This document shows, one piece after another, positions 1-64,000 of a stretch of 64,000 nucleotides of DNA. The position numbers and the translations under genes were made by a program. The DNA comes from a virus (taxonomy: Duplodnaviria > Heunggongvirae > Uroviricota > Caudoviricetes). How positions within the stretch are numbered: position 1 is the first letter of the stretch; each line of letters opens with the position of its first letter. The DNA is taken from the IMG/VR virus record IMGVR_UViG_3300031088_000735. The stretch is one strand, 5' to 3'. Under the pieces are notes generated by a model. It did no database searches. It worked only from the letters and a program-made list of their open reading frames with translations, and was not told where the DNA came from.

Positions 1-41
1 TTTTGCTATAATTTTTCCATATTCAAAGCGGAGTTCGATTC

Positions 42-392
42 ATGACCGAATTTAAACGTAATTTTGACACCAACAGAAGTGCAATTCAACAGCCTGAACG
101 TCAGTGGTTGGTGATTAATTTCCAGCCTAATGGCTATGTTTCTGATGATGTGATTAAGGTTCGTGCCCTCATCATCAACAAACAAGGCATCGAAATCACG
201 ATTACCAATTCGATGGGCGGATATGGTGAATATGACGATGTGGCTCGTGCTGAATCGTTCCATTCTGCCTACGGTCAAGCCATCGTGGACATGAAACGCA
301 TCAAAGAAGCGTTTGATTCGGGGTTGCGTGATATTGATGACATCATGAACCATGTTGAAGACCAGTATATGATTGATCAAGTCAGTCGCTAA
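42..392 (+). CDS. hypothetical protein
   Basis: 116 aa ORF; TGCTATAAT promoter box at window start and GGAG SD upstream. Confidence 0.8.
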   Translation: MTEFKRNFDTNRSAIQQPERQWLVINFQPNGYVSDDVIKVRALIINKQGIEITITNSMGGYGEYDDVARAESFHSAYGQAIVDMKRIKEAFDSGLRDIDDIMNHVEDQYMIDQVSR

Positions 393-513
393 TCTGGTGT
401 GGTGTTCCTTTTTAAAGAGCCGTTGAGGCTCTTTTTTTATAAATTTCGAAAATAAATTGACCATTTCTTAGTTTTTTGTGGTAGAATAAAACCACTTCTT
501 AGGAGATAGAACC

Positions 514-1257
514 TTGAAAAACATGACCCCGATGGCAATGCTGAAACCAGAACTGGCTCTCTTCAAAGCACTCCCATTTATTTCATACTTGGAATTGAAT
601 GGTAAAGAAGAACGCCGTTCCTATGCCAATGATCAGGTGTATATCGCGGCTGCAGTGACATTCGATTTCATGGCTATCTTCAACATTCGTGGTGGCATTC
701 ATCACAATGAAAAAGGTCATCAGCGTTTTGACCGTAGCTTTTCGTTTTGCATCAATTTCAAAGAAGGTGAAGCGACTGTTCGGGCTTCTATCAAGCCAAA
801 CAAAGACTTGTCGGCAGAATATTCGCGTGAATTTTCGGTGGCTGAAATCAAGCCCAAAATGAAAGCTCTGTTGGCACTGAACATTCAGGATAAAGAAGAA
901 TTCTTGAATGCTCTTGTTCAAGAGTTTGATATTGTGGTCAGTTCTTCGCTCACTCTGTCAGAACTGAACGCCATCAAGAAAGAACGTGTTCAAGAAATCG
1001 AAGCTGTTATGGCAGATTTTAAAGCAGCCAATCAGGCGGTTGACGCAGCTCGTGAGGTTTTGTATGCCATTGACCGTGCTAACCGTGGCGACGCTCGCTT
1101 GCCAGAACAACGTCAAAAAATGAGCGAAGCAATGGACAGGGCACGCGAAATCATGAAACAACGCACGTTCCTGCTGAATGGTAACACTAAAAATATTCCA
1201 GCCTATGCCCGTGATTTGTTCTACAAGGAATTGAAACAGAAAAACATCATTTCCTAA
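514..1257 (+). CDS. hypothetical protein, C-terminal coiled coil
   Basis: AGGAG SD 7-8 nt before TTG start; helical E/K/A-rich C-terminus; hairpin follows. Confidence 0.8.
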   Translation: MKNMTPMAMLKPELALFKALPFISYLELNGKEERRSYANDQVYIAAAVTFDFMAIFNIRGGIHHNEKGHQRFDRSFSFCINFKEGEATVRASIKPNKDLSAEYSREFSVAEIKPKMKALLALNIQDKEEFLNALVQEFDIVVSSSLTLSELNAIKKERVQEIEAVMADFKAANQAVDAAREVLYAIDRANRGDARLPEQRQKMSEAMDRAREIMKQRTFLLNGNTKNIPAYARDLFYKELKQKNIIS

Positions 1258-1353
1258 TCATTAGCAACACACCAAAAAGCCCTTGAATAATCTTGTTTTT
1301 ATTCAGGGGCTTTGTTATAATGGCTCTACTTAAATAGATACGGATTAAACGCC

Positions 1354-2109
1354 ATGAACCGAGTCACTATCAAGAATTCTCCCATTGAAGGTCAATGGAT
1401 GATGGTTGATACACCAGAAACTTTGATGGCTTTTATGGAACACACGTCAACTCGCGTCGTCGCAGAAGTCAGCCATTTGATTCGTGAAAAAGCCGAAATT
1501 GAAAACTGGGGTGACATTCCTCTGACCACTCCGGCTGCTGGTATCATTGCGGCCACTGTTGCTCATTGTAAGCTTCATGGCAAGAATCCAATTTACGAAT
1601 TGGACGGCATCATCAGCAAACGTTTTTCCAACATGTTGGGCGAAATTCTTGATGGTAACCGAGTGCTTATCAACTCGGCAGGTGGTTATTGCTTCATGCT
1701 TCCCGATTGGGAAATTGAAACAGAAGAGCCTGTTGATCTGGGCTGGAAACCTACCCACCTCATCAACGACAAGACCCAATATATCAACCTTGAAAATGAC
1801 CCGTATCTGGAAGAACACACACGCCAGTATTTGGGACAACGAGATCCGAAATTCTCGTATATCTTGAATTTGGGTGGGTACACCAAAGAAGCGTTGGTGA
1901 AAGTGTTTACTGAATTCAAAGCAAACGGTGGTAAGATTGTTTATGTTTATACCACTGGTATGAATGTGCCTCAAATGTATGAATACTTTGAAGCTGCACA
2001 AAAAGCAGGCTTGAATGACTTTGAATTTGATTTCAATTCGTTCATTACAGATGGCATTCAAGGTTTTATTGAGCACATTAAAGCTCGATCCAATGTCACC
2101 ATCCTGTAA
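1354..2109 (+). CDS. hypothetical protein
   Basis: 251 aa ORF, own TGTTATAAT promoter, UUCG terminator at ~2131-2152. Confidence 0.8.
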   Translation: MNRVTIKNSPIEGQWMMVDTPETLMAFMEHTSTRVVAEVSHLIREKAEIENWGDIPLTTPAAGIIAATVAHCKLHGKNPIYELDGIISKRFSNMLGEILDGNRVLINSAGGYCFMLPDWEIETEEPVDLGWKPTHLINDKTQYINLENDPYLEEHTRQYLGQRDPKFSYILNLGGYTKEALVKVFTEFKANGGKIVYVYTTGMNVPQMYEYFEAAQKAGLNDFEFDFNSFITDGIQGFIEHIKARSNVTIL

Positions 2110-2210
2110 CATCAGATGGTTTTAAAGAAAGGCACCTTCGGGTGTCTTTTTTGTTGTGTCATTTTATAGTTTTTGTTATAATGAACACTCTTCCATACAG
2201 GTGAACAATC

Positions 2211-2324
2211 ATGAAAGAAGTTGCAGAATCGTTGAATGCCATTGTTGTGATTGGTTTCTTGGCTATTGCTGTTTTTGCTGTTATCGAATTTCATTCTCGT
2301 AAACAGTTTAAAAAATTCCTGTAA
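2211..2324 (+). CDS. small single-TM protein (37 aa, not in ORF track)
   Basis: MKEVAESLNAIVVIGFLAIAVFAVIEFHSRKQFKKFL; promoter and AGGTG SD upstream. Confidence 0.65.
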   Translation: MKEVAESLNAIVVIGFLAIAVFAVIEFHSRKQFKKFL

Positions 2325-2396
2325 CTGTTAAATATCTTTACAGAAAATCTGATTTTTTCTATAATTACAACATCAACCAATAGAAGAGTATTCCAA

Positions 2397-2705
2397 ATGT
2401 ATGTAATCGCTGTTAAAGACCTTGATCCAAAAAATGCCCTTGGTTATATGTTCTGGGGTGGTTTCAAAGCTGATTCTCAAAGTGATGGGACTATTCCCAT
2501 CTTCAATAAACCAATGGTGACTGCTGATACAGGTTTTCAAGAAAACGAAAAAAGCCTGCAGGCCATGCTGTTCACCACCAAAGAGTATGCGGATAAAGAA
2601 GTTATTCGTCTCAAAGAAATCATCAACAAGCAGACTGGTCGGTATTATGAAATGGAACCCATCAGTGCTGATATGGCTGGCAGCATGTTGAAACTTTGGA
2701 AGTAA
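2397..2705 (+). CDS. hypothetical protein
   Basis: 102 aa ORF between promoter and terminator. Confidence 0.75.
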   Translation: MYVIAVKDLDPKNALGYMFWGGFKADSQSDGTIPIFNKPMVTADTGFQENEKSLQAMLFTTKEYADKEVIRLKEIINKQTGRYYEMEPISADMAGSMLKLWK

Positions 2706-2760
2706 TTAAAAAAAGAACACAAAAAAAGACAGCCTAGCTGTCTTTTTTGTTGGTGTTTGA

Positions 2761-3171
2761 TTAATCTGGTAGATTATCTTGTGCCATTGACAAACGGCGT
2801 CTAAATTCAAGTGGATCAGCAATGTATTTGATTGGTGCGTTACCATGTCCGGTACCGGATACGATGATTGTTCCAAAATTAAACATTCTACCCATTAAAC
2901 CTTGATTGACTTGTGTACTTTCTACTTTTTTCAAATTGATTTCTACAGTGTCTCTTTGGATGAAGCCTTTCTTTGCAATAAGTCTTTTGTTCGTTACGGC
3001 TAATTCCGTGCATTTTTTTTGAACATAGACAACAAGTAGAAGCACAATACCTACAAGCACTGGTATCAATAGCACGCCGAAGAAGATCTGCCAAAAGAAA
3101 CCCCAATTGCTTAAACTGGCTTCGTATTCTATTTTCTCACCATCCATCAAATTGTCACTTACATAACTCAT
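2761..3171 (-). CDS. PH domain (bPH_2) membrane protein
   Basis: MSYVSDNLMDGEKIEYEA, TM segment, ELAVTNKRLIAKKGFI..DTVEINL..VES..VNQG..GR.FNFGTI.VSGTG pattern; start moved to ATG 3171. Confidence 0.8.
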   Translation of the reverse strand: MSYVSDNLMDGEKIEYEASLSNWGFFWQIFFGVLLIPVLVGIVLLLVVYVQKKCTELAVTNKRLIAKKGFIQRDTVEINLKKVESTQVNQGLMGRMFNFGTIIVSGTGHGNAPIKYIADPLEFRRRLSMAQDNLPD

Positions 3172-3345
3172 AGCATTCCTCCATTGTTCCATATAATATA
3201 ACAAATATTGATATTTTTTCAAGCTAAATTTTGACTATTATGAAAAATGAAAATCACTAGAAAAATTATTCTATTTGGAATTTTTTGCTTTATTATTACC
3301 ATAATACTTGATATAATGATTACACTCTCAACAAAGGTATACAAA

Positions 3346-3789
3346 ATGAAACGTCTATCGCTTTCAAATATTGTAACTGTTTGTGCTGTCATTCTCTTAA
3401 CCTTACTGGTTTATCACGGAATTAAAAGCCTTTCTCTCACACAAGATCGAGCGTTGGTTACTGTTCAATTGGTGTCGGTCAAACCTCATTCCGCCAAGAC
3501 TTACGATGAAAATGGTTTTTTTGTCGGCACCTTTGTTGGTGAATTTACCTATCAAGGTCATCAGTTTGAATATCCTGTGTCCATTTCAGAGCGTTTTGAA
3601 CTTTTGAAAAATCGTCAACCTGTCAATCACATGAAAATGTTATCAGCCGCTGACATAGGCTTGAATACACCATTCTGGGGGCCAGTGGCTAATGTATTGT
3701 TCTTGGCGGCGTTCCTATTGAATATCGTTATTTCCGCTTGTGTTTGGGTTAATGGATCGGGGCAAAAAAGTCATTCCACACCTGTTTAA
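3346..3789 (+). CDS. membrane protein (TM - beta domain - TM)
   Basis: start reassigned to ATG 3346 after promoter and AAGG SD; hydrophobic ends. Confidence 0.7.
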   Translation: MKRLSLSNIVTVCAVILLTLLVYHGIKSLSLTQDRALVTVQLVSVKPHSAKTYDENGFFVGTFVGEFTYQGHQFEYPVSISERFELLKNRQPVNHMKMLSAADIGLNTPFWGPVANVLFLAAFLLNIVISACVWVNGSGQKSHSTPV

Positions 3790-3802
3790 TCGTAAATAAT
3801 AC

Positions 3803-3846
3803 TTGCCCATAAATCTGTTTTTTGATATGATAGACACATCAAAACG
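3803..3846 (+). promoter_or_regulatory. sigma70-type promoter with conserved spacer and +1 motif
   Basis: TTGCCC-17-TATGAT, spacer ATAAATCTGTTTTTTGA, then CATCAAAACG. Confidence 0.75.
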
Positions 3847-3876
3847 ATATACCTAACTAAACATCGGAGAAACACC

Positions 3877-4389
3877 ATGACCAAAGTTACCGCTCTCGAA
3901 ACCGCTGTTATCGTGAACATCGTTGCTCTCGGTTCTTCGTCGGTAAATGTTCAAAACATCCCTAACGGGCCAGAAGTCATCAAACAAGCTCAGGTAAACG
4001 CTGTTGTCCTAAACTTGAAAGGCAAAGGTCTGGTGGTTCGTGAAGGTGATACCGTGTCGCTGACCGAAGCTGGAGTTGCTGTTCACGCTGAACTGTTCTC
4101 GGTAGCAAAAGACCTCGATACCCTGCGTCATGAAAGCAACTTGAAACTGAACCGTCCAGCCAAGCCATCTTCGGCCCATGAGCTGAAACTGATCAACGAA
4201 CTGATTGAAATCCGCACCAAGGCTCGCCGTCTGTCTGCGGCTGTATCTGAAATCGAAGCCGAAGTGATGCCACGCAGCTTCTCGGAAATCATCTTGAGCA
4301 TGTTCCCTAACGCCGTGAATGTCAAAATGGCTCATATCGAACCGATTGACCTGATGGGTCTGCCAGTCGGTGTGGCGGTGGTTGAATAA
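3877..4389 (+). CDS. winged-helix DNA-binding protein, paralog 1
   Basis: QVNAVVLNLKGKGLVV...TVSLTEAG wHTH-like pattern; aligns with 57702 and 54627. Confidence 0.6.
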   Translation: MTKVTALETAVIVNIVALGSSSVNVQNIPNGPEVIKQAQVNAVVLNLKGKGLVVREGDTVSLTEAGVAVHAELFSVAKDLDTLRHESNLKLNRPAKPSSAHELKLINELIEIRTKARRLSAAVSEIEAEVMPRSFSEIILSMFPNAVNVKMAHIEPIDLMGLPVGVAVVE

Positions 4390-4410
4390 CCACAAAAAAC
4401 GATATAAAAA

Positions 4411-4432
4411 GGGGCTACGGCCTCTTTTTTAT
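4411..4432 (+). terminator. intrinsic terminator
   Basis: GGGGC-TACG-GCCTC followed by T run, A run upstream. Confidence 0.85.
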
Positions 4433-4500
4433 TGCTTGTCTTCAATATTTTTGATATACTCTTTGCCAGCTAACTTTCTATATTCATTATTGGAGCCTTC

Positions 4501-4770
4501 ATGAAAAAGACAACTATTCTTGCACTTGCACTCGCCCTTTCTGTTTCATCTGGTTGTAATGCTGAGCAAAACAGTAACATCCAACATGATGTCTCGAATA
4601 AAAAGACTATATCTGTTACTTGCTATTCAGGAACTATGGTAACTTATAAGCATGATGTTATTTTGATTGCTGATATTTTTGATAAGGAGCTTTCTGCTCG
4701 TGTTCAAGAAGTCGATACTGGCATTAAAATGCGAATTCCTATTTCGCAATGTTATTTTAAAGACAATTGA
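4501..4770 (+). CDS. putative lipoprotein
   Basis: MKK + hydrophobic core + SSGC lipobox-like motif. Confidence 0.6.
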   Translation: MKKTTILALALALSVSSGCNAEQNSNIQHDVSNKKTISVTCYSGTMVTYKHDVILIADIFDKELSARVQEVDTGIKMRIPISQCYFKDN

Positions 4771-4855
4771 ACAAGAGGCTACGGCCTCTTTTCTTGTTGT
4801 TATTAGCACTATTTTTTGATATAATTATCATCCACTTAATGAGATAGACGCCATC

Positions 4856-5032
4856 ATGAGCTACTTTGACGAAGAATCCCATCCAGTTACTCGCTTTGCA
4901 CTGTTCCCACGCCAGATTGCTGGTCAATGGATTTGGTTGAAGTCTTTTGTATCAGATCGTGTGCTGGTTCATGGCCGTATGGATGGTTGCAGCACCGACA
5001 TCTACGAATATCAGAACCATCGTTTGATTTAA
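4856..5032 (+). CDS. hypothetical protein (58 aa, not in ORF track)
   Basis: MSYFDEESHPVTRFALFPRQIAGQWIWLKSF...; own TGATATAAT promoter. Confidence 0.65.
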   Translation: MSYFDEESHPVTRFALFPRQIAGQWIWLKSFVSDRVLVHGRMDGCSTDIYEYQNHRLI

Positions 5033-5096
5033 AATCTTGTTTTTGATAGTCAACAATGTTAGAATAGACACATTAAACACATAGAGGATTTTGAAG

Positions 5097-5537
5097 ATGG
5101 CTACTAATTTTTACGAAAATATGGGTTCTTACGAAAAACTGAACTTTCTGTCTTTGGTCGTTCGTGAGCACTGTAAAAAGACCCATTTCACCCTCGTTCA
5201 CTATGTGTTGAGCGGCAAAACTAAAAAGGACTTAGCCGAATTCAAAAAACTGTCGTTGGTAAACGACCAATTTGAACTCCATTACAAATCATTGGTTACT
5301 AAATACGGTTATCAACTGGAAGGCCGCACTGCGGGTGTTGCTGTTGTAACCCCTGATGAACTCTTGGCCTTTACCAAAGCATATGAACTTCAAAAAGCTG
5401 AACTCAAAAAAGAAATCGAAATTTTGATTTCTGTGGGCACTTCGAAAGAAATAATTGAGCCAGTTGAAAATGACTTGCTTGTATGGGCTACCTTTCACAA
5501 AGACTTCTACGAACAGGTGCAAGCGTTTAAAGAATAA
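5097..5537 (+). CDS. hypothetical protein
   Basis: GAGG SD, ORF ends before UUCG terminator. Confidence 0.8.
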   Translation: MATNFYENMGSYEKLNFLSLVVREHCKKTHFTLVHYVLSGKTKKDLAEFKKLSLVNDQFELHYKSLVTKYGYQLEGRTAGVAVVTPDELLAFTKAYELQKAELKKEIEILISVGTSKEIIEPVENDLLVWATFHKDFYEQVQAFKE

Positions 5538-5559
5538 TCAGTGTCGCATGTTTGAAAGA

Positions 5560-5581
5560 GAGGCTTCGGCCTCTTTTTTTA
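5560..5581 (+). terminator. intrinsic terminator
   Basis: GAGGC-TTCG-GCCTC + T run. Confidence 0.85.
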
Positions 5582-5710
5582 TGCCTTAAATAATTCAATA
5601 AATTCATAATTTTACCTAAAAAAATGCTTTACAGGGGCATGGTGTTTCGATATAATTATCCCATCAAGACGCAACAACCAATCAAATAAACAAGGTTAGG
5701 AGTTACAACT

Positions 5711-5845
5711 ATGCAAGGTTCCTTCGGTGATGCAAAAGAAGCTTTCCGTGGTCGCAAACAGAAAGATACTCACGCCGCAAAAGAAAACCGCGAATCCCGT
5801 CAATTCCGCGATAAACGTCGCCACCGACACCCTGACGCAGAGTAA
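5711..5845 (+). CDS. small basic MQGS-family peptide, copy 1 (44 aa)
   Basis: MQGSFGDAKEAFRGRKQKDTHAAKENRESRQFRDKRRHRHPDAE; AGGAG SD, own promoter and terminator; 3 paralogs in window. Confidence 0.85.
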   Translation: MQGSFGDAKEAFRGRKQKDTHAAKENRESRQFRDKRRHRHPDAE

Positions 5846-5896
5846 CTGTTAATACAAAAAGCCCTATGAATAGGGCTTTTTTGTTTGTTTCAATTT

Positions 5897-6523
5897 TTAA
5901 AGTGCTGTTCTACATACTTTACTTACTGTATAAGAACCATAGTTGGCAGTAAGAACACCTTTCGTGTATTTGTAGGGTGAAACCACTTTTTCAGTAGCAT
6001 CATAATCACCACCGCTGTATACCAACACGCCATTAGATGTTATGTTTAACAATCTATATGAAGGCCCACCCGCTACCCAAGTAGAGTTTGGAATGTCACA
6101 TTCTTCTTTTGACTTTGTACCTACAGCAGATCTTGTGATTGACTGATTGGTTAACGTTCTATTTTCATTTTTGACAGGGCCAACATTTCTGTAATCATGA
6201 CTGACGTTGTTTTGCTCTCTTTCTTGTACTGTTCTGGTTTGAACTTGACTACAACCTGTTGCTGTTTGTTCAAATGTTACACCTTGATCTTTTGTAGATG
6301 GATCAGGTGACCATGCACCACAACCTGTTGGAGAGCCTACATTAGTCCACTCACTGATTAAGGCATCAGATGCTAACCATTTGCTGACAAATCTTATATT
6401 GTCACCATTGATTTGTTCTTTACCGTAAACAACAGTAAAACTTGGATGTTCACTTGCTGTTGCTGTTATTGCATTTGCACTTAACAATACAAATGCCAAC
6501 AATTTTAATTTATTCTTTTTCAT
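5897..6523 (-). CDS. secreted/surface protein, paralog A
   Basis: signal peptide; aligns along most of its length with 6604-7245. Confidence 0.8.
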   Translation of the reverse strand: MKKNKLKLLAFVLLSANAITATASEHPSFTVVYGKEQINGDNIRFVSKWLASDALISEWTNVGSPTGCGAWSPDPSTKDQGVTFEQTATGCSQVQTRTVQEREQNNVSHDYRNVGPVKNENRTLTNQSITRSAVGTKSKEECDIPNSTWVAGGPSYRLLNITSNGVLVYSGGDYDATEKVVSPYKYTKGVLTANYGSYTVSKVCRTAL

Positions 6524-6603
6524 ACCTTACTCATTATTATTTTTCTATTTGTATTAATTTTAACATGCTTTTTTTTATTTGAAATACTTTAATACTAATA
6601 TAT

Positions 6604-7245
6604 TTAAATTGGTGTTCTACATACTAAGTTGAAAGTATAATAACCATAGTTTGCTGCTTGTGCCCCCTTAGTATATTTATAGCCCCCATAAGTATATTCA
6701 GTTAAATTAATATTACCAATATCTGGGAAAACTTTTGATCCGTTCCAAATGATATACATCATAGCCATTGATGGTGTTCCGTTTACCCAACGATAATTAT
6801 TGATATCACCACTACCACAGTCGTTGACTATTTTAGTACCAACCGCCGTTCTGGTCATTGAATAATCATCGAGATTTCTTGATTCGTTAGTCAAACTTCC
6901 TACATTTCGATAGGCCAATGTATAATCGTTTTGCTCTCTATTTTGTACAGTTCTTGATTGGGATTGTTTACAATTACTTGATGTTTGTTCAAAAGAAATA
7001 CCTGTTGCAATAGTGTTTGTAGCAGGAGTCCATGCCGAACATCCGGTGGCTTCACCGACATTAAACCATTCCGATATGGTTGGCGTTGTTTTTATCCATT
7101 TTCCTTTTTTTACAAAAGAAATGTTATCTCCATTGATTTGTTCTTTTCCATAAACAACAGTAAAGGTTGAATGCTCACTTGCATTTGCTGTTGCCATAGC
7201 ACTTGATATTAAAGCACCTGCCAACATTAATATTGATTTTTTCAT
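6604..7245 (-). CDS. secreted/surface protein, paralog B
   Basis: signal peptide; shared ASEH..FTVVYGKEQINGDNI and TGC.AW.P motifs. Confidence 0.8.
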   Translation of the reverse strand: MKKSILMLAGALISSAMATANASEHSTFTVVYGKEQINGDNISFVKKGKWIKTTPTISEWFNVGEATGCSAWTPATNTIATGISFEQTSSNCKQSQSRTVQNREQNDYTLAYRNVGSLTNESRNLDDYSMTRTAVGTKIVNDCGSGDINNYRWVNGTPSMAMMYIIWNGSKVFPDIGNINLTEYTYGGYKYTKGAQAANYGYYTFNLVCRTPI

Positions 7246-7539
7246 TTGTTATTTTTGTTATTATCTTAGTACAAATTTAACACGTTTTAGATAAAATCAA
7301 ATATAAAAAATTACAACTAAGGCTTAATATACAATATTTTATATTAAATTTATTAATCCACCATTAAACATAGTTTTTTATAAATTCATTTATATAATGA
7401 TTAAAAAAAATACAAATTAACCAAATTGTTAGTTTTTAAACATGTTAAAAATATTTTTTATTCTTTTTCAAAAATTCTTGGAATCATTATTATTTCGTGC
7501 TATACTCAAACCACTTTAAAACGTCAGGAGCTTTTCAAC

Positions 7540-7647
7540 ATGTGCGACAAATGTAAAGTCTGCAAGAAAGATAAACCAGAAGACGCACAAAAGCAGAATG
7601 CTGAACAGCCTGCTGGTGAATCTATGGTTATCGTTAAATCTAAATAA
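7540..7647 (+). CDS. small Cys-containing protein (35 aa)
   Basis: AGGAG SD before ATG 7540, MCDKCKVCKK; ORF-track upstream extension spans the promoter. Confidence 0.55.
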   Translation: MCDKCKVCKKDKPEDAQKQNAEQPAGESMVIVKSK

Positions 7648-7657
7648 GGACAGGATC

Positions 7658-7843
7658 ATGAAACAATTGATGAATGACGAAGAATCTCTTGATTGCCTTA
7701 TGGATGGCATGTCTCTTGATGAAGCCATTGCTTACCTGCAGTCGTTGAAAACTCGTTTCGATGGTCAACGTTGTGTCTTGTCTAATGATTGCGTTGATGA
7801 CATCACAGCCGTGACTGTCCTCAATTTGTATGCGGTTGAATGA
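7658..7843 (+). CDS. hypothetical acidic protein
   Basis: AGGA SD before ATG 7658. Confidence 0.6.
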   Translation: MKQLMNDEESLDCLMDGMSLDEAIAYLQSLKTRFDGQRCVLSNDCVDDITAVTVLNLYAVE

Positions 7844-7948
7844 CTGTAATACTATATCAAAAATAAATGACCGCTTTGGCGGTTTTTTTATTGCACGCAT
7901 GTTTAATATACTTTATAATGGAGCTACTTAATCGGAGATATATTGTAA

Positions 7949-8149
7949 ATGATCGCTTGTAGTTGTCCTAAATGTAGCACCTATGGAAATGCCTCGTATT
8001 GCGTCAATGATATCATTGATCAAGGTCGAGCGGAATACGCCGCTACCACTGGCCCAAAGCCTTTATGGCAGTCCGTTTCACTCTGGTTTGCCGGTAGTTT
8101 GTGTCTTGTCCCTATTGTCATCCGTATTGCAGATGCCATTTCGCACTAA
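7949..8149 (+). CDS. small membrane protein with CxCxxC
   Basis: GGAG SD, C-terminal TM, terminator after. Confidence 0.65.
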   Translation: MIACSCPKCSTYGNASYCVNDIIDQGRAEYAATTGPKPLWQSVSLWFAGSLCLVPIVIRIADAISH

Positions 8150-8186
8150 TTAGCAATAAAGAAAAAGGAGCCTACTGGCTCCTTTT

Positions 8187-8882
8187 TTAATGTATGTTAA
8201 TCATTGCAATTAACACTTTATCTTCTTCTGTTAAATCTTCTAGTGTCTTTATTTCATTTTCTTTCATATAATTAAAGTAATGTTTTCGTAAGTATTTTAC
8301 ACCACCCATGTATATAAACTCATCTTCTACTTTAATGCCTTTCTTTTCTATTGATTTTAATTTAAATTCGTTACTGTAATAAGCTTCATATTCCAATATT
8401 AAATCATCATAGTTATTAAATAAACACAGTTGTTTAAAATTATCTTGTTCAGTATATGTTTTTTGTATAATGGGTTTATACATGTTCTGATAACTTTTTA
8501 ATTTAAATAAAAATACTGTAGTCATTGCAATTATTACCAGACTATTCACTAAATGCTCTTTCCATTCATATGTTTTATAATTGGTTGTGTAATACATAAT
8601 TGCATAAATTAATACACCTATGGCTATATATTTAAGTGTTTCTGGCACTATTAAATTTGATACTGGATAATTATTTTTAGAATACGTTACTTTATAATGT
8701 TTAAGCAGAGCCACCATTATAAGCATCCCTATAATATCTATTGCAATATAAGTTGCCAACACTTTTTCAACAGGTGTTTTCAGTAGAAACATCATAATAG
8801 TTGTTATCAGTAAACAACAAAAAGAAACAGCTATTTTTCTTTGATACATACTCTCATTTAATGCTTTGAAATAATCTTTCAT
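8187..8882 (-). CDS. AT-rich multi-TM membrane protein
   Basis: four hydrophobic segments in 231 aa; AAGGA SD. Confidence 0.75.
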   Translation of the reverse strand: MKDYFKALNESMYQRKIAVSFCCLLITTIMMFLLKTPVEKVLATYIAIDIIGMLIMVALLKHYKVTYSKNNYPVSNLIVPETLKYIAIGVLIYAIMYYTTNYKTYEWKEHLVNSLVIIAMTTVFLFKLKSYQNMYKPIIQKTYTEQDNFKQLCLFNNYDDLILEYEAYYSNEFKLKSIEKKGIKVEDEFIYMGGVKYLRKHYFNYMKENEIKTLEDLTEEDKVLIAMINIH

Positions 8883-9004
8883 ATTATGTCCTTTTTCGTG
8901 TTAATATCATGACACCTATTTTTTATTTTTCAATTTATTTTGAGCTTTATATTTACAAATAACACTAAAATCTGTTATAATCCGCTTTCTTAGGAGATTC
9001 GACT

Positions 9005-9214
9005 ATGAAATTGTTCAAGAAAATTTTAGAAATGCTTGGCTATGCTGTTGCATTGGTGATGATCGGTTTGGTAGTCATAGCACTCTTTCTCGGAGCCGTG
9101 TTCCGAATGGAAGATTGTGTGGCTAACAATTCTACTGCCTACTGTGTTATGACACAGAAAAACTTTGTTTTTTGGGATACCGTGAACCGTTCTAAAAACC
9201 ATGATCAAATCTGA
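9005..9214 (+). CDS. small membrane protein, 3' end replaced by IS insertion
   Basis: AGGAG SD; last codons (RSKNHDQI) come from the IS right end; reconstructed original end is VNPLKKDEK-stop. Confidence 0.7.
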   Translation: MKLFKKILEMLGYAVALVMIGLVVIALFLGAVFRMEDCVANNSTAYCVMTQKNFVFWDTVNRSKNHDQI

Positions 9215-9330
9215 TCATCGTTAATTTCTTGTTTCATTAAGTGGTATAAATAAAGTTTATTTATACCATCTCTTCACAAGCTTTCACTGTTGAACTAACA
9301 GCATAATCGTATAGATTCTTCGATGCATTT
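9187..9330 (-). ncRNA. putative TnpB omega-RNA scaffold
   Basis: overlaps tnpB 3' end (AVSSTVKAC) to the right end; perfect 12-bp inverted repeat GGTATAAATAAA-G-TTTATTTATACC at 9243-9267; 5' limit is approximate. Confidence 0.55.
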
Positions 9331-10409
9331 TCATCTCTATCATGGTGAGTATTACAACTTGGACATGTCCAAGCTCTAACACTTAATCCTATTGTAGCAA
9401 ACTTATAATGACATTTTGAACATAGTTTTGTTGATGGATAAAATTTATCAGCCTTTACTATGTTTGATTCATATAACTTAGCTTTATATTGTAGTTGTCT
9501 TGAGAATTCATAAAGCCCTGCATCAAGAATAGACTTTGATAAATGTCTATTCTTGGACATAGCTTTTATATCAAGTGTTTCAATACCAATGATAGAGTAA
9601 TTATTCGTTAAAAAGTGAGTAAGTTTATGCAAATAATCTTTCCGAATATTAGCAATTCGAGAATGTAACTTAGCCAAAATAATTCTTGCTTTATAACGAT
9701 TTTTAGAACCTTTTTGTTTTCGAGACAGTTGTCTCGAAAGAACTTTGATTCTGTTTTGCAATATTCGATAAGGCTTAAGCGTTGGAGCATTCCAATGCTT
9801 AGAACCATCAAAAAAAGTTGCAAATGATTTAATGCCAAGATCTATACCAATAGCGTGATTTTTGCTATGAACAATGGATTCTTGTTCTACTTCGATAGAA
9901 AGAGAAACGAACCATTTACCTGCAGTTCTAGATAGAACAGCAGTTTTGATAGAACCATTAAAACGTAATGACTCTTTCATTTTAATAGGTTTTAACTTAG
10001 GTATTATCAAATAACGACCTTCTATTTTCAATTGGTCGTTACCAATTTCAAATGAATCATGGTGATATTTATTTTTGAATTTAGGGAATTGAGCACGTTT
10101 GGCAAAGAAATTGACAAACGCAGCACCTAAGTTTTTTATGGCTTGTTGTGGTGCGTATTTAGATACGTCATACATCCAAGGAAATTGTTGTTTTTTAATG
10201 GAATTAAGACGTTTTCGTAGTTCACCTTCGTAACGTGATGAAGAAGGTGAGACAGAACAAGCAAAAGGATATTTTTGATAAGCCTCATAATCATCTTTCC
10301 ATTGAGATAAAGCCCAATTATAAGCAAATCGTGCTGTACCAGCAGATTGGCTTAAATAAGTAAGTTGAGACTTACTGGGCTTTAATTCAATTTTATGAGA
10401 TTTGAGCAT
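9261..10409 (-). CDS. tnpB: RNA-guided endonuclease TnpB
   Basis: N-terminal HTH (GTARFAYNWAL), RuvC motifs IGIDLG / IGIETL / DRDENAS, zinc ribbon CSKC...CPSC. Confidence 0.95.
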   Translation of the reverse strand: MLKSHKIELKPSKSQLTYLSQSAGTARFAYNWALSQWKDDYEAYQKYPFACSVSPSSSRYEGELRKRLNSIKKQQFPWMYDVSKYAPQQAIKNLGAAFVNFFAKRAQFPKFKNKYHHDSFEIGNDQLKIEGRYLIIPKLKPIKMKESLRFNGSIKTAVLSRTAGKWFVSLSIEVEQESIVHSKNHAIGIDLGIKSFATFFDGSKHWNAPTLKPYRILQNRIKVLSRQLSRKQKGSKNRYKARIILAKLHSRIANIRKDYLHKLTHFLTNNYSIIGIETLDIKAMSKNRHLSKSILDAGLYEFSRQLQYKAKLYESNIVKADKFYPSTKLCSKCHYKFATIGLSVRAWTCPSCNTHHDRDENASKNLYDYAVSSTVKACEEMV

Positions 10410-10618
10410 GAATAATCCTATTTAATTGAGCAAATTATAGGATTTAAAAGAATAAAGTCAAGAGCAAAAAAAAGTAAATGATCAGGTTTGAACAGAGAAT
10501 TGATGTACAGTTAGAAACCCCTTGAAAAAAGACGAAAAATAATTAATTTTAGATTGATTTAAAAACTGGTTTTTGCTAAAATAGCTTCATCAACTCAATG
10601 ACATAAAGGATACACATC

Positions 10619-10954
10619 ATGGCCCAAGCTAAAAACCTGCCTAACCTGCCAGTCAAAAAATACGCACTGGCTCTCTGCAGCAAAAACGTATGGGGTGTTG
10701 TCACCTCCGATGAACCTAAAGAAATTGTTTTCACCGATGGCTCCAAAAGTGTTTGTCACACTGGCATTGCCTGCCGTGGCACTGTTATTGCCGGTTGGGG
10801 TGCTCTGGAAGGCACTACTGTCATCAAAAAAGAAGGTGACTTGTGGGCTTCTCGTAATCCGCACGTTGTTGCTCACTTGGGTGACATGGAAGGCTTTACA
10901 CTGGACGAAATCCTCGCATTCGCACGCCACAAACTGTCGGCTATGAACCTGTAA
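10619..10954 (+). CDS. hypothetical protein
   Basis: AAGGA SD, strongly biased codons, UUCG terminator. Confidence 0.8.
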   Translation: MAQAKNLPNLPVKKYALALCSKNVWGVVTSDEPKEIVFTDGSKSVCHTGIACRGTVIAGWGALEGTTVIKKEGDLWASRNPHVVAHLGDMEGFTLDEILAFARHKLSAMNL

Positions 10955-11052
10955 CAAGGTTTAATGTCTAACAAGGCCACCTTCGGGTGGCTTTTTTGTT
11001 TACTGCTCGTTTTTATTGTGGTATAATCCATTATCTTTTAGAGGTATTGATC

Positions 11053-11697
11053 ATGAGTCTTGCACCAGCAGAAATCAACATTAAAAATCACATTATCAAA
11101 TACCCTGATTTGTTTCAGAGTCGTATGGATGTGTTGAAATTCGTTCTTGTTCGTGATCCTGAATCTTGTTGGGGTGAAGATGGCACGGTGTATTCACGAA
11201 ATATCTCCAGAGACGATACGCCAAACGCGAAAATAAGCACAGATTATCTTGGTACTAATCCACCAGAACTGGCGGCTATTTATCAAAAGTTTGTTACACC
11301 ACAGCAAGTTTATCGAGAACTTGAATTAGCTAAATATCAGGTGATGGAAAAACACTTTGATATTTTGGTTAAAACTGGGTTGCAGACTGACAAGGGCTTT
11401 ACATCAAGTGATGTCCGCTCCATTAACGAATACTCTAAGATCTTCAAAGTTCCTGATAATGTGGAAGCCAGTTGGCTGGCTGCTGTTAGAGAGGTTTTGC
11501 AGTCTGCTATTATTGCGACCAAAGAAGAATATCTCAAACATGGGTGTGACGGCTCTCAGGTTGATCACTGGGTCTATCCGTTCATTTTTGAAACCTACCA
11601 AAAGCTGATGGCTGAACAAAAACGTTTCATGCCAAAACTTAACATTTCACCTGAAACCGCCGAAAAACTTCGTCAACTCAAAGGATTACTTGGTTAA
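11053..11697 (+). CDS. hypothetical protein
   Basis: start reassigned to ATG 11053 (GAGGT SD, TGGTATAAT promoter). Confidence 0.8.
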   Translation: MSLAPAEINIKNHIIKYPDLFQSRMDVLKFVLVRDPESCWGEDGTVYSRNISRDDTPNAKISTDYLGTNPPELAAIYQKFVTPQQVYRELELAKYQVMEKHFDILVKTGLQTDKGFTSSDVRSINEYSKIFKVPDNVEASWLAAVREVLQSAIIATKEEYLKHGCDGSQVDHWVYPFIFETYQKLMAEQKRFMPKLNISPETAEKLRQLKGLLG

Positions 11698-11761
11698 AAA
11701 GCTTGCTCAAAAACAAGGTTTATTGTATAATGGCTCTACACAAACAGTCAGGACAATTATC

Positions 11762-12037
11762 ATGATTACTGCAGCCTACTTGAAACGTCCAGTGGTCAAC
11801 ATGAAAATTCGCCAAGCCGTGGTAGAAGCCAAAGCTGCAGCTATTGATACAGATGGTCATGGGCGTGCTTACATCACTGACTATGAGGATAATAACATCA
11901 TGCGTCTGGATGTATTCATGCCGGGTAATCATGACCTGTTCCCACAAGGTGGTGTCATCGTCTACGGTGCAGAATCCAAACAAATTACCGATTTGGTTGA
12001 ATCTTCCATTGATTGTAAGTTGGTGGATCTGATTTAA
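11762..12037 (+). CDS. hypothetical protein
   Basis: start reassigned after AGGA SD and promoter. Confidence 0.7.
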   Translation: MITAAYLKRPVVNMKIRQAVVEAKAAAIDTDGHGRAYITDYEDNNIMRLDVFMPGNHDLFPQGGVIVYGAESKQITDLVESSIDCKLVDLI

Positions 12038-12198
12038 CTCATAGTTTCATTTTTTAACTAAAAGAGCCTTCATGGCTCTTTTTTATTGTCCTTTTTTTTA
12101 TAAAAAAAAAATGGTTAAATCAAAAAATAATATCACCAATTATTTGATTAATTGTTTATTTAAGTTATATTTTTTATGTATTTAATATTAGGTGATTA

Positions 12199-12810
12199 AT
12201 GAATATATATAATAAAAAATTAGCTGGTGAAACTGTTATTGTTATGATCATGTTTTTTGGGATTATTGCTCTTATTTGTATGGCAACACTTGTGGCTTAT
12301 TCGTCAGCAGCAGATTCAGTTCGTAAATCTAATATTAATTATTTAGGTCTTGTCTATCACCTAAGCTTATCTCATCATGCTGATGATTTAATGATTATTG
12401 ACAATAAAACCGCATTAACCATTCAAAATGATGTTATCAAAACTTTAGATTGTTCAAAAGACTATTGTTTGCCTTTGAAACAAAAATTAGTTTCAGGAGC
12501 CTTTATTGAAATCAGTTACCTTAATAATAAATTAGATTATCTAAAAATATATTCTCATAAAATATCTTCAATATTTTTAGCAAATTTAAGAACTAACCCC
12601 TATCCACCAAGCTTATTTGATAAAGAATTGTTGGTAAGCAAATATGACGCCGAAGAGAATCCAGCATTTTCAAATGTCTTTAATATCATGGATAATGTAA
12701 CTCATGAATATTACAACGAGAACGACTTAAAAACAATTATTTCAGCAGAAGATTGTCAATCCATTGGCTTGAAATGTCTGGATGTTTTGCATTATCAAAT
12801 CAAGAAATGA
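12199..12810 (+). CDS. AT-rich N-terminal-TM protein, paralog of prepilin-like 14797
   Basis: KKLAG + hydrophobic helix; shared LDC.K..C.P motif. Confidence 0.7.
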   Translation: MNIYNKKLAGETVIVMIMFFGIIALICMATLVAYSSAADSVRKSNINYLGLVYHLSLSHHADDLMIIDNKTALTIQNDVIKTLDCSKDYCLPLKQKLVSGAFIEISYLNNKLDYLKIYSHKISSIFLANLRTNPYPPSLFDKELLVSKYDAEENPAFSNVFNIMDNVTHEYYNENDLKTIISAEDCQSIGLKCLDVLHYQIKK

Positions 12811-12839
12811 CTGTATTTGTGGAGTCTTAAAGTTAATTA

Positions 12840-12867
12840 TTGACAAAAAACTCATTTTTGATATAAT
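12840..12867 (+). promoter_or_regulatory. sigma70-type promoter
   Basis: TTGACA-AAAAACTCATTTTTGA-TATAAT. Confidence 0.85.
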
Positions 12868-12896
12868 TGAGCCACTACTTAATGAGGTAATCTTTC

Positions 12897-13295
12897 ATGA
12901 AATCGGCTGCTAGTATTCTTTCGCAAATTTTTTTGAGCACTTCGTTGATTGAAATTGAGCATAAACGTATTCTTGATTTGTGTGATCTCATGTCCAAGAC
13001 CATCGCCAAAGATTACCCACTAGAATCACTGGTTGGTAACATGTCAGTTTACCATAAATCCAGTTTTGGAAATGATGTCAGTCCAGCTACTGTTTTTCAT
13101 GAATGTGATATTGCCTATTTTAGCAGATTGTCTCCTTATGCTTTCAAAAAAGGTGTTGATCTTAACAGTTTTATGAAAACAGGCGTTTTCAATAATTCAT
13201 CTTACTATGTGCTTTATGTATCGCCTGATGGCTTGCGAGATACTTCGAAATTAGCTAATGAAACCTTTGCGGTTGAGTTGAAACCTGACCAATAA
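12897..13295 (+). CDS. hypothetical protein
   Basis: GAGGT SD, promoter, terminator. Confidence 0.8.
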   Translation: MKSAASILSQIFLSTSLIEIEHKRILDLCDLMSKTIAKDYPLESLVGNMSVYHKSSFGNDVSPATVFHECDIAYFSRLSPYAFKKGVDLNSFMKTGVFNNSSYYVLYVSPDGLRDTSKLANETFAVELKPDQ

Positions 13296-13400
13296 GATGT
13301 AAGAAAAAAGACCCTCCGTAGAGGGTTTTTTTTGTTCTCTTGTTTACAAAGAAACTGTTTTTTGCTATACTTCGTCTATCAAAAACCATAGAGCTAAATC

Positions 13401-13817
13401 ATGACCACGATTATCGTTAGCGACAAAATCAAATTTCCAGAAGGTCAAGAAAATAACCCTTGTGTGGGGTGTGGTGCATGTTGTGCCTATTACCGAGCTT
13501 CCTTCTACTGGCGGGAATGCGTATCTGGTAATGGGACAGTCCCTGATGATACCGTTGTTCAGATTACCCCACATCATGTTGCCATGAAAGGCACTGAAAG
13601 CTCCACAAACCCTTACTGTATCAACTTGACTGGCACTATTGGCAAAGATGCATTTTGTAGTGGTTATGCCACACGTTCATCGACCTGCCGTGATGGTTTC
13701 CCCGCCTCTTATGAAGATTGTGAAAAGAACGAACGGTGCGATAAAGCACGGGCCAAGCATGGCTTGCGAGAACTGACACCGGCTGATTGGGCTTGGAAGA
13801 ATGCTGTTACCGCTTAA
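13401..13817 (+). CDS. ykgJ: YkgJ-family cysteine-cluster (CxxCxxCC) protein
   Basis: NPCVGCGACCAYYRASFYWRE...CINLTGTIG...C..Y..RSSTCRD...RCDKARAKHGL. Confidence 0.85.
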   Translation: MTTIIVSDKIKFPEGQENNPCVGCGACCAYYRASFYWRECVSGNGTVPDDTVVQITPHHVAMKGTESSTNPYCINLTGTIGKDAFCSGYATRSSTCRDGFPASYEDCEKNERCDKARAKHGLRELTPADWAWKNAVTA

Positions 13818-13917
13818 CCGAAAATGAACTCAAACAAAAGGGGATGAAAAATCCCTTTTTTGTTGTTTTTGATTTAGTGGAATGGTATAATAACCCCATC
13901 ATAACGAGGATGAACCA

Positions 13918-14286
13918 ATGAAGACTTTGAACGAAGCAGAAATCAAAAATCAGTTGAAGGCTTGTGGTGTTGTCATCGAAAATATTTCTGTTGAATTGGC
14001 AAGCATCATTGCAGCCAGTGTAGCACCCGAACATGCAAAGGCTTTCTATGAAGCCAAAATTAATGCCATCCGCTTTGATTTGGCAGCAAAAGATGAAGAC
14101 TTCAACCCAAAAGATATTCAGTTGTCGTTCTCCCCGTTGTCGCGTTCGGTCATCGTCCACAATAACACACCTTTCATCGTTGATTACTCGCACAAACACG
14201 GCGTCTTCTTGATTTCGATGGATGGCGAAGATTTTGAAGACGTGAAAATCCAAGAATACCCAGTCATTGGCACAATCACCATTTGA
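13918..14286 (+). CDS. hypothetical protein
   Basis: GAGGA SD, promoter. Confidence 0.75.
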   Translation: MKTLNEAEIKNQLKACGVVIENISVELASIIAASVAPEHAKAFYEAKINAIRFDLAAKDEDFNPKDIQLSFSPLSRSVIVHNNTPFIVDYSHKHGVFLISMDGEDFEDVKIQEYPVIGTITI

Positions 14287-14295
14287 GGAATTAAT

Positions 14296-14679
14296 ATGAG
14301 CTTCGATGAGAGATCTTATGAAGATGAACAAATGGCTACGGTTGCCAAATGGGCCATTGGCTTAGTTGTAGCTGTTTTTGTAATCATGATTTATCAGTCC
14401 ATTGTGAATGGGTATTCCCCTACTGGCAAAAAGTCTGAAATCATGTCGGCGGAAGTTTTTCTAAACATCAAAGAAATGGGTAGCCATTTTAGTGTTTATG
14501 TTTCTGATAAAGAGTTTCATTCTGGTTTCAGTTGCCGTTCCGAACCCGTTAAGAAAAAAGCAGTTGTTTTTTACCGCATGACCGAAGTAAAAACATTTAC
14601 AGGAAAATATAAAATTGTTCCTGTTTTTGACGCCGACTTAAGTTGCAAAAGCATTGTGTCAAATGTTCAAGTTTCATAA
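14296..14679 (+). CDS. hypothetical membrane-anchored protein
   Basis: GAGGA SD, single N-terminal TM. Confidence 0.75.
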   Translation: MSFDERSYEDEQMATVAKWAIGLVVAVFVIMIYQSIVNGYSPTGKKSEIMSAEVFLNIKEMGSHFSVYVSDKEFHSGFSCRSEPVKKKAVVFYRMTEVKTFTGKYKIVPVFDADLSCKSIVSNVQVS

Positions 14680-14796
14680 TAGTTGATGTTTTATAAAAAG
14701 CCTCCTTCGTGGAGGTTTTTTATTGCTTGATTTTTTCATATTCTTTGTTATTCTTTTAGGATTATTTAAAAATAATCCATACAATAAGGAAATCAT

Positions 14797-15474
14797 ATGA
14801 AGATAAAGCAATTAAGAAAAATAAAAGGTGGCGTTACTTTATTAGAACCTATTTTGGCTATTGCATTCTTTGCAGTGATTATTATTGGTGCAATTACTTA
14901 CTATATTGCTGCTACTAAAAAAGCGAATCCTGATTTTATAGATATCATTAATTTTGGGAATTTATTAACTGAATCACATTCAGAAAATGATTTGATAACT
15001 TTAAATTACAATGAAATAATGCCTTTCCAGCAAGCCTTATTCAGCAAACTAGATTGTGTTAAGTTTATCTGTAAGCCTTTTTACTTGGTCAATTATCCAC
15101 CCAATACTTATTTGACAATACATTATAAGAATTCTAATTTTGATTCATTTAAACTTTATACAAAAGAAGATAGTTCTATCTTTAACTTTAATAACACTCC
15201 GTATAATGAATGGATTTCAGATAAAGATTATGATATTTTTCAAAAACAACAAGTAGCGTTAATTCAAAGAGAACAAAAACGTAATAAAGATATCAACCCT
15301 GCTATTGTTCAGTTAACGACGCTATTTAATAATGTTTCTATTTATAATGTTCTCGATAGCAATCGCTCTATTTTATTTAGTAGTTCATGTCCAGAAACAA
15401 CATGCACCAGTGTATTTGAATATAAAAATAAACCGTTTGATCCACAACTATCAGACAATAAAAAAGCCCTTTGA
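14797..15474 (+). CDS. prepilin-like (class III signal peptide) protein
   Basis: basic leader RKIKGG then VTLLEPILAIAFFAVII, Glu at +5. Confidence 0.6.
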   Translation: MKIKQLRKIKGGVTLLEPILAIAFFAVIIIGAITYYIAATKKANPDFIDIINFGNLLTESHSENDLITLNYNEIMPFQQALFSKLDCVKFICKPFYLVNYPPNTYLTIHYKNSNFDSFKLYTKEDSSIFNFNNTPYNEWISDKDYDIFQKQQVALIQREQKRNKDINPAIVQLTTLFNNVSIYNVLDSNRSILFSSSCPETTCTSVFEYKNKPFDPQLSDNKKAL

Positions 15475-15504
15475 GGGCTTTTCTTTTACTCTTTAAGAAG
15501 GTTG

Positions 15505-16209
15505 TTAAAGCTTTCCAGTATATTTCAACAATAAGGTGCTTCTAATCCCTAAAATCGCCTCATTACAAGCAATCTGACCTATTTCAATCATGTTTAACGC
15601 TTCTTCGCTGGTAAAGATCCCGACTTCAATGTCTTCATCATCAATACCATAGGATTTCGATTGATCAATGTCAGTTGAGTTGAAAGCACACAAATAGTGA
15701 TAATGCTTCTCACTTGATGATCCTGCACTGGTAAAGCCTGAACCAAGATTGATGAGATTTGATTCGTTGACCACTACCCCAGCTTCTTCTTCAGCTTCTC
15801 GGGCTGCAGCATCTCTGGGGTTTTCACGAACACCGTTTTTGATGTCGATGTGACCCGCTACCACACTCCACAAATAAGGATTGGTATCATATTCGTTAAT
15901 GGCTGCACCCGGCCTAAACTGACGGATCAACAGGAACGAATCTTTGTCTTTATCATATAGCGTCAGGCAAACAGCATCGGCTTTTTTCACAATGATAAAA
16001 TTCAACTCACCGCGATCTCCCCGGAACTTTTCAAATTCAAAATGCCTAAAACCTACTTGCATGAAGGGGTAGTTGATGTCGATCTTTTCATCCAGTAATT
16101 TATACGGTCTGTTCATAATAGTCTCCATTTCTTGCCATGTTAGCATAATATTATTAAAAAAGACATCCATTATTTGAGCATTATTCAGAATAAAGTGTTT
16201 GAACAACAA
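15505..16209 (-). CDS. Nudix hydrolase, ADP-ribose pyrophosphatase (NudF/NudK)-like
   Basis: LLIRQFRPG motif; Nudix box AGHID...ENPRDAAAREAEEEAG; start uncertain. Confidence 0.85.
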   Translation of the reverse strand: MLFKHFILNNAQIMDVFFNNIMLTWQEMETIMNRPYKLLDEKIDINYPFMQVGFRHFEFEKFRGDRGELNFIIVKKADAVCLTLYDKDKDSFLLIRQFRPGAAINEYDTNPYLWSVVAGHIDIKNGVRENPRDAAAREAEEEAGVVVNESNLINLGSGFTSAGSSSEKHYHYLCAFNSTDIDQSKSYGIDDEDIEVGIFTSEEALNMIEIGQIACNEAILGIRSTLLLKYTGKL

Positions 16210-16256
16210 TCTGTTTTTTGTTAAAATCTCCCTACATTCAAAGAGCGAGACATCTC

Positions 16257-16517
16257 ATGTCATTTTCCAAGAAATACACCGAAGCAGAATTGAAATGGGC
16301 GGAACAGTACAAAGGTGCTGTTATCCAAAACATCAAATACAGTGCTCCACGGCATGCACCCACCAATTTTCACTACTACGCCGAAATTCGTTTGGCTGAT
16401 GGTGAACTGATGTTGGCCGCTACGTTGGAGATGTGTGTTGAACGTCTGCAAACTGTTGCTGAATGTATCGCTTACTGGAAGCATTTTTCGGAAGTGATTG
16501 ACATTATCGCTCCGTAA
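16257..16517 (+). CDS. hypothetical protein
   Basis: start reassigned to ATG 16257 (MSFSKKY). Confidence 0.7.
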   Translation: MSFSKKYTEAELKWAEQYKGAVIQNIKYSAPRHAPTNFHYYAEIRLADGELMLAATLEMCVERLQTVAECIAYWKHFSEVIDIIAP

Positions 16518-16641
16518 CCAAATTGAAAATGCGTAAAACTAATTAGGCAGCTTCGGCTGCTTTTTTGTGTTTGTTTTGACAGGTGGGTCTTTAAACTTAT
16601 ATTTTCTATGGTATATTTTTATTATAATAAAGAGATAACAT

Positions 16642-17871
16642 ATGAAAAAGTATTTACCGTTATTAATCGCCAATTTTTTAATCACACCAACTCTTTTAGC
16701 AGACTACTCTGTTAGAATACCTCTTGAACAAAATATGTTTGCAGAACCAGAAAATTTGACACTTGATGGCAATGTTACTGCTAACAAAACATCAGTCAAC
16801 TTTGGTGAAAGTTTGTCGATATCTTGGGACTATGAAAAACTAACTTCTATTTTTATCCCCAATGCTGGCACTTTTAACAGCAACTCTGGGTCAGTTAATG
16901 TCGCTCCCAATAAGTCAGGTGCTATAAATGTTATCGTTAACAATCGTAGTAAATCTGAAACGGTTTCATTACCCATGAATGTTATATTTCCACCAGTAGA
17001 TATTGTCTCTTTTACATCTTCGGTTCGAGGTATTACAGTAGGTGAAAAAGTTAATCTTTCTTGGCAAGTTGATAATGCTGACTATGTAGAAATATCTCTA
17101 ATCAGTAATAACAATGCCTCAGTGCCTGTTGGTAGACAGCCTAATACTGGTAGTTTTGTTTCTAATGCGGGTGGTTTAGTGACAGGCGATATCATCTCCT
17201 ATCTTATGACCGCTTATTCTTTAGATGGTGAGAGCATTAAAACAGCTACAGTTAGTGTTCCAGTACGTGGTAACATGACATTAACAGCGTTCTCTATTAC
17301 AAACCCATTTGTTTCTGGACTTCCTGATGGTAGTGGTGGTATTGCTATTCCAGTCGGGGGAACATTAAACGCTACATGGTCAGGAACTAACATTAAAACA
17401 CTTGTGCTATCTGGTAGTGACACATCAAATCCTAATGGAACTCTTACTTTTACAAAATCTATGCCTAATCCAGATGTAAATAGTTATAATATTCCCATGA
17501 ATACGGTGGGTGATTGGAATATTAAAAGTGTTGTTGGAACAGGTTATAATGGATATCAAATTACCCCATATGTTGGATTCCGTCTTAGAGTTTATCAACC
17601 TACTCAGTTAAGTTCTTTCACTATTAATGGTTTATCAGACAGTGAAGTAACGCTTAAAAAAGGTAAAACATATCCAATAACTTGGGCAAGTAATTCCCCT
17701 CTTGTACAATATGTCTATACTGGTATCTATGGTGATAGTCCGTTGGCATCTAATGAACGTGCAACGGCTCAATATTTTGGTGATGTCGGTAATTATCGCA
17801 TTAAAATAGCAACTATTGATTACAATGGCGTTTCTGACATGAAAGAAATCCTTGTTCACATTATCAATTAA
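16642..17871 (+). CDS. large secreted beta-rich (Ig-like) protein
   Basis: signal peptide ending LLA-DYSVRIPLEQ; repeated V.LSW motifs; S/T/N-rich. Confidence 0.7.
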   Translation: MKKYLPLLIANFLITPTLLADYSVRIPLEQNMFAEPENLTLDGNVTANKTSVNFGESLSISWDYEKLTSIFIPNAGTFNSNSGSVNVAPNKSGAINVIVNNRSKSETVSLPMNVIFPPVDIVSFTSSVRGITVGEKVNLSWQVDNADYVEISLISNNNASVPVGRQPNTGSFVSNAGGLVTGDIISYLMTAYSLDGESIKTATVSVPVRGNMTLTAFSITNPFVSGLPDGSGGIAIPVGGTLNATWSGTNIKTLVLSGSDTSNPNGTLTFTKSMPNPDVNSYNIPMNTVGDWNIKSVVGTGYNGYQITPYVGFRLRVYQPTQLSSFTINGLSDSEVTLKKGKTYPITWASNSPLVQYVYTGIYGDSPLASNERATAQYFGDVGNYRIKIATIDYNGVSDMKEILVHIIN

Positions 17872-17936
17872 TCTTGATTTTATAATCAACTTTTGGTAAA
17901 ATAAGCCTACTTTAAAGACTTTCAAGGTTGATTACC

Positions 17937-18290
17937 ATGAACATTACTTACAGAACCGCCGTAGGAAAACATCAAATCATCGAATTTTGTCAGATTGCAA
18001 AAACTCATCGACTCTGCATTCCGGGGTGGAACCTGATTTGCGATTTGAACTCAGTTGTAAATGGCTACACCGATCCAGTTGAGGTTGAAATCAGCCTTGC
18101 TTACGATGGTGAAAAACCTGTTGCTATTGCTCTAAAACACCATTCTATTCTTCAATGCTTTGTTCGTGCGGCTTATCGCCGTAAAGGTATTGGCTCCGAA
18201 ATTATCAAAGCTCACACTCATCAAAAATGCAGAACCCTTTCGGGCACCAAACACAGTAAAGCCTTTTGGAAAAAGAACGCTGTTATTTGA
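17937..18290 (+). CDS. GNAT-family acetyltransferase-like
   Basis: motif A: FVRAAYRRKGIGSEII. Confidence 0.7.
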   Translation: MNITYRTAVGKHQIIEFCQIAKTHRLCIPGWNLICDLNSVVNGYTDPVEVEISLAYDGEKPVAIALKHHSILQCFVRAAYRRKGIGSEIIKAHTHQKCRTLSGTKHSKAFWKKNAVI

Positions 18291-18320
18291 TTTAAACTCA
18301 CTATTTAGAAGGATATACAC

Positions 18321-18500
18321 ATGATTCATAGACTGGTTCGTTTGATTATTTTGACTGTTTTTCTGTTTATTATTGGCACCTTTTGTGCTGTTGGTTATGG
18401 ACTCTATAAAGTAAGCAATGGCTTTGATTTCAGTCATGGCCTTTCTGGTGTGGTTCATTTTGTTTGGACAGGAAAACCGCTTCCACCCGATGCCGATTAA
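18321..18500 (+). CDS. small membrane protein (59 aa, not in ORF track)
   Basis: AAGGA SD; MIHRLVRLIILTVFLFIIGTFCAVGYG. Confidence 0.65.
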   Translation: MIHRLVRLIILTVFLFIIGTFCAVGYGLYKVSNGFDFSHGLSGVVHFVWTGKPLPPDAD

Positions 18501-18598
18501 TAGCTAATCATAAATTGTTACATTTAAACATAAATAAAGGGCTTCGGCCCTTTTCTTTTTCCTTAAATTTTGGTATAATTAGTCATCTTATTTTATAG

Positions 18599-19096
18599 GT
18601 GAACATGATGAAAAAGCCGTTCTGGTCCACTTATTGGTCTGAAATTAAGTCTGTTTTCATGCAAAACGTCTTGTTCATGTCGTTTTTGCTTGTGTTGGTG
18701 GTTACATCGCCAGCTAGCTACGCATTTCTGGCGTGGTATCATACCGAAGTCCCAGCCACATTGATTGCTCATGATCCAGTGGCTTATCCACATAAATATA
18801 AGCAAAAAGTTGAATATCGTTACTACGCGACCTTTCATTTTCCAGATATAGCAGCAAACAAAACCATTGAAATTGCTGAACGGACTCACTTCCATGCAAA
18901 ACCGGGTGATGTTTATCTGTTTGAGCGTAGCCATAAATTGCAAACAGGTGCTTATAATCTCTATTCTTTTATTGGCATCTTTCATTGCGTGATTACCGCT
19001 TTCGCTGCTGTTTTTCTGATTGGGCATTTCTTGGCGTTTACGAATAATCATTGGAGCGTCAAGAAAAAAGACACAAGCTATCCCTATCCCGATTGA
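18599..19096 (+). CDS. membrane protein (TM - beta domain - TM)
   Basis: AGGTG SD suggests ATG 18605/18608; two hydrophobic segments. Confidence 0.7.
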   Translation: MNMMKKPFWSTYWSEIKSVFMQNVLFMSFLLVLVVTSPASYAFLAWYHTEVPATLIAHDPVAYPHKYKQKVEYRYYATFHFPDIAANKTIEIAERTHFHAKPGDVYLFERSHKLQTGAYNLYSFIGIFHCVITAFAAVFLIGHFLAFTNNHWSVKKKDTSYPYPD

Positions 19097-19159
19097 AAAG
19101 TCTTGCTTAAAAAGCTTGTTTTTGGTATAATTATCCCATCAAGAGAAAAGGGGTTTCAC

Positions 19160-19423
19160 ATGAACAAATTCATTATTGCCATTGCTCTTTGCTTGTTCAC
19201 TACCTTGGCTTCTGCAGCTCAGGAACCTGTTCGTATCAAATACAATGGTAGTCGTGGTTGGGATGTGACCTCACCACTGTATCGCACCACTGCCAGCCAA
19301 ACTCGCTCGAAAGTGCGTTACTACGAAAATCTTCCAAAAAAACAAGTGCGTGAAGCGTTTCGTGACCTTGACCGCAATATGAACCGCAACATCAATCGCA
19401 GCCTGAAAAAGCTGTTTCGCTGA
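19160..19423 (+). CDS. exported basic protein
   Basis: signal peptide MNKFIIAIALCLFTTLASA; CCCATC promoter upstream. Confidence 0.75.
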   Translation: MNKFIIAIALCLFTTLASAAQEPVRIKYNGSRGWDVTSPLYRTTASQTRSKVRYYENLPKKQVREAFRDLDRNMNRNINRSLKKLFR

Positions 19424-19490
19424 CAGGCGGTGATTGAACATATAAGCTTTATCGTGTTAAACTAATAACATACCCAAGAGGATTCAAATC

Positions 19491-19610
19491 ATGAAAAATG
19501 AACTTGTTTCGGTGGTTGTTTCAGTTTCTTGCATTCCACTTATTGTTCCAGCTTATATCGGATACTACCTGTTCTTTGCTCGACACGACAAGGCTCCCGT
19601 AAAAGCCTAA
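19491..19610 (+). CDS. small single-TM protein (39 aa)
   Basis: GAGGA SD; hydrophobic core. Confidence 0.55.
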   Translation: MKNELVSVVVSVSCIPLIVPAYIGYYLFFARHDKAPVKA

Positions 19611-19648
19611 CATAAACAACGGCCACAAGTCTTAGACAGGGATTTATT

Positions 19649-19873
19649 ATGTCAGCCAAAGAACCACAACCGATGCCGGAAATGTTTAAACGAAACGGGC
19701 CAGAAGGTCACGTTCCATCAGTAAGACCACGGCCTTCGGCGGCACCACCACCTCGAAACCGTCAAAAGCCTTCGCCAGATTTCATGACGTTGAAAAAGAT
19801 TGTGATGGATGATGACAGTCTCTCAGCCGAGCAACAGCTTAACTTGATTGACAAGATAAGCGAATTGTATTGA
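19649..19873 (+). CDS. hypothetical Pro-rich protein
   Basis: AGGGA SD. Confidence 0.6.
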   Translation: MSAKEPQPMPEMFKRNGPEGHVPSVRPRPSAAPPPRNRQKPSPDFMTLKKIVMDDDSLSAEQQLNLIDKISELY

Positions 19874-19968
19874 ATTTAACACCATTTAAAACCTAGATTT
19901 TCAAAATTTAGGTTTTTTTTTGTTCCGATTATGGTATAATGACTCATTAAAATTATTGAGCATCCGTC

Positions 19969-20580
19969 ATGATCGCGTCGAAACATCAACTGGTTCATCC
20001 TGCTTATGTTGAATACCTCGAAGCTGTCAACAACAATCAGTTGGCTGACGTGGTTATTCTTGATCGTTATGCTTTGGTCGATTTTGATTACAACTATTAC
20101 CAAAACTCCGCTTTTCATGAAGCTTGCATTAAAGCAGGCATTTATTCATTGATTACCAAAACCCTCGTTAACAACTTGGCGAAATTGTTGGAAGGCAAAC
20201 GCTGCCTTGAAGTCATGGCGGGGCGTGGTCGCTTAACCTATCATTTGAATCAATCTGGCATCGACATTGTAGCTACTGATAATAATTCTTGGTCGCTGAA
20301 TGACCATAATGTTATCCAAATGACTGGTTTAGAAGCTGTTCGTCACTACTATGACCAAATGGATATGTTGGTACTCTGCTGGCCTCCTATGACCAATGAC
20401 GCTTTTCAAATCATCAAAGCATGGGGCACCGAAAAACCTATTCTGATTGGTGGTGAGCTTGGTGGTTGTTGTGGCGATGATTTGCTTTATGAGCATTTCA
20501 ATTGTGACGTTTTGGATGTGGGACACGTCTCACTGTCAGGAATCTATGACGATTTTCATCTCGGCTACTTTCGTCCATAA
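19969..20580 (+). CDS. class I SAM-dependent methyltransferase-like
   Basis: LEVMAGRG motif I, IVATD, LVLCWPP. Confidence 0.7.
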   Translation: MIASKHQLVHPAYVEYLEAVNNNQLADVVILDRYALVDFDYNYYQNSAFHEACIKAGIYSLITKTLVNNLAKLLEGKRCLEVMAGRGRLTYHLNQSGIDIVATDNNSWSLNDHNVIQMTGLEAVRHYYDQMDMLVLCWPPMTNDAFQIIKAWGTEKPILIGGELGGCCGDDLLYEHFNCDVLDVGHVSLSGIYDDFHLGYFRP

Positions 20581-20689
20581 ATAAAGGCTATTAAAACCCA
20601 GTTTTATATGATGTTTCGTTCTTTATCTTGGGTTGACCTGAAAAGTCCATAGCATTATAATATCGGCACTTTGAAGGAGATAGTAAGTT

Positions 20690-21187
20690 ATGATGATTCT
20701 GAAAAACCTTACCATTCTACTGGCCCTTAGTGCTTCTACTGTTTTTGCTGCTGAAAAAGAAGCTGTTAGCCGTTGTGACTCGAATGATGAATGCTTGAAG
20801 TTGGCCGAGGTCTTGTATTTTGAGGCTCGGGGTGAAACCAAAGAAGGCATTATTGCTGTTGGTCAAGTCGTTCTTAACCGAACGGCTCGGGCTGGTGACA
20901 CGATTGTTGCAGTTGTTGATAAAAAAGTAACAATTAAGAATAAAATCATTTGTCAGTTTTCTTATGTTTGTGACCTGCTCAATGGGAAACCCAAACAGAT
21001 TAATAATGACAAATTGAAAGTTATCGCCCAAGGCTTGCTGGATAATAAATACCCAGATTATGCCAAAGGTGCTGACCATTTCTTTAACACGTCTATCGAA
21101 GCCCCTAGCTGGTCTAAGAACATGACGCATGTTACTTCTATCGGTAGTCACATGTTTTACGACTCGACCCGCGAAACAGACTCTTAA
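20690..21187 (+). CDS. cell wall hydrolase (SleB/Hydrolase_2 family), exported
   Basis: CLKLAEVLYFEARGE...AVGQVVLNR...CQFS...GADHF...W......IGSH.FY. Confidence 0.9.
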   Translation: MMILKNLTILLALSASTVFAAEKEAVSRCDSNDECLKLAEVLYFEARGETKEGIIAVGQVVLNRTARAGDTIVAVVDKKVTIKNKIICQFSYVCDLLNGKPKQINNDKLKVIAQGLLDNKYPDYAKGADHFFNTSIEAPSWSKNMTHVTSIGSHMFYDSTRETDS

Positions 21188-21308
21188 TCGGCCTAGTGCT
21201 ACTTCAAAGCCCTTGATAATGATCTTATCAGGGGTTTTTCTTTTTTGATTCGTTGCACTACCTATGGTTTTCAGGTATAATCTAGTTTCTTAATAGGAAC
21301 TATCGACT

Positions 21309-21542
21309 ATGCGAACTAATCCGATACGTGACATTTTGGTGATGGGTATCAGCAATGGCCGTTCCAGTGTGGGCTTGTTGGTTTATCGTCTCCAGCCTTT
21401 GCCCAGTGTTCAACGGGATTTTTCTGTTGATAGCTTGATTATTGACGGATACTCGTTTGATACAGACCATATAAAGCATTGTCAGCCTGTTGCAAAGCCT
21501 TATGGCAAAAGCTATCGCAAGTCGTTCCTTGGTAAAAATTAA
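21309..21542 (+). CDS. hypothetical protein, tandem paralog
   Basis: shares KPYGK.YR C-terminus with 21562. Confidence 0.7.
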   Translation: MRTNPIRDILVMGISNGRSSVGLLVYRLQPLPSVQRDFSVDSLIIDGYSFDTDHIKHCQPVAKPYGKSYRKSFLGKN

Positions 21543-21561
21543 TCACTAGGAGTCTCATTTC

Positions 21562-21786
21562 ATGTATGGTAAAGACATCATCGTTATTGGTGCTGCCCGT
21601 GGCCGATTAGGTTTTGGGCGTATTATTCGTCTGCTGAGTGACATCCCTGTCGTAAATGGTGATTTTGTGGTCGATCATCTGGGGTTTGTCGATTATGTCG
21701 AACCTATCGTTGTTAAACCAGATAATCGTCTGTATTACCAGCAATTCGATAAGCCCTATGGCAAAAACTATCGTCGGTCAAAATGA
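21562..21786 (+). CDS. hypothetical protein, tandem paralog
   Basis: AGGAG SD; similar to 21309. Confidence 0.7.
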   Translation: MYGKDIIVIGAARGRLGFGRIIRLLSDIPVVNGDFVVDHLGFVDYVEPIVVKPDNRLYYQQFDKPYGKNYRRSK

Positions 21787-21852
21787 AGTTTTTCTATGCA
21801 GGATAATTTAATCCTGTTATAATGGCTTCATTATTTAAAGGGAGTGGCTAAT

Positions 21853-22074
21853 ATGGGTATGGCATTTGGCATTAGCGTTGATGACGTTGAAACAGTTTTG
21901 AGAAATCATGGCGTTACTCATGCTACCGAAGATGAGTTGATTAACCTGTTCGATTCTCTTGATTTAGATATCGTTGAACATGCTGCTCTGGCTGGGGCTG
22001 AAATGGACGAACAAACTAATTACGCCCATGCAGAAATTGCGGCTCAGTTGAAAATTAATGGGTTTATTTCTTGA
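21853..22074 (+). CDS. hypothetical protein
   Basis: GGAG SD; terminator follows. Confidence 0.7.
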   Translation: MGMAFGISVDDVETVLRNHGVTHATEDELINLFDSLDLDIVEHAALAGAEMDEQTNYAHAEIAAQLKINGFIS

Positions 22075-22176
22075 TTGAGCTAGTAAGTAAAAAGTAGGCT
22101 TCGGCCTATTTTTTTTGTTTTTATTTTGCAAAAATCTTTATTTTGTTGTATAATGGCATTCTAAACAAGTGGGAGC

Positions 22177-22686
22177 GTGGTTATGAGCGAATTCAAATAC
22201 AATGTTGGCGACAAGGTTATCAGCTTGTACGACTTGTCTTTGTGGGACAACTCTATCCATTTTGAAAAATTCAAAGCCAGTTTCATCAAGACTGTTACCA
22301 GTGCTAATGCAGAATACTTTTCTGTAACCGCCTATGACGTTAACCAGCCAATGAATTATGACAGCTTGAATGATCGTCATATTTTTAAGCAAAAAGATGG
22401 CAGTTGCCGTGATTACACCTATACAGTTGATAACCATCTGTATCATTTTGTTCATGATCATGATCGCATCGTGGCATTTGTAAAGAAAAAAATTGCCGAA
22501 GCCTTCGATAAAGCTCAGTCCGAAGATGATAAAGAAATTGCTTCTCTGGAAGAACAAATTCGTCGTCTTCAATCTCGTTTGGACGTTGTTAAGGCTGGTG
22601 GTAGAGCGGCTGTTAGTCGGCCATTCCCACAACGTCAATTCCTGAAAGACCAAGAAACCTTTATTTTGACTAGCTTGGGCCTGTAA
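22177..22686 (+). CDS. hypothetical protein, paralog of 61184
   Basis: F.VGDKV..L..L.LW N-terminus shared with 61184; coiled-coil C-terminus. Confidence 0.75.
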   Translation: MVMSEFKYNVGDKVISLYDLSLWDNSIHFEKFKASFIKTVTSANAEYFSVTAYDVNQPMNYDSLNDRHIFKQKDGSCRDYTYTVDNHLYHFVHDHDRIVAFVKKKIAEAFDKAQSEDDKEIASLEEQIRRLQSRLDVVKAGGRAAVSRPFPQRQFLKDQETFILTSLGL

Positions 22687-22766
22687 AACCTTAAAAATAG
22701 CTTGTTTCTTGTGTTCAACATTGTTATACTAGACTTCTCAACCAAACCCATAGAAGGAAATGCAAA

Positions 22767-22958
22767 ATGGCTCAAAAATTCGGTGGTCGTGATTTGGTAA
22801 CTTCCCGTTCGGGCTACACTGGCCGTGTTATGGCTACTTATCCCGGTGAAAATGGTCGTGAAATCATGGTTCAAGGTGTTCCAGATGCCCGCTCTGGCAA
22901 GTCCCCAGAACCGCGTGTGTTCACTGAAAAGGCTCTGCGTGGTGTGTCCTTCGGATAA
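22767..22958 (+). CDS. small SH3-like beta protein
   Basis: AAGGA SD; biased codons; terminator; fold is a guess. Confidence 0.65.
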   Translation: MAQKFGGRDLVTSRSGYTGRVMATYPGENGREIMVQGVPDARSGKSPEPRVFTEKALRGVSFG

Positions 22959-23033
22959 CGCCGAAAACACCTTCAATTAAAAGGCCGTTTCGACGGTCTT
23001 TTTTTATTAAAGATTCAATTGTTGAGAAAAAGT

Positions 23034-23306
23034 ATGACCAAAAAGTACATTTTGCTTTGTAATAATGAGCTGTTTACTTTTGACAATGGTAAAAATATGG
23101 CTGATATCAACGCATGGCGGCGTGTCCTATGTGTTTGGAATGATCAGCTTGAATGCTTTTATCTGGATAAGGCTGGCGATGATATTGAACACGTCGATGA
23201 CCTTATGCGGCTTATGTTGAAAGGCCCGGTTGACGTTTACACTCAGTCGATGGTAAATAGCGGAGACAGTCCAGTTAGCTTTTTCTTGAAAGAACTTGTT
23301 GAATAA
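23034..23306 (+). CDS. hypothetical protein
   Basis: ORF; start at TTG 23019 or ATG 23034. Confidence 0.65.
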   Translation: MTKKYILLCNNELFTFDNGKNMADINAWRRVLCVWNDQLECFYLDKAGDDIEHVDDLMRLMLKGPVDVYTQSMVNSGDSPVSFFLKELVE

Positions 23307-23376
23307 GGATTGTTTTGTATTTTGTTTTTTTGTATAATGCCCCATCAAAAATAAACGCTTACATTTAGGAATAATC

Positions 23377-23556
23377 ATGGCTGGCTATATTCATGATGAC
23401 ATCAAAGAAATTATGGAAGACGCTGCAGATTCTGTTCATCCGACATTGCCTTCGACTAAAGGATGGACAGAAGAACAGTTGAAGTCTTTGGATGTGATGA
23501 TGCAATTCGCATGGAATCGTGGTTACAAATCGGCTTCGCAAGATTTAAATGAATAA
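23377..23556 (+). CDS. hypothetical protein (59 aa, not in ORF track)
   Basis: AGGA SD, CCCATC promoter; MAGYIHDDIKEIMEDAADS... Confidence 0.65.
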   Translation: MAGYIHDDIKEIMEDAADSVHPTLPSTKGWTEEQLKSLDVMMQFAWNRGYKSASQDLNE

Positions 23557-23608
23557 AAGTTGTTGACACGTTAGCCGAAACCTTGATATAATTTAGCTAC
23601 ACACAAAC

Positions 23609-23693
23609 GCCCATGTGGTGAAATTGGTAGACGCGGCGGATTCAAAATCCGCTTCCGAAAGGAGTATCGGTTCGAGTCCGATCTTGGGCACCA
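23609..23693 (+). tRNA. trnL: tRNA-Leu(CAA)
   Basis: cloverleaf, anticodon loop TTCAAAA, long variable arm, GGTTCGAGTCC, encoded CCA. Confidence 0.95.
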
Positions 23694-23707
23694 AATTTAA
23701 GATTTAT

Positions 23708-23875
23708 GGCTGTTGTCAAACTGGATCGGTTTAAGGTGTCGAATGTGCAGACATTAAGAATCGTGGATGTGGAGGCAGAGCGAAGATGAAAACAGTAATT
23801 CAGACGAGATTGCACATACTCTGAGGCTTACTCAATAGTCCTAGCTTGGTGGTTCGATCCCATTAACAGCTACCA
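23708..23875 (+). ncRNA. tRNA-like RNA with ~130-nt internal domain
   Basis: acceptor GGCTGTT/AACAGCT + A + CCA, T arm GGTGG-TTCGATC-CCATT, D-loop-like AAACTGG; followed by terminator. Confidence 0.65.
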
Positions 23876-23976
23876 AACACAAACCACCTTTACGGGTGGT
23901 TTTTTTATTTTTAGGCTTTTATAATTCCTTTTATTTTGATATACTCTGGTTGTTGATTCTTTATTTGAGGTTTTTA

Positions 23977-24171
23977 ATGAAAACACGTATCCGCGAAGTT
24001 GAACGTTACGGTGGTAAAAAAGCCTATATTTGTGAATACAAATGGCTGTTCTGGTGGCGTCCATGCAATACCACTTTGACTCATTTTCCAATGGGTTCAT
24101 GCCGCAGTGGATATTCAAAAAAGGAATATGCCGAAGAACGTATTAAAGCGTTTCTGGCGGGTGAACCTTAA
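23977..24171 (+). CDS. hypothetical protein
   Basis: GAGGT SD before ATG 23977. Confidence 0.65.
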   Translation: MKTRIREVERYGGKKAYICEYKWLFWWRPCNTTLTHFPMGSCRSGYSKKEYAEERIKAFLAGEP

Positions 24172-24233
24172 TTTCCCTTTGTTCTTTTTCCTTGTGTATG
24201 GTATAATACTCTCAATCTAATTGGGGGTATTGT

Positions 24234-24842
24234 ATGCAGCTCATCGAACACTTCTCTACCAGCTATGGCCCTCGCACTAAGCACCACGCTCAGACTGCAG
24301 ATCTTACGGTGGCTTTTGCCGAAGACTTCAACTCAGCCGGTGAACGTCTAACCAAACGCGAAGCAGGCAAACGCTATGTTGCCATTCATTTGAGCACTGA
24401 CCCGCTTGTGGCTGCTCGTATGCTCTATGCTGCTTGCAAAAAACACAACGTGTCAACATTGAACGTCGCAGGTAATGGTATCTACTCGCTTTCTGGTGCG
24501 TGGTCGAATGGTCAATTGAATGCACAGCACAAATTTCAATCGTTGGATGATGAGAAATTGGTTAACGAGCTGCAGGCTTCTTTGAACCAGTGGATTTATC
24601 TTGTCATTTCCAAAGTCCATGAATTCTGGCCTCTTACCCATCTTATTTCAGGTGGTCAAACAGGTGTGGATTGGGCCGGTGGTATCGCTGGTGAGCTTCT
24701 GGGCTTAGATGTGAAGATGACATTCCCTAAGCACTATATGCAGCGTGACGAGCACCATAATGACTTTACTCAAAGCCATGAAGCAGTTCAGCAAAAAGTC
24801 AGTGCTTACTTGAACTACGTTGATACCACTCAAAAAATCTAG
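24234..24842 (+). CDS. SLOG-superfamily (YpsA/MoCo-carrier-like) nucleotide-processing protein
   Basis: LNVAGNG and ISGGQTGVD motifs, RT..A..AD.T motif. Confidence 0.65.
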   Translation: MQLIEHFSTSYGPRTKHHAQTADLTVAFAEDFNSAGERLTKREAGKRYVAIHLSTDPLVAARMLYAACKKHNVSTLNVAGNGIYSLSGAWSNGQLNAQHKFQSLDDEKLVNELQASLNQWIYLVISKVHEFWPLTHLISGGQTGVDWAGGIAGELLGLDVKMTFPKHYMQRDEHHNDFTQSHEAVQQKVSAYLNYVDTTQKI

Positions 24843-24916
24843 CCTAAAAAACTAGATTTTGTTTACATTGATTTGGGTTTTGATGTATAATGACTGAAAT
24901 CAAACGAGGCTATACC

Positions 24917-25498
24917 ATGACTGCTCTTGAACAAATGCACGCTCAACTCAAAGCCATCCGCGAACAACGTGGTCAACTCTTTGAGCAAATCCGACCGCTT
25001 CAGGAACAAGCGGCTGTTCTCTCGAAAAGCATTACAGATCTTAATGACGCTATCACCGTAGAAACCCTGAAAACTGAGCAAACTGAACAAGACCGCTTTG
25101 ATTTTCTGATGGCCGAATCTGGTTCTGGCTCGGACATGAAGCGTTATAATGCTGCTGATACCATCATTCGTGATATGGGTTTATACATGACGGGTTGGTG
25201 CGAGTTCAGCCAACAGCGTTCAGCACAAGTCTTTATCTACAAGTTGGATGAAGGACGTAACGATAAGACGATTGTTTCTATCAAAAAGCTTATCGAACTC
25301 TTTAAGCCAATGGATGAAGAAGGTAACAAGACCTTTAAAGTCTTCTGTCAAGATTACACAATTTTCGCTCATGCTGACGGCACGTTTTCTTTGCGTAAAT
25401 CCCGCTTCAAGAACGATTTTGCTACACTGGAAGAGTTGTTTGCTTACTACGTTGCAAACTGCCCTTGCGATGACGATGAAGAAGGCAATGACGACTGA
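24917..25498 (+). CDS. hypothetical protein, N-terminal coiled coil
   Basis: GAGG SD before ATG 24917. Confidence 0.75.
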   Translation: MTALEQMHAQLKAIREQRGQLFEQIRPLQEQAAVLSKSITDLNDAITVETLKTEQTEQDRFDFLMAESGSGSDMKRYNAADTIIRDMGLYMTGWCEFSQQRSAQVFIYKLDEGRNDKTIVSIKKLIELFKPMDEEGNKTFKVFCQDYTIFAHADGTFSLRKSRFKNDFATLEELFAYYVANCPCDDDEEGNDD

Positions 25499-25676
25499 GC
25501 GGTTGATGTTAAGAAGGGGGCCAATCGGCCCTTTTTTTATTTCTGCTTAAATATCAATAGTATACAGTGATTTATTTTGATGTTTTCAGTAAAAAAGATG
25601 AAAATAATGCTTTACACCGATGTTCTTTTTCCCTATAATGAACCCATCAAAACGAAACAACACAAGGAAATACGAA

Positions 25677-25808
25677 ATGCAAGGTTCTCACCGCGACATG
25701 ATGGAAAAGTTTGCAGGTAAGCAGAAAGACAACTCCAAACGTAGCGAAAACAAAGCTAGCCGTCAAAACCGTGATCAACGTCGCAATCGTCACCCGGACG
25801 CAGAATAA
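25677..25808 (+). CDS. small basic MQGS-family peptide, copy 2 (43 aa)
   Basis: MQGSHRDMMEKFAGKQKDNSKRSENKASRQNRDQRRNRHPDAE; AAGGA SD; 9 nt before tRNA-Arg. Confidence 0.85.
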   Translation: MQGSHRDMMEKFAGKQKDNSKRSENKASRQNRDQRRNRHPDAE

Positions 25809-25817
25809 CCCAAACAT

Positions 25818-25894
25818 CCGTGCGTAGCTCAGTTGGATAGAGCATCCGCCTTCTAAGCGGATGGTCGCAGGTTCGAATCCTGCCGCATGGGCCA
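25818..25894 (+). tRNA. trnR: tRNA-Arg(TCT)
   Basis: cloverleaf, anticodon loop CTTCTAA, GGTTCGAATCC, CCA. Confidence 0.95.
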
Positions 25895-25933
25895 AATTTC
25901 TACTCTTGTTTTAAAAATCAACGACAGGACATA

Positions 25934-26431
25934 GTGATGAAAACCACTGAATTTCCAAAAAACTTTGAAATTTTCTTGGAGACTGTTTCCTCGGTAGCTC
26001 AGATCTATAAAGGTGAGAACTTCGCCTCGATGGAATATGCCAAACGCTATGATTTGAAAGCCGCCAATAAAAAACCAAAAGAAAATGCTAAACGTCCAGT
26101 CAAAAATAACGCTATTCATCCGATTGATGATCTGTTTGTGGGCGTTCAGTGGGAGACTGGTGGTGTGCGTGGTGGTTCTTGGCATCAAGATGCTAAACCA
26201 GAACGTTTTATATCTAATGAACAACCAGTTTCTATCACTCCACTGATTTGTAAAGTGCTGATTGCTGTTGGTCGAGAAAACTTGTCGTTTGTTCAGTATT
26301 CAGCTTATATCGAAACACTGTTTCGCAAGGGTTCTTCTACTAATTCTGGAGATTGCTACGGCAACTCTGTCGATTACAATTATGTTGCAGTGAATTTGAA
26401 AGAACTTTACGATGCTTTGGCTGATTTTTAA
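25934..26431 (+). CDS. hypothetical protein
   Basis: AGGA SD; 165 aa ORF. Confidence 0.75.
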   Translation: MMKTTEFPKNFEIFLETVSSVAQIYKGENFASMEYAKRYDLKAANKKPKENAKRPVKNNAIHPIDDLFVGVQWETGGVRGGSWHQDAKPERFISNEQPVSITPLICKVLIAVGRENLSFVQYSAYIETLFRKGSSTNSGDCYGNSVDYNYVAVNLKELYDALADF

Positions 26432-26521
26432 TTAAATTAGTCTTATCATTGCCCTAAAAAATCTTGTGTGTAGGATGTTATGTTGATATAATGTCCCCAT
26501 TGAAAGGAAGCAAAATTTTAA

Positions 26522-26606
26522 GCCCGAGTGGTGAAATTGGTAGACGCGGGGGACTTAAAATCCCCTTCCTTACGGAGTGCCGGTTCGAGTCCGGCCTCGG
26601 GCACCA
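26522..26606 (+). tRNA. trnL: tRNA-Leu(TAA) copy 1
   Basis: cloverleaf, loop CTTAAAA, CCA; own promoter at ~26462-26492. Confidence 0.95.
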
Positions 26607-26645
26607 GATTACAAAACCCTATTCACCATTTGTTATTTAATGAAT

Positions 26646-26677
26646 GTGCCAGAGGTGAGCCAATAATGCAGCACTAA
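26646..26677 (+). other. minigene 1 (SD + ATG CAG CAC TAA, MQH)
   Basis: GTGCCA-GAGGTGA-7 nt-ATG at 26666. Confidence 0.7.
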
Positions 26678-26746
26678 GACTTAATTAATTCTATAATTGA
26701 ATCTAGTATAATGAATCCGAAATGACTTTAATTCTAATTAGATGAA

Positions 26747-26778
26747 GTGCCAGAGGTGAGCTACCCATGCCGCATTAA
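26747..26778 (+). other. minigene 2 (SD + ATG CCG CAT TAA, MPH)
   Basis: GTGCCA-GAGGTGA-7 nt-ATG at 26767. Confidence 0.7.
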
Positions 26779-26823
26779 ATTTAAATCAAATCTAGATATT
26801 AATCAATTGACAAAAATGTTGTA

Positions 26824-26850
26824 AAAACCCCATTAATGTGGGGTTTTTTG
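26824..26850 (+). terminator. intrinsic terminator closing tRNA-Leu/minigene unit 1
   Basis: AAAAACCCCATTAATGTGGGGTTTTTT. Confidence 0.85.
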
Positions 26851-26912
26851 TTGCACAGAATTTATTATTTATGTATAATGTATTTTTATTACTTTCATTA
26901 CAAGGAAATTGT

Positions 26913-27119
26913 ATGCACGAAGAAATAATTAAAACATTTTATCGTAAACGTCCTGATGGTAGCATAGGTTTTGCAGAAATCAGCAGCTACAATTATCCAG
27001 ATCGAGATCGCTTTGATCAGGCGTGCTATTTCTTCCAAGCAGAAGGCTATTTTGATACGCTCGAAGAAGCCAAAGATGCGGACTATGTTCCACCGCTAGC
27101 CTACGAAAGAACGGAATAA
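26913..27119 (+). CDS. hypothetical protein
   Basis: AAGGA SD before ATG 26913. Confidence 0.7.
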   Translation: MHEEIIKTFYRKRPDGSIGFAEISSYNYPDRDRFDQACYFFQAEGYFDTLEEAKDADYVPPLAYERTE

Positions 27120-27221
27120 TCTTTTAAATTTTAAACAAAACCGTCTTTATGGCGGTTTTTTGTTGTCATACTTTTTGTTTTTTGCTATAATCATTTCATT
27201 AAAGACATTTATAGGTTCAAC

Positions 27222-27698
27222 ATGATTTCTATCGAAACCTACTCGAAACCAGCCGAAAATCCAGAAATCGTAAAACTGGTCTATTACTCCATGCGTAATA
27301 AATACACGGCAGACTCCGATCCAGCCGGTTTGACGTTTAAAGAAGTCCGTTCTATCTTGAAAGGGCTTTCTGTTATGGCTATCAAGCATGAAGGCCGCAT
27401 TGTGGGCATTGTCCGCATGTCTGATGTGGGGTTCCCAATGAATATGCGTTTGGGTCTTAACAATGCCTTTTCCTATGAAAACCTTGGCATGATTTACATT
27501 GCCAAAAAAGAACGTGGTAATGGCTTTGCCAGTGCAGCAGTTGAATACTTGCTCACTCAGCATAAAAATCTCATTTATGTGGTTCATCAAAGTAATGTCG
27601 CCAGCAATAAATTGGCAGAAAAATACTTCACTTTTTTCAAAAGGCAATCGTCTTTTCGCTCGTTTGAAGCCTACAATATTTACAAAATCGAGCAATAA
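27222..27698 (+). CDS. GNAT-family acetyltransferase
   Basis: LGMIYIAKKERGNGFASAAV; N.AS..LAEK. Confidence 0.8.
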   Translation: MISIETYSKPAENPEIVKLVYYSMRNKYTADSDPAGLTFKEVRSILKGLSVMAIKHEGRIVGIVRMSDVGFPMNMRLGLNNAFSYENLGMIYIAKKERGNGFASAAVEYLLTQHKNLIYVVHQSNVASNKLAEKYFTFFKRQSSFRSFEAYNIYKIEQ

Positions 27699-27768
27699 GT
27701 TGTTGACGTAAAAAGACTTTCTTGTTATACTTCTCCCATCAAAACGAAACAACAAAAGGATACAAAAC

Positions 27769-27897
27769 ATGCAAGGCTCTTACCGCGACACGATGGAAAA
27801 GTTCCCTAGCAAATCTAAGGACACTGTAAAACGTGGCGAAAACAAAGCTTCCCGCAACATGCGTGACCAACGTCGCAATCGTCACTCGGACGAATAA
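27769..27897 (+). CDS. small basic MQGS-family peptide, copy 3 (42 aa, not in ORF track)
   Basis: MQGSYRDTMEKFPSKSKDTVKRGENKASRNMRDQRRNRHSDE; AAGGA SD; 9 nt before tRNA-Leu. Confidence 0.85.
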   Translation: MQGSYRDTMEKFPSKSKDTVKRGENKASRNMRDQRRNRHSDE

Positions 27898-27906
27898 GTC
27901 AACTAC

Positions 27907-27991
27907 GCCCGGTTGGTGAAATTGGTAGACGCGGGGGACTTAAAATCCCCTTCCTTACGGAGTGCCGGTTCGAGTCCGGCACCGGGCACCA
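27907..27991 (+). tRNA. trnL: tRNA-Leu(TAA) copy 2
   Basis: cloverleaf; matches copy 1 apart from compensatory acceptor-stem changes. Confidence 0.95.
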
Positions 27992-28031
27992 AATTAAACA
28001 AATAACATTAACGACTTGCTAATTAATGAGT

Positions 28032-28063
28032 GTGCCAGAGGTGAGCCAATAATGCAGCACTAA
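28032..28063 (+). other. minigene 3 (SD + ATG CAG CAC TAA, MQH)
   Basis: same sequence as minigene 1; ATG at 28052. Confidence 0.7.
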
Positions 28064-28138
28064 GACTTAATTAATCCTATAATTGAATCTAGTATATAGT
28101 TTATGAATACCGATTAATGTGAAATACTCTTATAATAA

Positions 28139-28170
28139 GTGCCCGAGGTGAACTACCGATGCAGCTATAA
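28139..28170 (+). other. minigene 4 (SD + ATG CAG CTA TAA, MQL)
   Basis: GTGCCC-GAGGTGA-7 nt-ATG at 28159. Confidence 0.7.
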
Positions 28171-28205
28171 TCTTAACCTAAATCATAGAATATAATTAAG
28201 ATGAT

Positions 28206-28233
28206 AAAAACCCCGTTGAAGCGGGGTTTTTTG
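28206..28233 (+). terminator. intrinsic terminator closing tRNA-Leu/minigene unit 2
   Basis: AAAAACCCCGTTGAAGCGGGGTTTTTT. Confidence 0.85.
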
Positions 28234-28303
28234 TTTTCATTGCAATAAAATTCTTGTTTTTATATTGAATTTTTGATAAAATATTCTTTATCAATTATCG
28301 ATA

Positions 28304-28573
28304 ATGGCGGCTAAAATGAACTATCCACACTTGCTTGACAAAGTTCAGGTTATTGACGAAAACAGTATTTATTATTTGGAAACTGGTCGCGTTAGTAACT
28401 CCGTTATGAACTATTATCGCATTGTTGCTCTTGATTGTGGTTGTGTTGCTAAATTTTTTCTATGTGACATTGCTTGTAATGGTTATGGTGATAAAGAAGG
28501 TCGTTACCCTTGTATGACTAGTCTACCGTTTAAAATTTGTTATAATCATAAACAAATTTCCACTTTTTCCTAA
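28304..28573 (+). CDS. hypothetical protein
   Basis: 89 aa ORF, weak SD. Confidence 0.55.
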   Translation: MAAKMNYPHLLDKVQVIDENSIYYLETGRVSNSVMNYYRIVALDCGCVAKFFLCDIACNGYGDKEGRYPCMTSLPFKICYNHKQISTFS

Positions 28574-28660
28574 CTATTTAAGAGCGTGTACGTTGCTTTT
28601 TTCTTTTTTGAAATGACTTTATTTTTGTCCTTATTTTTGCTATAATTAGGACATTAAATC

Positions 28661-29002
28661 ATGAGGTATATTATTATGAAATCTGAATTTTGGGTGGTTT
28701 TGATATTTTTAGCTTTTATTTTGATGTTTTATGCTCCATTCATTATTCATAATAAATTTAAAAATAAAAAATTGGAAGTGAGCAAAACGTATCAGATGAA
28801 TAAATTGAATAGCCTTCCAGACTTTTCAGGGGTATTCAAACATGGTTTGGTTGTTCGAGTTGAAACTGGGATTACATTCTTTCATAATCTGATTGAACCT
28901 TCTGGGGTATTGGTTAAATCCTTTGATCCTGATTGGGAGAAAGATGATATTGACTTCTTTGCTAATAAACATGGATATAGTTTGAAATATATTGATTTTT
29001 AG
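28661..29002 (+). CDS. membrane-anchored hypothetical protein
   Basis: N-terminal TM; promoter upstream. Confidence 0.7.
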   Translation: MRYIIMKSEFWVVLIFLAFILMFYAPFIIHNKFKNKKLEVSKTYQMNKLNSLPDFSGVFKHGLVVRVETGITFFHNLIEPSGVLVKSFDPDWEKDDIDFFANKHGYSLKYIDF

Positions 29003-29031
29003 TTAAATCCATTTAATGTGATAGGTGCCAT

Positions 29032-29238
29032 ATGACTTTTGAAGTCGTTACCGAGATCGAAGACCAAGACAAGATTGTGCAAGTCAGAAAGTATCCTGAT
29101 GGTCGATATGATGTTGGTTATCTCATTGATGATTTTTTCGACGTTAAACATCCAAATGTTGGTTCTGATGGTGCTATTCGTGCTCTTGGCTGGTATCTGA
29201 CCAGTGCTTATTACAAACTTTCTAAAACTAAACCTTAG
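29032..29238 (+). CDS. hypothetical protein
   Basis: AGGTG SD. Confidence 0.7.
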   Translation: MTFEVVTEIEDQDKIVQVRKYPDGRYDVGYLIDDFFDVKHPNVGSDGAIRALGWYLTSAYYKLSKTKP

Positions 29239-29305
29239 CATACATCTTTACCAACATTGTCTTTTTTGGTATAATTAATCAACACCATTTAATAGGGATC
29301 TTATT

Positions 29306-29542
29306 ATGCGTAGAAATCATGAAGCTATCAACAAAAAATGTGAACTTTTGGCACGCTTGGGTTTCGAAATTGAACATGAAGATTCTCGGGTTAGCTTCAA
29401 TGGACAAACTTTCGATTTTTCGGCCATTGCTTGTGATGAAGCTTCCATCATGAAAACAGCTCTCAATATCATGTTCGAACATGGTCGTGAGCAAGGCAAG
29501 CAAGAAATTCGTGAAGGCTTTAAAGCCCTGATGGAAGGCTAA
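29306..29542 (+). CDS. hypothetical protein
   Basis: AGGGA SD, promoter, terminator. Confidence 0.75.
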   Translation: MRRNHEAINKKCELLARLGFEIEHEDSRVSFNGQTFDFSAIACDEASIMKTALNIMFEHGREQGKQEIREGFKALMEG

Positions 29543-29673
29543 AACCTACGCCACAAAAAATAGAAGGGGCTTCGGCTCCTTTTTTATTGATTATTTTTCA
29601 TGTTTTTAGTTGATATTCACTTGTTTACTTGATATACTACACAACTAAATTAAAGGTATATTAGGAATTCATC

Positions 29674-30078
29674 ATGACAGAAAAGAAAAAGATTTTCTTG
29701 TTTTTGGATGACGACGCTTTTCATCCCGACAAGATCCGCCACCCACGCTACTACTACCCATTGATCGGTGCTGATGAAATCGAGAAGATCGCTTATGCAG
29801 CAGATACCGAAATCATCAAGTTTGCAACGGTAGAAGGTGCTCAGGACTACATTGAGCGTCATGGTTGCCCGAACTTCATTTCTTTCGATAATGACCTTAT
29901 GCGAGAGCTGGAAGGTGTTGATCTGGCGAAGTGGTTGGTTGAAAAAGACATGGACGATCCATCCTTTATGCCAAAAGACTTCAATTTTTTCGTTCACTCT
30001 CAAAACCCGATTGCGAAAGAACGAATTTACAGCTACTTGGGTCAATACCTGTCGATAAAAAATACACCAGCTATCTAA
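29674..30078 (+). CDS. cyclic-phosphate-processing receiver (cREC) domain protein
   Basis: LFLDD...ISFDNDL...GVDLAKWLVE...FFVHSQNP receiver-like pattern. Confidence 0.75.
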   Translation: MTEKKKIFLFLDDDAFHPDKIRHPRYYYPLIGADEIEKIAYAADTEIIKFATVEGAQDYIERHGCPNFISFDNDLMRELEGVDLAKWLVEKDMDDPSFMPKDFNFFVHSQNPIAKERIYSYLGQYLSIKNTPAI

Positions 30079-30164
30079 AAGTGCCCTTCGGGGCATTTTG
30101 TTTTGTTGCAAATAAATGTGTTTATTGATAAAATACGCTTATCAAAATCAAAGAGATTATCGAA

Positions 30165-30749
30165 ATGAGCAAACTAAATATCTCGAATGTCCGCATGATT
30201 CTCGATTCATATTCCCGACTTGACAACGCTTCTCATTTGTTTGGCTTGCCTATTGCATTCTCAAGCAGAACGAATGAAGGCTATTCGGCTTGCTACACTA
30301 TTTCAGAAGAACGATACAAACTCAAAGAAAATTACAAAATCGGTGTTGTAGGCAACCATTACATGTCTGTACCGAACGAACAATTTTATCAATCTGACCT
30401 CCGTTCATTGATGGAAAAATCGAAAAATCCACATGCGGGCTTCTATGAAATTGTCGATGCAGATTCTTTCCAAGTCGGTGATATTGTTTCGGTTGATGCT
30501 TGTCATCATAATGAAAAGTTGTTTGACCTTCCTTTGGTAATTGTTGCAGAAGACAAATCAAAACTCTACGTTAAACTTGTTATTGAATCTTTTGAAAAAC
30601 CTCCAAAGAAAAGTCTCAAAGATATAGTTACTCGAAACCCTTACTGGGATTGTGCCCATATCTTGAAAGCAGATGTGACTAAAAAATACCGCAAATTGTC
30701 TGTTGATGATGTCATTCCAGACGTTAACCGGGAAGAAGATGACGACTAA
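30165..30749 (+). CDS. hypothetical protein
   Basis: 194 aa ORF, promoter, terminator. Confidence 0.75.
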   Translation: MSKLNISNVRMILDSYSRLDNASHLFGLPIAFSSRTNEGYSACYTISEERYKLKENYKIGVVGNHYMSVPNEQFYQSDLRSLMEKSKNPHAGFYEIVDADSFQVGDIVSVDACHHNEKLFDLPLVIVAEDKSKLYVKLVIESFEKPPKKSLKDIVTRNPYWDCAHILKADVTKKYRKLSVDDVIPDVNREEDDD

Positions 30750-30859
30750 TCATCAGTATAAAAAACGTCAATTCTAGGAGCTTCGGCTCCTTTTTTGTTG
30801 ACCATTTTTAATGTTTTTGCTAGACTGTTCCCAAGATAAATCGTTTACAGGTGAACATC

Positions 30860-31051
30860 ATGACTGAATATGGTATTGCACGAAACACCAATAACCTTGC
30901 AAATGAATCAGACATTATTTGCAAAGGTCTGACCAAGGATGAAGCAGAAGACTGGATGGGCTACCATTTGGCTAATCAGGGCAGTCAAACCGAGTTCTGT
31001 ATTGTGAGCCGTGAAGTCAGTGATTGGGATCTGGCCGAAGACGCTTGCTAA
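30860..31051 (+). CDS. hypothetical protein
   Basis: AGGTG SD before ATG 30860. Confidence 0.65.
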   Translation: MTEYGIARNTNNLANESDIICKGLTKDEAEDWMGYHLANQGSQTEFCIVSREVSDWDLAEDAC

Positions 31052-31123
31052 TAGTTTTAGCTTGCGACAATTAAACAGAGATGCTATAATGTATTTTCTG
31101 TTATTCATTTGGAAGCATTCAAT

Positions 31124-31342
31124 ATGATACGTGAAATTCCAGAATTCGTTACATTAAGCCTGAAAGGTGAGAAGCCTTACAAGGAAACTCCTGAATACGT
31201 TAAGAGCCTTGAAGCCGATAATGCTCGCTGGTTGGCAGAAATCAGACGTCTTCGTGAAACCATTGCAGAAAAAAACGAAGAAATTCGTGAACTCTCAAAA
31301 TTTCAGCTTTATTGCTACAAAAATACCGACTACAAAGGTTAG
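31124..31342 (+). CDS. hypothetical coiled-coil protein
   Basis: ORF after promoter; start uncertain. Confidence 0.6.
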   Translation: MIREIPEFVTLSLKGEKPYKETPEYVKSLEADNARWLAEIRRLRETIAEKNEEIRELSKFQLYCYKNTDYKG

Positions 31343-31447
31343 TCAAAAACATCTTCTTCAAAAGTGAGCGATATTCGGAAGAAATCGCTTCTTTTTCGTT
31401 TCTGTATGGTGTATAATTACCCTATCAAAACGAACAGGTAAATCATC

Positions 31448-32044
31448 ATGGCTAAGCTTTATTTCCGTCACGCAGTTATGAACTCAGGTAAGAGCCTTGC
31501 TCTGCTGCAGGTGAACCATAACTATGTTTCCGAAGGTCGTGAAACTGTTCTATTCTCTCATCAAATCGACAATCGTTTTGGTGATGGTGTGATTGCTTCG
31601 CGTCTTGGCGTATCATCCCCAAGCATTTCCATTAACGACACTATCAACTTGTTTGATAGTGTTGCTGCCAAAGTTGCAACCGGCATGGACTTGGCTTGTG
31701 TGTTGTGCGATGAATCGCAATTTTATACCCCAGAACAAATAGACCAACTTTCAGACGTGGTGGATGAACTCAATATCCCGGTTATCTGCTACGGCTTGAA
31801 AACCAACTTTAAAGGCGAATTGTTCCCGGCTTCGAAACGGTTGATCGAACTGGCTGATAAAATCGAAAGTATTGATCAGGTTTGCTGGTGTGGTTCAAAA
31901 GCTCGTATGGTCTTGAAGTTCAACCCAGAAAATGGCGAAGTTATCCGCGAAGGTGGCAATGTTGATGTGGGTGCTGAAAGCAAATACCGCTCCGTCTGCC
32001 GCAAACACTGGAAACTTGGTATGATGTATAAACCAGCAGAATAA
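31448..32044 (+). CDS. tdk: thymidine kinase, copy 1
   Basis: MNSGKS P-loop, LCDESQF, VICYGLKTNF, C.CG zinc site, VDVGAESKYRSVCRKHW. Confidence 0.95.
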   Translation: MAKLYFRHAVMNSGKSLALLQVNHNYVSEGRETVLFSHQIDNRFGDGVIASRLGVSSPSISINDTINLFDSVAAKVATGMDLACVLCDESQFYTPEQIDQLSDVVDELNIPVICYGLKTNFKGELFPASKRLIELADKIESIDQVCWCGSKARMVLKFNPENGEVIREGGNVDVGAESKYRSVCRKHWKLGMMYKPAE

Positions 32045-32058
32045 CCATAGGAGGTTTT

Positions 32059-32565
32059 ATGAACTTGATGACTTCGATTCGTTACCATTTTGCTGATAAA
32101 GCCTACTATGCAAAAGAAAAGAAATTGAAATTGGCTATGATTGCGGATCTCGCTGTTGAGGTAACCCGCCCATACCCGTCTAAATTAAAATACCGAGAAA
32201 CAGTTTTTCATTACCACACCAGACGGCATTTTTTGAGCCTTAACCTTGTGCGGCTTATCAATGTTGTCAAACAAGAGAATAATGCTCTTTTGGCTCAATT
32301 TATTGAGCGTATTGTAGGTGATTTTGATTACAAGCCTAATGCAAATTCGTATTGTGAGCCAATGATCAGGCTTAATATTCAATCACATTCTATTTTGCAA
32401 CCTGTTGAAGAGTTTTCGGCCAAGTCCGTTGAAATCGAAATTCAAAACCAGCGGATTGAGCGTAAAATAAATCGGTGTTGTGAAGTCATCAAAACATATG
32501 ACGTAAAAGCTGAATTGCTATCACTGGTTAGTCAGCTTGAACAAGAACCTGACAGAAAATTTTAA
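32059..32565 (+). CDS. hypothetical protein
   Basis: AGGAGG SD; downstream of tdk. Confidence 0.8.
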   Translation: MNLMTSIRYHFADKAYYAKEKKLKLAMIADLAVEVTRPYPSKLKYRETVFHYHTRRHFLSLNLVRLINVVKQENNALLAQFIERIVGDFDYKPNANSYCEPMIRLNIQSHSILQPVEEFSAKSVEIEIQNQRIERKINRCCEVIKTYDVKAELLSLVSQLEQEPDRKF

Positions 32566-32663
32566 CTTTTCTGTTGTTTAGAAGAGGCTTCAGCCTCTTT
32601 TTTATTGATCATTTTTAAGTTTTTTGTTATACTCAGCTTTCAATATTTGTGGAGCATACTACC

Positions 32664-32981
32664 ATGAAACATGTGTCCGCTATTCTCTCAGCACTCTTTC
32701 ATCGGTCAGCCAGTGGCGACCTCAGTTATGCCGTACCCAGCCCACTTGAGAAAAAAGTGTTTCGTAATTTTTCCTTGCACGAAGCTCGAAATGGGAAACC
32801 TTTTCAATTGCGGGGCGGTATGCTTTTTGAAATCCTCTCGCTTGATCATCATGTTGACGATGATCCGCGTCCACGAGTTTTGATTCAAATTGAAGGTCAG
32901 CCACTGCCATTTTGCTATTACGATGATGGCATTTGGGATGAGCTTGAATATTCTGCTTATGATTTGGTCATGGTTGATTGA
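32664..32981 (+). CDS. hypothetical protein
   Basis: GGAG SD before ATG 32664. Confidence 0.65.
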   Translation: MKHVSAILSALFHRSASGDLSYAVPSPLEKKVFRNFSLHEARNGKPFQLRGGMLFEILSLDHHVDDDPRPRVLIQIEGQPLPFCYYDDGIWDELEYSAYDLVMVD

Positions 32982-33051
32982 TTTAAAACAACTAATCTTT
33001 ACAAGTTGTTTTTTAATTGATATAATAGTTATCCACAAAAGAGGACATGAA

Positions 33052-33372
33052 ATGACTCAAACTTCACAGCAAGCTGTTCAAGCAATCTCCAAAGAACAAG
33101 TTCAAGAACAAATTGATCACCGTGTTTTTCCTGATTTCGTTATTCAAGCTTTCAACGAATGTATTGCTGAATCGAAAACAAGGCATTCGAATGAAGTTAC
33201 TCAAGATGCGGTCGTTGAACGCATTATGAAACTTGGTTCTATCGAACGAGCGGCTGTTTTCTCCAACAACTATCTGGATGTGGAAGCCTTCTATCGTCGT
33301 GCGGGTTGGAGTGTTGATTTTTACAAACCGACTTATAACGAATCCACAAAAGCTTATTTCACCTTTAAATAA
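33052..33372 (+). CDS. hypothetical protein
   Basis: GAGGA SD before ATG 33052; terminator. Confidence 0.75.
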   Translation: MTQTSQQAVQAISKEQVQEQIDHRVFPDFVIQAFNECIAESKTRHSNEVTQDAVVERIMKLGSIERAAVFSNNYLDVEAFYRRAGWSVDFYKPTYNESTKAYFTFK

Positions 33373-33475
33373 GCGACATTTTCAAAAAATCATTAATTTT
33401 AGGAGCTTCGGCTCCTTTTTTATTGTTTAATTTTTAGTTTTTTGTTATAATCGAAATCTAATTATGAGGTGATGA

Positions 33476-33772
33476 ATGAAAACTCTTGATGAAATTTATA
33501 ACCAAGATCATTTGCGAACTATTGATATCTATCAGTTCAATCATTTGTTGTTTGCACTGGCTCGCAGTCAACTGAATGGTAAAATGTCTGGCTATATTAC
33601 AGATACTTGCATTCAGGAATTTGAGCCAGCACTGATCTTGATCACTGATGGTAAGCATTTAATTGTGCGACCTAACTATCCAGACCCCCGTTTCTTTGAA
33701 GCCAAGGTCGATAAAGATATGTGGGCTGAATTTGAACGGGTTGAACCTGAAAAATCTAAACCTGTTTTGTAA
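33476..33772 (+). CDS. hypothetical protein
   Basis: GAGGTG SD. Confidence 0.75.
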   Translation: MKTLDEIYNQDHLRTIDIYQFNHLLFALARSQLNGKMSGYITDTCIQEFEPALILITDGKHLIVRPNYPDPRFFEAKVDKDMWAEFERVEPEKSKPVL

Positions 33773-33841
33773 AATCTTCTTTCAGTTATTATATTTTTGA
33801 TGTAAAATAGCCATTCACAATTTATGATATTGAGGTGTCGT

Positions 33842-34147
33842 TTGAAAAAATCCTTGATGGTTGCTTCTCTGTTGGCTCTGGCTGTTTCGGTTCCTGTTCA
33901 AGCTGTTGAAATGTGCCAAGTCACGGCTTGCAACAAAATCGAACGTTTCTCGATCAATCCTATGGCTCATCTTCGTGATAGCTTTGGTGAAACCTGTTTC
34001 GAGATTACACTGCCAAAAGAGCAAGCAGTAGTGGATCGAGAACTGGCCGCAGATTCTCGCTGGTACCAAGGTTCATTCAATCCCACCAAGAAATCGGTTA
34101 CGCGGGTCAAGTCCGTGAATCAGTGTCAAGAAGTCAAATACCAGTAA
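33842..34147 (+). CDS. exported Cys-containing protein
   Basis: GAGGT SD before TTG 33842; signal peptide ending VQA; 4 Cys. Confidence 0.7.
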   Translation: MKKSLMVASLLALAVSVPVQAVEMCQVTACNKIERFSINPMAHLRDSFGETCFEITLPKEQAVVDRELAADSRWYQGSFNPTKKSVTRVKSVNQCQEVKYQ

Positions 34148-34248
34148 GTATATCGCTTCAATCCTAAACAAAAGGAGCTTCGGCTCCTTTTTTGTTGTTT
34201 AAAATTAATGTTTATGTTAAAATAGTGTCTACTTTATGGAGAAACACC

Positions 34249-34605
34249 ATGCATCAAGCCAACCAAATGCCCAGTTTTTCGTTCTTTCAAAAAATGTTCG
34301 ATTCCATCGTAACTGATCTTCGTTCTGATTTTTTTAAAGGTCAAATCACTGACACCCATTTTGTGAATGCCATGAAAGTGGTTTCCGAAATTGCAGTGAA
34401 GGCTGGCAATCTCCCATCCAGTGGTTCGATGGTTCTGCGTAATATTGAAATGTTGATGCTGGAAGAAGCTTATCTGTCGATGAAGACTGACATTCTCAGC
34501 CTTGAACCAAAATCAGAAATGGATGATTTGTTGCTGCAACAAACTGTTGAAGGTTACGACCAATCTTTCACTGTTTGGCGTCAATACATCACTGTTGTTG
34601 AATAA
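34249..34605 (+). CDS. hypothetical protein
   Basis: GGAG SD before ATG 34249. Confidence 0.75.
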   Translation: MHQANQMPSFSFFQKMFDSIVTDLRSDFFKGQITDTHFVNAMKVVSEIAVKAGNLPSSGSMVLRNIEMLMLEEAYLSMKTDILSLEPKSEMDDLLLQQTVEGYDQSFTVWRQYITVVE

Positions 34606-34623
34606 CATAGGAGCCAATAAATC

Positions 34624-34950
34624 ATGTCAGAGAATCAAGTGGTGTTGACGGTTGTAGGACTGCTTTTTTTGGCTTTTGTCTCATTTATGACATGGGTAAT
34701 GGTGCGTGGCCCCGTAGAGCGTGTGCAGGCCGATGGCACACCTTACCCAAAAGAACCGCACTGGCGGGAGCGTGAAGACTTTGTAGGGCCATTAGAGCCT
34801 TGCTACTTCTACAATTCAGAAAGTCCTGCAGGTTCCTATACCATTGCGTCTTCAAAAATCCGAAAACAAGACATCAAATGGTTTGGAGCTGACTTCAATA
34901 CTGCCGATATGAAAGCATGGCTGGCTAAGTTTGGTTATTATCATGCCTAA
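34624..34950 (+). CDS. membrane-anchored protein, paralog of 35247
   Basis: shared FVGPLEPC motif. Confidence 0.75.
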   Translation: MSENQVVLTVVGLLFLAFVSFMTWVMVRGPVERVQADGTPYPKEPHWREREDFVGPLEPCYFYNSESPAGSYTIASSKIRKQDIKWFGADFNTADMKAWLAKFGYYHA

Positions 34951-35194
34951 GTTCATAAAGGCTCTTATTTGCATGATTAAGGGCCATTTCTATCGCCCTA
35001 TGTGCGAATCAAAGACTATGTTGTCTGGTAAGTATTCGCGTTATCGAAAAACTTATTTTTGTTTTACATGCGACAGGTGTAAGAAAAAAACGAAATGGAT
35101 ACCCACCCGACAGCTTGACGCCTTCAATATCAAATATTGTCCTACATGGGGAAAGCAGGGATCTGATTCTCAAGGTTATCGAAGAAAATATTGA
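34943..35194 (+). CDS. small basic Cys-rich protein
   Basis: overlaps previous stop; CF.CDRC. Confidence 0.6.
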   Translation: MPKFIKALICMIKGHFYRPMCESKTMLSGKYSRYRKTYFCFTCDRCKKKTKWIPTRQLDAFNIKYCPTWGKQGSDSQGYRRKY

Positions 35195-35246
35195 TTAGAC
35201 AGTCTTTTCATGGTAAAATACATCGTCAATTCAATAGGTAATCACC

Positions 35247-35552
35247 ATGATCGCTCAATGGGCAACATACGCTTTTATATTTTTCACCTTCGGCGGTTCG
35301 ATCTTGCTGGTGCTTTATGTTCCGGTTCATTTCTCTAAGGTTGATTTTAAGCTTAATGATGCTCCTTATAAAACCACTTGGCCGAAAACCATCCATTTTG
35401 TTGGGCCTCTGGAGCCTTGCCGGTTTGAAGCTTACCATCACTACATGACCGCCCAATCAACGATCAGAGAAAAACAGATCGGTTTCTTCAGTGCGGCCAG
35501 TGAAGCAGAGTGGAAAAAACGCCTCTATCAAATCGGTGGTGTGATTGCTTAA
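35247..35552 (+). CDS. membrane-anchored protein, paralog of 34624
   Basis: AGGT SD; FVGPLEPC motif. Confidence 0.75.
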   Translation: MIAQWATYAFIFFTFGGSILLVLYVPVHFSKVDFKLNDAPYKTTWPKTIHFVGPLEPCRFEAYHHYMTAQSTIREKQIGFFSAASEAEWKKRLYQIGGVIA

Positions 35553-35626
35553 TCTTCAAAAAAATCGTTTTTGTTTTGTTGTGTTTGTGGTATAATGCCT
35601 TATCAAAACGAATAGAGCATAACATC

Positions 35627-36064
35627 ATGTCCGAAGTTATCGAAAATCAAGTAGTTGAGCAAACCCAAGAAAAACAAGTGTGGACGAACGATGAAGTTCT
35701 CGACTTGATGAGTGAGCTTGAAAGTGCTCTTGGCATGATGTCGCCTTACTACTCCCAATGCAACGGAGGTCAGTCGGGTTATGACTTGCTGGAACGTCTT
35801 CGTGCCAAACAAGATTTGATCGGCCCATACTTTGAAAACATCCTTCACGCAACGACTTGTAAAATCTGCCAGAAAGATTTTGGTCGTTCTAGCAAAGGTC
35901 GCCTGATGAGTGAACAGCAACAACACAGTATGGCGATGGCTCACATCAAAGACGTGCATGGTATTGAAGACTACAAAGAACGCCGTAGTCTGGTTGTGAA
36001 ACCTTACTATGAATTGGTCGAGTTTGAAAACCGTAAAGCCTATTTGGATAGCATTGCTGGTTAA
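35627..36064 (+). CDS. hypothetical protein with possible C2H2-like motif
   Basis: start reassigned; CKIC...HIKDVH. Confidence 0.7.
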   Translation: MSEVIENQVVEQTQEKQVWTNDEVLDLMSELESALGMMSPYYSQCNGGQSGYDLLERLRAKQDLIGPYFENILHATTCKICQKDFGRSSKGRLMSEQQQHSMAMAHIKDVHGIEDYKERRSLVVKPYYELVEFENRKAYLDSIAG

Positions 36065-36163
36065 TTTCAGATAACTTTATATAAGGTCACTTCGGTGGCC
36101 TTTTTTGTTGCTATAAAACTGTATTTGGTTTATAATGGCTCTATCAAATCAGGATAGTAAACC

Positions 36164-36547
36164 ATGAAAAACCTTATTGTTGTTGGTCATGAATGTAATG
36201 ATTTAGAAATGACTTATCAAGTTATCAAAAAAATTTCAATGGCACATGATGTGAATTCAATTTGTGTTGGATTTCAAAAAGATATCTTAACTTCTGTTGA
36301 ACGTCAAGCTCATATTTTTGCCAACCATCAAGACTTTGTTGTTTTCGATGCCAGTATTAATATCCCCAGACGAAAATTTTTCTCATTACCCGTTTCTCAG
36401 ATGAGTATAATTTTTGAGAGATCGAAACGATGGGCCTGTAATAACGTCCTTCTGGTTTTGCACACTGGTAATTATGACCGTTATAATCGTATTATCAAGA
36501 AGGCATTAGCTGAAAAAATGGACGTGGTGATTGTCCGAATTTTCTAA
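36164..36547 (+). CDS. hypothetical protein (possible degenerate SLOG/YspA-like)
   Basis: AGGA SD; Rossmann-like beta-alpha alternation only. Confidence 0.6.
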   Translation: MKNLIVVGHECNDLEMTYQVIKKISMAHDVNSICVGFQKDILTSVERQAHIFANHQDFVVFDASINIPRRKFFSLPVSQMSIIFERSKRWACNNVLLVLHTGNYDRYNRIIKKALAEKMDVVIVRIF

Positions 36548-36645
36548 ACATTAGCAGTATTGAAACAAGGTCACTTAGGTGGCCTTTTTGTTGTTTAATA
36601 TTTAAAATTGTAGTATAATGCCTTATCAAACATATAGGTGGTGAC

Positions 36646-37044
36646 ATGAAAAAGTTGGCCGAAGTTACTTGCGTACACTACTCTGTAGAACTCACTCATA
36701 AGCAGTTCACCGATCTGGACGCCCGCGATCAACGTGAGTTAGATAAAAATAGTCATTTTGACCTCGATTCAATTTTGAGAGGTGTTACACATGCCGAAGA
36801 AATTGAATTTAATGGACACTTTGGTGCGGCTGTCTATTTTAGTCTTCGAGCTGATTGCCTTGATGATTCTGAGGTGGTGGCACGAATGATCAAAATGTAT
36901 GCCAACAAAAAGTCGGTTGATGATATTTTTGATGAATCATTGAAATCAACTTACAATCATCGCAAAAATACAGGATTTCTTTCGGCATTCGAGGCTCGCC
37001 TTGGTCGTTATAAAGACTCTGATGGCACCGTAAAATCGCTTTAA
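36646..37044 (+). CDS. hypothetical protein
   Basis: AGGTGG SD. Confidence 0.75.
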   Translation: MKKLAEVTCVHYSVELTHKQFTDLDARDQRELDKNSHFDLDSILRGVTHAEEIEFNGHFGAAVYFSLRADCLDDSEVVARMIKMYANKKSVDDIFDESLKSTYNHRKNTGFLSAFEARLGRYKDSDGTVKSL

Positions 37045-37178
37045 TTTGTAAGCCTATAAGCGTACAGAAATCTGTTTTTTGTTAGCCTATAAGCATACAA
37101 AGTCGCTTTGATTTGTTGACATCTTTGATCAAAACCCTTAAAATCAATGCAATCATCACACATAAAAGGTTGTTTTAA

Positions 37179-37406
37179 ATGGTCACTTACATTTTCCGTA
37201 ATTCTCATGACAAAGCTATTCGTGGTTGCATTGTCGCCAAAAATGAAAAGGAACTGTTTGATTTGATCGACCACAATGAAAACCCTTTTGCTTTTGAGTT
37301 CATCAAAACAGACGATAAGATCTTCTGGATACCTGACCATGCTACTTGGTCTGTTTTCAAACCGATGAAAAACTTTTATGAAAACCCAACATTGATTAAA
37401 CTCTAA
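37179..37406 (+). CDS. hypothetical protein
   Basis: AGGT SD. Confidence 0.65.
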   Translation: MVTYIFRNSHDKAIRGCIVAKNEKELFDLIDHNENPFAFEFIKTDDKIFWIPDHATWSVFKPMKNFYENPTLIKL

Positions 37407-37513
37407 TCATTATTCATGAGTAATAGCCTGATTAATTTCGGGCTTTTTTGTTTTTTATATGGCTTCATTTTTCTTAATGTGTTATCATTCGTTTATCTTT
37501 TTAGAGTTGGCTT

Positions 37514-37891
37514 ATGAACCTTTATCAAGCTATCAAAAACTTTATTCTTGCGGCCATTATTTGTCGTAAGTACAATTTGGCTTACAAGCCTTTTTGCACG
37601 TTTAATGACAGTGAATATAATTATATCTACAGGCATATTAAACTCAATCCTTTTCATCCAGAGTTTAGTTCTATTCTTTTTCATGAAGTGGGTCATCATG
37701 TTCATGATAAAATGGTTGATTATAACACTTTCTTCAAGATAACGCCGCATTCAATGAAAGGTGTTACTTATAATGATGAGCAAGACTACTATAAGCTGAT
37801 GGAAGCTGAAGCCTTTGCCAGTCGATTTGCAATGAAGACAGGTAGAGCGGATAAAGCTTTTCTGGTGTATGCGTTTAATACTTACAGCTAA
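37514..37891 (+). CDS. HEXXH zinc metallopeptidase-like (ImmA/IrrE-type)
   Basis: ILFHEVGHHVH and downstream EAEAFASRFA. Confidence 0.7.
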   Translation: MNLYQAIKNFILAAIICRKYNLAYKPFCTFNDSEYNYIYRHIKLNPFHPEFSSILFHEVGHHVHDKMVDYNTFFKITPHSMKGVTYNDEQDYYKLMEAEAFASRFAMKTGRADKAFLVYAFNTYS

Positions 37892-38052
37892 CTTCCTTTT
37901 AACCAAGATGAAGGACTTTCATCACGGTCTTATTTCATGGATTATATTGATTGTATTTCAAAGAACACCTTGAGAATAATTAATCATTAAATGATTGTAA
38001 AAATCTTATTTTTGTTTTATAATGTCTCATCAAAACATAGGACATACCTGTC

Positions 38053-38346
38053 ATGATGAAAGAAATTGATGGTTTGATTGATGCAATGACCAAAGTCAGT
38101 CGTCTTGCAGATTTGAGAGCGAATCTTAATCATGCTAAACGTCGAATGATGCCGCGTTGTGTTAATTGCAGTCACTGGATGAAATCCAATCAATGTCCCA
38201 AAGAAGTCAATGTCAAGGGGCGTAGTCAAGGCCCATCCTGCGAAGGTATTGCCTGCAAATCTTATGTGGAAGACACGTTTTCAACGGATATCCATCGCAA
38301 GAAAATTGCCGAATGCGAATCTGAAATTGCATTGATTAATCTCTGA
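38053..38346 (+). CDS. Cys-rich hypothetical protein
   Basis: CVNC...C...C...C; AGGA SD. Confidence 0.7.
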   Translation: MMKEIDGLIDAMTKVSRLADLRANLNHAKRRMMPRCVNCSHWMKSNQCPKEVNVKGRSQGPSCEGIACKSYVEDTFSTDIHRKKIAECESEIALINL

Positions 38347-38380
38347 CCTCAGTCTTAATATCTAAATAAAGGTTGTCACA

Positions 38381-38476
38381 ATGATCAGAAACATTATTTT
38401 TTGTCTTCGTTTTGCCGAAGCATTTTTTAGCTGTACTGATGAAGACTGGTCAACGGAAAGCTTTTGGGCGGCTTGA
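38381..38476 (+). CDS. possible small protein (31 aa)
   Basis: AAGGT SD; MIRNIIFCLRFAEAFFSCTDEDWSTESFWAA. Confidence 0.4.
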   Translation: MIRNIIFCLRFAEAFFSCTDEDWSTESFWAA

Positions 38477-38550
38477 TTTTGTCTTAAATCTTGCCTAATA
38501 AACTCATTTTTGTTATACTTGTCCCATCAAAACCAAACGAGATAATGACC

Positions 38551-39186
38551 ATGAATACTCCACTCGAACTCATTGCCGGTTTCCAAGAAGCTACCGCTCA
38601 ACTTCGTGATCAGCATGAGCAAATGCTGCCTACGCTTTCCTTGTGTGGTGATGATTGCCGCTACATGGATGTTGCTTACATCATTGAAGCCCTCAATGAA
38701 GTAAAAGATAACCTGCCAGCTAATCTCAGTGTGATTGCTGCTCGTATCGTCGCTGACCTCGCCATGCTCGATGAAATGACAAAAGACCAAAACGCTCTCA
38801 TTCAAGAGCGGAACGACATTCTTGATGAACAAATTGGCGACCTGCATACTGCGTTGGAAACTCAACTGGCTGACGTGCCAGAACGTCAACTGACCCGTGC
38901 TGTCACCATCGGCACTAAACACCTGAACGCCGCTGAACTGGCTATTCTGGAAGCTGTTTACACTGGTCTGAACGTCACTCACGTCAACCATGAAGAACGC
39001 AAAGATTTGGTCTATTACAACTACGATGAGCGTCCTACGCTTCGTGAAGACATTATCGCCGCATTCTATGCAGGTGTTAAAGAAACCAATCTCAACAGTG
39101 AGATTGAATTCCGCAACTACGTCCACGGTGAAAATGTTATGGGTTACACCAGCGAACTGGTAAAGGTTATCGAAGCCAAGCGTTAA
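38551..39186 (+). CDS. hypothetical acidic coiled-coil protein
   Basis: start reassigned after CCCATC promoter; UUCG terminator. Confidence 0.8.
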   Translation: MNTPLELIAGFQEATAQLRDQHEQMLPTLSLCGDDCRYMDVAYIIEALNEVKDNLPANLSVIAARIVADLAMLDEMTKDQNALIQERNDILDEQIGDLHTALETQLADVPERQLTRAVTIGTKHLNAAELAILEAVYTGLNVTHVNHEERKDLVYYNYDERPTLREDIIAAFYAGVKETNLNSEIEFRNYVHGENVMGYTSELVKVIEAKR

Positions 39187-39297
39187 TCTGCACTTAATCG
39201 CATAATAAAGGGGCTTCGGCTCCTTTTTTGTTATTTGATAATTTATCCATTTATGTGTTAAACTGCAGTTATTGAAACGAACCTTCAGGTGTTCAAC

Positions 39298-39759
39298 ATG
39301 GCTAAGCAAATTTCCCCCATTGATCTTGAATTCTTGGTCAGTGACTGCAATATCCCTCTCACCCTGATACCAGCCGATAAGGTTAAGCTTGACCCTATGG
39401 AAGCTAATGTGTTTTCTGGCTTCATTAAAGACTTTATTGGCTTCAATCAAGTTCCAGACAAGCAACATGGCCGCTTAGAGAAAGATTGTCAACTGTCTAG
39501 TATTGGTTTTGTTGCCCAAGATGGTCTGAGTTATGTGCCTGTCTTCTTATTTCTTTGCGAAACCGCTATTTTTGACAGTGATATTTACAAAAATGTCAAT
39601 TATCAGGAAACGCCTTGGGTTGTTCTCTATCACGGGAATGATAATCACAGTTATGGCCGTCGCTTTAAAAATGAATTCGAAGCCAATCGCTTTGTGAAAA
39701 ATGGTTTTGTCAACGGGTTCTTTCACGTTCATGGCAAATTGGAATTCTATAATTCTTAA
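39298..39759 (+). CDS. hypothetical protein
   Basis: AGGTG SD before ATG 39298. Confidence 0.7.
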   Translation: MAKQISPIDLEFLVSDCNIPLTLIPADKVKLDPMEANVFSGFIKDFIGFNQVPDKQHGRLEKDCQLSSIGFVAQDGLSYVPVFLFLCETAIFDSDIYKNVNYQETPWVVLYHGNDNHSYGRRFKNEFEANRFVKNGFVNGFFHVHGKLEFYNS

Positions 39760-39833
39760 TTTTGATTAAAAAAATAGACAACATCATGAGGCTTATGTTA
39801 TCATAGGCTCATTCAATACAAGGATATTTACAC

Positions 39834-40301
39834 ATGATCGCAAAACGTTATACTATTTTCAACAAGCACATCGGTGGTAGTAACCGCCTCCCACAAGGCT
39901 TTCATGGCCTAAATCGCTTGCATTCAACCAAGGCTAAAATGTCGCCAGAAGCCCAAGCTTTGTTTGCAGAGTGGGAAAAATCGGAAACCGAAGTGGTTCT
40001 GATGGGTGGTAATGACGAACAGCTTGAAGCCCTTGCAGCCGCATTGGCTAACATCACTGAGCTGCCTTCGGCTAAGTTCAACGAAGCGGATCTGCGTGAT
40101 AGCTGCACTGTTGTGACGTTTGTCGCCACTGATCGCATTGTAGCAGGTGGCAATGAACTTCGTGGCATGAATGTGAAGCCTTATGAAGCCGAAGATTTCT
40201 TGGCTAAAAACACTGTCCGTATGCCGGAAGGCCGCGTTCAGTTGACGCCAGATGAAATCTTTGTTGTTGCCAACATTGCTTACCTTCGCCTTGCCGACTA
40301 A
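39834..40301 (+). CDS. peptidyl-tRNA hydrolase (Pth2)-like protein
   Basis: PQGFH, W...ETEVVLMGG..EQL..L, LP.AKFNEADL...CTVVTFV pattern recalled from phage Pth2-like proteins. Confidence 0.55.
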   Translation: MIAKRYTIFNKHIGGSNRLPQGFHGLNRLHSTKAKMSPEAQALFAEWEKSETEVVLMGGNDEQLEALAAALANITELPSAKFNEADLRDSCTVVTFVATDRIVAGGNELRGMNVKPYEAEDFLAKNTVRMPEGRVQLTPDEIFVVANIAYLRLAD

Positions 40302-40367
40302 ACACCTTGTTATGGGCCTATTATAGCGATATAATGGGCTATTCACTATTTAAAGGACTTATCTCCC

Positions 40368-40652
40368 ATGTATATTTTGATTCGTGAAGATGCGACAAAG
40401 GTTCTTGGTTTCACTGTCTGGTCTGGCTTTGGTGTAGATCACTCGATTCGTGATAGCTTTAATGATGTGGCTGTTGTGAGTTTTGAGCAGAATGAAAAAT
40501 CTGTTTCTGTTCGGATGTTCAGCACAGCAGAGTATGCGAATTCGGAAGCTGTTCGCCTTTCTAAAATCATAAAAGAATTGCATCAAAAAGATATTAAATT
40601 AGAAGTTATGCCTCTTCATGTCTATATCCGTCAAATTGAAAATTGGGGTTGA
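40368..40652 (+). CDS. hypothetical protein
   Basis: AAGGA SD; palindromic promoter. Confidence 0.7.
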   Translation: MYILIREDATKVLGFTVWSGFGVDHSIRDSFNDVAVVSFEQNEKSVSVRMFSTAEYANSEAVRLSKIIKELHQKDIKLEVMPLHVYIRQIENWG

Positions 40653-40723
40653 AAAAGCTTGTTTTTGGTCTGTTATAGCGGTATAATAGACCCATCAAAA
40701 CAGAAACCATCAAGGATTACAAA

Positions 40724-40975
40724 ATGCACACTCAAAACACCCTGCACTTGACCGACAAACAATACAAGCTCGCTGCTGTTTTGCTGTCCACTTCGGAACC
40801 TTCTGTCAGCAATGATACTTTGGTTGAAGTCATGGTTCGTGAAGGCATCCGCCAATACCCAGCCGAAAAACTGGTTGAGCAACGTGCTCAGTTCTACACC
40901 GAAAATCAAATGATTGACGAAGACCATCCGTTGCACGAAATGGTTTCGAGTCTGGTCGCTCAAAAAGCCGCTTGA
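40724..40975 (+). CDS. hypothetical protein
   Basis: AAGGA SD; palindromic promoter. Confidence 0.75.
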   Translation: MHTQNTLHLTDKQYKLAAVLLSTSEPSVSNDTLVEVMVREGIRQYPAEKLVEQRAQFYTENQMIDEDHPLHEMVSSLVAQKAA

Positions 40976-41014
40976 TTGCGGCTTCAACCTTTATTCTTTT
41001 CTGGGAGTGATCCA

Positions 41015-41239
41015 ATGACTCATGTAACTGCTAATGATGTTCTGAATGGTGTGAAGTTTAAGCTTCATGAGCGTGTCAACGTTTCGACACACAAACATTT
41101 CACCGTTGTAGACGCCAGCCTGTCGGTTAACCCTGTCAGTAGTGAGGTGAACGTTTCCCTGACCATTGATTACGTCAATGGTGAACACACTGGCACCGAC
41201 ATCATCAACGCCAGCCAGTTGAAAGGTTTCTTGAAATAA
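41015..41239 (+). CDS. hypothetical protein
   Basis: GGGAG SD before ATG 41015. Confidence 0.7.
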   Translation: MTHVTANDVLNGVKFKLHERVNVSTHKHFTVVDASLSVNPVSSEVNVSLTIDYVNGEHTGTDIINASQLKGFLK

Positions 41240-41257
41240 CTCAGAAATCGTACAAAA

Positions 41258-41282
41258 GCCCAACCTAGTGTTGGGTTTTTTG
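41258..41282 (+). terminator. terminator of the CCCAAC-CTAGT-GTTGGG family
   Basis: near-identical copies at 42098, 42561 and 58936. Confidence 0.85.
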
Positions 41283-41337
41283 CTTGTAATCACTCTCAAA
41301 ATTCATTATAATGTATCCATCGAAACGAGGATTGATA

Positions 41338-41676
41338 ATGAACATTCAAAGCCTTAAAAACATTTTAACCAAGCCCTTCTTTCGCAAGAAAGACACACAG
41401 GCTTGCACCTGCTCTGTCCATCAAGGTTTGAGCGGAATTCAGAGTACGTTTGCTGAAATGCATAAAAGTGTCGATTCAATTTCTAACTCTCTGAATAACA
41501 TCATTGACTATCAGCGTAAAACTAAAGAGTTGTTTAAAATTGAAGCCCGCATCTCTGAAATCTCAGCTATTGCCACTTCGCCAACTTTTGCAGACATGGT
41601 GTTAAATCGTCCAAATGAAGTTAAAAGTCTTCGTGATGAACTTGATTCCTTGGTTTTTAAATCCCGAAATCTTTAA
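41338..41676 (+). CDS. hypothetical protein, triplet paralog 1
   Basis: C-terminus ARISEIS...F.DMV.N.P.EV..LR.ELD.LV shared with 42178. Confidence 0.75.
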   Translation: MNIQSLKNILTKPFFRKKDTQACTCSVHQGLSGIQSTFAEMHKSVDSISNSLNNIIDYQRKTKELFKIEARISEISAIATSPTFADMVLNRPNEVKSLRDELDSLVFKSRNL

Positions 41677-41706
41677 CAAACCTGAATAGCTACTGAGGAT
41701 TTGATT

Positions 41707-42075
41707 ATGAGCTTTTTGAAATTCGGTGGTTTCATTGCTGGTCTGTTGGGGGCTAATAATAGTCAATCACGTCAACCTAAGCAGCACAAAAGCTACCAGC
41801 GTCGTTATGAACCTGTTCAAACTCAATTTGACAGTATGAATAACACTGTTGAGCGAATCGGTAGCTATATCGACCAAATTAAAGTGCATGAGAAAAGACT
41901 CAACAAGCTTGAAAGAATTGTAAACCGCATTGAACGTATTCAGGCTTACATGCAAACGTATGAATTCAAGCAACTGAATATTGACTACCCCGGCACCAAA
42001 GAAGAACTGCTTGACGAAATTGAAGATCTTCGTTATGAAGCTAAATCATTGCTTAACCAACGTGTTTTAGCCTAA
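41707..42075 (+). CDS. hypothetical protein, triplet paralog 2 (divergent)
   Basis: similar C-terminal helical pattern RI.RI...EF......P....EL.DEI.DL. Confidence 0.7.
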   Translation: MSFLKFGGFIAGLLGANNSQSRQPKQHKSYQRRYEPVQTQFDSMNNTVERIGSYIDQIKVHEKRLNKLERIVNRIERIQAYMQTYEFKQLNIDYPGTKEELLDEIEDLRYEAKSLLNQRVLA

Positions 42076-42177
42076 ATCGAAACGTATGTAATCAAAACCC
42101 AGCCTAGTGTTGGGTTTTTTATTGTCATTTATTTAATGAACTGTTATACTATCTTTATTAATAAATGGGGCATTACC

Positions 42178-42537
42178 ATGATCAATAAGCCAGTTAAAAA
42201 TTTCATTACCAAGCTCTTTACTTCGAGAGAGAAAAAAGCTGTAGCCTCAGAGTTTACTGAAAAAAATGAGATTTGTAAGTTTAGTATTCTTGAAAATGTT
42301 GAAAAGAAAGATGGCATCGTCATGGAAGATTTGCTAAGTTTCAAAGACTCTCTCAGGATTTTGATTAAGCACCCAGAAAGAATGTCAACATTTGATAAAA
42401 TTCACGCTCGTATTATTGAAATCAGCGAATTTACCAAAACCTCAGCATTTAAAGATATGGTTATCAATCACCCTGATGAAGTCCAGAAGCTTCGTAATGA
42501 GCTTGATGAATTAGTTAACATTGCTAACAACATATAA
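42178..42537 (+). CDS. hypothetical protein, triplet paralog 3
   Basis: see 41338. Confidence 0.75.
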   Translation: MINKPVKNFITKLFTSREKKAVASEFTEKNEICKFSILENVEKKDGIVMEDLLSFKDSLRILIKHPERMSTFDKIHARIIEISEFTKTSAFKDMVINHPDEVQKLRNELDELVNIANNI

Positions 42538-42657
42538 TCTTTAGTATTTGATGACTCGAAGCCCAACCCAGTGTTGGGTTTTTTATGCATTAAAAATGAT
42601 ATTGTTTATTTTCTTTCGGTATGATACTATTGCACAAATTATATGAGGCTTCAAAAA

Positions 42658-43212
42658 ATGAACAAAGCAGTAACCGAAAAAAGTAAATACATCTCCTATG
42701 TCTTGCGTCATGGTGCAAAAGAAGTGGGGATCGCCATTGATAGCCAAGGCTGGGTGCTTGTGGCTGACTTGATGGCCGTCGCCAAACGCGACAAGAAATC
42801 TTTCACCCGTGAAGAACTCGACTTCATTGTTGAAAACAACAACAAAAAACGTTTCGCCTTCTCCGAAGATGGCTTGTCTATCCGTGCCAGCCAAGGCCAT
42901 TCCAATGAAAGCATTGAGATTGCCTTCCAACCTGTTGAACCACCAGAATCGCTGTTCCACGGCACCACAGTGGACTTTGTAGATCTTATCATGAAGGAAG
43001 GTCTGAGCAAGATGAAACGTCATCATGTCCACCTCTCTCAGAGTCTTGAAACCGCTGTTAGCGTTGGTAGTCGTCATGGTAAGGTCGCTATGCTCAAAGT
43101 CAACTCTGCTCAAATGCAGCGTGATGGGTTCAGCTTCTACTGCTCAGCTAACAACGTCTGGTTGACGGATAATGTCCCGGCTCGCTATATCGAGATTGTG
43201 CCTATCAAGTAA
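42658..43212 (+). CDS. kptA: RNA 2'-phosphotransferase (KptA/Tpt1)
   Basis: SYVLRH, KKRF, IRASQGHS, LFHGT, RHHVHLS, NNVWLT motifs. Confidence 0.95.
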   Translation: MNKAVTEKSKYISYVLRHGAKEVGIAIDSQGWVLVADLMAVAKRDKKSFTREELDFIVENNNKKRFAFSEDGLSIRASQGHSNESIEIAFQPVEPPESLFHGTTVDFVDLIMKEGLSKMKRHHVHLSQSLETAVSVGSRHGKVAMLKVNSAQMQRDGFSFYCSANNVWLTDNVPARYIEIVPIK

Positions 43213-43315
43213 CACGTTTGATCCGCAAAAATACTAAGGGCTTCGGCCCTTTTTTGTTGCCTTCATTTTGACATGGGTGTATAATCAAGACATCTAAAAC
43301 GCAATGGTGAACATC

Positions 43316-43459
43316 ATGAGTTTTGTTATTACAGAGTTCAGTAAAGCACCTAAACACTATTCCATCTCCGAAAAAATTGAAACTGCTGCAGGTTTGACTT
43401 GGAAAGAAGTCGCTACTGTCAAGCAACGTTCGACGGCTTTCTTTTTGATCTCTCATTGA
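43316..43459 (+). CDS. small hypothetical protein (47 aa)
   Basis: GGTG SD, promoter; not in ORF track. Confidence 0.5.
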   Translation: MSFVITEFSKAPKHYSISEKIETAAGLTWKEVATVKQRSTAFFLISH

Positions 43460-43504
43460 GAAATTGTCTCATTAACAAATAACCCAACCAGTGAGATATT
43501 TTAA

Positions 43505-43690
43505 ATGTCCGAACAATATTCAGAGCAAACCATGACACCAACAAGCCCATTGAATGATTTGGTGGCTGACCTTGATGCGGAACAACTGAAAGCGTTGCTA
43601 CTGCATTTGTTTTTGACAACTAAGAACCCTGCTTTTCGAGCCAATATTAAATCGTGGCGGAAAAGTCAAAACCTTCCAAAAACTGTTTGA
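43505..43690 (+). CDS. hypothetical protein
   Basis: 61 aa ORF, terminator follows. Confidence 0.6.
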   Translation: MSEQYSEQTMTPTSPLNDLVADLDAEQLKALLLHLFLTTKNPAFRANIKSWRKSQNLPKTV

Positions 43691-43847
43691 TTGTTCATTG
43701 ATCAAGTAATCAAGGGCTTCGGCCCTTTTTTTTGATCTAAAATTTATCAATCCATCAATTCACTGTTAAATTAATCGCATTAATTTTATAATTATGTTGA
43801 TAATTATATCTTTTTCGTATATACTCCCGAAACCATGAGGATTATTT

Positions 43848-44936
43848 ATGACAATCAACAAACAACAAGAATTTGACACATTTGTTAAGAAATTTGTGAC
43901 TGATAACTGGACGACTCTATCCACCAGTAAAAAGTATCGTCAAGCTTACGAAAATGATCGTGATGGTTGTATCAACTACTTGCCCGAACAAAACCAAAAA
44001 CCAGATTCTGATTATTTAGGCAACTCAGAAGTATTTGCTCGTTTTTTGACTGAATTTCTGGATGCTTTCATTTTTATTGATGGGCTTGTTTTTGACTTGA
44101 ATGGTCACTTCCCTGATCTCACTGGTCGAACTTTTGCTGATGTCGTAGCTTCTGCTAATGACATTAAAAATCGTTCATTCCGTTATTTCTCGCATGAAAA
44201 TCTGACAAAACGATTTCATAAACGCCTGTTGATGGATGTTTTTACAGCCTTTATTACTGTCCGTGATAAAGAAGATCATAAACCAATTTACTATCATTTG
44301 TTCGCTTATGATGACAACCTTCTTGAAATAAAAGATAACAGTCCTTGCCCTACTTGTGATGAATACGTGGCGGTCATGATTAACTATGAAACCAATACTA
44401 TCACGCCACACCTTGAAACCAAACCTTGTAAGCTCCCTAAGTCGGCTACCCGTGTTTCAGTATCATTGAAAAGCCCTTCTGGTAAGTTGGTGTTTCTTAA
44501 TTCACCCAGAGAATTCTTCAAAGAAGAACGTCCCGATCAATATGAAGTCTCTATTAACTCAACATTAGGTTGTATTGAAGAAACAAAGTTTCATGCTAAA
44601 CATAACATCGGATATTTCTTTATTGGTAATACCGTAGCCGATATTATGCAGAAGAAAGGTGAGATACTGACACTTTGTTATAATGATGAAGATGATAAAC
44701 AAGTCGCTAAATACAAAGACTACAAACGTAAAGGTGCTATTTGCACAGGGCTTTGGTGGTATACTGTTCTTGATTATGACCTCTATATTCATTTATGTGA
44801 ACAACATCAAGTTGCACCTGATTCCATTGAACATACTGTTGTAACTACGAAGGCTTTGAAATATAAAGTTAGCCATAGTTTGGCTGCTCACACTAAAGGC
44901 CATGATACTGGTGTTTATTCCAAAATAACTTATTGA
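43848..44936 (+). CDS. conserved hypothetical protein, paralog of 46134
   Basis: CPTC, SPSGKLVFLN, SINSTLGCI, CTGLWWYT shared. Confidence 0.85.
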   Translation: MTINKQQEFDTFVKKFVTDNWTTLSTSKKYRQAYENDRDGCINYLPEQNQKPDSDYLGNSEVFARFLTEFLDAFIFIDGLVFDLNGHFPDLTGRTFADVVASANDIKNRSFRYFSHENLTKRFHKRLLMDVFTAFITVRDKEDHKPIYYHLFAYDDNLLEIKDNSPCPTCDEYVAVMINYETNTITPHLETKPCKLPKSATRVSVSLKSPSGKLVFLNSPREFFKEERPDQYEVSINSTLGCIEETKFHAKHNIGYFFIGNTVADIMQKKGEILTLCYNDEDDKQVAKYKDYKRKGAICTGLWWYTVLDYDLYIHLCEQHQVAPDSIEHTVVTTKALKYKVSHSLAAHTKGHDTGVYSKITY

Positions 44937-45088
44937 TGTTTAACTTGTTTTAATAACTAAGAGCTTCGGCTCTTTTTTATTATCTTTTATATTTATTTTT
45001 TGAATATTAGTTCTTAAATGAATTGATTTTTTATTAAATTAAAGACGAAAAAAAGGCTACTAATTAGCAGCCTTTTTATTATTAACAC

Positions 45089-45991
45089 TTAGTTATTAAG
45101 AATTCTACTCAGTTTATTATAAGTCCTTGCCATATCTTTATTCTTAATGTCAGCTTCCACATTCGCATAGTTTTCATATATTTCCTTGTCATAGATAGTC
45201 ATTACGGCAAGGGCTGGTATAAGGTATCCAATATAGCTTGCTGGCAGGTCTTTCCCGTTGCTATTAACTTCAATTACTGTATTGTCTTTCTTGTATACAC
45301 TTTCTTCACTTACCCAACCAAAGAAACTTTTATTTGTATATCCTTTGCTTTCTAAAGATTGTTTATAGGAACTTAACACATAGTTCATAGCGTCTTTATC
45401 AATACCAGTTCGGCTTTCGTTAGAGACTTTTGTCATCAGTTCTACTTTCAACACATTGCCATAAGCAAAGGTATATTGAACACTATATACAGATTGACGA
45501 TCATCAATTTCTAAAACTGTCATTGGACTGTTTTTAACATCAAGTGTCAACAACACACCATTGTTGTAAAAGTCCATATTCTTGATGTTTTTTGACTCAA
45601 TTAACCCTATTGAAAGGTAACTTTTTAGTTTGGTTGCCGTATCGTCGTTCCCGATACCAAAGAAAAATTTCTTTCTAAATTCAATAGCAATTGGATGGTC
45701 GATGACAAAATAATAGAAGTATTTAGAACTGCTTTCAGGAATGAAAACTTGCAGTTCATCTTTTACACCAACTTGTTTTGTTAATGTTTCTAAGCTTGGC
45801 GGCACTTTGTTATCAATATCATAGTCTTTCAATATGTTTGAAAACTTTATGTTATCTTGTGAAGACATGTCTTGAACAGTAATTGGATTTTTAAGTTGTT
45901 TAGTTTCAAAATCCACTGCATATGACATTGAGATAGATGACATCAATGCTAAAGCCGAACTCAACAAAATACCCATTTTAATTTTTCGCAT
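45089..45991 (-). CDS. AT-rich exported protein
   Basis: signal peptide ending SYA; GGAG SD. Confidence 0.75.
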   Translation of the reverse strand: MRKIKMGILLSSALALMSSISMSYAVDFETKQLKNPITVQDMSSQDNIKFSNILKDYDIDNKVPPSLETLTKQVGVKDELQVFIPESSSKYFYYFVIDHPIAIEFRKKFFFGIGNDDTATKLKSYLSIGLIESKNIKNMDFYNNGVLLTLDVKNSPMTVLEIDDRQSVYSVQYTFAYGNVLKVELMTKVSNESRTGIDKDAMNYVLSSYKQSLESKGYTNKSFFGWVSEESVYKKDNTVIEVNSNGKDLPASYIGYLIPALAVMTIYDKEIYENYANVEADIKNKDMARTYNKLSRILNN

Positions 45992-46133
45992 TAAAAACTT
46001 CTCCAGTTATTGATTAAAGATGATCTATATTATCTTAAATTAGACGAAGTGTCTATTTATTTTTTCTATTTTTAAAAGTTATTGCTATTTTTAAACAATT
46101 CCTTTATAATTCCGATATCTTGGAGGACTATTA

Positions 46134-47183
46134 ATGTCATTAACAATGTTCGAACAATATGATGCCTTAATTAAGGAGTTTGTCACTGATAACATGGCTA
46201 CTTTATTAGCCAGTAAACGCTACAAAGAACCCGAAACAGGAAAGGCTGAAACCAGTCTGGATTATTTGCCTGAACATAATACAAAGGCTGAACCTGACTT
46301 TATCGGTGATTCACCAGCATTTAAAGCCCTTGTCAATACGTTTGTCGATAGGTTTATTGACCGTGATGATATCGTCTTCAAAATGCAAGGACATATGCCC
46401 TCTGTTGATGGTAAAACGGTTGCTGATGTGATGGCAACTGATGATCGTTATGATCGTGATACGATGCTGTTTGAATATGATATGAAATTACAAATTGATG
46501 TCTTTGACGTATTCTTGGGCATGCGGGACAATGTAAAAATCAACTATTTTACATTCAGTTATGGTCGAAATAAAGTCGAGTTTCAAAGTTCTTTAAGATG
46601 CCCAGCTTGTAATCAATACTTGTCCATGATTATTGATTATGATCAAATGGCTGTTGTACCTTTGTCTAAAGTAAAAGATTGCCCATTAGCGAATGTTCCC
46701 ACTAATATGGTGGTAGAACTGAATTCGCCTTCTGGTAAGTTGGTGTTTCTTAATGATCCAAGAGAATTTTTTAAACTTCAACGTGAGAATAGATATGTTG
46801 TCAGTATTAACTCAACACTGGGTTGTATTCAAGAAACTCAGTTTTATGCCGATCACAATATTGGATTTTTCTTTATAGGCAATTGCATGCCTTATATCTT
46901 TCAAAAAGATAATGAAATTTTATTTAGTTCATTTGATGATGAAAGTGAAGATGATCCATTTGAAGGTTATGAACAATTGGGTTATGTTTGTACCGGCCTC
47001 TGGTGGTATACCATCCTCGATCATCAGTTATTCCTAAATCTCTGTGCTGAACAGGGTATTGACCCCGAATCTATTGAACATACTGTTGCAACAACCGACA
47101 AGAAAACCTTTAAAGTCGATCATGATTTAACAGCCCATCGAGAAGGCCATTTTTATGGCGTCTACTCAACTATCACCTATTGA
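46134..47183 (+). CDS. conserved hypothetical protein, paralog of 43848
   Basis: CPAC, SPSGKLVFLN, SINSTLGCI, CTGLWWYT; GGAGG SD. Confidence 0.85.
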   Translation: MSLTMFEQYDALIKEFVTDNMATLLASKRYKEPETGKAETSLDYLPEHNTKAEPDFIGDSPAFKALVNTFVDRFIDRDDIVFKMQGHMPSVDGKTVADVMATDDRYDRDTMLFEYDMKLQIDVFDVFLGMRDNVKINYFTFSYGRNKVEFQSSLRCPACNQYLSMIIDYDQMAVVPLSKVKDCPLANVPTNMVVELNSPSGKLVFLNDPREFFKLQRENRYVVSINSTLGCIQETQFYADHNIGFFFIGNCMPYIFQKDNEILFSSFDDESEDDPFEGYEQLGYVCTGLWWYTILDHQLFLNLCAEQGIDPESIEHTVATTDKKTFKVDHDLTAHREGHFYGVYSTITY

Positions 47184-47308
47184 TAGGTGTTTGCATTAAC
47201 AATGGGGCTTCGGCTCCATTTTTTTTATGCTATTTTTCATGATTATAGATTGCCTAGGTTAAGCCGATTTGCTATAATCATCCCATACAAACAAACAGAG
47301 TTCATCCC

Positions 47309-48013
47309 ATGTTTAAGAAAGCCATCATCATTGCATTTGCCAGTTTAATCGTAGGTTGCTCGGCAAATAGTGTTAAAGCTCCAGTAGACGCAAAAGCCCC
47401 CGTTAATGGTCTGCAGAACTATAATGTTGCAGAAAGCAAGTCTGTTGCTGTTAATGGTAAAGAATTGCCATTCATTGCACTTCGCTTGAAAACTGAAACC
47501 ATCGTTTATGAAAACGGTAAAAAATTCAAGGATGCGGTGAATGATTATGGTAGTGCTGTTCAGTGGAATGCTGATTATGCCGTGACTGCCAAGCACAACA
47601 CCTTCGCAGAAAATTCTGTTTACAAATGTCAAGAAGGCTGTGACATTCAGTTTATCAAACGTAAGGCCACTGGTGAAGTTCCGGTTTGGCGTGAGATTGT
47701 TGCTTTGGAACAAATCACCTTTGTGGGTATTGACCAAAACGACAAATTGCAATCTAAAACAGGTTTTGACCTCAATACCACTGTAAAAACCATTCCAAAC
47801 AAGGCTATCAATGTTCACTTGGTATCCACAGCAACGCCGCGTGGCATGTCTGGTGGCCCAGCTTATGCAAATGATGGTGCTGCTGTTGGTATCCTGACAG
47901 GTGCTGTTTACTCTGATACCCCTGATGAAAAAGCTGTTCTGGTGGGTTACTCTGTTATCAAAGCAGAATGGGTTAAATTCCAAGCAGCTCAGTCCCAAGT
48001 GACTTTGAAGTAA
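47309..48013 (+). CDS. trypsin-like serine protease, lipoprotein
   Basis: lipobox LIVGC; VTAKH (His) and GMSGGP (Ser) motifs. Confidence 0.8.
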   Translation: MFKKAIIIAFASLIVGCSANSVKAPVDAKAPVNGLQNYNVAESKSVAVNGKELPFIALRLKTETIVYENGKKFKDAVNDYGSAVQWNADYAVTAKHNTFAENSVYKCQEGCDIQFIKRKATGEVPVWREIVALEQITFVGIDQNDKLQSKTGFDLNTTVKTIPNKAINVHLVSTATPRGMSGGPAYANDGAAVGILTGAVYSDTPDEKAVLVGYSVIKAEWVKFQAAQSQVTLK

Positions 48014-48136
48014 AGCAATCGGTATCAATAGACCGCCTTCGGGCGGTTTTTTTGTTATTAAAATTCTTGTTTTTGTTGTTTTTGATTGTTTTTTTTGCTA
48101 TACTTGAACCATCGAATGAAATCAAGGATTGCTGTC

Positions 48137-48451
48137 ATGACTGTTCATGAACATGTAGCTCAATTTCAACGTCAACAATTCTTGAATGGCGAATGCAGCC
48201 AAGTTCAATACTATGAACAGTTCATCACGCCTTCTGGTATCAAACTGGTTGTGGCGAGTGCTGTTTTCCAACACCTTGTTACGACCCACCCAACGAAACG
48301 GACAGATATCACCTTGTCAGGCTGGGAAGGTATTGGTACGCCCGTAGATGCTCGACAACTGTTGACTGAACGTGGTGACTGCTGGTCGTTGGCAACTTCG
48401 GTTGTTGTTAACAAAGCGATTGCGGCTCATCTTCTGGGGATTACCTCCTAG
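48137..48451 (+). CDS. hypothetical protein
   Basis: AAGGA SD before ATG 48137. Confidence 0.7.
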   Translation: MTVHEHVAQFQRQQFLNGECSQVQYYEQFITPSGIKLVVASAVFQHLVTTHPTKRTDITLSGWEGIGTPVDARQLLTERGDCWSLATSVVVNKAIAAHLLGITS

Positions 48452-48526
48452 TATTTTCTTTATATTTCCGTTGTTTTTTGAGACTGTTGGCGTTATAATA
48501 CCTCATCATTTAAAGGAGATTTTATT

Positions 48527-48754
48527 ATGCATCTTGCCGATATGACAATTTTGGATGGTCGTAATACTGGCCGTGGTCCTGTTCGTGATATTGAAGTTAA
48601 TTTCTTCAAAAATGATGAAGACAAATTTGAATGTTTTCAGTTTCTTTCGCGGGATGATGACGGTGGCAATAGTGTTGTGGTTCCTATCTCGCAGATTGAT
48701 AACTTGATGGCAATGCTTCAAAAAATCAAAGACCAACAAGCCAAAGAGGCATAA
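48527..48754 (+). CDS. hypothetical protein
   Basis: AAGGAG SD. Confidence 0.75.
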   Translation: MHLADMTILDGRNTGRGPVRDIEVNFFKNDEDKFECFQFLSRDDDGGNSVVVPISQIDNLMAMLQKIKDQQAKEA

Positions 48755-48760
48755 AAACTC

Positions 48761-48910
48761 ATGTATCATCTTGCTAATTTTCGAGTCTACAACAACGAAA
48801 CACTGACACCATCGACACCCGTGTTGGTGTGGTCGCGGGCCACTGGCTATTTCTTCACCACCGCCAGCGAAGTGTCTGGTCAACTCGTCGTTGTCGCCGT
48901 TTCTAACTAA
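48761..48910 (+). CDS. small hypothetical protein (49 aa)
   Basis: GAGG SD overlapping the previous gene end; not in ORF track. Confidence 0.5.
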   Translation: MYHLANFRVYNNETLTPSTPVLVWSRATGYFFTTASEVSGQLVVVAVSN

Positions 48911-48984
48911 CCTCTTATCGGTTAGATCTTGATGATTTTCAATGTTTTTGCTATAATCAAGGTCTAACTTACAGAGGTATCTCC

Positions 48985-49242
48985 ATGTCTATCGCAGAAA
49001 ACCCGCTCGCCAACCCCATTCTTCAAATCGACCCGATGATTCTCGACTTTATCAACAATCCTGTTGATTATTCGTTTCTACGCGATATCAAAGACACTCA
49101 AGTTTCCAAAGAGTCGCATGACTTTGTGCATAAGATCTTCATGGAACAGGTCAGTGACCCGACCAAACGTGTCAGCTTTAACAATTTCAAAGAAGCCTCC
49201 GATATTTTCAAATCAGCAATGGTCAGTTCCAAAAAACACTAA
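48985..49242 (+). CDS. hypothetical protein
   Basis: GAGGT SD. Confidence 0.75.
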   Translation: MSIAENPLANPILQIDPMILDFINNPVDYSFLRDIKDTQVSKESHDFVHKIFMEQVSDPTKRVSFNNFKEASDIFKSAMVSSKKH

Positions 49243-49249
49243 TTATTGT

Positions 49250-49281
49250 TTGCCAGTCTAATAAGCAACTGTTACACTGGC
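49250..49281 (+). promoter_or_regulatory. palindromic promoter/operator A1
   Basis: TTGCCA-17-TACACT embedded in GCCAGTCTAA-N10-TTACACTGGC. Confidence 0.65.
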
Positions 49282-49311
49282 ATTCTGTTTTATTGTTAGA
49301 GGTCTTTTGTT

Positions 49312-50346
49312 ATGGCTCTTATTCCTGCTAACCTTAATCGTCAAGGCTTGGCGAAGCTGACCACCAATCTCCGTTCCCTGATCGGTCGTGTAAAACGCTA
49401 TTACCCTCAGTTGACCTTTGACCTCACTGACCGCGAAGTGCTTGATCGCATTCATGCCACCGCTTCTGGTGAGCATTCGTATTGCGAAGTCACTGGTTAT
49501 AAGTTCAATGATATGGGGAATGTGTTTCTTATTCCGATCAACCCTTATATCAAAGGGATTGTGTCTATTAACCAAATCTTGATCGTTCATCAACAAACGG
49601 TGAATTTCTGGTTTGAGTTGCACAAAATTATCAAAGATACTCCAGAATTCATGGATGTGAATGATAGTCAGGCTCAATTGGTGTTGGTTCATGACGCCTT
49701 GCGGGCAAAAGTCAAAGAAACCAGCCTTTCACCAGACGCTGTAAATCATGCTCTGTTGATTGAACGGTCACTGATCACGCCTGAACGCATCATTCACTTG
49801 AAACACAACCAAGAGGCTTCAAAAGAGGCACTTTCCACCCCTTTGCCAGTCTTTAAGGCTTCTAACTTTGTGCGTAAACCTTGCTTTTACTCTGACCGGG
49901 CTATTCAACGCAAAATTGATATGTGCAAAGAACGCTCCACCAGTAAGGGTTTTACCTGCGATCTCACTTTTGAGAATGCTAAACACCTTTTCCATGTAAC
50001 ACACTGTCAATTGACGGGTTTGCCACTGGTCAAGGCCACTAAAACACAAGAAGACAACCCTTTTGGTTTCTCGATTGACCGCATCAACCGCTTTGAAGGT
50101 TACAATGTATCCAATATGTTGATTGTGGCTCATGAAGTCAACAAGATCAAATCCAAACTGGAATGGTCGAACTATACCGAAAGCGTTGAAAATCTTCGTG
50201 AGATCTTGACTAAGACCAAGGATATTATGCTGAAACGTCACGCACATGATAATCTTCATAATCGTCAGAAACCTTTGCCGATTGACACCATTATCAGCAA
50301 TTACCTTGCCAAATCTGAAAATCACAAAAAGTTCATTTTCAGTTAA
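49312..50346 (+). CDS. protein with tandem HNH/His-Me-like domains (phage Srd-like pattern)
   Basis: C-terminal KGFTCDLT...CQLTG...FSIDRIN..EGY...N..IV...VN.IKS; degenerate N-terminal repeat TFDLT...CEVTG. Confidence 0.55.
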   Translation: MALIPANLNRQGLAKLTTNLRSLIGRVKRYYPQLTFDLTDREVLDRIHATASGEHSYCEVTGYKFNDMGNVFLIPINPYIKGIVSINQILIVHQQTVNFWFELHKIIKDTPEFMDVNDSQAQLVLVHDALRAKVKETSLSPDAVNHALLIERSLITPERIIHLKHNQEASKEALSTPLPVFKASNFVRKPCFYSDRAIQRKIDMCKERSTSKGFTCDLTFENAKHLFHVTHCQLTGLPLVKATKTQEDNPFGFSIDRINRFEGYNVSNMLIVAHEVNKIKSKLEWSNYTESVENLREILTKTKDIMLKRHAHDNLHNRQKPLPIDTIISNYLAKSENHKKFIFS

Positions 50347-50369
50347 AACTTATTTTCGATGAATAGCGA

Positions 50370-50401
50370 TTGCTAGTGTAATGGGCAACTGTTATACTAG
50401 C
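50370..50401 (+). promoter_or_regulatory. palindromic promoter/operator A2
   Basis: TTGCTA-17-TATACT embedded in GCTAGTGTAA-N10-TTATACTAGC. Confidence 0.65.
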
Positions 50402-50426
50402 CTTCTAATCAATGGAGATCTCATTA

Positions 50427-50891
50427 ATGGGCAACTTCTCGTTTATTTCACAAAACAACAAAGAACCGCTGCTGAATCCGTGGCATGAACGCACCTTGTG
50501 CGAACTGCAGTTGATTTCGGATGGTAAGCTGGTTGAAATCATGCGTGGTGTCTACACCGGCTATGGGGCGGTTGATGTGGAAGATACCTTTCAACACGTC
50601 CTGTTGGTTGATGGTGTCTGGACGGATATCACTGAACAAACCAAGTCGAAAGCAACCAGTTGCGATGGTGATTACTGGGTGACCAAAACATGGGATGAGA
50701 TTAATGATACGTTCTATGATAGCTCAGTGAATGGAATTGCGGCTTGGCATCTCGCCTCAATGACCACCAGTGTTCCCCATGCCACTGAAAAAAGTGAAAT
50801 GGATATGAATCAAGGTGATCTCCATAATAACAATGAACCGGATGATGATTGGGATGAAGATGGAGAATATGAACGAAATAACTGGCTTTAA
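50427..50891 (+). CDS. hypothetical protein, acidic tail
   Basis: GGAG SD before ATG 50427. Confidence 0.75.
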   Translation: MGNFSFISQNNKEPLLNPWHERTLCELQLISDGKLVEIMRGVYTGYGAVDVEDTFQHVLLVDGVWTDITEQTKSKATSCDGDYWVTKTWDEINDTFYDSSVNGIAAWHLASMTTSVPHATEKSEMDMNQGDLHNNNEPDDDWDEDGEYERNNWL

Positions 50892-50963
50892 TTAAGTTTT
50901 AGTTTTTTCATTGTGGAAGCTTTCCATGTGTGCTATGATAAAGCATCACATCGGAGAGCTTTC

Positions 50964-51320
50964 ATGCATAATAAAATAACTCCTTTCCAGCTTGTCTCTT
51001 CAATCAAGAATTTTGGTGGATCTGACGCCAAGTTCAACGCCACCTTGGAACCCGCTTCTAAACGAGGATTTCAAGAATTTTCCAAAAAAAATCTCCATGA
51101 TATTGATGATTGCGTTCGGGAAGAAGCTGTTCTCAATTTCCTTCTTGACCGATTGTCCACCCTTCCAGAAGGATACTCACTGGTCATCGGTGGCAAAGAA
51201 AAAGCCATCTTTGAAATTGCCTTCAAAAAATTCCGTGACCGTATGGTGACTGTCGATGGTTGTGATATTGCTGTCTATGATAATGCTTATCAACAAATTC
51301 TAATGTTGATCAGTGAATAA
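50964..51320 (+). CDS. hypothetical protein
   Basis: GGAG SD before ATG 50964. Confidence 0.7.
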   Translation: MHNKITPFQLVSSIKNFGGSDAKFNATLEPASKRGFQEFSKKNLHDIDDCVREEAVLNFLLDRLSTLPEGYSLVIGGKEKAIFEIAFKKFRDRMVTVDGCDIAVYDNAYQQILMLISE

Positions 51321-51414
51321 TCATAAAATAAAGACATATTTATTGTGGTTTTTATTGCTGCAGTTTGATTAACTTGGTATAATGATTTCATCAAAACGAA
51401 CCGAGATAATCAGC

Positions 51415-51798
51415 ATGAATATTCAAGAAGCCATTCAAGCCATCAGCGAACTGTTCCCAAATCGCTATGTCAAAATCGTGGAATACACCAGCATCGGTGC
51501 ATCTTGCATTCAAGTGGAGTTTGCTAACGGCGATTCGTCAACGGCTCCTAACAACTACATCATGAACCACAATGCCCATATGCGTTTTTTCTGTTCGGCT
51601 GTTGATGCAAGCATTAAAGGTTCTGAAGCCCTTAATCATCCGCAAGATATGGAACGCATTGTTTCCCATTACAAATTGCGTGATGCAGGCTTGAAATACC
51701 GTAAAATCAAAGGCAAAAACGCTGGTGATGCTTTGGCTAAACTGGTTAAGTGGTTTGCGGCTAACCAAGCCGTGATCCTGAACGCTTCGGAACTCTAA
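51415..51798 (+). CDS. hypothetical protein
   Basis: start after CATCAAAACG promoter. Confidence 0.75.
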   Translation: MNIQEAIQAISELFPNRYVKIVEYTSIGASCIQVEFANGDSSTAPNNYIMNHNAHMRFFCSAVDASIKGSEALNHPQDMERIVSHYKLRDAGLKYRKIKGKNAGDALAKLVKWFAANQAVILNASEL

Positions 51799-51909
51799 CC
51801 TTTCAAGTTTTTAAAAAGCCCTCTTGTGAGGGTTTTTTGTTAACAACCTGTTGACCATAAAACTCATTTTTGATATAATTATCACATCAACCGACAATGA
51901 GGCTACACC

Positions 51910-52188
51910 ATGTCCCGTTATACGCTCAAACTGTTGAAAGAAGATCTGAAAGCTGTTAATGCCAAACTGGCCGGTTCTGGTTACTATCTGGTGGCTCAAA
52001 GCCGTAATGGTTACACCGTTGTTGATGAGTACAAAGGTGACATCAGCGAAGGTCATAGTGGCATTTGCGTCAACAACCTGCAGTGTGGTTCTCCCCGCGA
52101 CTGTATCGAAGCGGCTTACCACTACGAACCACGCGAAAACATCAAGAGCCTGAACGGCACTCAGAAAAGCCCTTTTGGCCCGATGTAA
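51910..52188 (+). CDS. hypothetical protein
   Basis: GAGG SD, promoter, terminator. Confidence 0.75.
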   Translation: MSRYTLKLLKEDLKAVNAKLAGSGYYLVAQSRNGYTVVDEYKGDISEGHSGICVNNLQCGSPRDCIEAAYHYEPRENIKSLNGTQKSPFGPM

Positions 52189-52299
52189 GTGGATTTCACT
52201 CAATAAAAAAGGGGCTTCGGCCTCTTTTTTGTTTACATAAAAACTCGTTTTTGCTATAATATCTTCATCAAATCATTCAGCTAGCACAGGCGATATTCG

Positions 52300-52770
52300 A
52301 TGAACGTTATCAAAAAGAACTTTTACCATATTCTGTTTTTTGTTGTCGGGGTTGTTCTTATCGCCTACGCTTTTAAGCTTTACGCTTTCGGTGTAGATTA
52401 CGAAACCAATGTCACTCACTCGGTTATGTTGGTGGACACTGCAAGCACAACCACCAAAGTCAAGCAAAACATTCATTACAACACTACTGGCTATTTTATC
52501 GAAAATTCAACAGGTAAAAAATTTCAAGCTCCTATTCAAGATAAGCTTTATCGTGAGTTTGAAGCCGGTGGTGATAAACCGATTGCGATGGAAAAGAATC
52601 TTAGCCAGTCGGAAATTAACCAAAGTGGTCGCGGCTTTTTAGCTTTCATTTTTAGCGTAATTTTCGTCCTTGTTGGCTCCATTTCTGTTCTTTGTGTAGC
52701 TCACAGTAAATTCAAGGAATACAAATTGAAAATCCAATATTTCTTTAAATATGGCAACCAAAACGAATAA
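52300..52770 (+). CDS. membrane protein (TM - beta domain - TM)
   Basis: two hydrophobic segments. Confidence 0.75.
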   Translation: MNVIKKNFYHILFFVVGVVLIAYAFKLYAFGVDYETNVTHSVMLVDTASTTTKVKQNIHYNTTGYFIENSTGKKFQAPIQDKLYREFEAGGDKPIAMEKNLSQSEINQSGRGFLAFIFSVIFVLVGSISVLCVAHSKFKEYKLKIQYFFKYGNQNE

Positions 52771-52807
52771 GGCTTGCAGTAGCCTGTCCATTTTGCTACA
52801 ATAACAC

Positions 52808-52860
52808 CATCGAAGCGGCAAGGGGCGAGCATCCAAATAAGCCTTTCCCCTTGTATCTGC
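52808..52860 (+). ncRNA. conserved structured 5' leader, copy 1
   Basis: CATCGAA-GCGG-CAAGGGG-CGAGC-loop-GCCTTT-CCCCTTG-TAT-CTGC directly after a -10 box. Confidence 0.7.
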
Positions 52861-52878
52861 CAACTTGGAAGTTATCTC

Positions 52879-53604
52879 ATGACTAATTATACAGAAGAAG
52901 AAAGAGAAATATCTCCTGCAGTTGGTCTTAAAGATTACTTTGTTCAAAAATTTACCAATCTTCAATTTGATTATGGTTTAACAACTTTGGGCATTTGCCG
53001 ATATCCGTTAGATTCTAAAGGTAATCGAATTGTTGAAACTCTTGAATATTGTCCACATACATTTGGTTTAGACGGCGGTTCCGCTGATAAATCTGAAACT
53101 ATCGTTCAAATAACCCACTACAAGTGTGACACTCCTAATTCAGTTTATTTTATATTAAATCCTGAGATTATTGATGTTTATTCAAATCATTTCGACTTGG
53201 ATTGTGAGAATATTAGTTCTTTTGTAAATAGAATCAAACAGCATATGGAATTGATTAATAAAGTGAGTCCTGCAGATGACTTTAAATCAGTTAACTGTGC
53301 TCAATTCAATGTTTTTTTCAATTTTAAATATGACCACACTGTTAAAAAGATCTTTCGAATTGCAAACATTGCTTTTTATCCAATTTCAGGTCATGATAAA
53401 AGGGTTGTGTTCACTGCGACCCATAACACATTACAAACCATGTCTAGCTTGCGAAAAATGGATATTGAATTTTTTAACCGCTACTATAAGCATAAAATAC
53501 AGGAAGCCATGCCAGATCTTGGCTTCGACAAAGTTTATGACCTGATTAACCTTGATAATTGGTCAGAATCTTTAAAATCACTTGTTAAAATGAGCTATTA
53601 TTGA
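52879..53604 (+). CDS. AT-rich hypothetical protein
   Basis: 241 aa ORF downstream of leader copy 1. Confidence 0.75.
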   Translation: MTNYTEEEREISPAVGLKDYFVQKFTNLQFDYGLTTLGICRYPLDSKGNRIVETLEYCPHTFGLDGGSADKSETIVQITHYKCDTPNSVYFILNPEIIDVYSNHFDLDCENISSFVNRIKQHMELINKVSPADDFKSVNCAQFNVFFNFKYDHTVKKIFRIANIAFYPISGHDKRVVFTATHNTLQTMSSLRKMDIEFFNRYYKHKIQEAMPDLGFDKVYDLINLDNWSESLKSLVKMSYY

Positions 53605-53661
53605 TATAATTGCCTCACAAACGAAGACTATAAAAGCCCGAACAAGCCAGAGGACAAATAA

Positions 53662-54060
53662 ATGAATCGAATTCAAAAGTTTAACCGTGCCCTGTTGAAA
53701 GCCATTGCTGCAAAAAAAATCGTTGTTGCTGACCGTAACAGTGGGGCAATCCGTGAAGCTATCGTAAAATTCAGCTTTTCTCATGATGGTCAAACTCACT
53801 TTTTCGCCCTGTCGTCGGAGCGGACTGCTCCCGGTCTGGAACTGTTGGGCTACGACGCCCCACCAAAACTGACTCTGGTGGCTTACAATGCTTCCTTTAC
53901 CAGTGGCACCCATGAAGACCTGCCAGAAGGCGTTGACGCTTCGGCCATCAAATACATCGAATCTTACTCGGTTATCTCCGAAGAAGACGCGGTAAAGGCT
54001 CGTGAAGTGTTGGCGGAAGCCTTTAACCGCTTCAATGTCGAAATGTGCCTGCCACACTAA
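53662..54060 (+). CDS. hypothetical protein
   Basis: GAGGA SD, terminator. Confidence 0.8.
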   Translation: MNRIQKFNRALLKAIAAKKIVVADRNSGAIREAIVKFSFSHDGQTHFFALSSERTAPGLELLGYDAPPKLTLVAYNASFTSGTHEDLPEGVDASAIKYIESYSVISEEDAVKAREVLAEAFNRFNVEMCLPH

Positions 54061-54081
54061 AACTGTATACCGTTTAATACT

Positions 54082-54101
54082 GGGGCTTCGGCCCCTTTTT
54101 T
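54082..54101 (+). terminator. intrinsic terminator
   Basis: GGGGC-TTCG-GCCCC + T run. Confidence 0.9.
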
Positions 54102-54182
54102 GTTTTCTTTGAAATAGTGGTTGTTTCAAAAACTCATTTTTGTTATACTTTTCTTATCGAAACCAGTTTAGGCGACATTAAA

Positions 54183-54557
54183 ATGCTCTTGTTGAACATG
54201 CTAGTCAAGCATATGGAAAATAATGCAGTTATCATCAACTCATTAGAATCCTATTCGAATTGGTTTTCTGCTGATTCAAGCAATGTATCCCATGTCAAGG
54301 TGGGTGAAACCTTGGAGCGTCTTTCCTATGCTGATGTCAGCGTTCTTGAACAAATCATCAGTGTTAATGGCAAAGCTCGTTTTGAGAAAAAAGACGATAT
54401 CGATGGTTCAATTGAAACCCGCGTATTGATTTGGTTTATGTTCAAATTCGAACAAGACGGTCGCCAGATTAAAGTCAGTAATCTTTCGCTGGGCACGTCT
54501 TTTATGGCTAGTAGCATGACCGCCGCACGCCGAATTATTCGAGAAAATTACAGATAA
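54183..54557 (+). CDS. hypothetical protein
   Basis: start reassigned to ATG 54183. Confidence 0.65.
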   Translation: MLLLNMLVKHMENNAVIINSLESYSNWFSADSSNVSHVKVGETLERLSYADVSVLEQIISVNGKARFEKKDDIDGSIETRVLIWFMFKFEQDGRQIKVSNLSLGTSFMASSMTAARRIIRENYR

Positions 54558-54560
54558 TTC

Positions 54561-54604
54561 TTGCTCGAAAAACTCATTTTTGGTATACTTATCCCATCAA
54601 AACG
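54561..54604 (+). promoter_or_regulatory. sigma70-type promoter with conserved spacer and +1 motif
   Basis: TTGCTC-GAAAAACTCATTTTTGG-TATACT-TAT-CCCATCAAAACG. Confidence 0.8.
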
Positions 54605-54626
54605 AGATAAAACAGGAAATCTCAAC

Positions 54627-54890
54627 ATGGCTAAGCTTATCCTCACCGCCCTCGAACAAGCCGTAATGTCCAACATGAACGCTTTCGGGGCTAGCCAAGT
54701 TATCCCTCAAAAAATGATTGCTAATGGCACTGCTGCTATCAAAAGCACGCAAGTGAGTGCTGTTATCAACAACATGATCGGCAAAGGTCTTGTAACCCGT
54801 CAAACCGACTTGTTTGGCACTAACGTTGCCTTTACTCGCTCGGGTAAAATCCAAAGCACCAAACTGATGAAATCCCGTTTGGCCGCTTAA
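54627..54890 (+). CDS. winged-helix protein, paralog 3 (short)
   Basis: LTALEQAV..N...QVSAVINNMIGKGLV. Confidence 0.6.
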   Translation: MAKLILTALEQAVMSNMNAFGASQVIPQKMIANGTAAIKSTQVSAVINNMIGKGLVTRQTDLFGTNVAFTRSGKIQSTKLMKSRLAA

Positions 54891-54914
54891 TCAATTTCGT
54901 TTGGAGGTTTGTCC

Positions 54915-55190
54915 ATGAAAGTTATCATTGCTGGCAATGTTACTCACGAAATTAAAGTGACCCGTATCAAGCCAAAACTCTGGGGTGTTCGTTGTTTTAC
55001 CAATGGCATACTTAATCAAGAAATTCAAGTTCAATGCAAAGCGGATGTTGGCGTTGCAGCGGCTGAAATGCTTCGTCTTGAAGATAAGTGCGGCAATCAC
55101 TCCGATCAAGCATCGGCAAGCCGTGAACGCTTCAACAAAGGCCCAAAATGGCGGGCTTACCAACGGCCATCGAAAACAATTAAGGTTTAA
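54915..55190 (+). CDS. hypothetical protein
   Basis: GGAGG SD. Confidence 0.75.
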   Translation: MKVIIAGNVTHEIKVTRIKPKLWGVRCFTNGILNQEIQVQCKADVGVAAAEMLRLEDKCGNHSDQASASRERFNKGPKWRAYQRPSKTIKV

Positions 55191-55235
55191 TTCAAAATCC
55201 CTTGTTTTTGATTGAGTATTTTAGTATAATTAACC

Positions 55236-55288
55236 CATCGAAGCGGCAAGGGGCGAGCATTCAAGTAAGCCTTTCCCCTTGTTTCTGC
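55236..55288 (+). ncRNA. conserved structured 5' leader, copy 2
   Basis: TATAAT at 55225 then CATCGAAGCGGCAAGGGGCGAGC...GCCTTTCCCCTTGTTTCTGC. Confidence 0.7.
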
Positions 55289-55317
55289 ACTCTTAATATC
55301 AGCGAATGGATTGACTC

Positions 55318-55866
55318 ATGACTAATCAAAAGAAAGACACTCCAAGTCAGTTCCGTAAGCGGTTTAAAGATTATCGCGGGCATTATGTTCGTGTGGTCGA
55401 TGTTGACTTACAACAAATTGAAAAACTCATTTCCAATCATTATGTCGCAATGGGCCTTAGCTGGAATGAGGTGGACATTGCTGTTGATTTCTTCAACAAG
55501 CAACTCAAATCGTTCATTTACAAAAATATGAGCGAAAACCACCATCAGCGAGCTTCTATCAAGTCTCTGGACTTCTGGATCTACTATGTTCCAAACGGTT
55601 CAGGTAAAGCCGTTGTGTCGGTTCAATCCGAAAGCATCAAAGACTTCCTGAAACCAGCTCTCTACTATGCTGGCATGGCTTACCAAGAATATGGGGATGA
55701 TCAAGAGGCTGTATTGAAATTGGCTACTGACAGCTTTGACAGGAGCCATGCAGACGCAGCAAAATTTGCTGACGCTGAACGCCTTCATGATGAAAACGAA
55801 GCCCTGAAACGTCGTGTGGCGTGGCTTGAAAAACAGTTGTGCGGCATTGATTTCAAAGAAATTTGA
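55318..55866 (+). CDS. hypothetical protein, C-terminal coiled coil
   Basis: 182 aa ORF downstream of leader copy 2. Confidence 0.75.
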   Translation: MTNQKKDTPSQFRKRFKDYRGHYVRVVDVDLQQIEKLISNHYVAMGLSWNEVDIAVDFFNKQLKSFIYKNMSENHHQRASIKSLDFWIYYVPNGSGKAVVSVQSESIKDFLKPALYYAGMAYQEYGDDQEAVLKLATDSFDRSHADAAKFADAERLHDENEALKRRVAWLEKQLCGIDFKEI

Positions 55867-55938
55867 AATAATGCTTGCCTATAAATCTGTTTTTTGGTAA
55901 ACTTATCCCATCAAAACAGAAACCGAAAGGGATACATC

Positions 55939-56403
55939 ATGGAAAGCATCATCAAGTTCGAAGAAGGCAAAACCTACGCTACTCCTTCGATTTGTGACTC
56001 ATCCTATATGGTGACTGCGACTGTTATCAAACGCACCGCTAAACGTGTCACTTTCACCATGAAAGGTGAAAGCAAACCTATCACCAAAGGTATTGGCATC
56101 TACGAGGGGAAAGAATTCTTCTATCCTAACGGTCAATACAGCATGTGTGCCATTTTGCGTGCGGATGATGTCGTTGACAGCGTAGAAGCATCGTCAGCCC
56201 CTGTTACTGCCCCTATCGAATCGAAAGTGTTGTTCGAGAATGGCGAAACGCTGGCTGACCTGTTTGAAGAAGGTAAAGAGCTTTTCACGCAAGAACAAAT
56301 CGACGGCATCAAAACCGCTTTGGCTGGCCTCTTGTTTGGTGAAGCTTGCATACCTGAACGACCAACCGCCAAAATCTACAACCTTGCAGACTACCGCCGT
56401 TAA
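55939..56403 (+). CDS. hypothetical protein
   Basis: AGGGA SD before ATG 55939; biased codons. Confidence 0.75.
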   Translation: MESIIKFEEGKTYATPSICDSSYMVTATVIKRTAKRVTFTMKGESKPITKGIGIYEGKEFFYPNGQYSMCAILRADDVVDSVEASSAPVTAPIESKVLFENGETLADLFEEGKELFTQEQIDGIKTALAGLLFGEACIPERPTAKIYNLADYRR

Positions 56404-56487
56404 TTCGGTGGTTTTCTTTTTAAAAATATTGTTTTTGTTTGGGTGTTTTGTTATAATCACTCTACCAACTCGATAAAGGTTAACGCC

Positions 56488-56919
56488 ATGAGCAATTATC
56501 CTGACAACACTGAAACTGACACTAAACTTTTTCAGATTCGTTTTCATAATGTCTATATGGGTGATGTATGGGCAGAAGATGCATCTGCTGCCCTTGCGAA
56601 AGCACAGGAACTTTACCCAGATGTTCCTAAACACCTTTTCGAAATGAAGTTTTCAGGGAATCTTTATCCAGTGAAAAAATTGACCATCAAGGACATTTGC
56701 ACAGTTCTTGATGAACGCAACGTTCTTTATCATGCTCCTATTGGTGATGAATGCCAGTTGATTCTTTCGAGCAGTTCCGACATCATCGAAGGTGGCTATG
56801 GTAATGGTGATGACCGTTGGGATCTCTATGTGCGAGCCACCAAAACCAAGCCAAGCCAGTTGTTTGTTTTCAAAGATCTGGCTGAATTGTCGGTTCTCCT
56901 TGATGCTGTTCAAGCTTAA
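56488..56919 (+). CDS. hypothetical protein
   Basis: AAGGT SD before ATG 56488; terminator. Confidence 0.75.
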   Translation: MSNYPDNTETDTKLFQIRFHNVYMGDVWAEDASAALAKAQELYPDVPKHLFEMKFSGNLYPVKKLTIKDICTVLDERNVLYHAPIGDECQLILSSSSDIIEGGYGNGDDRWDLYVRATKTKPSQLFVFKDLAELSVLLDAVQA

Positions 56920-57093
56920 TCGCTGTCGGCTTAACAACCCTTATTAATAATGACCCGCTTCGGCGGGTTTTTTGATCGATTATTTTTCTATTCATGATGT
57001 TTTTTTTAAATAAATGTTGTTTTGGTTGTTCTTCTTTGGTATACTTATCCCATCAAAACGAAACAACACAATCAAACAGTTAGGAGATACAAC

Positions 57094-57228
57094 ATGCAAG
57101 GTTCTTTCGGTGACGCAACTGAACGCTTCCGTGGTGGTAAGAAAAAAGACAATGAGCAATCCAAATTCAACAAAAAAGATCAGGATTTCCGTAAACGCCG
57201 TCGCAACCGTCATCAAGACTCTGAATAA
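57094..57228 (+). CDS. small basic MQGS-family peptide, copy 4 (44 aa)
   Basis: MQGSFGDATERFRGGKKKDNEQSKFNKKDQDFRKRRRNRHQDSE; AGGAG SD; own promoter and terminator. Confidence 0.85.
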   Translation: MQGSFGDATERFRGGKKKDNEQSKFNKKDQDFRKRRRNRHQDSE

Positions 57229-57305
57229 GTTTTGACCATCTGAAAAGGCATCCGAAAGGGTGCCTTTTTGTTTTTAAGTTTCTGATTAAATGTTATGGGG
57301 TTTTT

Positions 57306-57569
57306 ATGTTTAAGTCTAATAATGAAATCAGTTTCATAACTTTAACCATCTTGGTTTTTGGTGGTGGAATCTTTATGGCGATATTGTTCAGACCGGCTGA
57401 TGTCAAATTTGTTATGGATAAAGATAATCAATGTAAATTGATTGATAAAGTTCAAACAGATAAACGATTGTATTGCGGCAAAGCTTGCACCACGCCAGAA
57501 TACAAACAAACCTTTCAGTGTGCAGATGGTCAATCTCATATTATTTTCTACTATGATCTCCACAAATAA
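57306..57569 (+). CDS. membrane-anchored Cys-containing protein
   Basis: N-terminal TM, 4 Cys. Confidence 0.7.
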   Translation: MFKSNNEISFITLTILVFGGGIFMAILFRPADVKFVMDKDNQCKLIDKVQTDKRLYCGKACTTPEYKQTFQCADGQSHIIFYYDLHK

Positions 57570-57701
57570 TTTATAAACCTTTCGACCTTTGCTATTTTTT
57601 ATTATTTTATCAAAATCATTAAATAAAGCTTGTCCAAAAAACTGTTTTTTGATATGATAGACACATCAAAACGAAGCAACCAACCTTCTCGGAGAAATAC
57701 C

Positions 57702-58145
57702 ATGACCCAAGTCACTTCCCTCGAACGTGCTGTTATTCGCAACATCGCCGTTTCGACTACAGCGGCTGTTCTTGTAAAATCCATCAGCAGCGGCCCGGAA
57801 ACCATCAAAGATACCCAAGTCAATGCAGTTATCCTGAACCTGAAGAAAAAAGGTCTGGTCGCTGTCTCCGACGCTCAAACTGTCACCCTGACCGCAGAAG
57901 GCGAATCGGTTCATAACCGTGAATTCCCTTCCGTCAAAGACCTCGACACCCTGCGTCATGAAAGCAATCTGGAACTGTCTGAAAACGTTCCTATGTCGGT
58001 TGAAGAACTGAAGCTGACCAATCAACTGATTGAAGTTCGCAAGTCGGTCAACAAAATCGGTAAAACTCTGTTTGCCCTGCAAGTAGCTCTCATCTCTGAC
58101 CGATTGCTGAAAGAAGCACTGCAGGAACAACAACTGGCCGCTTAG
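57702..58145 (+). CDS. winged-helix protein, paralog 2
   Basis: QVNAVILNLKKKGLV..TVTLT.EG; KDLDTLRHESNL identical to 3877; GGAG SD. Confidence 0.65.
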   Translation: MTQVTSLERAVIRNIAVSTTAAVLVKSISSGPETIKDTQVNAVILNLKKKGLVAVSDAQTVTLTAEGESVHNREFPSVKDLDTLRHESNLELSENVPMSVEELKLTNQLIEVRKSVNKIGKTLFALQVALISDRLLKEALQEQQLAA

Positions 58146-58262
58146 TCTACGGGCAGTATTCTAAGAAATGGGCTACGGCCCATTTTTTTGTTGCCTGTTT
58201 TCTTTCTTTTTGCTAAAATGATCTCCTGTTAGATGTTCTCTACTTTGCTATTAGGAGTTTAC

Positions 58263-58502
58263 ATGAACTTTCTTAAAGCTTTCAAAAAAATGTTCAGCAC
58301 TCCAGTTCCTGAACAGCCTGCACCTCAGAAGGGACAAGTATGGGCCATGCTTGATGAGGTGGTAGATCGCCATTGTACGCCGATTGTAGCCACGGTGAGT
58401 GACGTAGCAGGTGATATTGTGCATTACTCTATTAACTACGGTAAAAGCTCTCAATCCACAGTATCGGCCTTCAAAGATTCCTTCACCTACCAGTCGAATT
58501 AA
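58263..58502 (+). CDS. hypothetical protein
   Basis: AGGAG SD before ATG 58263. Confidence 0.7.
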   Translation: MNFLKAFKKMFSTPVPEQPAPQKGQVWAMLDEVVDRHCTPIVATVSDVAGDIVHYSINYGKSSQSTVSAFKDSFTYQSN

Positions 58503-58574
58503 TAATCAAAAAAAGATTGTTTTCTTTTTTCATGATTGTTATAATAGCCCATCAACTAAATAAGGATCGTCCCC

Positions 58575-58916
58575 ATGAGTAATGACCTTAAAGCCCTTCT
58601 CGCTCAATTGCAAAATGAAGAAATAGAAGCTGTTGAGTTCGGTGAACCGGGCAAGCCGTTTGGTTTCATGAGCAGTCATCGCATTATCTTTATCCCCACT
58701 GCTGGCGGCATTCAGTTTGGTCTGAAACAAGTCACGGGCCGTGGTCTGGGTTCTGGTATGTATTTCGGGCTGAATGTTGATGCGTTTGTCGAGGCGTCCG
58801 AAAAAATGGTTGAAAAATATCTGACGCCTCATGCGAACCCAATGATCCGAGATATGATTGCTAAAAAAGGCGACCGCACTAAACTGGCATACTTTGCAGT
58901 TCCAAAGTCGGCCTAA
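58575..58916 (+). CDS. hypothetical protein
   Basis: AAGGA SD; terminator at 58936. Confidence 0.75.
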   Translation: MSNDLKALLAQLQNEEIEAVEFGEPGKPFGFMSSHRIIFIPTAGGIQFGLKQVTGRGLGSGMYFGLNVDAFVEASEKMVEKYLTPHANPMIRDMIAKKGDRTKLAYFAVPKSA

Positions 58917-59027
58917 TAGTCTCCCGTTTTCAATAGCCCAACCTAGTGTTGGGTTTTTTTATTTAATGCTTGCAGGGAAATGTTGATGATGGTAAAATAA
59001 TCCTAATCTTAAAAAGAGTATTTTAAT

Positions 59028-59165
59028 ATGATGAAAATCATGACTGCATTGGCTATTCCTTGTGATTTCTGCTGGTGTACATTGGCTGAAATGCGGGCGT
59101 ATCCAAAATTCGTTCCGCTGGAACAAAAAAACGATGGCCCGTTTGTTCCTGTTAAATTCGTCTAA
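59028..59165 (+). CDS. small hypothetical protein (45 aa)
   Basis: ORF after promoter; not in ORF track. Confidence 0.45.
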   Translation: MMKIMTALAIPCDFCWCTLAEMRAYPKFVPLEQKNDGPFVPVKFV

Positions 59166-59179
59166 CTGGTGGTTTGTTT

Positions 59180-59404
59180 ATGAAAAACTTTGTCGGTATT
59201 GAAATTCGTAATGTCCAAGTCGGCCCAGATGACTACACAAGTATCTATGTCGATAAGGAAGCTATTGAATTCAGCTATCCTGACACAGACTTTACTGATG
59301 AGAACAAGGTTTTCTTTCAGGCTTGTGAATACCTTGAAAATTATGATAAAAATGTTGTGTCCTGCGAGCATGCCAAAATAAACGAAATCTACTGTTCTAA
59401 ATAG
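59180..59404 (+). CDS. hypothetical acidic protein
   Basis: GGTGG SD. Confidence 0.6.
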   Translation: MKNFVGIEIRNVQVGPDDYTSIYVDKEAIEFSYPDTDFTDENKVFFQACEYLENYDKNVVSCEHAKINEIYCSK

Positions 59405-59494
59405 CTATTCGTTTCATAATGACACCAGAAAAGCTTGCCTTGGTTGCAGGCTTTTGGTATAATTATCCCATCGAAACGAACTAGGAACACCATC

Positions 59495-60097
59495 ATGGCT
59501 AAGCTCTACTTCCGTCACGCAGTAATGAACTCCGGCAAAAGTCTCGCACTGTTGCAAGTGAATCACAACTATGTTTCCGAAGGTCGTGAGACTGTTCTGT
59601 TCTCCCACGAAATCGACAAGCGTTTCGGTGAGGGTGTGATTGCTTCCCGTATTGCAGGTGGCACTGTCCAAGCCCCTAGCATCTCCATCAATGACACCGT
59701 AAACTTGTTCGAAATTGTCAATGCCAGAGTTGAAGCTGGTCAAGACATTGCTTGCGTGCTCTGCGACGAAGTTCAGTTTTATTCGGTTGAACAAATCGAC
59801 CAACTGTCCGACATCGTAGACCTGTTGAATGTGCCAGTTATCTGCTACGGCCTGAAATCCACTTTCAAAGGTGAACTGTTCGAAGCGTCCAAACGCCTTG
59901 TTGAACTCGCTGACGAAATCGAAAGTATTGACCAAGTGTGCTGGTGCGGTTGCAAAGCACGCATGATTTTGAAATTCAACGCCGAAACTGGTGAAGTCAT
60001 CCGCGAAGGTGGTAACGTTGAAGTCGGTGCCGAAAGCAAATACCGTTCGGTTTGCCGCAAGCACTGGAAGTTGGGCCAGATGTTCAAACCAGCTTAA
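59495..60097 (+). CDS. tdk: thymidine kinase, copy 2
   Basis: same motifs as copy 1; AGGA SD before ATG 59495; the ORF-track extension is promoter sequence. Confidence 0.95.
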   Translation: MAKLYFRHAVMNSGKSLALLQVNHNYVSEGRETVLFSHEIDKRFGEGVIASRIAGGTVQAPSISINDTVNLFEIVNARVEAGQDIACVLCDEVQFYSVEQIDQLSDIVDLLNVPVICYGLKSTFKGELFEASKRLVELADEIESIDQVCWCGCKARMILKFNAETGEVIREGGNVEVGAESKYRSVCRKHWKLGQMFKPA

Positions 60098-60196
60098 TCA
60101 CCCTGATACATAATGATCCTCCTTAAATGGGGGCTTCTTATTGCTTTTAATCCTTTCTTTTGATATAATTCTGTTATTATTAATAGGAGTTAAATC

Positions 60197-60448
60197 ATGA
60201 TCTCAGCCACGCTTATACAAACCTACCGTCCTTCTTGCTGTGGCGAACCCGACAAGATAACGCGGATTGTTTTAACGGAATCGAGTGTTGATGAAATCTA
60301 TCGTATCGCATTCAAAAACCATATTAACCCATCGTCTCGGTGCTTTACTGTGAGCTTTCAGTTTGAAGACCTTGTTCACCAACAAGGTTATCAAAAATGG
60401 GTATCGAATGTCGGTAATTATGCCTTTAATGGTGGGAACATGGATTAA
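60197..60448 (+). CDS. hypothetical protein
   Basis: AGGAG SD. Confidence 0.7.
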   Translation: MISATLIQTYRPSCCGEPDKITRIVLTESSVDEIYRIAFKNHINPSSRCFTVSFQFEDLVHQQGYQKWVSNVGNYAFNGGNMD

Positions 60449-60500
60449 CACCACTTCCATTAAAATATTGTTTTTCTTTTAGTATTATAGTATAATACAT

Positions 60501-60553
60501 CATCGAAGCGGCAAAGAGCGAGCATTCCAGTAAGCCTTTTTCTTTGTTTCTGC
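60501..60553 (+). ncRNA. conserved structured 5' leader, copy 3
   Basis: CAAAGAG/TTCTTTG stem replaces CAAGGGG/CCCCTTG (compensatory). Confidence 0.7.
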
Positions 60554-60582
60554 TCATTCTCAATCAGATAGTGGTGGACTTC

Positions 60583-61035
60583 ATGGAACCTTTCAAAATC
60601 AATAAAGCCATTCCACAGGTTATTGACTTCATCTTGTTTATCTTGGTGGCGTTGTCTATTTACTTCAAAGAATACACCATTGTCAGTGCTATACTCATTG
60701 CACTGCCCACCCTGTTCATGTTTGCCCTTGTGATTCGCCAATCATTGGATTGCTGGAAACAGAAATCCCTTTACAACTTCACCATGTTGGTATCGGCGGT
60801 GAACTTGAAACTGGACTATTCTTCTCGCCTTGTGCGTGACACCATCATTTACGGCTTGCACATCTACCTGTTTACCTTGAACCAGAACTATTTTTACTTG
60901 GCTAGCTTCGGTCTTTGCTTGGCCTTTGATATTCTGGTTTATAACGCTGCTTTGAATCCGATGATGAAAAAGTATGTGTTGCAATCAGCCATGCAGCAAA
61001 TGGAAATCGTCAAAGCACAACAAAACAATCAGTAA
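60583..61035 (+). CDS. multi-TM membrane protein
   Basis: about 4 hydrophobic segments; start reassigned. Confidence 0.7.
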   Translation: MEPFKINKAIPQVIDFILFILVALSIYFKEYTIVSAILIALPTLFMFALVIRQSLDCWKQKSLYNFTMLVSAVNLKLDYSSRLVRDTIIYGLHIYLFTLNQNYFYLASFGLCLAFDILVYNAALNPMMKKYVLQSAMQQMEIVKAQQNNQ

Positions 61036-61183
61036 CACCAGCGAGTATTGCTCATCATCCATTGAAGGCAACAAACAAATAAAGAGCTTCGGCTCTTTTT
61101 TGTTTTTATAAATATCATTTTTAAGTTGATTAAATAATCTTTTAGTATTATAATCATGTCATCAAAACAGAAGGCGAAACCCT

Positions 61184-61687
61184 ATGATTAAGCATACCGA
61201 ATTGAACAAACCTTTTAACGTTGGTGATAAAGTTGTTAACCTTCGGTTTCTCCATTTGTGGAATGACGCCTTTCATCACATTCACTTCTTGAATGATTCG
61301 GTTCATCTTGTCTCGAATGCCACTGATGAATTCTTTACTTTCAATTCCCTTGTAGAAATCCCTGATTCCTTGAATCTCGATTCTTATGTAGCTCACCATA
61401 TCTATCAGCAATCTACGGGTGTCTGTATCGCTGATGGTGCAAAACATGTTCTCAGTGTGGAACGTGAGTTTCCTTTGATTAAATCGGCTTTGGACAGTGC
61501 TTTTGCACTTGCCATGCAGAAAGTGGATGATGAGAATAAAAACATCGTCATCGACCCAGCTCAATATAGTTGTGAGGCTGGTGGCTATCACCAAGCAATT
61601 CATACGAAAAACACTCAATACTTTGCAAAGAAAAAGTTTTTGTTTGATCGATTTAAACAAGTTGTTGATCACATTTTCGCAAAGTAA
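61184..61687 (+). CDS. hypothetical protein, paralog of 22177
   Basis: FNVGDKVVNL..L.LW. Confidence 0.75.
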   Translation: MIKHTELNKPFNVGDKVVNLRFLHLWNDAFHHIHFLNDSVHLVSNATDEFFTFNSLVEIPDSLNLDSYVAHHIYQQSTGVCIADGAKHVLSVEREFPLIKSALDSAFALAMQKVDDENKNIVIDPAQYSCEAGGYHQAIHTKNTQYFAKKKFLFDRFKQVVDHIFAK

Positions 61688-61947
61688 CCGCTAACCACAA
61701 AACACTGGAGCTTCGGCTCCTTTTTGTGTTATACTCAGGCATCAATTTAGGAGATTAGTGATGAGTTCCTATTATTGCCCAGTCTGTACAAAGCTGATCA
61801 CTAACAGTCATGATCATGGCTTCATGTGTCCTCGTTGGGGAAATTCGGTAACTTTTCATTTTTATCTTCAAAAATCTCTTTTTTGATTGCATTCCTATTC
61901 GAATAGTATTATAATAAGTCAACTCAAACGGAATAGGAAACACCACC

Positions 61948-62259
61948 ATGTCGAAAGCTAATGTCGTTGTTCCAAAAATTCCTTCGGCAAAAATTTTGGC
62001 CCGTTATGCAGATCGATTTGCTCAATTGCAGGTGACTCCAGAAAAAATGCACGACTATCTTGCTAAGCTTCACGAAGTGAATCCCCCAAGCATTGAAATG
62101 AACCCAGAAACCAAAGCGATGTTACTGGAATCGGCTCGTATTCATGATGAAGCTGAAGATCGTGCAGACTGTATTGCACAATCTGCTTTGGACGAGTTGT
62201 CTCCACATGCACGGGCTGCATTGAATCGCTTGCTGGGCACGCCACTCGACCCAGAATAA
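61948..62259 (+). CDS. hypothetical protein
   Basis: AGGA SD, terminator. Confidence 0.75.
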   Translation: MSKANVVVPKIPSAKILARYADRFAQLQVTPEKMHDYLAKLHEVNPPSIEMNPETKAMLLESARIHDEAEDRADCIAQSALDELSPHARAALNRLLGTPLDPE

Positions 62260-62558
62260 GAAAACCACTCACATACTACTAAGGGCTTCGGCCCTTTTTT
62301 GTTGTCTTTAAAAAAGTTTGTATCTTATCAATAAATCCTTTACACCGCCTTTCAATATTGATATAATCATCCCAGATCAACAAGCACGCAAATGGGCGTT
62401 CACTTGTCTAGGGCTTTACGATTGCCTACCGCTCTCATCTTGGTAAAATTCGTTGCTTCACTGTTAACCCTACTTCTAAACTCTGATTTGTTTTCAGATA
62501 AAAAGTAACGAGAGCAACTGACCACACCTGATAAAATAACTTATTGGAGATTTCTATT

Positions 62559-62948
62559 ATGTTCACAGACTACAACCATTTCAAAAAAGCTACCCAACTT
62601 TTGTTCAGCGAAACCTGCAGCAATGGCCTTAAACTGTCTCAGTATCGTGACCGTGTGGCTCAACTGGTTGGTTTCTCGAATCAACAATCACTCAAAAACT
62701 ATTTTGAAAGCCGCTCTAATGGCCCACAAATCGTTTCCGTCATCACTTACATGAATGAGACGATTCAGTCTAAGCATGACTTCTATGATGATCCTGCTGG
62801 CAACCGTAAAGCAGAAGAACAATTTAAAGAAATTCTTTATAAATTTATGCCTTCTTATACTGTTGAAGACATGGATGATTGCCTTGATAACGGCTATTTT
62901 GAAGATGATAACAGTGATTTTAAATTGTTCATCACTCATTCGTATTGA
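62559..62948 (+). CDS. hypothetical protein
   Basis: GGAG SD before ATG 62559; long structured leader upstream. Confidence 0.75.
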   Translation: MFTDYNHFKKATQLLFSETCSNGLKLSQYRDRVAQLVGFSNQQSLKNYFESRSNGPQIVSVITYMNETIQSKHDFYDDPAGNRKAEEQFKEILYKFMPSYTVEDMDDCLDNGYFEDDNSDFKLFITHSY

Positions 62949-63073
62949 GTGATTTTCTTCAACTCTAATGATTAGGGGCTTCGGCTCCTTTTCTCATTTC
63001 TTAGATTTTTGTTTACTTCTTTTTCAAATAGTATTATAATACGACATACCCAATCAAAAGGCAGGCTTTAAAC

Positions 63074-63292
63074 ATGGCTACCATCAATAAATCTCAAAAA
63101 ATCAAGCATCTTCAATCCATGCTTGAAAACGAACAGGTTGGTGATTTGTCGGCAGTCGTGTTGGCTAAACGTAAACTCGATGAAGGCGATTACGATCAAG
63201 CTATTCGCCAGCTTCGTGTTGACGCTGATAAGTTTATCTGTGTCGATTATGAGTTGTTTCGCTTGGTCATGGATGAATACGCTGACCTGTAA
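63074..63292 (+). CDS. hypothetical protein
   Basis: promoter upstream; 72 aa. Confidence 0.7.
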   Translation: MATINKSQKIKHLQSMLENEQVGDLSAVVLAKRKLDEGDYDQAIRQLRVDADKFICVDYELFRLVMDEYADL

Positions 63293-63321
63293 ATTTCAAT
63301 CCATTAGAAAATAGGTGAAAT

Positions 63322-63514
63322 ATGCTTATCACTGCTAGTATCGGCAACATCGTAGTTTGTATCGCTTGCCACTCATTTTGAAGGCAGTCTAAAAAAAATT
63401 GCCAGAATTGAATATTTTAAACAAATGAAAGAAAAAAGCCGTATGGAATCAAAAGGGAAGCATGGTAAGCAGTTGATGAAAAGAAAATACATCTTTTCTG
63501 ATGAACTTATGTAG
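63322..63514 (+). pseudogene. split gene or +1 frameshift candidate
   Basis: 19-codon ORF ends TTT TGA; +1 frame continues 44 codons to TAG just before a terminator. Confidence 0.4.
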
Positions 63515-63605
63515 GGAGCTTCGGCTCCTTTTTTTGTTTTAACCATTTGAGTATTTTTTTGTTTTCCTGTATACTTAGATGACTTTATTTCTAGAGGTTC
63601 GAAGA

Positions 63606-64000
63606 ATGATTCGCACGGTTACACATTTGACCCGTAACATCAACTACACCAGAACGAACCAAACCCTTGGTTTTATCGCTCACTGGAAACTGGTCTTTTC
63701 TTTGTGGGGGATGGCATTGAATGTCTTGTCACTGTTCCGTACATTCAGCCCACTGAAATCTATCTATATGATTCCGTGGACGTATGCTGTCCTCATTGTC
63801 AAAACCCCTTGGTGGATGTTTATCAAACCTTTCGGTAAAATTTACAGTCGTAAAACAACGTGGGTTGGCACTTACGAACAACGTAATAAAACCATTGTCA
63901 GCAGTGATGTCCGTAAAAACGTCACTCATAAGTTATTGGGTATTCCTTTTCTTAAGCATCCTTCCAGCATGACCAAAGCTGATTGGGATTATGTTGGTCA
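63606..64000 (+). CDS. hypothetical protein, partial (runs off window)
   Basis: GAGGT SD before ATG 63606; open to the end of the sequence; absent from ORF track. Confidence 0.6.
   Translation, partial: MIRTVTHLTRNINYTRTNQTLGFIAHWKLVFSLWGMALNVLSLFRTFSPLKSIYMIPWTYAVLIVKTPWWMFIKPFGKIYSRKTTWVGTYEQRNKTIVSSDVRKNVTHKLLGIPFLKHPSSMTKADWDYVG

Follow-up and report, generated by a model that had tools for sequence, protein, structure and literature searches.

The N proteins of lambda and P22 and Nun of HK022 are arginine-rich-motif RNA-binding helices. The internal proteins IPI-IPIII of T4 are basic, paralogous and early, and one of them adjoins a tRNA cluster. Tpr of E. coli, which is encoded as a protamine-like ORF in the tyrT tRNA operon, was also considered as an architectural analogue. 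The rescue factors ArfA, BrfA and ArfT are basic, mutually unrelated proteins of 40-70 aa, in which the basic C-terminus and a Lys-His pair act on U534 of the 16S rRNA (PMC6881298, PMC8012679), and such factors have been predicted to be undiscoverable by homology (PMC8012679). Early binding of phage proteins to ribosomes is established, and phiKZ gp014 is a multi-domain protein clamping the 5S rRNA; phage take-over of translation is understudied, with few ribosome-binding phage proteins known (PMC10914614). Here we describe a giant phage-like DNA element that bears several separately promoted copies of a basic microprotein, which most likely binds host ribosomes or tRNAs.

Four peptide genes and their surroundings

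The stretch of DNA analysed (64,000 nt; hereafter the window) encodes four paralogs of 42-44 aa on the + strand, where the preliminary description had placed them (Table 1). All four have an ATG start and a TAA stop, and share the MQGS-type start, the F12 and the Arg-rich end attributed to them. Any two of them are 45-73% identical (tblastn in the window, E 1e-8 to 1e-17), copies 2 and 3 sharing 73%, and tblastn found no fifth copy there. Gene callers mis-start copy 2 at 25620, yielding 62 aa.

Table 1. Coordinates of the peptide genes and associated features in the window
Feature	Position	Strand	Details	Basis
Peptide copy 1	5711..5845	+	44 aa, monocistronic	
Peptide copy 2	25677..25808	+	43 aa	
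Peptide copy 3	27769..27897	+	42 aa	
Peptide copy 4	57094..57228	+	44 aa, monocistronic	
Copy 1 promoter, sigma70-type	5628..5656	+	TTTACA-17-TATAAT, then the element's +1 box	Sequence and census
Copy 2 promoter	25611..25639	+	11/12 consensus	
Copy 3 promoter	27703..27731	+	10/12 consensus, extended TG	
Copy 4 promoter	57017..57045	+	TTGTTT-17-TATACT, extended TG	
Intrinsic-terminator-like hairpin after copy 1	5856..5882	+	With T run	Read from sequence
Intrinsic-terminator-like hairpin after copy 4	57243..57269	+		Read from sequence
tRNA-Arg(UCU)	25818..25894	+	9 nt after copy 2	ARAGORN and Rfam
tRNA-Leu(UAA)	26522..26606	+	Own promoter, no peptide gene ahead	
Two extended-SD three-codon minigenes	26648..26778	+	ATG 26666, 26767	
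tRNA-Leu(UAA)	27907..27991	+	9 nt after copy 3	ARAGORN and Rfam
Two extended-SD three-codon minigenes	28034..28170	+	ATG 28052, 28159; predicted transcript shared with copy 3	
Terminator closing the copy 3, tRNA-Leu and minigene unit	28206..28231	+		

Each copy has its own sigma70-type promoter. The near-identical leaders reported previously are indeed shared by the four genes, but consist mostly of the element's general promoter box: the -10 element with a CCCATC[AG]A box was counted 14 times on the + strand of the window and never on the - strand, and therefore precedes unrelated genes in 10 cases. The paralog-specific part of the leader is only the ~8 nt after this box, and the leader common to the four copies is no evidence for a peptide-specific regulon. 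The strong Shine-Dalgarno sequence ascribed to all copies holds for copies 1 and 4 (-6.8 and -7.3 kcal/mol), whereas that of copies 2 and 3 is only moderate (-5.4 kcal/mol). The peptide genes sit amid ~130 small accessory genes, each separately promoted.

The reported gap of exactly 9 nt between copies 2 and 3 and the tRNA genes was confirmed (stops at 25808 and 27897, tRNA starts at 25818 and 27907). No terminator was found between these copies and their downstream tRNAs, nor before 28206 in the transcript of copy 3, tRNA-Leu and the minigenes. The same 9 nt also separate tRNA genes from each other in a relative (3 cases), and peptide-to-tRNA gaps across the family range from 7 to 32 nt, with one of 65 nt. 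A 290-kb relative has six peptide copies and 37 tRNA genes, of which 10 are Leu-UAA and 4 Arg-UCU; a tRNA lies within 40 nt of 4/6 copies compared to 2 of ~426 other + strand genes (p=2e-7, the copies being non-independent). Across the family, a tRNA or tRNA-like gene lies within 65 nt of 14 of the 38 distinct peptides, on several tree branches; eight of these 14 form one clade in a weak tree of 44 columns. Copies 2 and 3 are members of one tRNA-linked clade and represent one evolutionary event, not two. A ~40%-identical relative carries the same minigene directly downstream, followed by tRNA-Arg(UCU). About six in ten copies have no adjoining tRNA and retain the same residues. No such ORF precedes the tRNA-Arg of PA5oct, whose tRNAs are similar. 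Peptide and tRNA genes may be linked only because both require strong transcription.

Conservation, composition and predicted structure

The family comprises 101 sequences of 41-46 aa with a net charge of +4 to +9, in which M1 and R36 are invariant, Q2, G3, S4, E10, R33 and R39 are conserved in at least 96% of the members and H40 in 94%. H40 is replaced in six members, and an Arg/Lys-His pair near the C-terminus is present in 95/101. No fused form was seen among the representative matches (41-74 aa), the longer ones inspected being upstream mis-starts. Members occur on phage-like contigs as long as 1.9 Mb, and their bearers have a GC content of 23-39%.

Selection acts on the protein: pN was lower than pS in all 595 pairs compared, and seven disjoint close pairs showed 45.8 synonymous versus 12.2 non-synonymous differences, with a pooled dN/dS of 0.054 (p=3e-24). 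With this ratio far below 1, conservation at the RNA level only is largely refuted. The codon bias noted in the preliminary description was also borne out, as Arg AGA/AGG codons are absent from the four copies (0/29 versus 149/708 in the remaining ORFs of the window, p=0.002) and C-ending codons are preferred for Phe, Asn, His and Asp; optimal codons and a lack of AGA are also common to many other genes of the window. Besides, Leu is nearly absent from the family (0.4%), being lacking in 85/101 members compared to 0/84 other small proteins of the 290-kb relative. The near-absence of Leu and AGA may point to a peptide that is independent of the adjoining tRNAs, which is a weak lead because the peptide is hydrophilic, the family sequences share ancestry, and AGA is missing from many highly biased genes as well.

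The peptide had been called unannotated, and it matches no catalogued family. No match was obtained in Pfam, NCBIfam, PHROG or PADLOC, including a search of 42 members against Pfam and NCBIfam at E<=1, nor in a PDB profile search at E<=10. The family was not found in 50,697 phage records (tblastn, blastn) or in plasmids (tblastn), both searches using a low-complexity filter that may cost sensitivity, and ESM Atlas features returned only unnamed clusters, at 0.77. In sequence, the peptide resembles no ribosomal or rescue protein, and it has no Pfam/NCBIfam or solved-chain homology to bS22, bTHX, SRA, RMF or bL34. A search of four fragments did not find the RF-1, ArfA and Gp23 families. Nothing relevant was found in the literature on the peptide family or on megabase phage-like elements. 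Sliding-clamp motifs were considered and discarded, as residue 5 is variable (F, Y, H, N).

The AlphaFold2 model consists of helices only, with a helix at residues 5-13, a Gly/Lys linker and a helix at residues 20-37, and residues 21-40 are the best-predicted stretch (pLDDT 90-93). Positions 26, 29, 30, 33, 36, 37 and 40 share one face, within 120 degrees. The peptide is thus predicted to combine a short N-terminal helix with a basic helix whose single conserved face ends in Arg-His. Fold searches were uninformative, returning generic helices (best Z 3.6), and no BFVD match was found. Complex prediction with E. coli RF2 scored 0.01, which speaks neither for nor against an interaction. Of the interpretation first given, an abundant early RNA- or ribosome-binding peptide, what stands is a real peptide of no catalogued family, conserved at the protein level and linked to tRNAs; it is probably abundant.

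A proposed translation factor and its alternatives

Among the four functions first proposed (tRNA chaperone, antiterminator, ribosome factor and anti-defence inhibitor), the context agrees best with a translation role and least with antitermination, since copies 1 and 4, like many neighbouring genes, each lie between a promoter and a terminator of their own. We tentatively favour a high-dosage ribosome-binding translation factor. In this scheme, a stand-alone two-part microprotein would be made in large amounts by host RNA polymerase, several promoters probably providing enough peptide to match an abundant target, and would act on the host ribosome within a translation-support module of the element, formed by the extra tRNA-Leu(UAA) and tRNA-Arg(UCU) and putatively ribosome-engaging minigenes. 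The basic face and the Arg-His tip would grip ribosomal RNA, probably in a small-subunit channel or groove, while the invariant N-terminal residues, together with the F/D/E face of the first helix, may dock at a second site ~30 angstrom off. The likely effect would be that host ribosomes are kept working for, or redirected to, the genes of the element under limitation of, or damage to, the host tRNA pools. Against this scheme, a basic helix binds not only rRNA but also DNA or acidic proteins.

The peptide could instead bind tRNA or pre-tRNA, as a chaperone, maturation aid or shield against anticodon nucleases that is co-transcribed with its ligand. The operon linkage at 7-32 nt to tRNA-Arg(UCU), tRNA-Leu(UAA) and odd tRNA-like RNAs, the parallel amplification of peptide and tRNA genes, and the proposed role of phage tRNAs in countering host tRNA depletion (PMC10264068) are consistent with such a binder. 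It is nevertheless unlikely, as 33 of the 37 tRNA genes in the 290-kb relative have no peptide gene directly ahead and the peptide sequence is not sorted by tRNA type, the closely similar copies 2 and 3 preceding Arg and Leu, respectively. We give a similarly low probability to a stoichiometric inhibitor of a host protein (a defence nuclease, toxin, RNase or RNA polymerase subunit), onto which the N-terminus would dock and for which the tRNA linkage would reflect a shared counter-defence purpose. The invariant free N-terminus, the amphipathic first helix, the multi-copy dosage and the location among ~130 small separately promoted accessory genes suit an inhibitor, but anti-defence proteins are usually patchy and fast-evolving, whereas the ends of this family are kept across elements of 23-39% GC, and no PADLOC or other match was found.

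A DNA-binding or virion-internal peptide similar to the T4 internal proteins, with residues 1-10 as a capsid-targeting tag cut after Glu10, appears improbable. E10 is conserved in 98/101 members, the residue two places ahead of it being small or hydrophobic, and the T4 proteins are likewise basic, paralogous and early, one lying by a tRNA cluster. Against this, F12, K16 and D19, past the putative cut, are as conserved as E10, and no other of ~484 proteins called in the 290-kb relative, itself only a fragment, has the putative tag of the peptide or a T4-type tag. PF07068 (T4-type capsid) gave no match in four fragments and one MAG, in a search in which no positive control gave a signal. Still less probable is a lambda-N-like antiterminator binding a hairpin in the element's transcripts: the Arg-rich helix has a suitable size and the +1 box on many promoters offers a possible site, but promoter-gene-terminator units leave little to antiterminate, the box is not kept in distant relatives that retain the peptide, no Pfam match was found, and the peptide is too short to include the NusA- and polymerase-binding parts of N. 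The ORF could also act in cis, as a leader peptide controlling the downstream tRNA, or be conserved as RNA, in line with runs of Arg codons just 5' of the tRNA-Arg gene and with CAA as second codon in 35/35 peptide genes. This reading, to which we give very little credence, is already largely refuted by the dN/dS; identical peptides are encoded with 10-13 synonymous changes, the same residues occur in copies with only a terminator downstream, and the Arg codons are CGN while the tRNA reads AGA.

A bolder form of the translation-factor reading, and a distinctly doubtful one, is a mobile-element ribosome-rescue or mRNA-channel factor, the first of its kind and evolved independently of ArfA, BrfA and ArfT. 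Its Arg-His-tipped helix would enter stalled host ribosomes and, together with the spare tRNA-Leu/Arg and the minigenes, help the element survive host tRNA destruction. Should its target prove to be the mRNA channel or the decoding site, the peptide would represent a new factor for rescue or modulation, and a lead toward ribosome-targeting peptides. With 43 residues, some of them clearly invariant, the peptide can be synthesised and offers an inexpensive probe, and also a clean marker for uncharacterised phage-like elements with contigs reaching 1.8-1.9 Mb.

Comparison with known systems

Membership of the ArfA/BrfA family fails on homology and on the lack of a non-stop mRNA, leaving a rescue role as an analogy only. 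hhalign to E. coli ArfA residues 1-50 (PF03889) gave a probability of 0.5%, and every peptide copy ends in a normal stop codon, upstream of its terminator or tRNA, unlike the ArfA/BrfA-type non-stop mRNA under tmRNA control. Nor does the peptide resemble the SmpB C-terminal tail, hhalign giving a probability of 0.1% for the 40 C-terminal residues of the E. coli protein. N and Nun of lambda, P22 and HK022 resemble the peptide in their single Arg-rich helix, probably folding upon binding, but show no homology to it (no Pfam, NCBIfam or PHROG match); the peptide is under half their size, its helix is C-terminal, and it has an invariant N-terminal motif without a known hairpin site. The T4 internal proteins are also basic, paralogous, separately promoted, near tRNA genes and with Glu at position 10, whereas their tag has another sequence, the putative tag of the peptide is not shared with other proteins, and the peptide is half their size or less. 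With phiKZ gp014 the peptide would share a ribosome target and an early role, both proposed for the peptide, and a very large phage-like genome, but gp014 is multi-domain and has no similarity to it.

The likeness to ArfA, BrfA and ArfT lies in a small, basic, lineage-restricted protein with a basic C-terminal part ending in basic-His, the pair being Lys-His in the rescue factors and Arg-His (39-40) in the peptide, and BrfA also has an N-terminal helix. The strand with which these factors join the RF2 sheet is absent from the helices-only model of the isolated peptide, and may form only on the ribosome. Unlike the rescue factors, the peptide is multi-copy and borne by a mobile element.

A conserved family of short basic peptides

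We detected the four dispersed paralogous genes reported in the preliminary description (Table), and no fifth copy was found in the 64-kb window. The copies share 45-73% identity, each containing 12-14 Lys and Arg and 7-8 Asp and Glu. Family searches yielded 47 clusters at 90% identity and 33 at 50%, which, together with the loci, comprise 101 distinct peptides of 41-46 amino acids with a net charge of +4 to +9. Among these, M1 and R36 are invariant, Q2, G3, S4, E10, R33 and R39 are kept in at least 96%, H40 occurs in 94%, F12 in 93%, and K16, D7 and D19 in about 90%. The middle is variable in sequence but constant in length, give or take one residue. Those longer entries that were inspected proved to start too far upstream, and no fused form came up when long proteins were searched.

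The proposed dN/dS check gave values well below 1, i.e., 0.054 over seven disjoint close pairs (p=3e-24) and 0.21-0.36, with dS near saturation, among the window paralogs. Besides, pN was lower than pS in all 595 pairs from 35 distinct coding sequences, and in two pairs the peptides are identical although the genes differ by 10 and 13 synonymous changes. The ORF is a protein gene. The codon bias noted previously was also observed, with Arg in the window copies encoded by CGT or CGC (AGA/AGG at 0 of 29 positions, compared to 21% in the window), a choice typical of highly expressed gammaproteobacterial genes. The avoidance of AGA is largely kept in relatives of 30-35% GC, where AGA makes up 38-50% of the Arg codons in the neighbouring genes.

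The search for an already characterised family gave no match in Pfam, NCBIfam, PHROGs, PADLOC, PDB, 50,697 phage records or 72,556 plasmid records, and no paper on the family was found in the literature. The family is uncatalogued; small basic helical RNA binders are already a known kind, and its function is only proposed. The AlphaFold2 model (48 sequences; mean pLDDT 77.5, pTM 0.40) consists of a helix at 5-13, a Gly/Lys linker and a helix at 20-37, with the conserved positions 26, 29, 30, 33, 36, 37 and 40 sharing one helix face. Since this model has no hydrophobic core, the peptide probably folds on its target. Fold searches with it returned generic helices only.

Coordinates of the peptide genes and associated features
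Feature	Sequence	Position	Strand	Remarks
Peptide copy 1	Window	5711-5845	+	44 aa
Peptide copy 2	Window	25677-25808	+	43 aa
Peptide copy 3	Window	27769-27897	+	42 aa
Peptide copy 4	Window	57094-57228	+	44 aa
tRNA-Arg(UCU)	Window	starts 25818	+	9 nt after copy 2 stop
tRNA-Leu(UAA)	Window	starts 27907	+	9 nt after copy 3 stop
Conserved minigenes	Window	26648-26778, 28034-28170		Also in L006, L024, L033, L034, L042, L066
59-aa ORF	Window	23377-23556		Before tRNA-Leu(CAA) unit
KptA/Tpt1 RNA 2'-phosphotransferase	Window	42643-43212		E 7.5e-52
Weak Pth2-like gene	Window	39834-40301		E 0.22
tRNA-like gene	L009	10134-10210		7 nt behind peptide gene
tRNA-like gene	L013	10194-10264		22 nt behind peptide gene
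tRNA-like gene	L045	about 5536-5625		About 57 nt behind peptide gene
Distant family member, TROVE/Ro60 gene	L043	8001-10221		470 nt apart
Basic ORF, 41 aa	G001	133182-133307	-
Basic ORF, 56 aa	G001	9467-9637	-
Basic ORF, 59 aa	G001	260483-260662	-

Promoters, tRNA genes and minigenes

A sigma70-type promoter precedes each window copy, and terminator-like hairpins lie 3' of copies 1 and 4. The near-identical leaders described earlier are largely accounted for by the CCCATC[AG]A box, which is element-wide. Together with a -10, this box occurs at 14 sites on the + strand of the window and at none on the - strand, and thus represents the general promoter signature of the element; only the next ~8 nt are paralog-specific. 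Distant relatives keep the peptide and lack the box.

Copies 2 and 3 do end 9 nt before their tRNA genes, with no intervening terminator, although this gap is not special because adjacent tRNAs of these operons are likewise 9 nt apart. In G001, a 290-kb relative with six peptide copies and 37 tRNA genes (10 Leu-UAA, 6 CAU and 4 Arg-UCU among them), a tRNA lies within 40 nt of six of the ~432 called + strand genes, and four of these six are peptide copies (p=2e-7, the duplicated copies not being independent). A tRNA or tRNA-like gene was found within 65 nt of 14 of the 38 distinct peptides with context, and the peptide gene heads a tRNA operon in about four out of ten cases. Eight of the 14, window copies 2 and 3 included, form one clade, while the other six are dispersed among unlinked copies, suggesting, within a weak tree, that the link is old or recurrent. 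G001 also carries two amber-reading tRNAs (anticodon CUA), labelled Pyl by ARAGORN. The tRNA-like genes at three related loci, each right behind a peptide gene, have malformed anticodon loops.

The minigenes consist of an extended Shine-Dalgarno (GAGGTGA), 7 nt, a start codon (GTG instead of ATG in one copy), 0-4 codons (mostly Gln first) and a stop, so that most start Met-Gln, as does the peptide. In a distant relative, the peptide gene is directly followed by a minigene of the same kind as the one trailing tRNA-Leu in the window, and then by tRNA-Arg(UCU).

The 59-aa ORF before the tRNA-Leu(CAA) unit of the window, without a Pfam match, is kept at the same position in G001 and contains a Trp-x-x-Gly-Tyr motif, which we take to recall ribosome modulation factor. 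At locus L043, the gap between the distant family member and the downstream TROVE/Ro60 gene holds a separately promoted stretch without an Rfam match, a candidate Y-RNA-like RNA. The small, strongly basic ORFs of G001 are unrelated to the family; the 41-aa one looks ArfA-like by eye but has no PF03889 match.

The element carrying the peptide

The window contains ~130 short genes, mostly unknown and largely equipped with a promoter and terminator of their own. Among them are thymidine kinases with best phage matches in gammaproteobacterial jumbo phages, and an Srd/HNH-like gene. KptA/Tpt1 and the weak Pth2-like gene add to the RNA-repair and translation genes. Database records place the DNA of the window, with the protein called over copy 2, on contigs of 1.28 and 1.86 Mb; relatives occur on contigs of 1.54, 1.84, 1.85 and 1.92 Mb, several clustering at 1.84-1.92 Mb (window, L008, L009 and L012). 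To our knowledge, these sizes far exceed those of the largest phage genomes. No capsid gene turned up in the fragments searched of these elements, which may be phages, megaplasmids or of another kind, and no description of such megabase elements was found in the literature. The size of the carrier may outweigh the peptide in importance. The sole match among GTDB species genomes, contig DJWL01000096.1 (L073) in the MAG Flavobacteriaceae UBA6231, is a 46.5-kb piece of the same element type with two peptide copies. As the genes around the match correspond to those of the element, the contig represents DNA of this kind rather than a host locus, and its placement may reflect either mis-binning or a host link.

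Proposed function of the peptide

Based on the bridge-like build, the dosage, the basic face and the company of tRNAs and minigenes, we tentatively favour a ribosome-binding factor over all rivals. A variable middle between fixed ends, at a fixed length, would suit a rigid bridge that spans two sites; the number of strong promoters and the optimal codons would point to an abundant target, the basic face to a nucleic acid, and the tRNAs and minigenes to a role in translation.

The tRNA company also bears on the possibility that the peptide binds tRNA itself, which we consider unlikely, and to the same degree as inhibition of a host protein. A DNA or virion peptide seems quite improbable, with antitermination slightly more so, while for a protein gene under such constraint a cis or RNA role is hardly to be expected.

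For the favoured ribosome-binding factor, ArfA and BrfA are suggested as the closest functional model. These ribosome rescue factors are small, mutually unrelated proteins that bind 16S rRNA at U534 through a basic tail and a Lys-His pair (PMC6881298, PMC8012679). Most members of the family end in Arg-His, but the peptide has no homology to ArfA or to the SmpB tail. Because of this lack of homology, the normal stop codons and the absence of a predicted strand in the isolated model, the family is not placed in the ArfA/BrfA class. By analogy with these factors, ribosome rescue would be a rather unlikely but testable lead for the peptide.

Follow-up and report, generated by a model that had tools for sequence, protein, structure and literature searches.

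What kind of RNA begins and ends like a tRNA and carries, in place of an anticodon arm, a long interior of its own? This question is raised by a 168-nt element in the window, by which we mean the whole 64,000-nt stretch of phage DNA analyzed here. A reading made from the sequence alone had offered three answers, namely a tRNA mimic, a miniature tmRNA-like RNA and a tRNA with an unrecognized insertion, and had warned that homologs might reveal only the decay of an ordinary tRNA. On the evidence set out below, we consider it probable that the element specifies a stable RNA of tRNA shape which does not decode, belongs to a huge uncultured phage and is matured like a tRNA.

Ends of the RNA and its transcription unit

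The promoter and the terminator that surround the element (Table 1) enclose only tRNA-Leu(CAA) and the 168-nt RNA, and we infer from this arrangement that the two are co-transcribed. The features picked out from the sequence alone (the acceptor, the T-arm, the A and CCA, the GGAGG-10 nt-AUG motif and the ORF) were each found where they had been placed, and both the distance of 14 nt from tRNA-Leu(CAA) and the presence of a terminator just 3' of the element were confirmed.

Table 1. Features of the transcription unit in the window, and tRNA-shaped RNAs located in more distant relatives
Feature	Position	Strand	Details
sigma70-type promoter	23563-23592	+	TTGACA, 18 nt, TG-TATAAT; 12/12 matches, extended -10
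tRNA-Leu(CAA), first gene of the unit	23609-23693	+	ARAGORN; Rfam RF00005, 52 bits
A/U-rich spacer, 14 nt	23694-23707	+	U at -1; by analogy, candidate RNase E / RNase P leader
tRNA-shaped RNA, 168 nt	23708-23875	+	positions 1-168 in RNA numbering (23708 = 1)
Acceptor stem, 5' strand	23708-23714	+	partner 23865-23871; G1-U72 first pair; invariant in 8 sequences
Arm I, at D-arm position, 62 nt	23715-23776	+	helices 8-10/67-69, 13-14/62-63, 20-24/52-56; hairpin 28-33/43-48
Arm I apical loop, kiss strand	23743-23748	+	pairs with 23812-23817, 6 bp
GGAGG and AUG	23771-23788	+	GGAGG 23771-75, 10 nt, AUG 23786-88
Arm II, at anticodon-arm position	23778-23847	+	helices 71-80/131-140, 88-94/118-124, 99-101/112-114; apical loop holds kiss partner 23812-23817
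ORF, 12 codons	23786-23824	+	translates to MKTVIQTRLHIL
T-arm	23848-23864	+	5-bp stem with two G-U pairs; 7-nt loop UUCGAUC
Acceptor 3' strand, discriminator A73, encoded CCA	23865-23875	+	A + CCA = 23872-23875; invariant in 8 sequences
Intrinsic terminator	23881-23902	+	9-bp stem, U-run; kept in all homologs
tRNA-shaped RNA of relative	L142:5253-5374		122 nt; own promoter; syntenic spot behind 59-aa gene homolog
tRNA-shaped RNA of relative	L001:2254-2375		122 nt; 6 nt after tRNA-Leu(UAA)
tRNA-shaped RNA of relative	L142:9176-9292		model R1 match, filters off

The ends of the element are those of a canonical tRNA. The acceptor stem comprises 7 bp, a G1-U72 wobble followed by six Watson-Crick pairs; the T-arm consists of 5 bp and a loop of 7 nt, with equivalents of G53-C61, U54, U55, C56 and A58; and the discriminator and CCA are present. 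The remainder departs from a canonical tRNA in both of its arms. Where a closed D-arm with a stem of 3-4 bp and a loop of 8-11 nt would be expected, a 62-nt arm stands instead, and no anticodon arm with a 5-bp stem and a 7-nt loop is conserved among the eight homologs described below. With two long arms and no anticodon arm, the RNA therefore cannot read codons. ARAGORN and Rfam report ordinary tRNAs only, and neither RF00005 nor any other Rfam family is assigned over the element, which leaves an annotation gap: no current tRNA, tmRNA or Rfam tool reports the 168-nt RNA.

Homologs, conservation and fold

Seven other distinct full-length homologs were identified, which gives eight distinct sequences in all, and these reside in contigs of related uncultured huge phages. 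The 59-aa gene just upstream of the unit belongs to a family with at least 30 protein clusters and has homologs in contigs of uncultured huge phages, and full-length copies of the RNA were recovered 3' of these genes (in L129, L133/L134, L121/L122/L126, L131 and L002/L137/L139); a pattern scan of metagenomes, in which 3 of 21 loci proved real, contributed L184 and L176. All eight sequences share an identical first base, an ACCA end and a terminator of the same kind. A tRNA-Leu gene always lies directly 5' of the RNA, with anticodon CAA in six cases and UAG in two (L002 and L176), and comparison of the flanks found the 14-nt spacer to be near-identical whichever tRNA-Leu precedes it. The homologs are 81-85% identical to the window copy. 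When the RNA was compared at the nucleotide level with the two protein genes that flank the unit, it stood at 82-85%, above most of the values for these genes, which were 73-78% (73-84% overall). Among the eight sequences, several unique changes belong to that of the window. One third of all columns of the eight-sequence alignment vary while all 18 acceptor and ACCA columns are invariant, a hint that the acceptor end is read by its sequence and not just kept paired.

Outside this group of phages, searches returned little. No close relative of the window was present among 50,697 deposited phages, a blastn search of INPHARED phages with the RNA matched the tRNA-Leu part only, and the RNA had no match in E. 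coli genomes or plasmids. When viral contigs were scanned for exact patterns, those specific to the window or too short yielded nothing or chance matches, every such locus being rejected by model R1, and two pattern scans of genome contigs likewise produced none or chance matches only. A similarity search with the 202-aa neighbor protein recovered only the same IMG/VR contig, and a search for a paralog in the 290-kb relative found a single copy only. A 156-nt contig from a wastewater run labeled 'metagenomic RNA-Seq' spans the boundary between tRNA-Leu and the RNA (23640-23794); it bears neither on transcription nor on the ends. Its run is one of four of possible RNA origin that were examined, all in the form of contigs, and for most of these runs the RNA status is a guess. 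The DNA also turns up in runs of the size expected for isolates, and a phage or host in culture may therefore exist.

The RNA is absent from some related phages. In L205, a syntenic close relative, an 80-aa hydrophobic ORF replaces the whole cassette of tRNA-Leu and RNA while the terminator is kept, and from a complete relative of 153 kb model R1 retrieved no copy. This marks the cassette as accessory and, as far as the genomic context indicates, as one that travels with a tRNA-Leu gene.

RNAalifold and manual inspection agree on a predicted four-way junction whose order is acceptor (1-7/158-164), arm I, a single junction base (70), arm II and T-arm (141-145/153-157), with no linkers where the T-arm meets arm II and the acceptor. 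The hairpin of arm I closes a 9-nt loop, and the internal loops of this arm carry the invariant motifs AAACUGGAU and GUGGA(G/U)..GUGGA; a conserved AAACUGGA motif is present in the RNA as well. When the structure was counted over the eight sequences, 94% of cells were paired, compared with 34-45% when partners were slid. Covariation among homologs, which the sequence-only reading had proposed to test, supports the junction: both sides change in five pairs and 0/500 shuffles reach the covariation score, in a set that consists of only eight related sequences from one sub-clade, where phylogeny can inflate the statistics. At pair 33/43 five sequences have C-G and three have U-A, at pair 89/123 five have U-A and three have C-G, three pair types each occur at 88/124, 10/67 and 23/53, and pair 74/137 switches from C-G to U-A. 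In L176 the changes G75U, C134U and G131A repair two mismatches and one wobble, giving helix 71-80/131-140 ten perfect pairs; both this sequence and L002 have breaks in part of helix 88-94/118-124. The seven pairs of the acceptor helix are 100% paired and do not vary.

The tips of the two long arms are joined by a loop-loop helix (36-41/105-110), all 6 bp of which are 100% paired in the eight sequences, with one compensatory change at pair 37/109 (U-A in the window, C-G in the others). An 8-bp helix had been drawn here earlier between 23743-50 and 23810-17. All eight sequences retain its inner 6 bp (23743-48 with 23812-17), whereas its outer part does not hold, as G23750 pairs with C23740 in the local hairpin, where C-G becomes U-A in three sequences. 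The predicted junction is perfect and nearly without linkers, and the model may not allow tRNA-like stacking; arms that kiss at their tips would also need sharp bends. The minimum free energy z-scores of all eight sequences fall within about one standard deviation of shuffles, and energy alone is therefore uninformative.

The homologs thus strengthen the proposal of a tRNA mimic, since across the eight sequences little or nothing changes in the acceptor, the T-arm, A73 and CCA, and the interior is conserved and covaries. Several further candidate features were considered and dropped. A D-stem AAAC/GUUU seen in the window and a helix 21-25/51-55 considered for it are not kept in relatives; CsrA-type GGA motifs were set aside, as GGAUGU becomes GUAUGU in three homologs; and T-box-like UGGN motifs were set aside, as UGGA would not match a tRNA with A73.

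tRNA, tmRNA and minigene readings

Could the element nevertheless be an ordinary tRNA gene that an intron or insertion interrupts, or else a tRNA pseudogene in decay? In intron mode at an 80% threshold, ARAGORN does describe the window copy as tRNA-Leu(GAG) with an 81-nt intron. The same mode, applied to the eight homologs, calls Leu, Gln, His, Asp or Cys, five identities in all, with different introns, and only the acceptor stem and the T-arm are constant among the calls. Neither the putative anticodon stem nor the D-stem is conserved, and the insert, at 81 nt, does not reach the length of a group I intron, as far as we know the only type of self-splicing tRNA intron in bacteria and phages. 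Decay is contradicted by an interior that is conserved with covariation, which is the opposite of what a pseudogene would display. We thus regard both an inserted and a decaying tRNA as very improbable, and the earlier suggestion of an unrecognized insertion finds no support, given the differing identities and the unkept D-stem.

The suggestion of a miniature tmRNA-like RNA acting in ribosome rescue, with the 12-codon ORF as the template of a tag, drew upon the combination of a tRNA-like domain and CCA with an internal ORF. This is also the plan of tmRNA (SsrA, Rfam RF00023), in which a tRNA-like domain (acceptor, T-arm, D-loop analog and ACCA) closes a larger RNA with a short ORF, and the T-arm and ACCA end of the element conform to it. 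Acceptor bases 1-5 and a CUGGAU motif may also resemble those of E. coli tmRNA. Against this reading, pair 3:70 is C-G in all eight sequences, G3-U70 is absent and the sole acceptor wobble lies at 1:72. The 12-codon ORF exists in the window and is not conserved, as seven of the eight sequences have AUG, one codon and a stop; moreover, the frame opens with a Shine-Dalgarno (SD) sequence and AUG, neither of which tmRNA uses for its tag frame, in place of a conserved tag frame that lacks both. At 168 nt the RNA is about half the size of a minimal tmRNA, and it has no series of pseudoknots PK1-PK4.

Searches with tmRNA models agree. ARAGORN in tmRNA mode at a 70% threshold found 0/8 homologs, Rfam returned nothing tRNA- or tmRNA-like over the 168-nt element at E values up to 10, and the Rfam tmRNA model did not pick the homolog of the 290-kb relative (G001), where it gave sub-threshold tRNA-like matches elsewhere only. 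The ARAGORN and Rfam checks that had been suggested from the sequence therefore produced no tmRNA and no consistent tRNA, the intron-mode call in the window appearing only at a relaxed threshold. Since ARAGORN and the Rfam models for tRNA and tmRNA fail on the element, as does the test for G3-U70, we conclude that it is neither a tRNA, nor an intron-bearing tRNA, nor a tmRNA. A miniature tmRNA in particular has next to no probability in our estimate and, as judged from the aligned copies, it is refuted in practice by the non-conserved ORF.

The two-codon frame that replaces the longer ORF in most homologs raises a different possibility, namely that the RNA carries a minigene or serves as a ribosome-loading switch, in which GGAGG, 10 nt, AUG, one codon and a stop are translated. 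The fold would hide or expose the ribosome-binding site, possibly by way of an alternative helix 69-73/112-116, and the outcome would be the loading of ribosomes or the drop-off of peptidyl-tRNA (fMet-Lys-tRNA). As counted for this reading, GGAGG and AUG occur in all eight sequences, but the former is GGAAG in L002. The stop follows one codon in 7/8 sequences (AAA-UAG, AAA-UAA or GAA-UAG), an arrangement that resembles lambda bar-type and few-codon minigenes with their SD, AUG, single sense codon and stop. In the main fold, positions 67-69 at the 3' side of the SD and A79-U80 in the AUG are base-paired, the AUG would become free with the alternative helix, and A70G in L002 and L184 creates a GGAG 5 nt 5' of the AUG. 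In addition, SD-minigene modules follow both of the other tRNA-Leu genes of the window, each a tRNA-Leu(UAA).

Other observations weigh against translation of a minigene. The early stop is lost in the window, where the frame runs to 12 codons; conservation of the two-codon frame is accordingly not strict. The columns of the AUG and the stop are constrained by helices 78-80/131-133 and 88/124 as well. The alternative helix, which has A-U, G-C and G-U at 70/115, is not significant, since 60/500 shuffles reach its score. The motif is also unlike the GAGGUGA-type modules at 26646-28170, and it differs from lambda bar-type minigenes in being embedded and partly paired in a tRNA-shaped fold, with translation putative. 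We consider a minigene function unlikely, and the link of the RNA with tRNA-Leu and minigenes is suggestive.

An elaboration of the same idea, to which we assign a low probability, is a tRNA-shaped translational switch that alternates between a closed, cloverleaf-like form, with SD and AUG paired and the tips locked, and an open pseudoknot form. In the modeled open form, 69-73 would pair with 112-116 beside the 36-41/105-110 helix and thereby expose the two-codon minigene. Such a device would act alongside a phage Pth2-like gene and the minigene modules that follow the other tRNA-Leu genes, host ribosomes and tRNA-Lys being loaded or trapped in the course of takeover, and its CCA end might couple it to the tRNA-handling machinery.

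Probable maturation and binding, and known relatives in kind

The reading that we prefer, a non-decoding stable RNA on a tRNA frame, suggests the following course of events. Transcription from the promoter would yield a transcript of ~300 nt that comprises tRNA-Leu(CAA), the 14-nt A/U spacer, the 168-nt RNA and the terminator. By analogy with the maturation of tRNA operons, in which RNase E, RNase P and exonuclease steps are established, RNase E would cut the spacer and the trailer, RNase P would cut at G1, with the U at -1 and the stack of acceptor and T-arm as its recognition unit, and exonucleases would trim the 3' side to the encoded CCA, releasing the 168-nt RNA. In the released RNA, the acceptor stacked on the T-arm, together with a Leu-type D-loop-like motif (AAA-YU-GG), would mimic the top half and elbow of a tRNA, an elbow being possible given that the invariant GG of AAACUGGAU occupies a place like that of G18-G19. 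Two long arms would leave the four-way junction, and their tips would pair over 6 bp.

Such an RNA most likely acts by being bound. The tRNA-like frame would then see to processing and stability and give access to proteins that handle tRNAs, and the working part would be the conserved interior of two arms, with its purine-rich invariant internal loops and locked tips. The stability of the RNA, and any binding or decoy role, are putative.

The acceptor end might instead be the functional part, with the RNA serving as a substrate that is aminoacylated, or as bait for toxins or enzymes that attack the 3' CCA ends of tRNAs, so that real tRNAs are spared. LeuRS would be the obvious candidate for the former because A73 and the elbow suffice, with no anticodon needed; E. 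coli LeuRS ignores the anticodon. Covariation is seen in other helices but not in the acceptor stem, G1-U72, A73 and CCA, all of them invariant, and this suggests that the acceptor end is read by sequence; the AAA-YU-GG motif resembles the D-loop of the adjoining tRNA-Leu, and the element is always found beside tRNA-Leu genes. On the other side, the RNA has no U8/N9 linker, arm I is inserted where the D-loop closes and the elbow geometry is thus uncertain. Moreover, neither an acceptor-directed defense gene nor a phage synthetase adjoins the RNA: a Pfam search of ten neighboring proteins detected cpYpsA/SLOG, GNAT and cell-wall hydrolase domains, none of which explains it. A role confined to the acceptor end is a minor possibility in our judgment.

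A non-decoding stable RNA among tRNA genes would have company. tRNA-like stable RNAs have been known in phage tRNA clusters for about fifty years (T4 RNAC and RNAD, T5 RNA1 and RNA2), and to our knowledge a function has never been found for them. These RNAs share with the 168-nt RNA their placement among phage tRNA genes and a T-arm and closing stem round a long interior. T4 rnaC (139 nt, species 1 RNA) and rnaD (species 2 RNA) are annotated after the tRNAs at the end of the T4 tRNA cluster. About the same size as the RNA described here, rnaC has a canonical T-arm (CCGGG-UUCGAAU-CCCGG) that leads directly into an acceptor-like 3' strand, and its predicted fold consists of a closing stem and two interior arms. 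The closing stem of rnaC, however, has U-U mismatches and no encoded CCA, whereas the 168-nt RNA has a perfect 7-bp stem, A73 and CCA, along with longer arms, loop-loop pairing and an SD-AUG motif. The roles of T4 RNAC and RNAD are stated to be unknown (PMC3014915, PMC9697503).

T5 RNA1 (144 nt) and RNA2 (125 nt), whose annotation reads 'tRNA-like stable RNA with unknown functions', are likewise set among tRNA genes, in a lytic phage whose sigma70 promoters are strong, and possess a tRNA-like T-arm, a closing stem and a long interior, with a Leu-type D-arm motif in RNA1. They differ in their interiors and in having no perfect acceptor stem with CCA. Model R1 matched neither rnaC nor rnaD in the T4 region, nor T5 RNA1 or RNA2, and no Rfam family was found for T4 rnaC; we therefore see a likeness of kind rather than demonstrated descent. 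T4 RNAC and T5 RNA1 and RNA2 are the closest known analogs. YrlA-type Y RNAs, which are tRNA mimics of bacteria and phages, are similarly non-coding and contain a tRNA-like module, but the ends of the 168-nt RNA form a true acceptor stem with CCA and not a Ro-binding stem, and no Rfam Y RNA match was obtained over it.

The 168-nt RNA thus represents a new family, so far in no catalog, within a kind of phage RNA that is known yet functionally unsolved. As a clean example of that kind, it combines a perfect acceptor and encoded CCA with an invariant G1-U72 and a fold that can be read from covariation and includes a loop-loop lock, and this fold is unusually well defined for tRNA-like stable RNAs.

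With its filters off, model R1 also revealed other long tRNA-shaped RNAs in more distant relatives, matched through the acceptor and T-arm only (Table 1). These RNAs of L142 and L001 have no detectable homology to that of the window, ARAGORN reported none of the three as a tRNA, and two of the three lie behind a tRNA-Leu or a homolog of the 59-aa gene. We take the long tRNA-shaped RNAs of relatives, of which some occupy a site of the same kind, as pointing to a general strategy among phages, in which a tRNA frame serves to build RNAs that do not decode. This would matter for tRNA-directed defense and counter-defense and for the control of translation during takeover, as well as for natural versions of the tRNA scaffold that is used for RNA expression.

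Short frames behind the tRNA-Leu genes

Both tRNA-Leu(UAA) genes of the window are trailed by a minigene in which the Shine-Dalgarno (SD) sequence GAGGTGA is followed, after about 8 nt, by ATG, two codons and TAA, so that each of the window's three tRNA-Leu units has an SD, an AUG and a short frame ahead of its terminator. The two tRNA-Leu(UAA) units flank a gene for a GNAT acetyltransferase (PF00583 in Pfam, E 3e-7). In T5, too, an acetyltransferase-related gene adjoins a tRNA.

Features of the window and of related phage contigs (L numbers)
Feature	Location	Setting	Detail
SD-minigene module	window 26646-26790	behind tRNA-Leu(UAA)	
SD-minigene module	window 28030-28170	behind tRNA-Leu(UAA)	
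GNAT gene	window 27222-27695 (+)		
202-aa gene	window 24234-24839 (+)		
tRNA-shaped RNA	L142:5253-5374	distant relative	acceptor stem, T-arm
tRNA-shaped RNA	L001:2254-2375	distant relative	acceptor stem (6/7 pairs), T-arm
tRNA-shaped RNA	L142:9176-9292	distant relative	acceptor stem, T-arm
tRNA-Pro(AGG) and following sequence	L001:3410-3560	153-kb relative	
R1 match	L206:9761-9837 (-)	290-kb relative	77 nt, 23 bits
Region with 80-aa ORF	L205:3195-3610	syntenic close relative	
G+C-rich leader	L002:3320-3396	also in L184	

Long tRNA-shaped RNAs in relatives

Three further tRNA-shaped RNAs of 117-122 nt, each with a good acceptor stem and T-arm, were found in the more distant relatives, two in L142 and one in L001. 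A CCA end is present in two of the three, and ARAGORN called none of them. The first of the L142 pair lies at the syntenic spot and has its own promoter (TTGACA/TAGAAT), and a tRNA-Leu(UAA) ends 6 nt before the L001 RNA.

Elsewhere in L001, a tRNA run closes with an odd tRNA-Pro(AGG) reported by ARAGORN, followed by about 80 nt of structured sequence and then a terminator resembling that of the 168-nt RNA. The tRNA-like match to R1, the model of the 168-nt RNA, in the 290-kb relative drew no ARAGORN report.

Apparent exchange at the cassette site and its genomic setting

The site of the tRNA-Leu(CAA) and 168-nt RNA cassette appears to swap cassettes: in L205 a hydrophobic ORF replaces both genes and is followed by the same terminator. 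Separately, tRNA-Leu(CAA) in the L002/L184 lineage is preceded by about 70 nt of conserved, G+C-rich leader that includes a hairpin; the window lacks this leader. Downstream of the 168-nt RNA in most relatives is the 202-aa gene. Its product scores 32.7 bits, above the cut-off, against PF12694, the circularly permuted YpsA SLOG family, which has a nucleotide-binding fold.

The phage-like region sits in very long contigs (1,539,155 bp, 1,851,360 bp and 677,834 bp for L137, L131 and L184, respectively). From the 1.54-Mb contig, IMG/VR excised a 290,157-bp 'provirus' (CheckV 96%); either a bacterial chromosome here carries a prophage of about 290 kb, or the assembly joined the two. A contig of 1,859,102 bp encodes the window's own 59-aa protein (P0001), from the small gene just upstream of tRNA-Leu(CAA).

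Follow-up and report, generated by a model that had tools for sequence, protein, structure and literature searches.

What role could four reading frames of three codons each play behind the two tRNA-Leu(UAA) genes of a Caudoviricetes virus? The original prediction had placed two minigene units behind each of these genes in the window, i.e. the whole stretch of 64,000 nucleotides that was analysed. Re-reading the sequence gave exactly the claimed coordinates and codons, and all four units fit the pattern GTGCC(A/C)-GAGGTGA-N7-ATG-two codons-TAA as first described:

26646..26677, plus strand: unit 1 (U1), with GTGCCA at 26646, the Shine-Dalgarno (SD) sequence GAGGTGA at 26652-58, ATG at 26666, CAG CAC and TAA at 26675-77 (MQH)
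26747..26778, plus strand: unit 2 (U2), with GTGCCA-GAGGTGA-N7, ATG at 26767, CCG CAT and TAA at 26776-78 (MPH)
28032..28063, plus strand: unit 3 (U3), near-identical to U1, with ATG at 28052, CAG CAC and TAA at 28061-63 (MQH)
28139..28170, plus strand: unit 4 (U4), with GTGCCC at 28139, ATG at 28159, CAG CTA and TAA at 28168-70 (MQL)

U1 and U3 share 98% identity across 58 nt (repeat families D3 and D4). The motif GAGGTGA-N7-ATG occurs four times in the window as against 0.12 expected, and none of 100 shuffles reached four occurrences, so chance does not explain the units. Exact matches to GTGCCNGAGGTGA are four in number, each of them one of the four units. A scan of the plus strand of the window for a 4-nt SD core, a spacing of 4-10 nt, an ATG, at most three codons and a stop similarly returned U1-U4 only.

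The units lie on the same strand as the tRNAs, within two putative transcripts composed of the following elements:

26464..26492, plus strand: promoter-like site of the first tRNA-Leu(UAA) transcript (TTGTGT, 17 nt, TGnTATAAT extended -10), proposed from reading the sequence
26522..26606, plus strand: tRNA-Leu(UAA), copy 1 (ARAGORN; Rfam tRNA, 55.5 bits)
~26823..26849, plus strand: intrinsic terminator of the transcript with tRNA-Leu copy 1 and two units (CCCCA/TGGGG stem and U-tract; repeat family D6)
27703..27731, plus strand: promoter-like site of the second transcript (TTGACG, 17 nt, TATACT), found by promoter scan
27769..27897, plus strand: gene for a 42-aa basic peptide, upstream of tRNA-Leu copy 2 and predicted to belong to the same transcript
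27907..27991, plus strand: tRNA-Leu(UAA), copy 2 (ARAGORN, Rfam)
28206..28231, plus strand: intrinsic terminator of the transcript with the peptide gene, tRNA-Leu copy 2 and two units (hairpin and U-tract; D6 copy at 28205-28235)

The consensus scan missed the site at 26464..26492 because its -35 box matches at only three of six positions. The 42-aa peptide gene has a paralog at 25678-25808 (repeat family D2). From the stop codon of the last unit to the stem of the transcript's terminator there are ~45 nt, with no gene in between. Based on this layout, with no earlier terminator, transcription from the upstream promoter-like site presumably runs beyond the tRNA into the units. We discarded an attenuator leader peptide as the identity of the units, as there are no alternative hairpins and no downstream gene before the terminator. 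The sequencing runs that contain words of the stretch are of DNA and come from the phyllosphere, among other samples. In six runs recorded or presumed to be RNA, only 6-14% of these words occur, which has no bearing on expression or habitat.

Analyses of the window and of eight related huge-phage metagenome contigs collected 35 distinct units with 18 distinct mini-ORFs, numbers that overstate independent events because the units are homologous copies. The ATG is constant in 35/35 units and the SD is GAGGTGA or a close variant. The SD-to-ATG spacing is 7 nt in 34/35, the exception being a unit of contig G004 with 6 nt. An in-frame stop follows after zero to four sense codons in all 35 units, giving ORFs of 1-5 codons. 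In 33 of them the offset from ATG to stop is a multiple of three (3 nt in 3 units, 6 nt in 11 and 9 nt in 19), and the earliest stop triplet of any frame is the one in frame. By comparison, the ORFs that start at control ATGs of these AT-rich flanks have a median length of 7 codons, and only 10/50 have three codons or fewer. The claim that a TAA after two sense codons is invariant thus holds for the four window units and fails for the family at large, in which TAA, TGA and TAG are all used and the ORF length varies.

Differences between orthologous units consist of whole-codon indels and one synonymous change. U4 encodes MQL, and its counterparts encode MQ in the syntenic locus L168 and MQF in contig G001, i.e. 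codon-sized differences; the CAC codon of U3 is CAT in L168. Of the distinct units, three have no sense codon after the ATG and read SD-N7-ATG-TAA (N6 in G004); their copies are in G001, G003, G004 and G005. We looked for relatives that had kept the GTGCC/GAGGTGA sequence without the ATG or the stop: every relative with the boxes retains both. Conversely, degraded copies that have lost the GTGCC box still retain SD, ATG and stop, in the form of an ATG-TAA start-stop. Among the five relatives searched (1.2 Mb), GAGGTGA-N7-ATG occurs 20 times; all 20 occurrences are units on the tRNA strand, and none is at a real gene. Thus, the conservation of the anatomy first described for the window was borne out in the relatives, and it supports selection on SD, ATG, spacing and in-frame stop. 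Judging from these contigs, a clade of huge uncultured phages has retained a minigene family. As the reading frame of genes of 1-5 codons is preserved, the units look built for ribosome loading rather than for making a protein.

Searches outside this clade brought no further members. In the GenBank phage collection, megablast and blastn matched the tRNA alone, and tblastn with a 409-aa protein of the window gave no match, i.e. no cultured relative there. The genomes of 185,579 bacterial and archaeal species yielded 18 pattern matches, none a family member and none a clue to the host; they lie in DNA of 46-72% GC, in frames running 12-964 codons. In viral contigs outside the family, 0/118 chance pattern matches have an ATG at +7. 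A five-copy repeat in metagenome locus L165 shares GCCCGAGGTGA..ATGCC with the units, but it was set aside as not belonging to the family given its 17-codon frames and its 55% GC DNA. Among the papers searched, none deals with minigenes together with jumbo, huge or mega phages. A search of Rfam 15 over positions 23000-29000, with E values up to 10, detected tRNAs only, without any overlap with the unit cores. Weak matches to rimP, Leu_leader, STnc180 and istR fell over the terminator region, below gathering scores, and were rejected.

Could the conserved element be a structured RNA, with the UUAAUG.../...CAUUAA flanks closing a stem, or else a functionless leftover of tRNA-Leu duplications? 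The AU-rich flanks do often pair in single-sequence folds, and the 5' block of the units resembles the 5' end of tRNA-Leu. However, RNAalifold gave no consensus structure for the units. Pairing between cognate flanks is no stronger than between non-cognate ones (median -1.4 versus -1.6 kcal/mol, p = 0.20), with no cognate-specific complementarity or covarying closing stem, and neutral leftovers would not retain the ATG, the spacing and the in-frame stop in 35 diverged copies on nine contigs. We therefore regard both ideas as highly improbable.

The initiation signal of the units is predicted to be very strong. Assuming a canonical 16S tail, the SD/anti-SD duplex is predicted at -11.7 to -11.8 kcal/mol, as against a median of -5.25 for the 92 genes of the window, only one of which has a stronger duplex. 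Compared with the two genes of the window that have GAGGTG as their SD, the SD core is set back from the AUG by another 2-3 nt. No special exposure of the SD is predicted (unpaired probability of 0.48 versus 0.55 for the entire unit). Beyond the SD, the units have conserved features that are dispensable for translation and that translation alone does not explain. The GTGCC box is present in about 26-30 of 34 units, and the C of an R-C-Y motif following the SD in 33/34. The second codon always ends in G (CAG, CCG, GAG or AAG, mostly CAG), while the third codon is free.

These extra bases bring in the possibility that GTGCC-N-GAGGTGA-RCY plus AUG-NNG is a linear recognition site for a partner that is not the initiating ribosome, in which case its likeness to a start site would be only part of the story. 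That partner could be a phage RNA-binding protein or nuclease, or the site could serve as a decoy for a ribosome-dependent host toxin, or as a mimic or antisense of the acceptor end of tRNA-Leu. Indeed, conservation of GTGCC, of R-C-Y and of a G-ending second codon equals that of the SD with no need for them in initiation, and for RelE-type toxins CAG is the preferred A-site codon. Furthermore, GCCCGAG-GTGAA recurs in the phage tRNA-Leu genes as nucleotides 1-7 and 10-14, and in U4 GUGCCCGAGG is complementary to the 3' end of tRNA-Leu copy 1 at all 10 nt. Nevertheless, ~60% of the units carry an A at the position of the C (GTGCCAGAGG), a version that fits none of the tRNAs found in these phages, so that we rejected pairing with the tRNA-Leu 3' end as a property of the units; this complementarity may be a trace of their origin. 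The degraded copies lack GTGCC and still keep SD-ATG-stop, the periodicity of the stop at 3, 6 or 9 nt is hard to explain without decoding, and no candidate partner was identified. On balance, we consider a recognition site of this kind quite unlikely.

The transcripts in which the units are embedded vary among the relatives. Stand-alone arrays of 2-5 units run from promoter to terminator with no tRNA at the locus; a shared promoter, the units, a ~100-nt tail and a terminator make up these arrays, which are conserved as genes are. In one relative, a protein gene carries a unit in its 3' UTR. The other contexts are a tRNA trailer, a position upstream of a tRNA and one ahead of the conserved 3' tail. 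The start-stop units stand at the heads of arrays. Linkage to tRNA genes, as noted in the original prediction, therefore does not define the family, in view of the stand-alone arrays and of the 3' UTR unit. Conversely, G001 has 37 tRNAs, the majority of them without a unit, which argues against a device that serves tRNA processing or protection in general.

This diversity of contexts bears on the idea that the units park ribosomes in cis, i.e. that the ribosomes would stabilize their own untranslated RNA, shield AU-rich RNase E sites or exclude Rho. SD-like stabilizers such as the STAB-SD of cryIIIA are known to protect RNA through binding of the 30S subunit. The units are always found in untranslated stretches between promoter and intrinsic terminator with several types of cargo, they follow each other at regular distances of 98-118 nt, and their AU-rich flanks harbour recurring UUAGA/AUAGA motifs, all of which would suit such a role. 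However, the unit-less tRNAs of G001 do not fit it, and the stand-alone arrays, consisting almost entirely of units, would be odd protectors unless the ~100-nt tail is the cargo. A stabilizer could do without the start codon and the in-frame stop within three codons that are conserved here, and the C-poor spacers would be poor Rho-loading sites regardless. Parking in cis thus appears unlikely, if less so than a recognition site.

The explanation that we hold most likely overall, with a somewhat better than even chance of being right, is that the units are ribosome-loading minigenes, most likely with an effect in trans. In each unit a very strong SD, GAGGUGA, located 7 nt before the AUG (6 nt in one), would recruit a ribosome to a frame of zero to four sense codons, typically CAG and at most one more, followed by the stop. 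The units would lie on non-coding parts of transcripts equipped with sigma-70-like promoter boxes and intrinsic terminators. As a ribosome initiating at a unit would terminate almost at once, the yield would be ribosome engagement and its by-products rather than a peptide. These by-products may involve the fMet-tRNA cycle, one or two aminoacyl-tRNAs, release and recycling factors, and short peptidyl-tRNAs that have dropped off. That ribosomes engage the units is probable. What they achieve by doing so is more tentative: the most likely effect in trans would be that of a sink or trap for the translation apparatus of the infected cell, of the lambda-bar or CreT kind, to which we give somewhat less than an even chance. 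With only about 3-10 units per genome, a stoichiometric sink would need very high transcription. The sequences show the anatomy of the units, its conservation with frame-preserving evolution, the lack of a conserved fold and the common orientation with tRNAs, promoters and terminators; transcription, translation and action in trans are what we infer.

The sink might favour host tRNAs that read G-ending codons. CAG, CCG, GAG and AAG are minor synonymous codons in the genes of the window (27%, 12%, 17% and 23%, respectively), and no C34 anticodon matching the NNG codons of the units was found among the tRNAs read in the related contigs. The proposal that the units trap selected tRNAs (Gln, Pro, His and Leu) found no support in the comparison: constraint, to NNG, is limited to the second codon, and the last sense codon varies freely. 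The latter, together with the lack of any rare or repeated codon, disfavours trapping of one specific tRNA.

The window also encodes a candidate peptidyl-tRNA hydrolase 2 (Pth2):

39834..40301, plus strand: gene for a 155-aa protein with a predicted Pth2 fold (AlphaFold2, pLDDT 93.1; Foldseek), 12 kb from the units

Its best 13 Foldseek matches in the PDB are all Pth2 proteins (1q7s, 2zv3, 1wn2, 3erj, 1xty and others), with a probability of 1.00 and TM scores by target of 0.55-0.69. At the sequence level it scores 12.2 bits with Pfam PTH2 (PF01981), for which the cut-off is 23, and it matches PHROG 3668, 'hydrolase', with E = 1.6e-12. A Pth2-fold protein is also encoded in G001. G004 has units but, at 98% completeness, no Pth2-like gene, and neither Pth1 (PF01195) nor the RF-1 domain (PF00472) was found in five relatives. 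The Pth2-fold protein may be a functional counterpart of the units. Phage tRNAs, a suppressor tRNA and the Pth2-like enzyme occur in the same genomes as the units.

At its most ambitious, the minigene hypothesis would make the arrays a phage weapon that reprograms translation. Transcribed at the level of tRNAs, they would drive ribosomes through idle cycles and shed fMet-Gln- (or Pro-, Glu-, Lys-) tRNA. The tRNAs tied up would be those reading G-ending codons, the least used by the AT-rich phage itself, which would bring along tRNAs of its own for codons ending in A or U; a Pth2-type hydrolase would serve as a release valve in some lineages. In effect, natural minigene arrays would shut off host translation with a codon bias, but we deem the full scenario very unlikely.

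Irrespective of the mechanism, diverged spacers next to a surviving start, spacing and in-frame stop provide comparative evidence that very short translation events are selected in a virus. Should the units act in trans, they would represent a new phage route to manipulating host ribosomes or tRNA pools; should they act in cis, a new kind of RNA-protecting module. The family is a defined 32-nt element with clear mutational predictions, which are testable in a laboratory host.

Minigenes have been known for thirty years, chiefly as a laboratory curiosity (lambda bar and synthetic constructs) and lately as single-unit CreT toxins. The lambda bar sites are single and incidental-looking; they use the AUA codon, are toxic only in Pth-defective hosts and harm the phage. 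Like them, the units are phage-borne and composed of an SD, an AUG, at most a few sense codons and an in-frame stop (35/35 units). Unlike them, they form a conserved multi-copy family with 2-5 members per transcript and a conserved 5' block of 17 nt, sigma-70-like promoters precede them in tRNA operons or in dedicated promoter-to-terminator arrays, and they use no rare codon such as AUA but mostly CAG. The rtT RNA (Rfam RF00391) of the E. coli tyrT operon trailer, with 178-bp repeats holding a 33-codon ORF, likewise places repeated non-tRNA units behind tRNA genes and ahead of the operon terminator. The phage units nevertheless differ from it in being minigenes, with no Rfam match (E up to 10) and no similarity in sequence or architecture. 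They also depart from STAB-SD, which is near the 5' end and needs no start codon, since they are found in trailers or arrays and always have an ATG and a stop. In bar and engineered minigenes of 2-8 codons, translation leads to peptidyl-tRNA drop-off and tRNA starvation; in cells short of Pth, their expression makes peptidyl-tRNA build up and arrests growth or translation, and Pth or the cognate tRNA brings relief (PMC2490762).

In E. coli, start-stop sites, where an AUG is immediately followed by a stop, are occupied by ribosomes in retapamulin Ribo-seq (bioRxiv 10.1101/520783). Three distinct units of the relatives are of this type, in contrast with the four window units and their two sense codons; the E. 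coli sites are single and scattered, whereas the start-stop units belong to a repeat family. CreT, a natural small RNA that acts by being translated, is a toxin whose mini-ORF sequesters a tRNA and relies on a strong initiation signal (PMC8501985); the CreT of P. aeruginosa uses proline codons (bioRxiv 10.64898/2026.06.02.729485). In the units as in CreT, an efficient start signal leads into a mini-ORF that stops after a few codons. No CRISPR-like or creA-type repeat was found among the repeats in the 6 kb around the units. CreT relies on two consecutive identical minor codons, in contrast with the unit ORFs, of which 0/18 distinct ones have a repeated codon and in which a single codon is constrained, to NNG. 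It also needs a downstream stem-loop, whereas the units have none of their own and only the terminator of the transcript follows the last one. Lastly, CreT is single, cellular and repressed by Cascade-CreA, unlike the units, which are tandem and phage-borne.

Four units were read in the 26300-28500 region of the window, exactly at the positions and with the anatomy proposed in the original prediction. Each is composed of GTGCC(A/C), followed directly by the Shine-Dalgarno (SD) sequence GAGGTGA and, after a seven-base spacer, by ATG, two sense codons and TAA. As also proposed, two units lie between each tRNA-Leu(UAA) gene and a terminator:

26522-26606, tRNA-Leu(UAA), copy 1, with two units behind it
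26646, start of GTGCC(A/C) of unit U1; ATG at 26666, then CAG CAC and TAA
26747, start of GTGCC(A/C) of unit U2; ATG at 26767, then CCG CAT and TAA
about 26823-26849, terminator (hairpin and U-tract) closing the first unit pair
27907-27991, tRNA-Leu(UAA), copy 2, with two units behind it
28032, start of GTGCC(A/C) of unit U3; ATG at 28052, then CAG CAC and TAA
28139, start of GTGCC(A/C) of unit U4; ATG at 28159, then CAG CTA and TAA
28206-28231, terminator (hairpin and U-tract) closing the second unit pair

U1 and U3 are near-identical copies. The GAGGTGA-N7-ATG arrangement occurs four times in the 64 kb against 0.12 expected, exact matches to the 13-nt block in the window are the four units alone, and a generic scan for minigenes (SD core, spacer, ATG, at most three codons, stop) yielded no further match on the + strand. 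Chance is thus ruled out.

A TATAAT- or TAGAAT-like box recurs 30-45 nt 3' of the stop of each unit (26700-26715 and 28086-28100 in the window, and the same place in the related loci L034, L168 and L124), often with TTGAAT or TTGATT a few bases 5' of it. Given this recurrence, each unit may have its own promoter, or the units may share an AU-rich processing signal. Elsewhere in the window, a tRNA-like RNA of about 168 nt (23708-23875, + strand) follows tRNA-Leu(CAA) and comprises an acceptor stem (GGCTGTT/AACAGCT), a T-arm, a CCA end and an internal domain of about 130 nt in which GGAGG, 10 nt and ATG open a 12-codon frame; ARAGORN called neither a tRNA nor a tmRNA there. Two genes for paralogous basic peptides of 42-43 residues (MQGS...RRNRH; 25678-25808 and 27769-27897, + strand) stop 9 nt 5' of tRNA-Arg(UCU) and tRNA-Leu(UAA), respectively. 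We take these peptides to be reminiscent of Tpr, a small basic ORF in the tyrT operon of E. coli. A TnpB/IS605 OrfB-type gene with OrfB_IS605, Cas12f1-like TNB and HTH domains (9261-10409, - strand) lies inside the phage region.

Cultured phages of the GenBank collection showed no match to the window apart from its tRNAs. Pattern scans of IMG/VR and JGI metagenomes identified units in eight further contigs of 110 kb to 1.5 Mb and in a few short fragments. The unit-bearing viral records include G001 (290 kb) and G002 to G005 (152, 179, 437 and 162 kb, respectively). Locus L168 of a 678-kb contig shows synteny with the window: tRNA-Leu(UAA), a pair of units and a terminator occur twice over, and then comes the same downstream gene. 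The first scan, which left the ATG unspecified, gave 123 matches, of which 118 stand alone and lack an ATG at +7; the remaining five, in a related contig, all have ATGCAG there. In 185,579 species genomes, the 18-base pattern was found in coding DNA only (46-72% GC), in frames running 12-964 codons. Such chance matches served as the negative control, and since they fall in coding DNA with long frames, the family is confined to this phage clade as far as searched. An unrelated five-copy repeat in 55% GC DNA (L165, PVBE012587664.1) has the core (A)TGCCCGAGGTGAtccaatcATGCC in common with the units; it opens 17-codon frames, with spacings of about 61 and 335 nt. G001, labelled a provirus in IMG/VR, is a piece of a metagenome contig of 1,539,155 bp (Ga0247725_1000001; L170, L178, L189), and the 678-kb relative is a contig of 677,834 bp (Ga0308157_10000028; L168, L187). 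Both contigs may represent phage genomes of very large size, concatemers, chimeric assemblies or else cellular DNA.

Together, the window and the related contigs provide 35 distinct units with 18 distinct mini-ORF sequences; as homologous copies, these units do not count as independent events. The encoded peptides are M, MQ, MP, ME, MK, MQH, MPH, MQL, MQF, MQS, MQN, MQI, MPY and MQHKL. The anatomy had been proposed to be invariant. This holds throughout the family for the ATG and in 34 of the 35 units for the seven-base spacer, but neither for TAA, as TGA and TAG are also used, nor for the length of two sense codons. The stop lies 3, 6 or 9 nt past the A of ATG in 33/35 units, in all of which it is also the earliest stop triplet of any frame; for control ATGs in the same AT-rich flanks, the median frame is 7 codons. 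Of the two exceptions, one has lost a single base, so that its frame continues two codons to the next TAA, and in the other (ATGAAGTAA) a TGA out of frame overlaps the ATG, the in-frame TAA being at 6 nt. Orthologous units differ by whole codons: for the second post-tRNA unit, the window has MQL, L168 has MQ and G001 has MQF. A single difference between orthologous units, CAC to CAT, is synonymous. Homologues with the box but devoid of the ATG or stop were looked for in the relatives, and none was found. Units with degraded GTGCC boxes (GGCCCGAG-, GTGC-AG-, GTCTAG-) retain SD-N7-ATG-TAA, with N6 in one. In five relatives totalling 1.2 Mb, all 20 occurrences of GAGGTGA-N7-ATG are units on the strand that also encodes the tRNAs; no real gene uses the pattern.

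The proposed linkage to tRNA-Leu(UAA) turned out not to define the family, as relatives carry stand-alone arrays and a 3' UTR copy, and most of the 37 tRNAs of G001 have no unit. Arrays of two to five units are found at five loci without tRNA (L124, L123, L140, L143 and L006), each bounded by a sigma-70-like promoter and an intrinsic terminator. Those of G002 to G005 align as one conserved gene, with the promoter, the cores of the units, a ~100-nt conserved tail and the terminator in common. A lone unit (L144) is located in the 3' UTR of a protein gene, directly 5' of its terminator, and at L159 units precede a tRNA-Arg. Unit-to-unit spacing is 98-118 nt. The tail before the terminator (L123, 3815-3905; L124, 3520-3430, - strand; L140, about 1790-1880; L143, about 1690-1780) harbours ACGGTGYGG, a U-run and AAGTGRCAATTTAACGYCCTCCACC, with an anti-SD-like CCUCC inside; its GGUG...CACC could form a stem. 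Between the two units of L159 (- strand), on the 5' side of a structured region and of tRNA-Arg(UCU), lies a pair of paralogous micro-ORFs of 8 codons (MKEEFDDI and MKDEHDDL), both preceded by an SD of their own.

Searches for RNA structure gave no Rfam match to the units even at E values up to 10, and an empty RNAalifold consensus for 24 units. A stem closed around the core by the AU-rich flanks was rejected, since pairing is no stronger between cognate than between non-cognate flanks (median -1.4 and -1.6 kcal/mol, respectively, p = 0.20). An attenuator was also rejected, with no alternative hairpins, no gene ahead of the terminator and a stop about 45 nt 5' of the terminator stem.

The predicted SD/anti-SD duplex of the units, calculated on the assumption that the host has a canonical 16S tail, is -11.7 to -11.8 kcal/mol, stronger than those of 91 of 92 window genes (median -5.25, n=92). 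An SD of such strength, at a fixed distance from an invariant AUG and with a stop close by, would make a ribosome initiate and terminate almost immediately. The mini-peptide itself appears to be free of selection, since its third residue is unconstrained and many units have just one or two codons; the translation event would thus be the selected product. Short minigenes cause peptidyl-tRNA drop-off and tRNA starvation, more strongly the shorter they are, which peptidyl-tRNA hydrolase (Pth) or the cognate tRNA relieves (PMC2490762). CreT RNAs, the toxins of CRISPR-regulated toxin-antitoxin modules, are natural toxins with the same working mode and need strong start signals (PMC8501985). Based on the anatomy of the units and these known effects, from which transcription, translation and effect are all extrapolated, we tentatively favour a sink or trap that acts in trans on the translation apparatus, a role that we consider plausible but somewhat short of probable.

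Codon choice bears on whether such a trap might be tRNA-selective. The second codon, where present, always ends in G (mostly CAG, also CCG, GAG and AAG), and these are minor synonymous codons in window genes (27, 12, 17 and 23%, respectively); none of the third codons ends in G. Those tRNAs that were read in related contigs decode codons with a final A or U (Leu(UAA) and Arg(UCU) in many cases, also Pro(UGG), Lys(UUU), Thr(UGU) and Gly(UCC)), and a C34 anticodon matching the minigene codons is absent from all of them. The window also codes for a putative hydrolase:

39834-40301, + strand, 155-residue ORF with a predicted Pth2 peptidyl-tRNA hydrolase fold (model pLDDT 93.1)

The 13 best PDB matches of the model are all Pth2 enzymes; the ORF scores only 12 bits against Pfam PTH2, with no Pfam match above cut-off. 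It has about 33 metagenomic homologues, including one in G001 and none in the unit-bearing, 98%-complete G004. A codon-biased tRNA trap with this predicted protein as a phage-made release valve would fit these observations. Nevertheless, the units harbour no rare or repeated codon, their last sense codon is unconstrained, and there are just ~3-10 units per genome, all of which argue against such a trap. Two of the relatives' units stop at TAG. G001 and G004 (L215, L216, L245) carry two or three tRNAs with CUA anticodons (amber suppressors) and tRNA-like genes whose anticodon loops are odd or 8 nt long (ARAGORN: 'tttg', 'agaa', 'ga'). Stop codons may thus be recoded in this clade, or decoding may be of a frameshift type.

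Beyond what translation explains are GTGCC, the R-C-Y motif right after the SD (its C kept in 33/34 units) and the G-ending second codon, all conserved about as well as the SD, and also the position of the SD core, which lies 2-3 nt farther from the AUG than in the two window genes using GAGGTG. The conserved block possibly has a second partner (protein, nuclease or toxin decoy). GCCCGAG-GTGAA corresponds to nt 1-7 and 10-14 of phage tRNA-Leu genes, and GUGCCCGAGG is perfectly complementary to the 3' end of tRNA-Leu copy 1. In most units an A replaces the third C, a version that fits no tRNA found. We take the resemblance as a possible sign that the units descend from a fragment of the 5' part of a tRNA-Leu gene, rather than as proof of an interaction.

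The units have the structure that defines minigenes, which as such are already known; our finding is that of conserved, multi-copy, phage-borne minigene modules. Among the papers listed in our literature search, none joined minigenes with jumbo or huge phages. A CreT with proline codons is known from P. aeruginosa (bioRxiv 10.64898/2026.06.02.729485). As the units lack both the tandem identical minor codons and the downstream stem-loop that help to define CreT, they are not classed as CreT. Among the relatives' units, three distinct ones, copies of which occur in four contigs, belong to the start-stop type of site seen in E. coli (bioRxiv 10.1101/520783).
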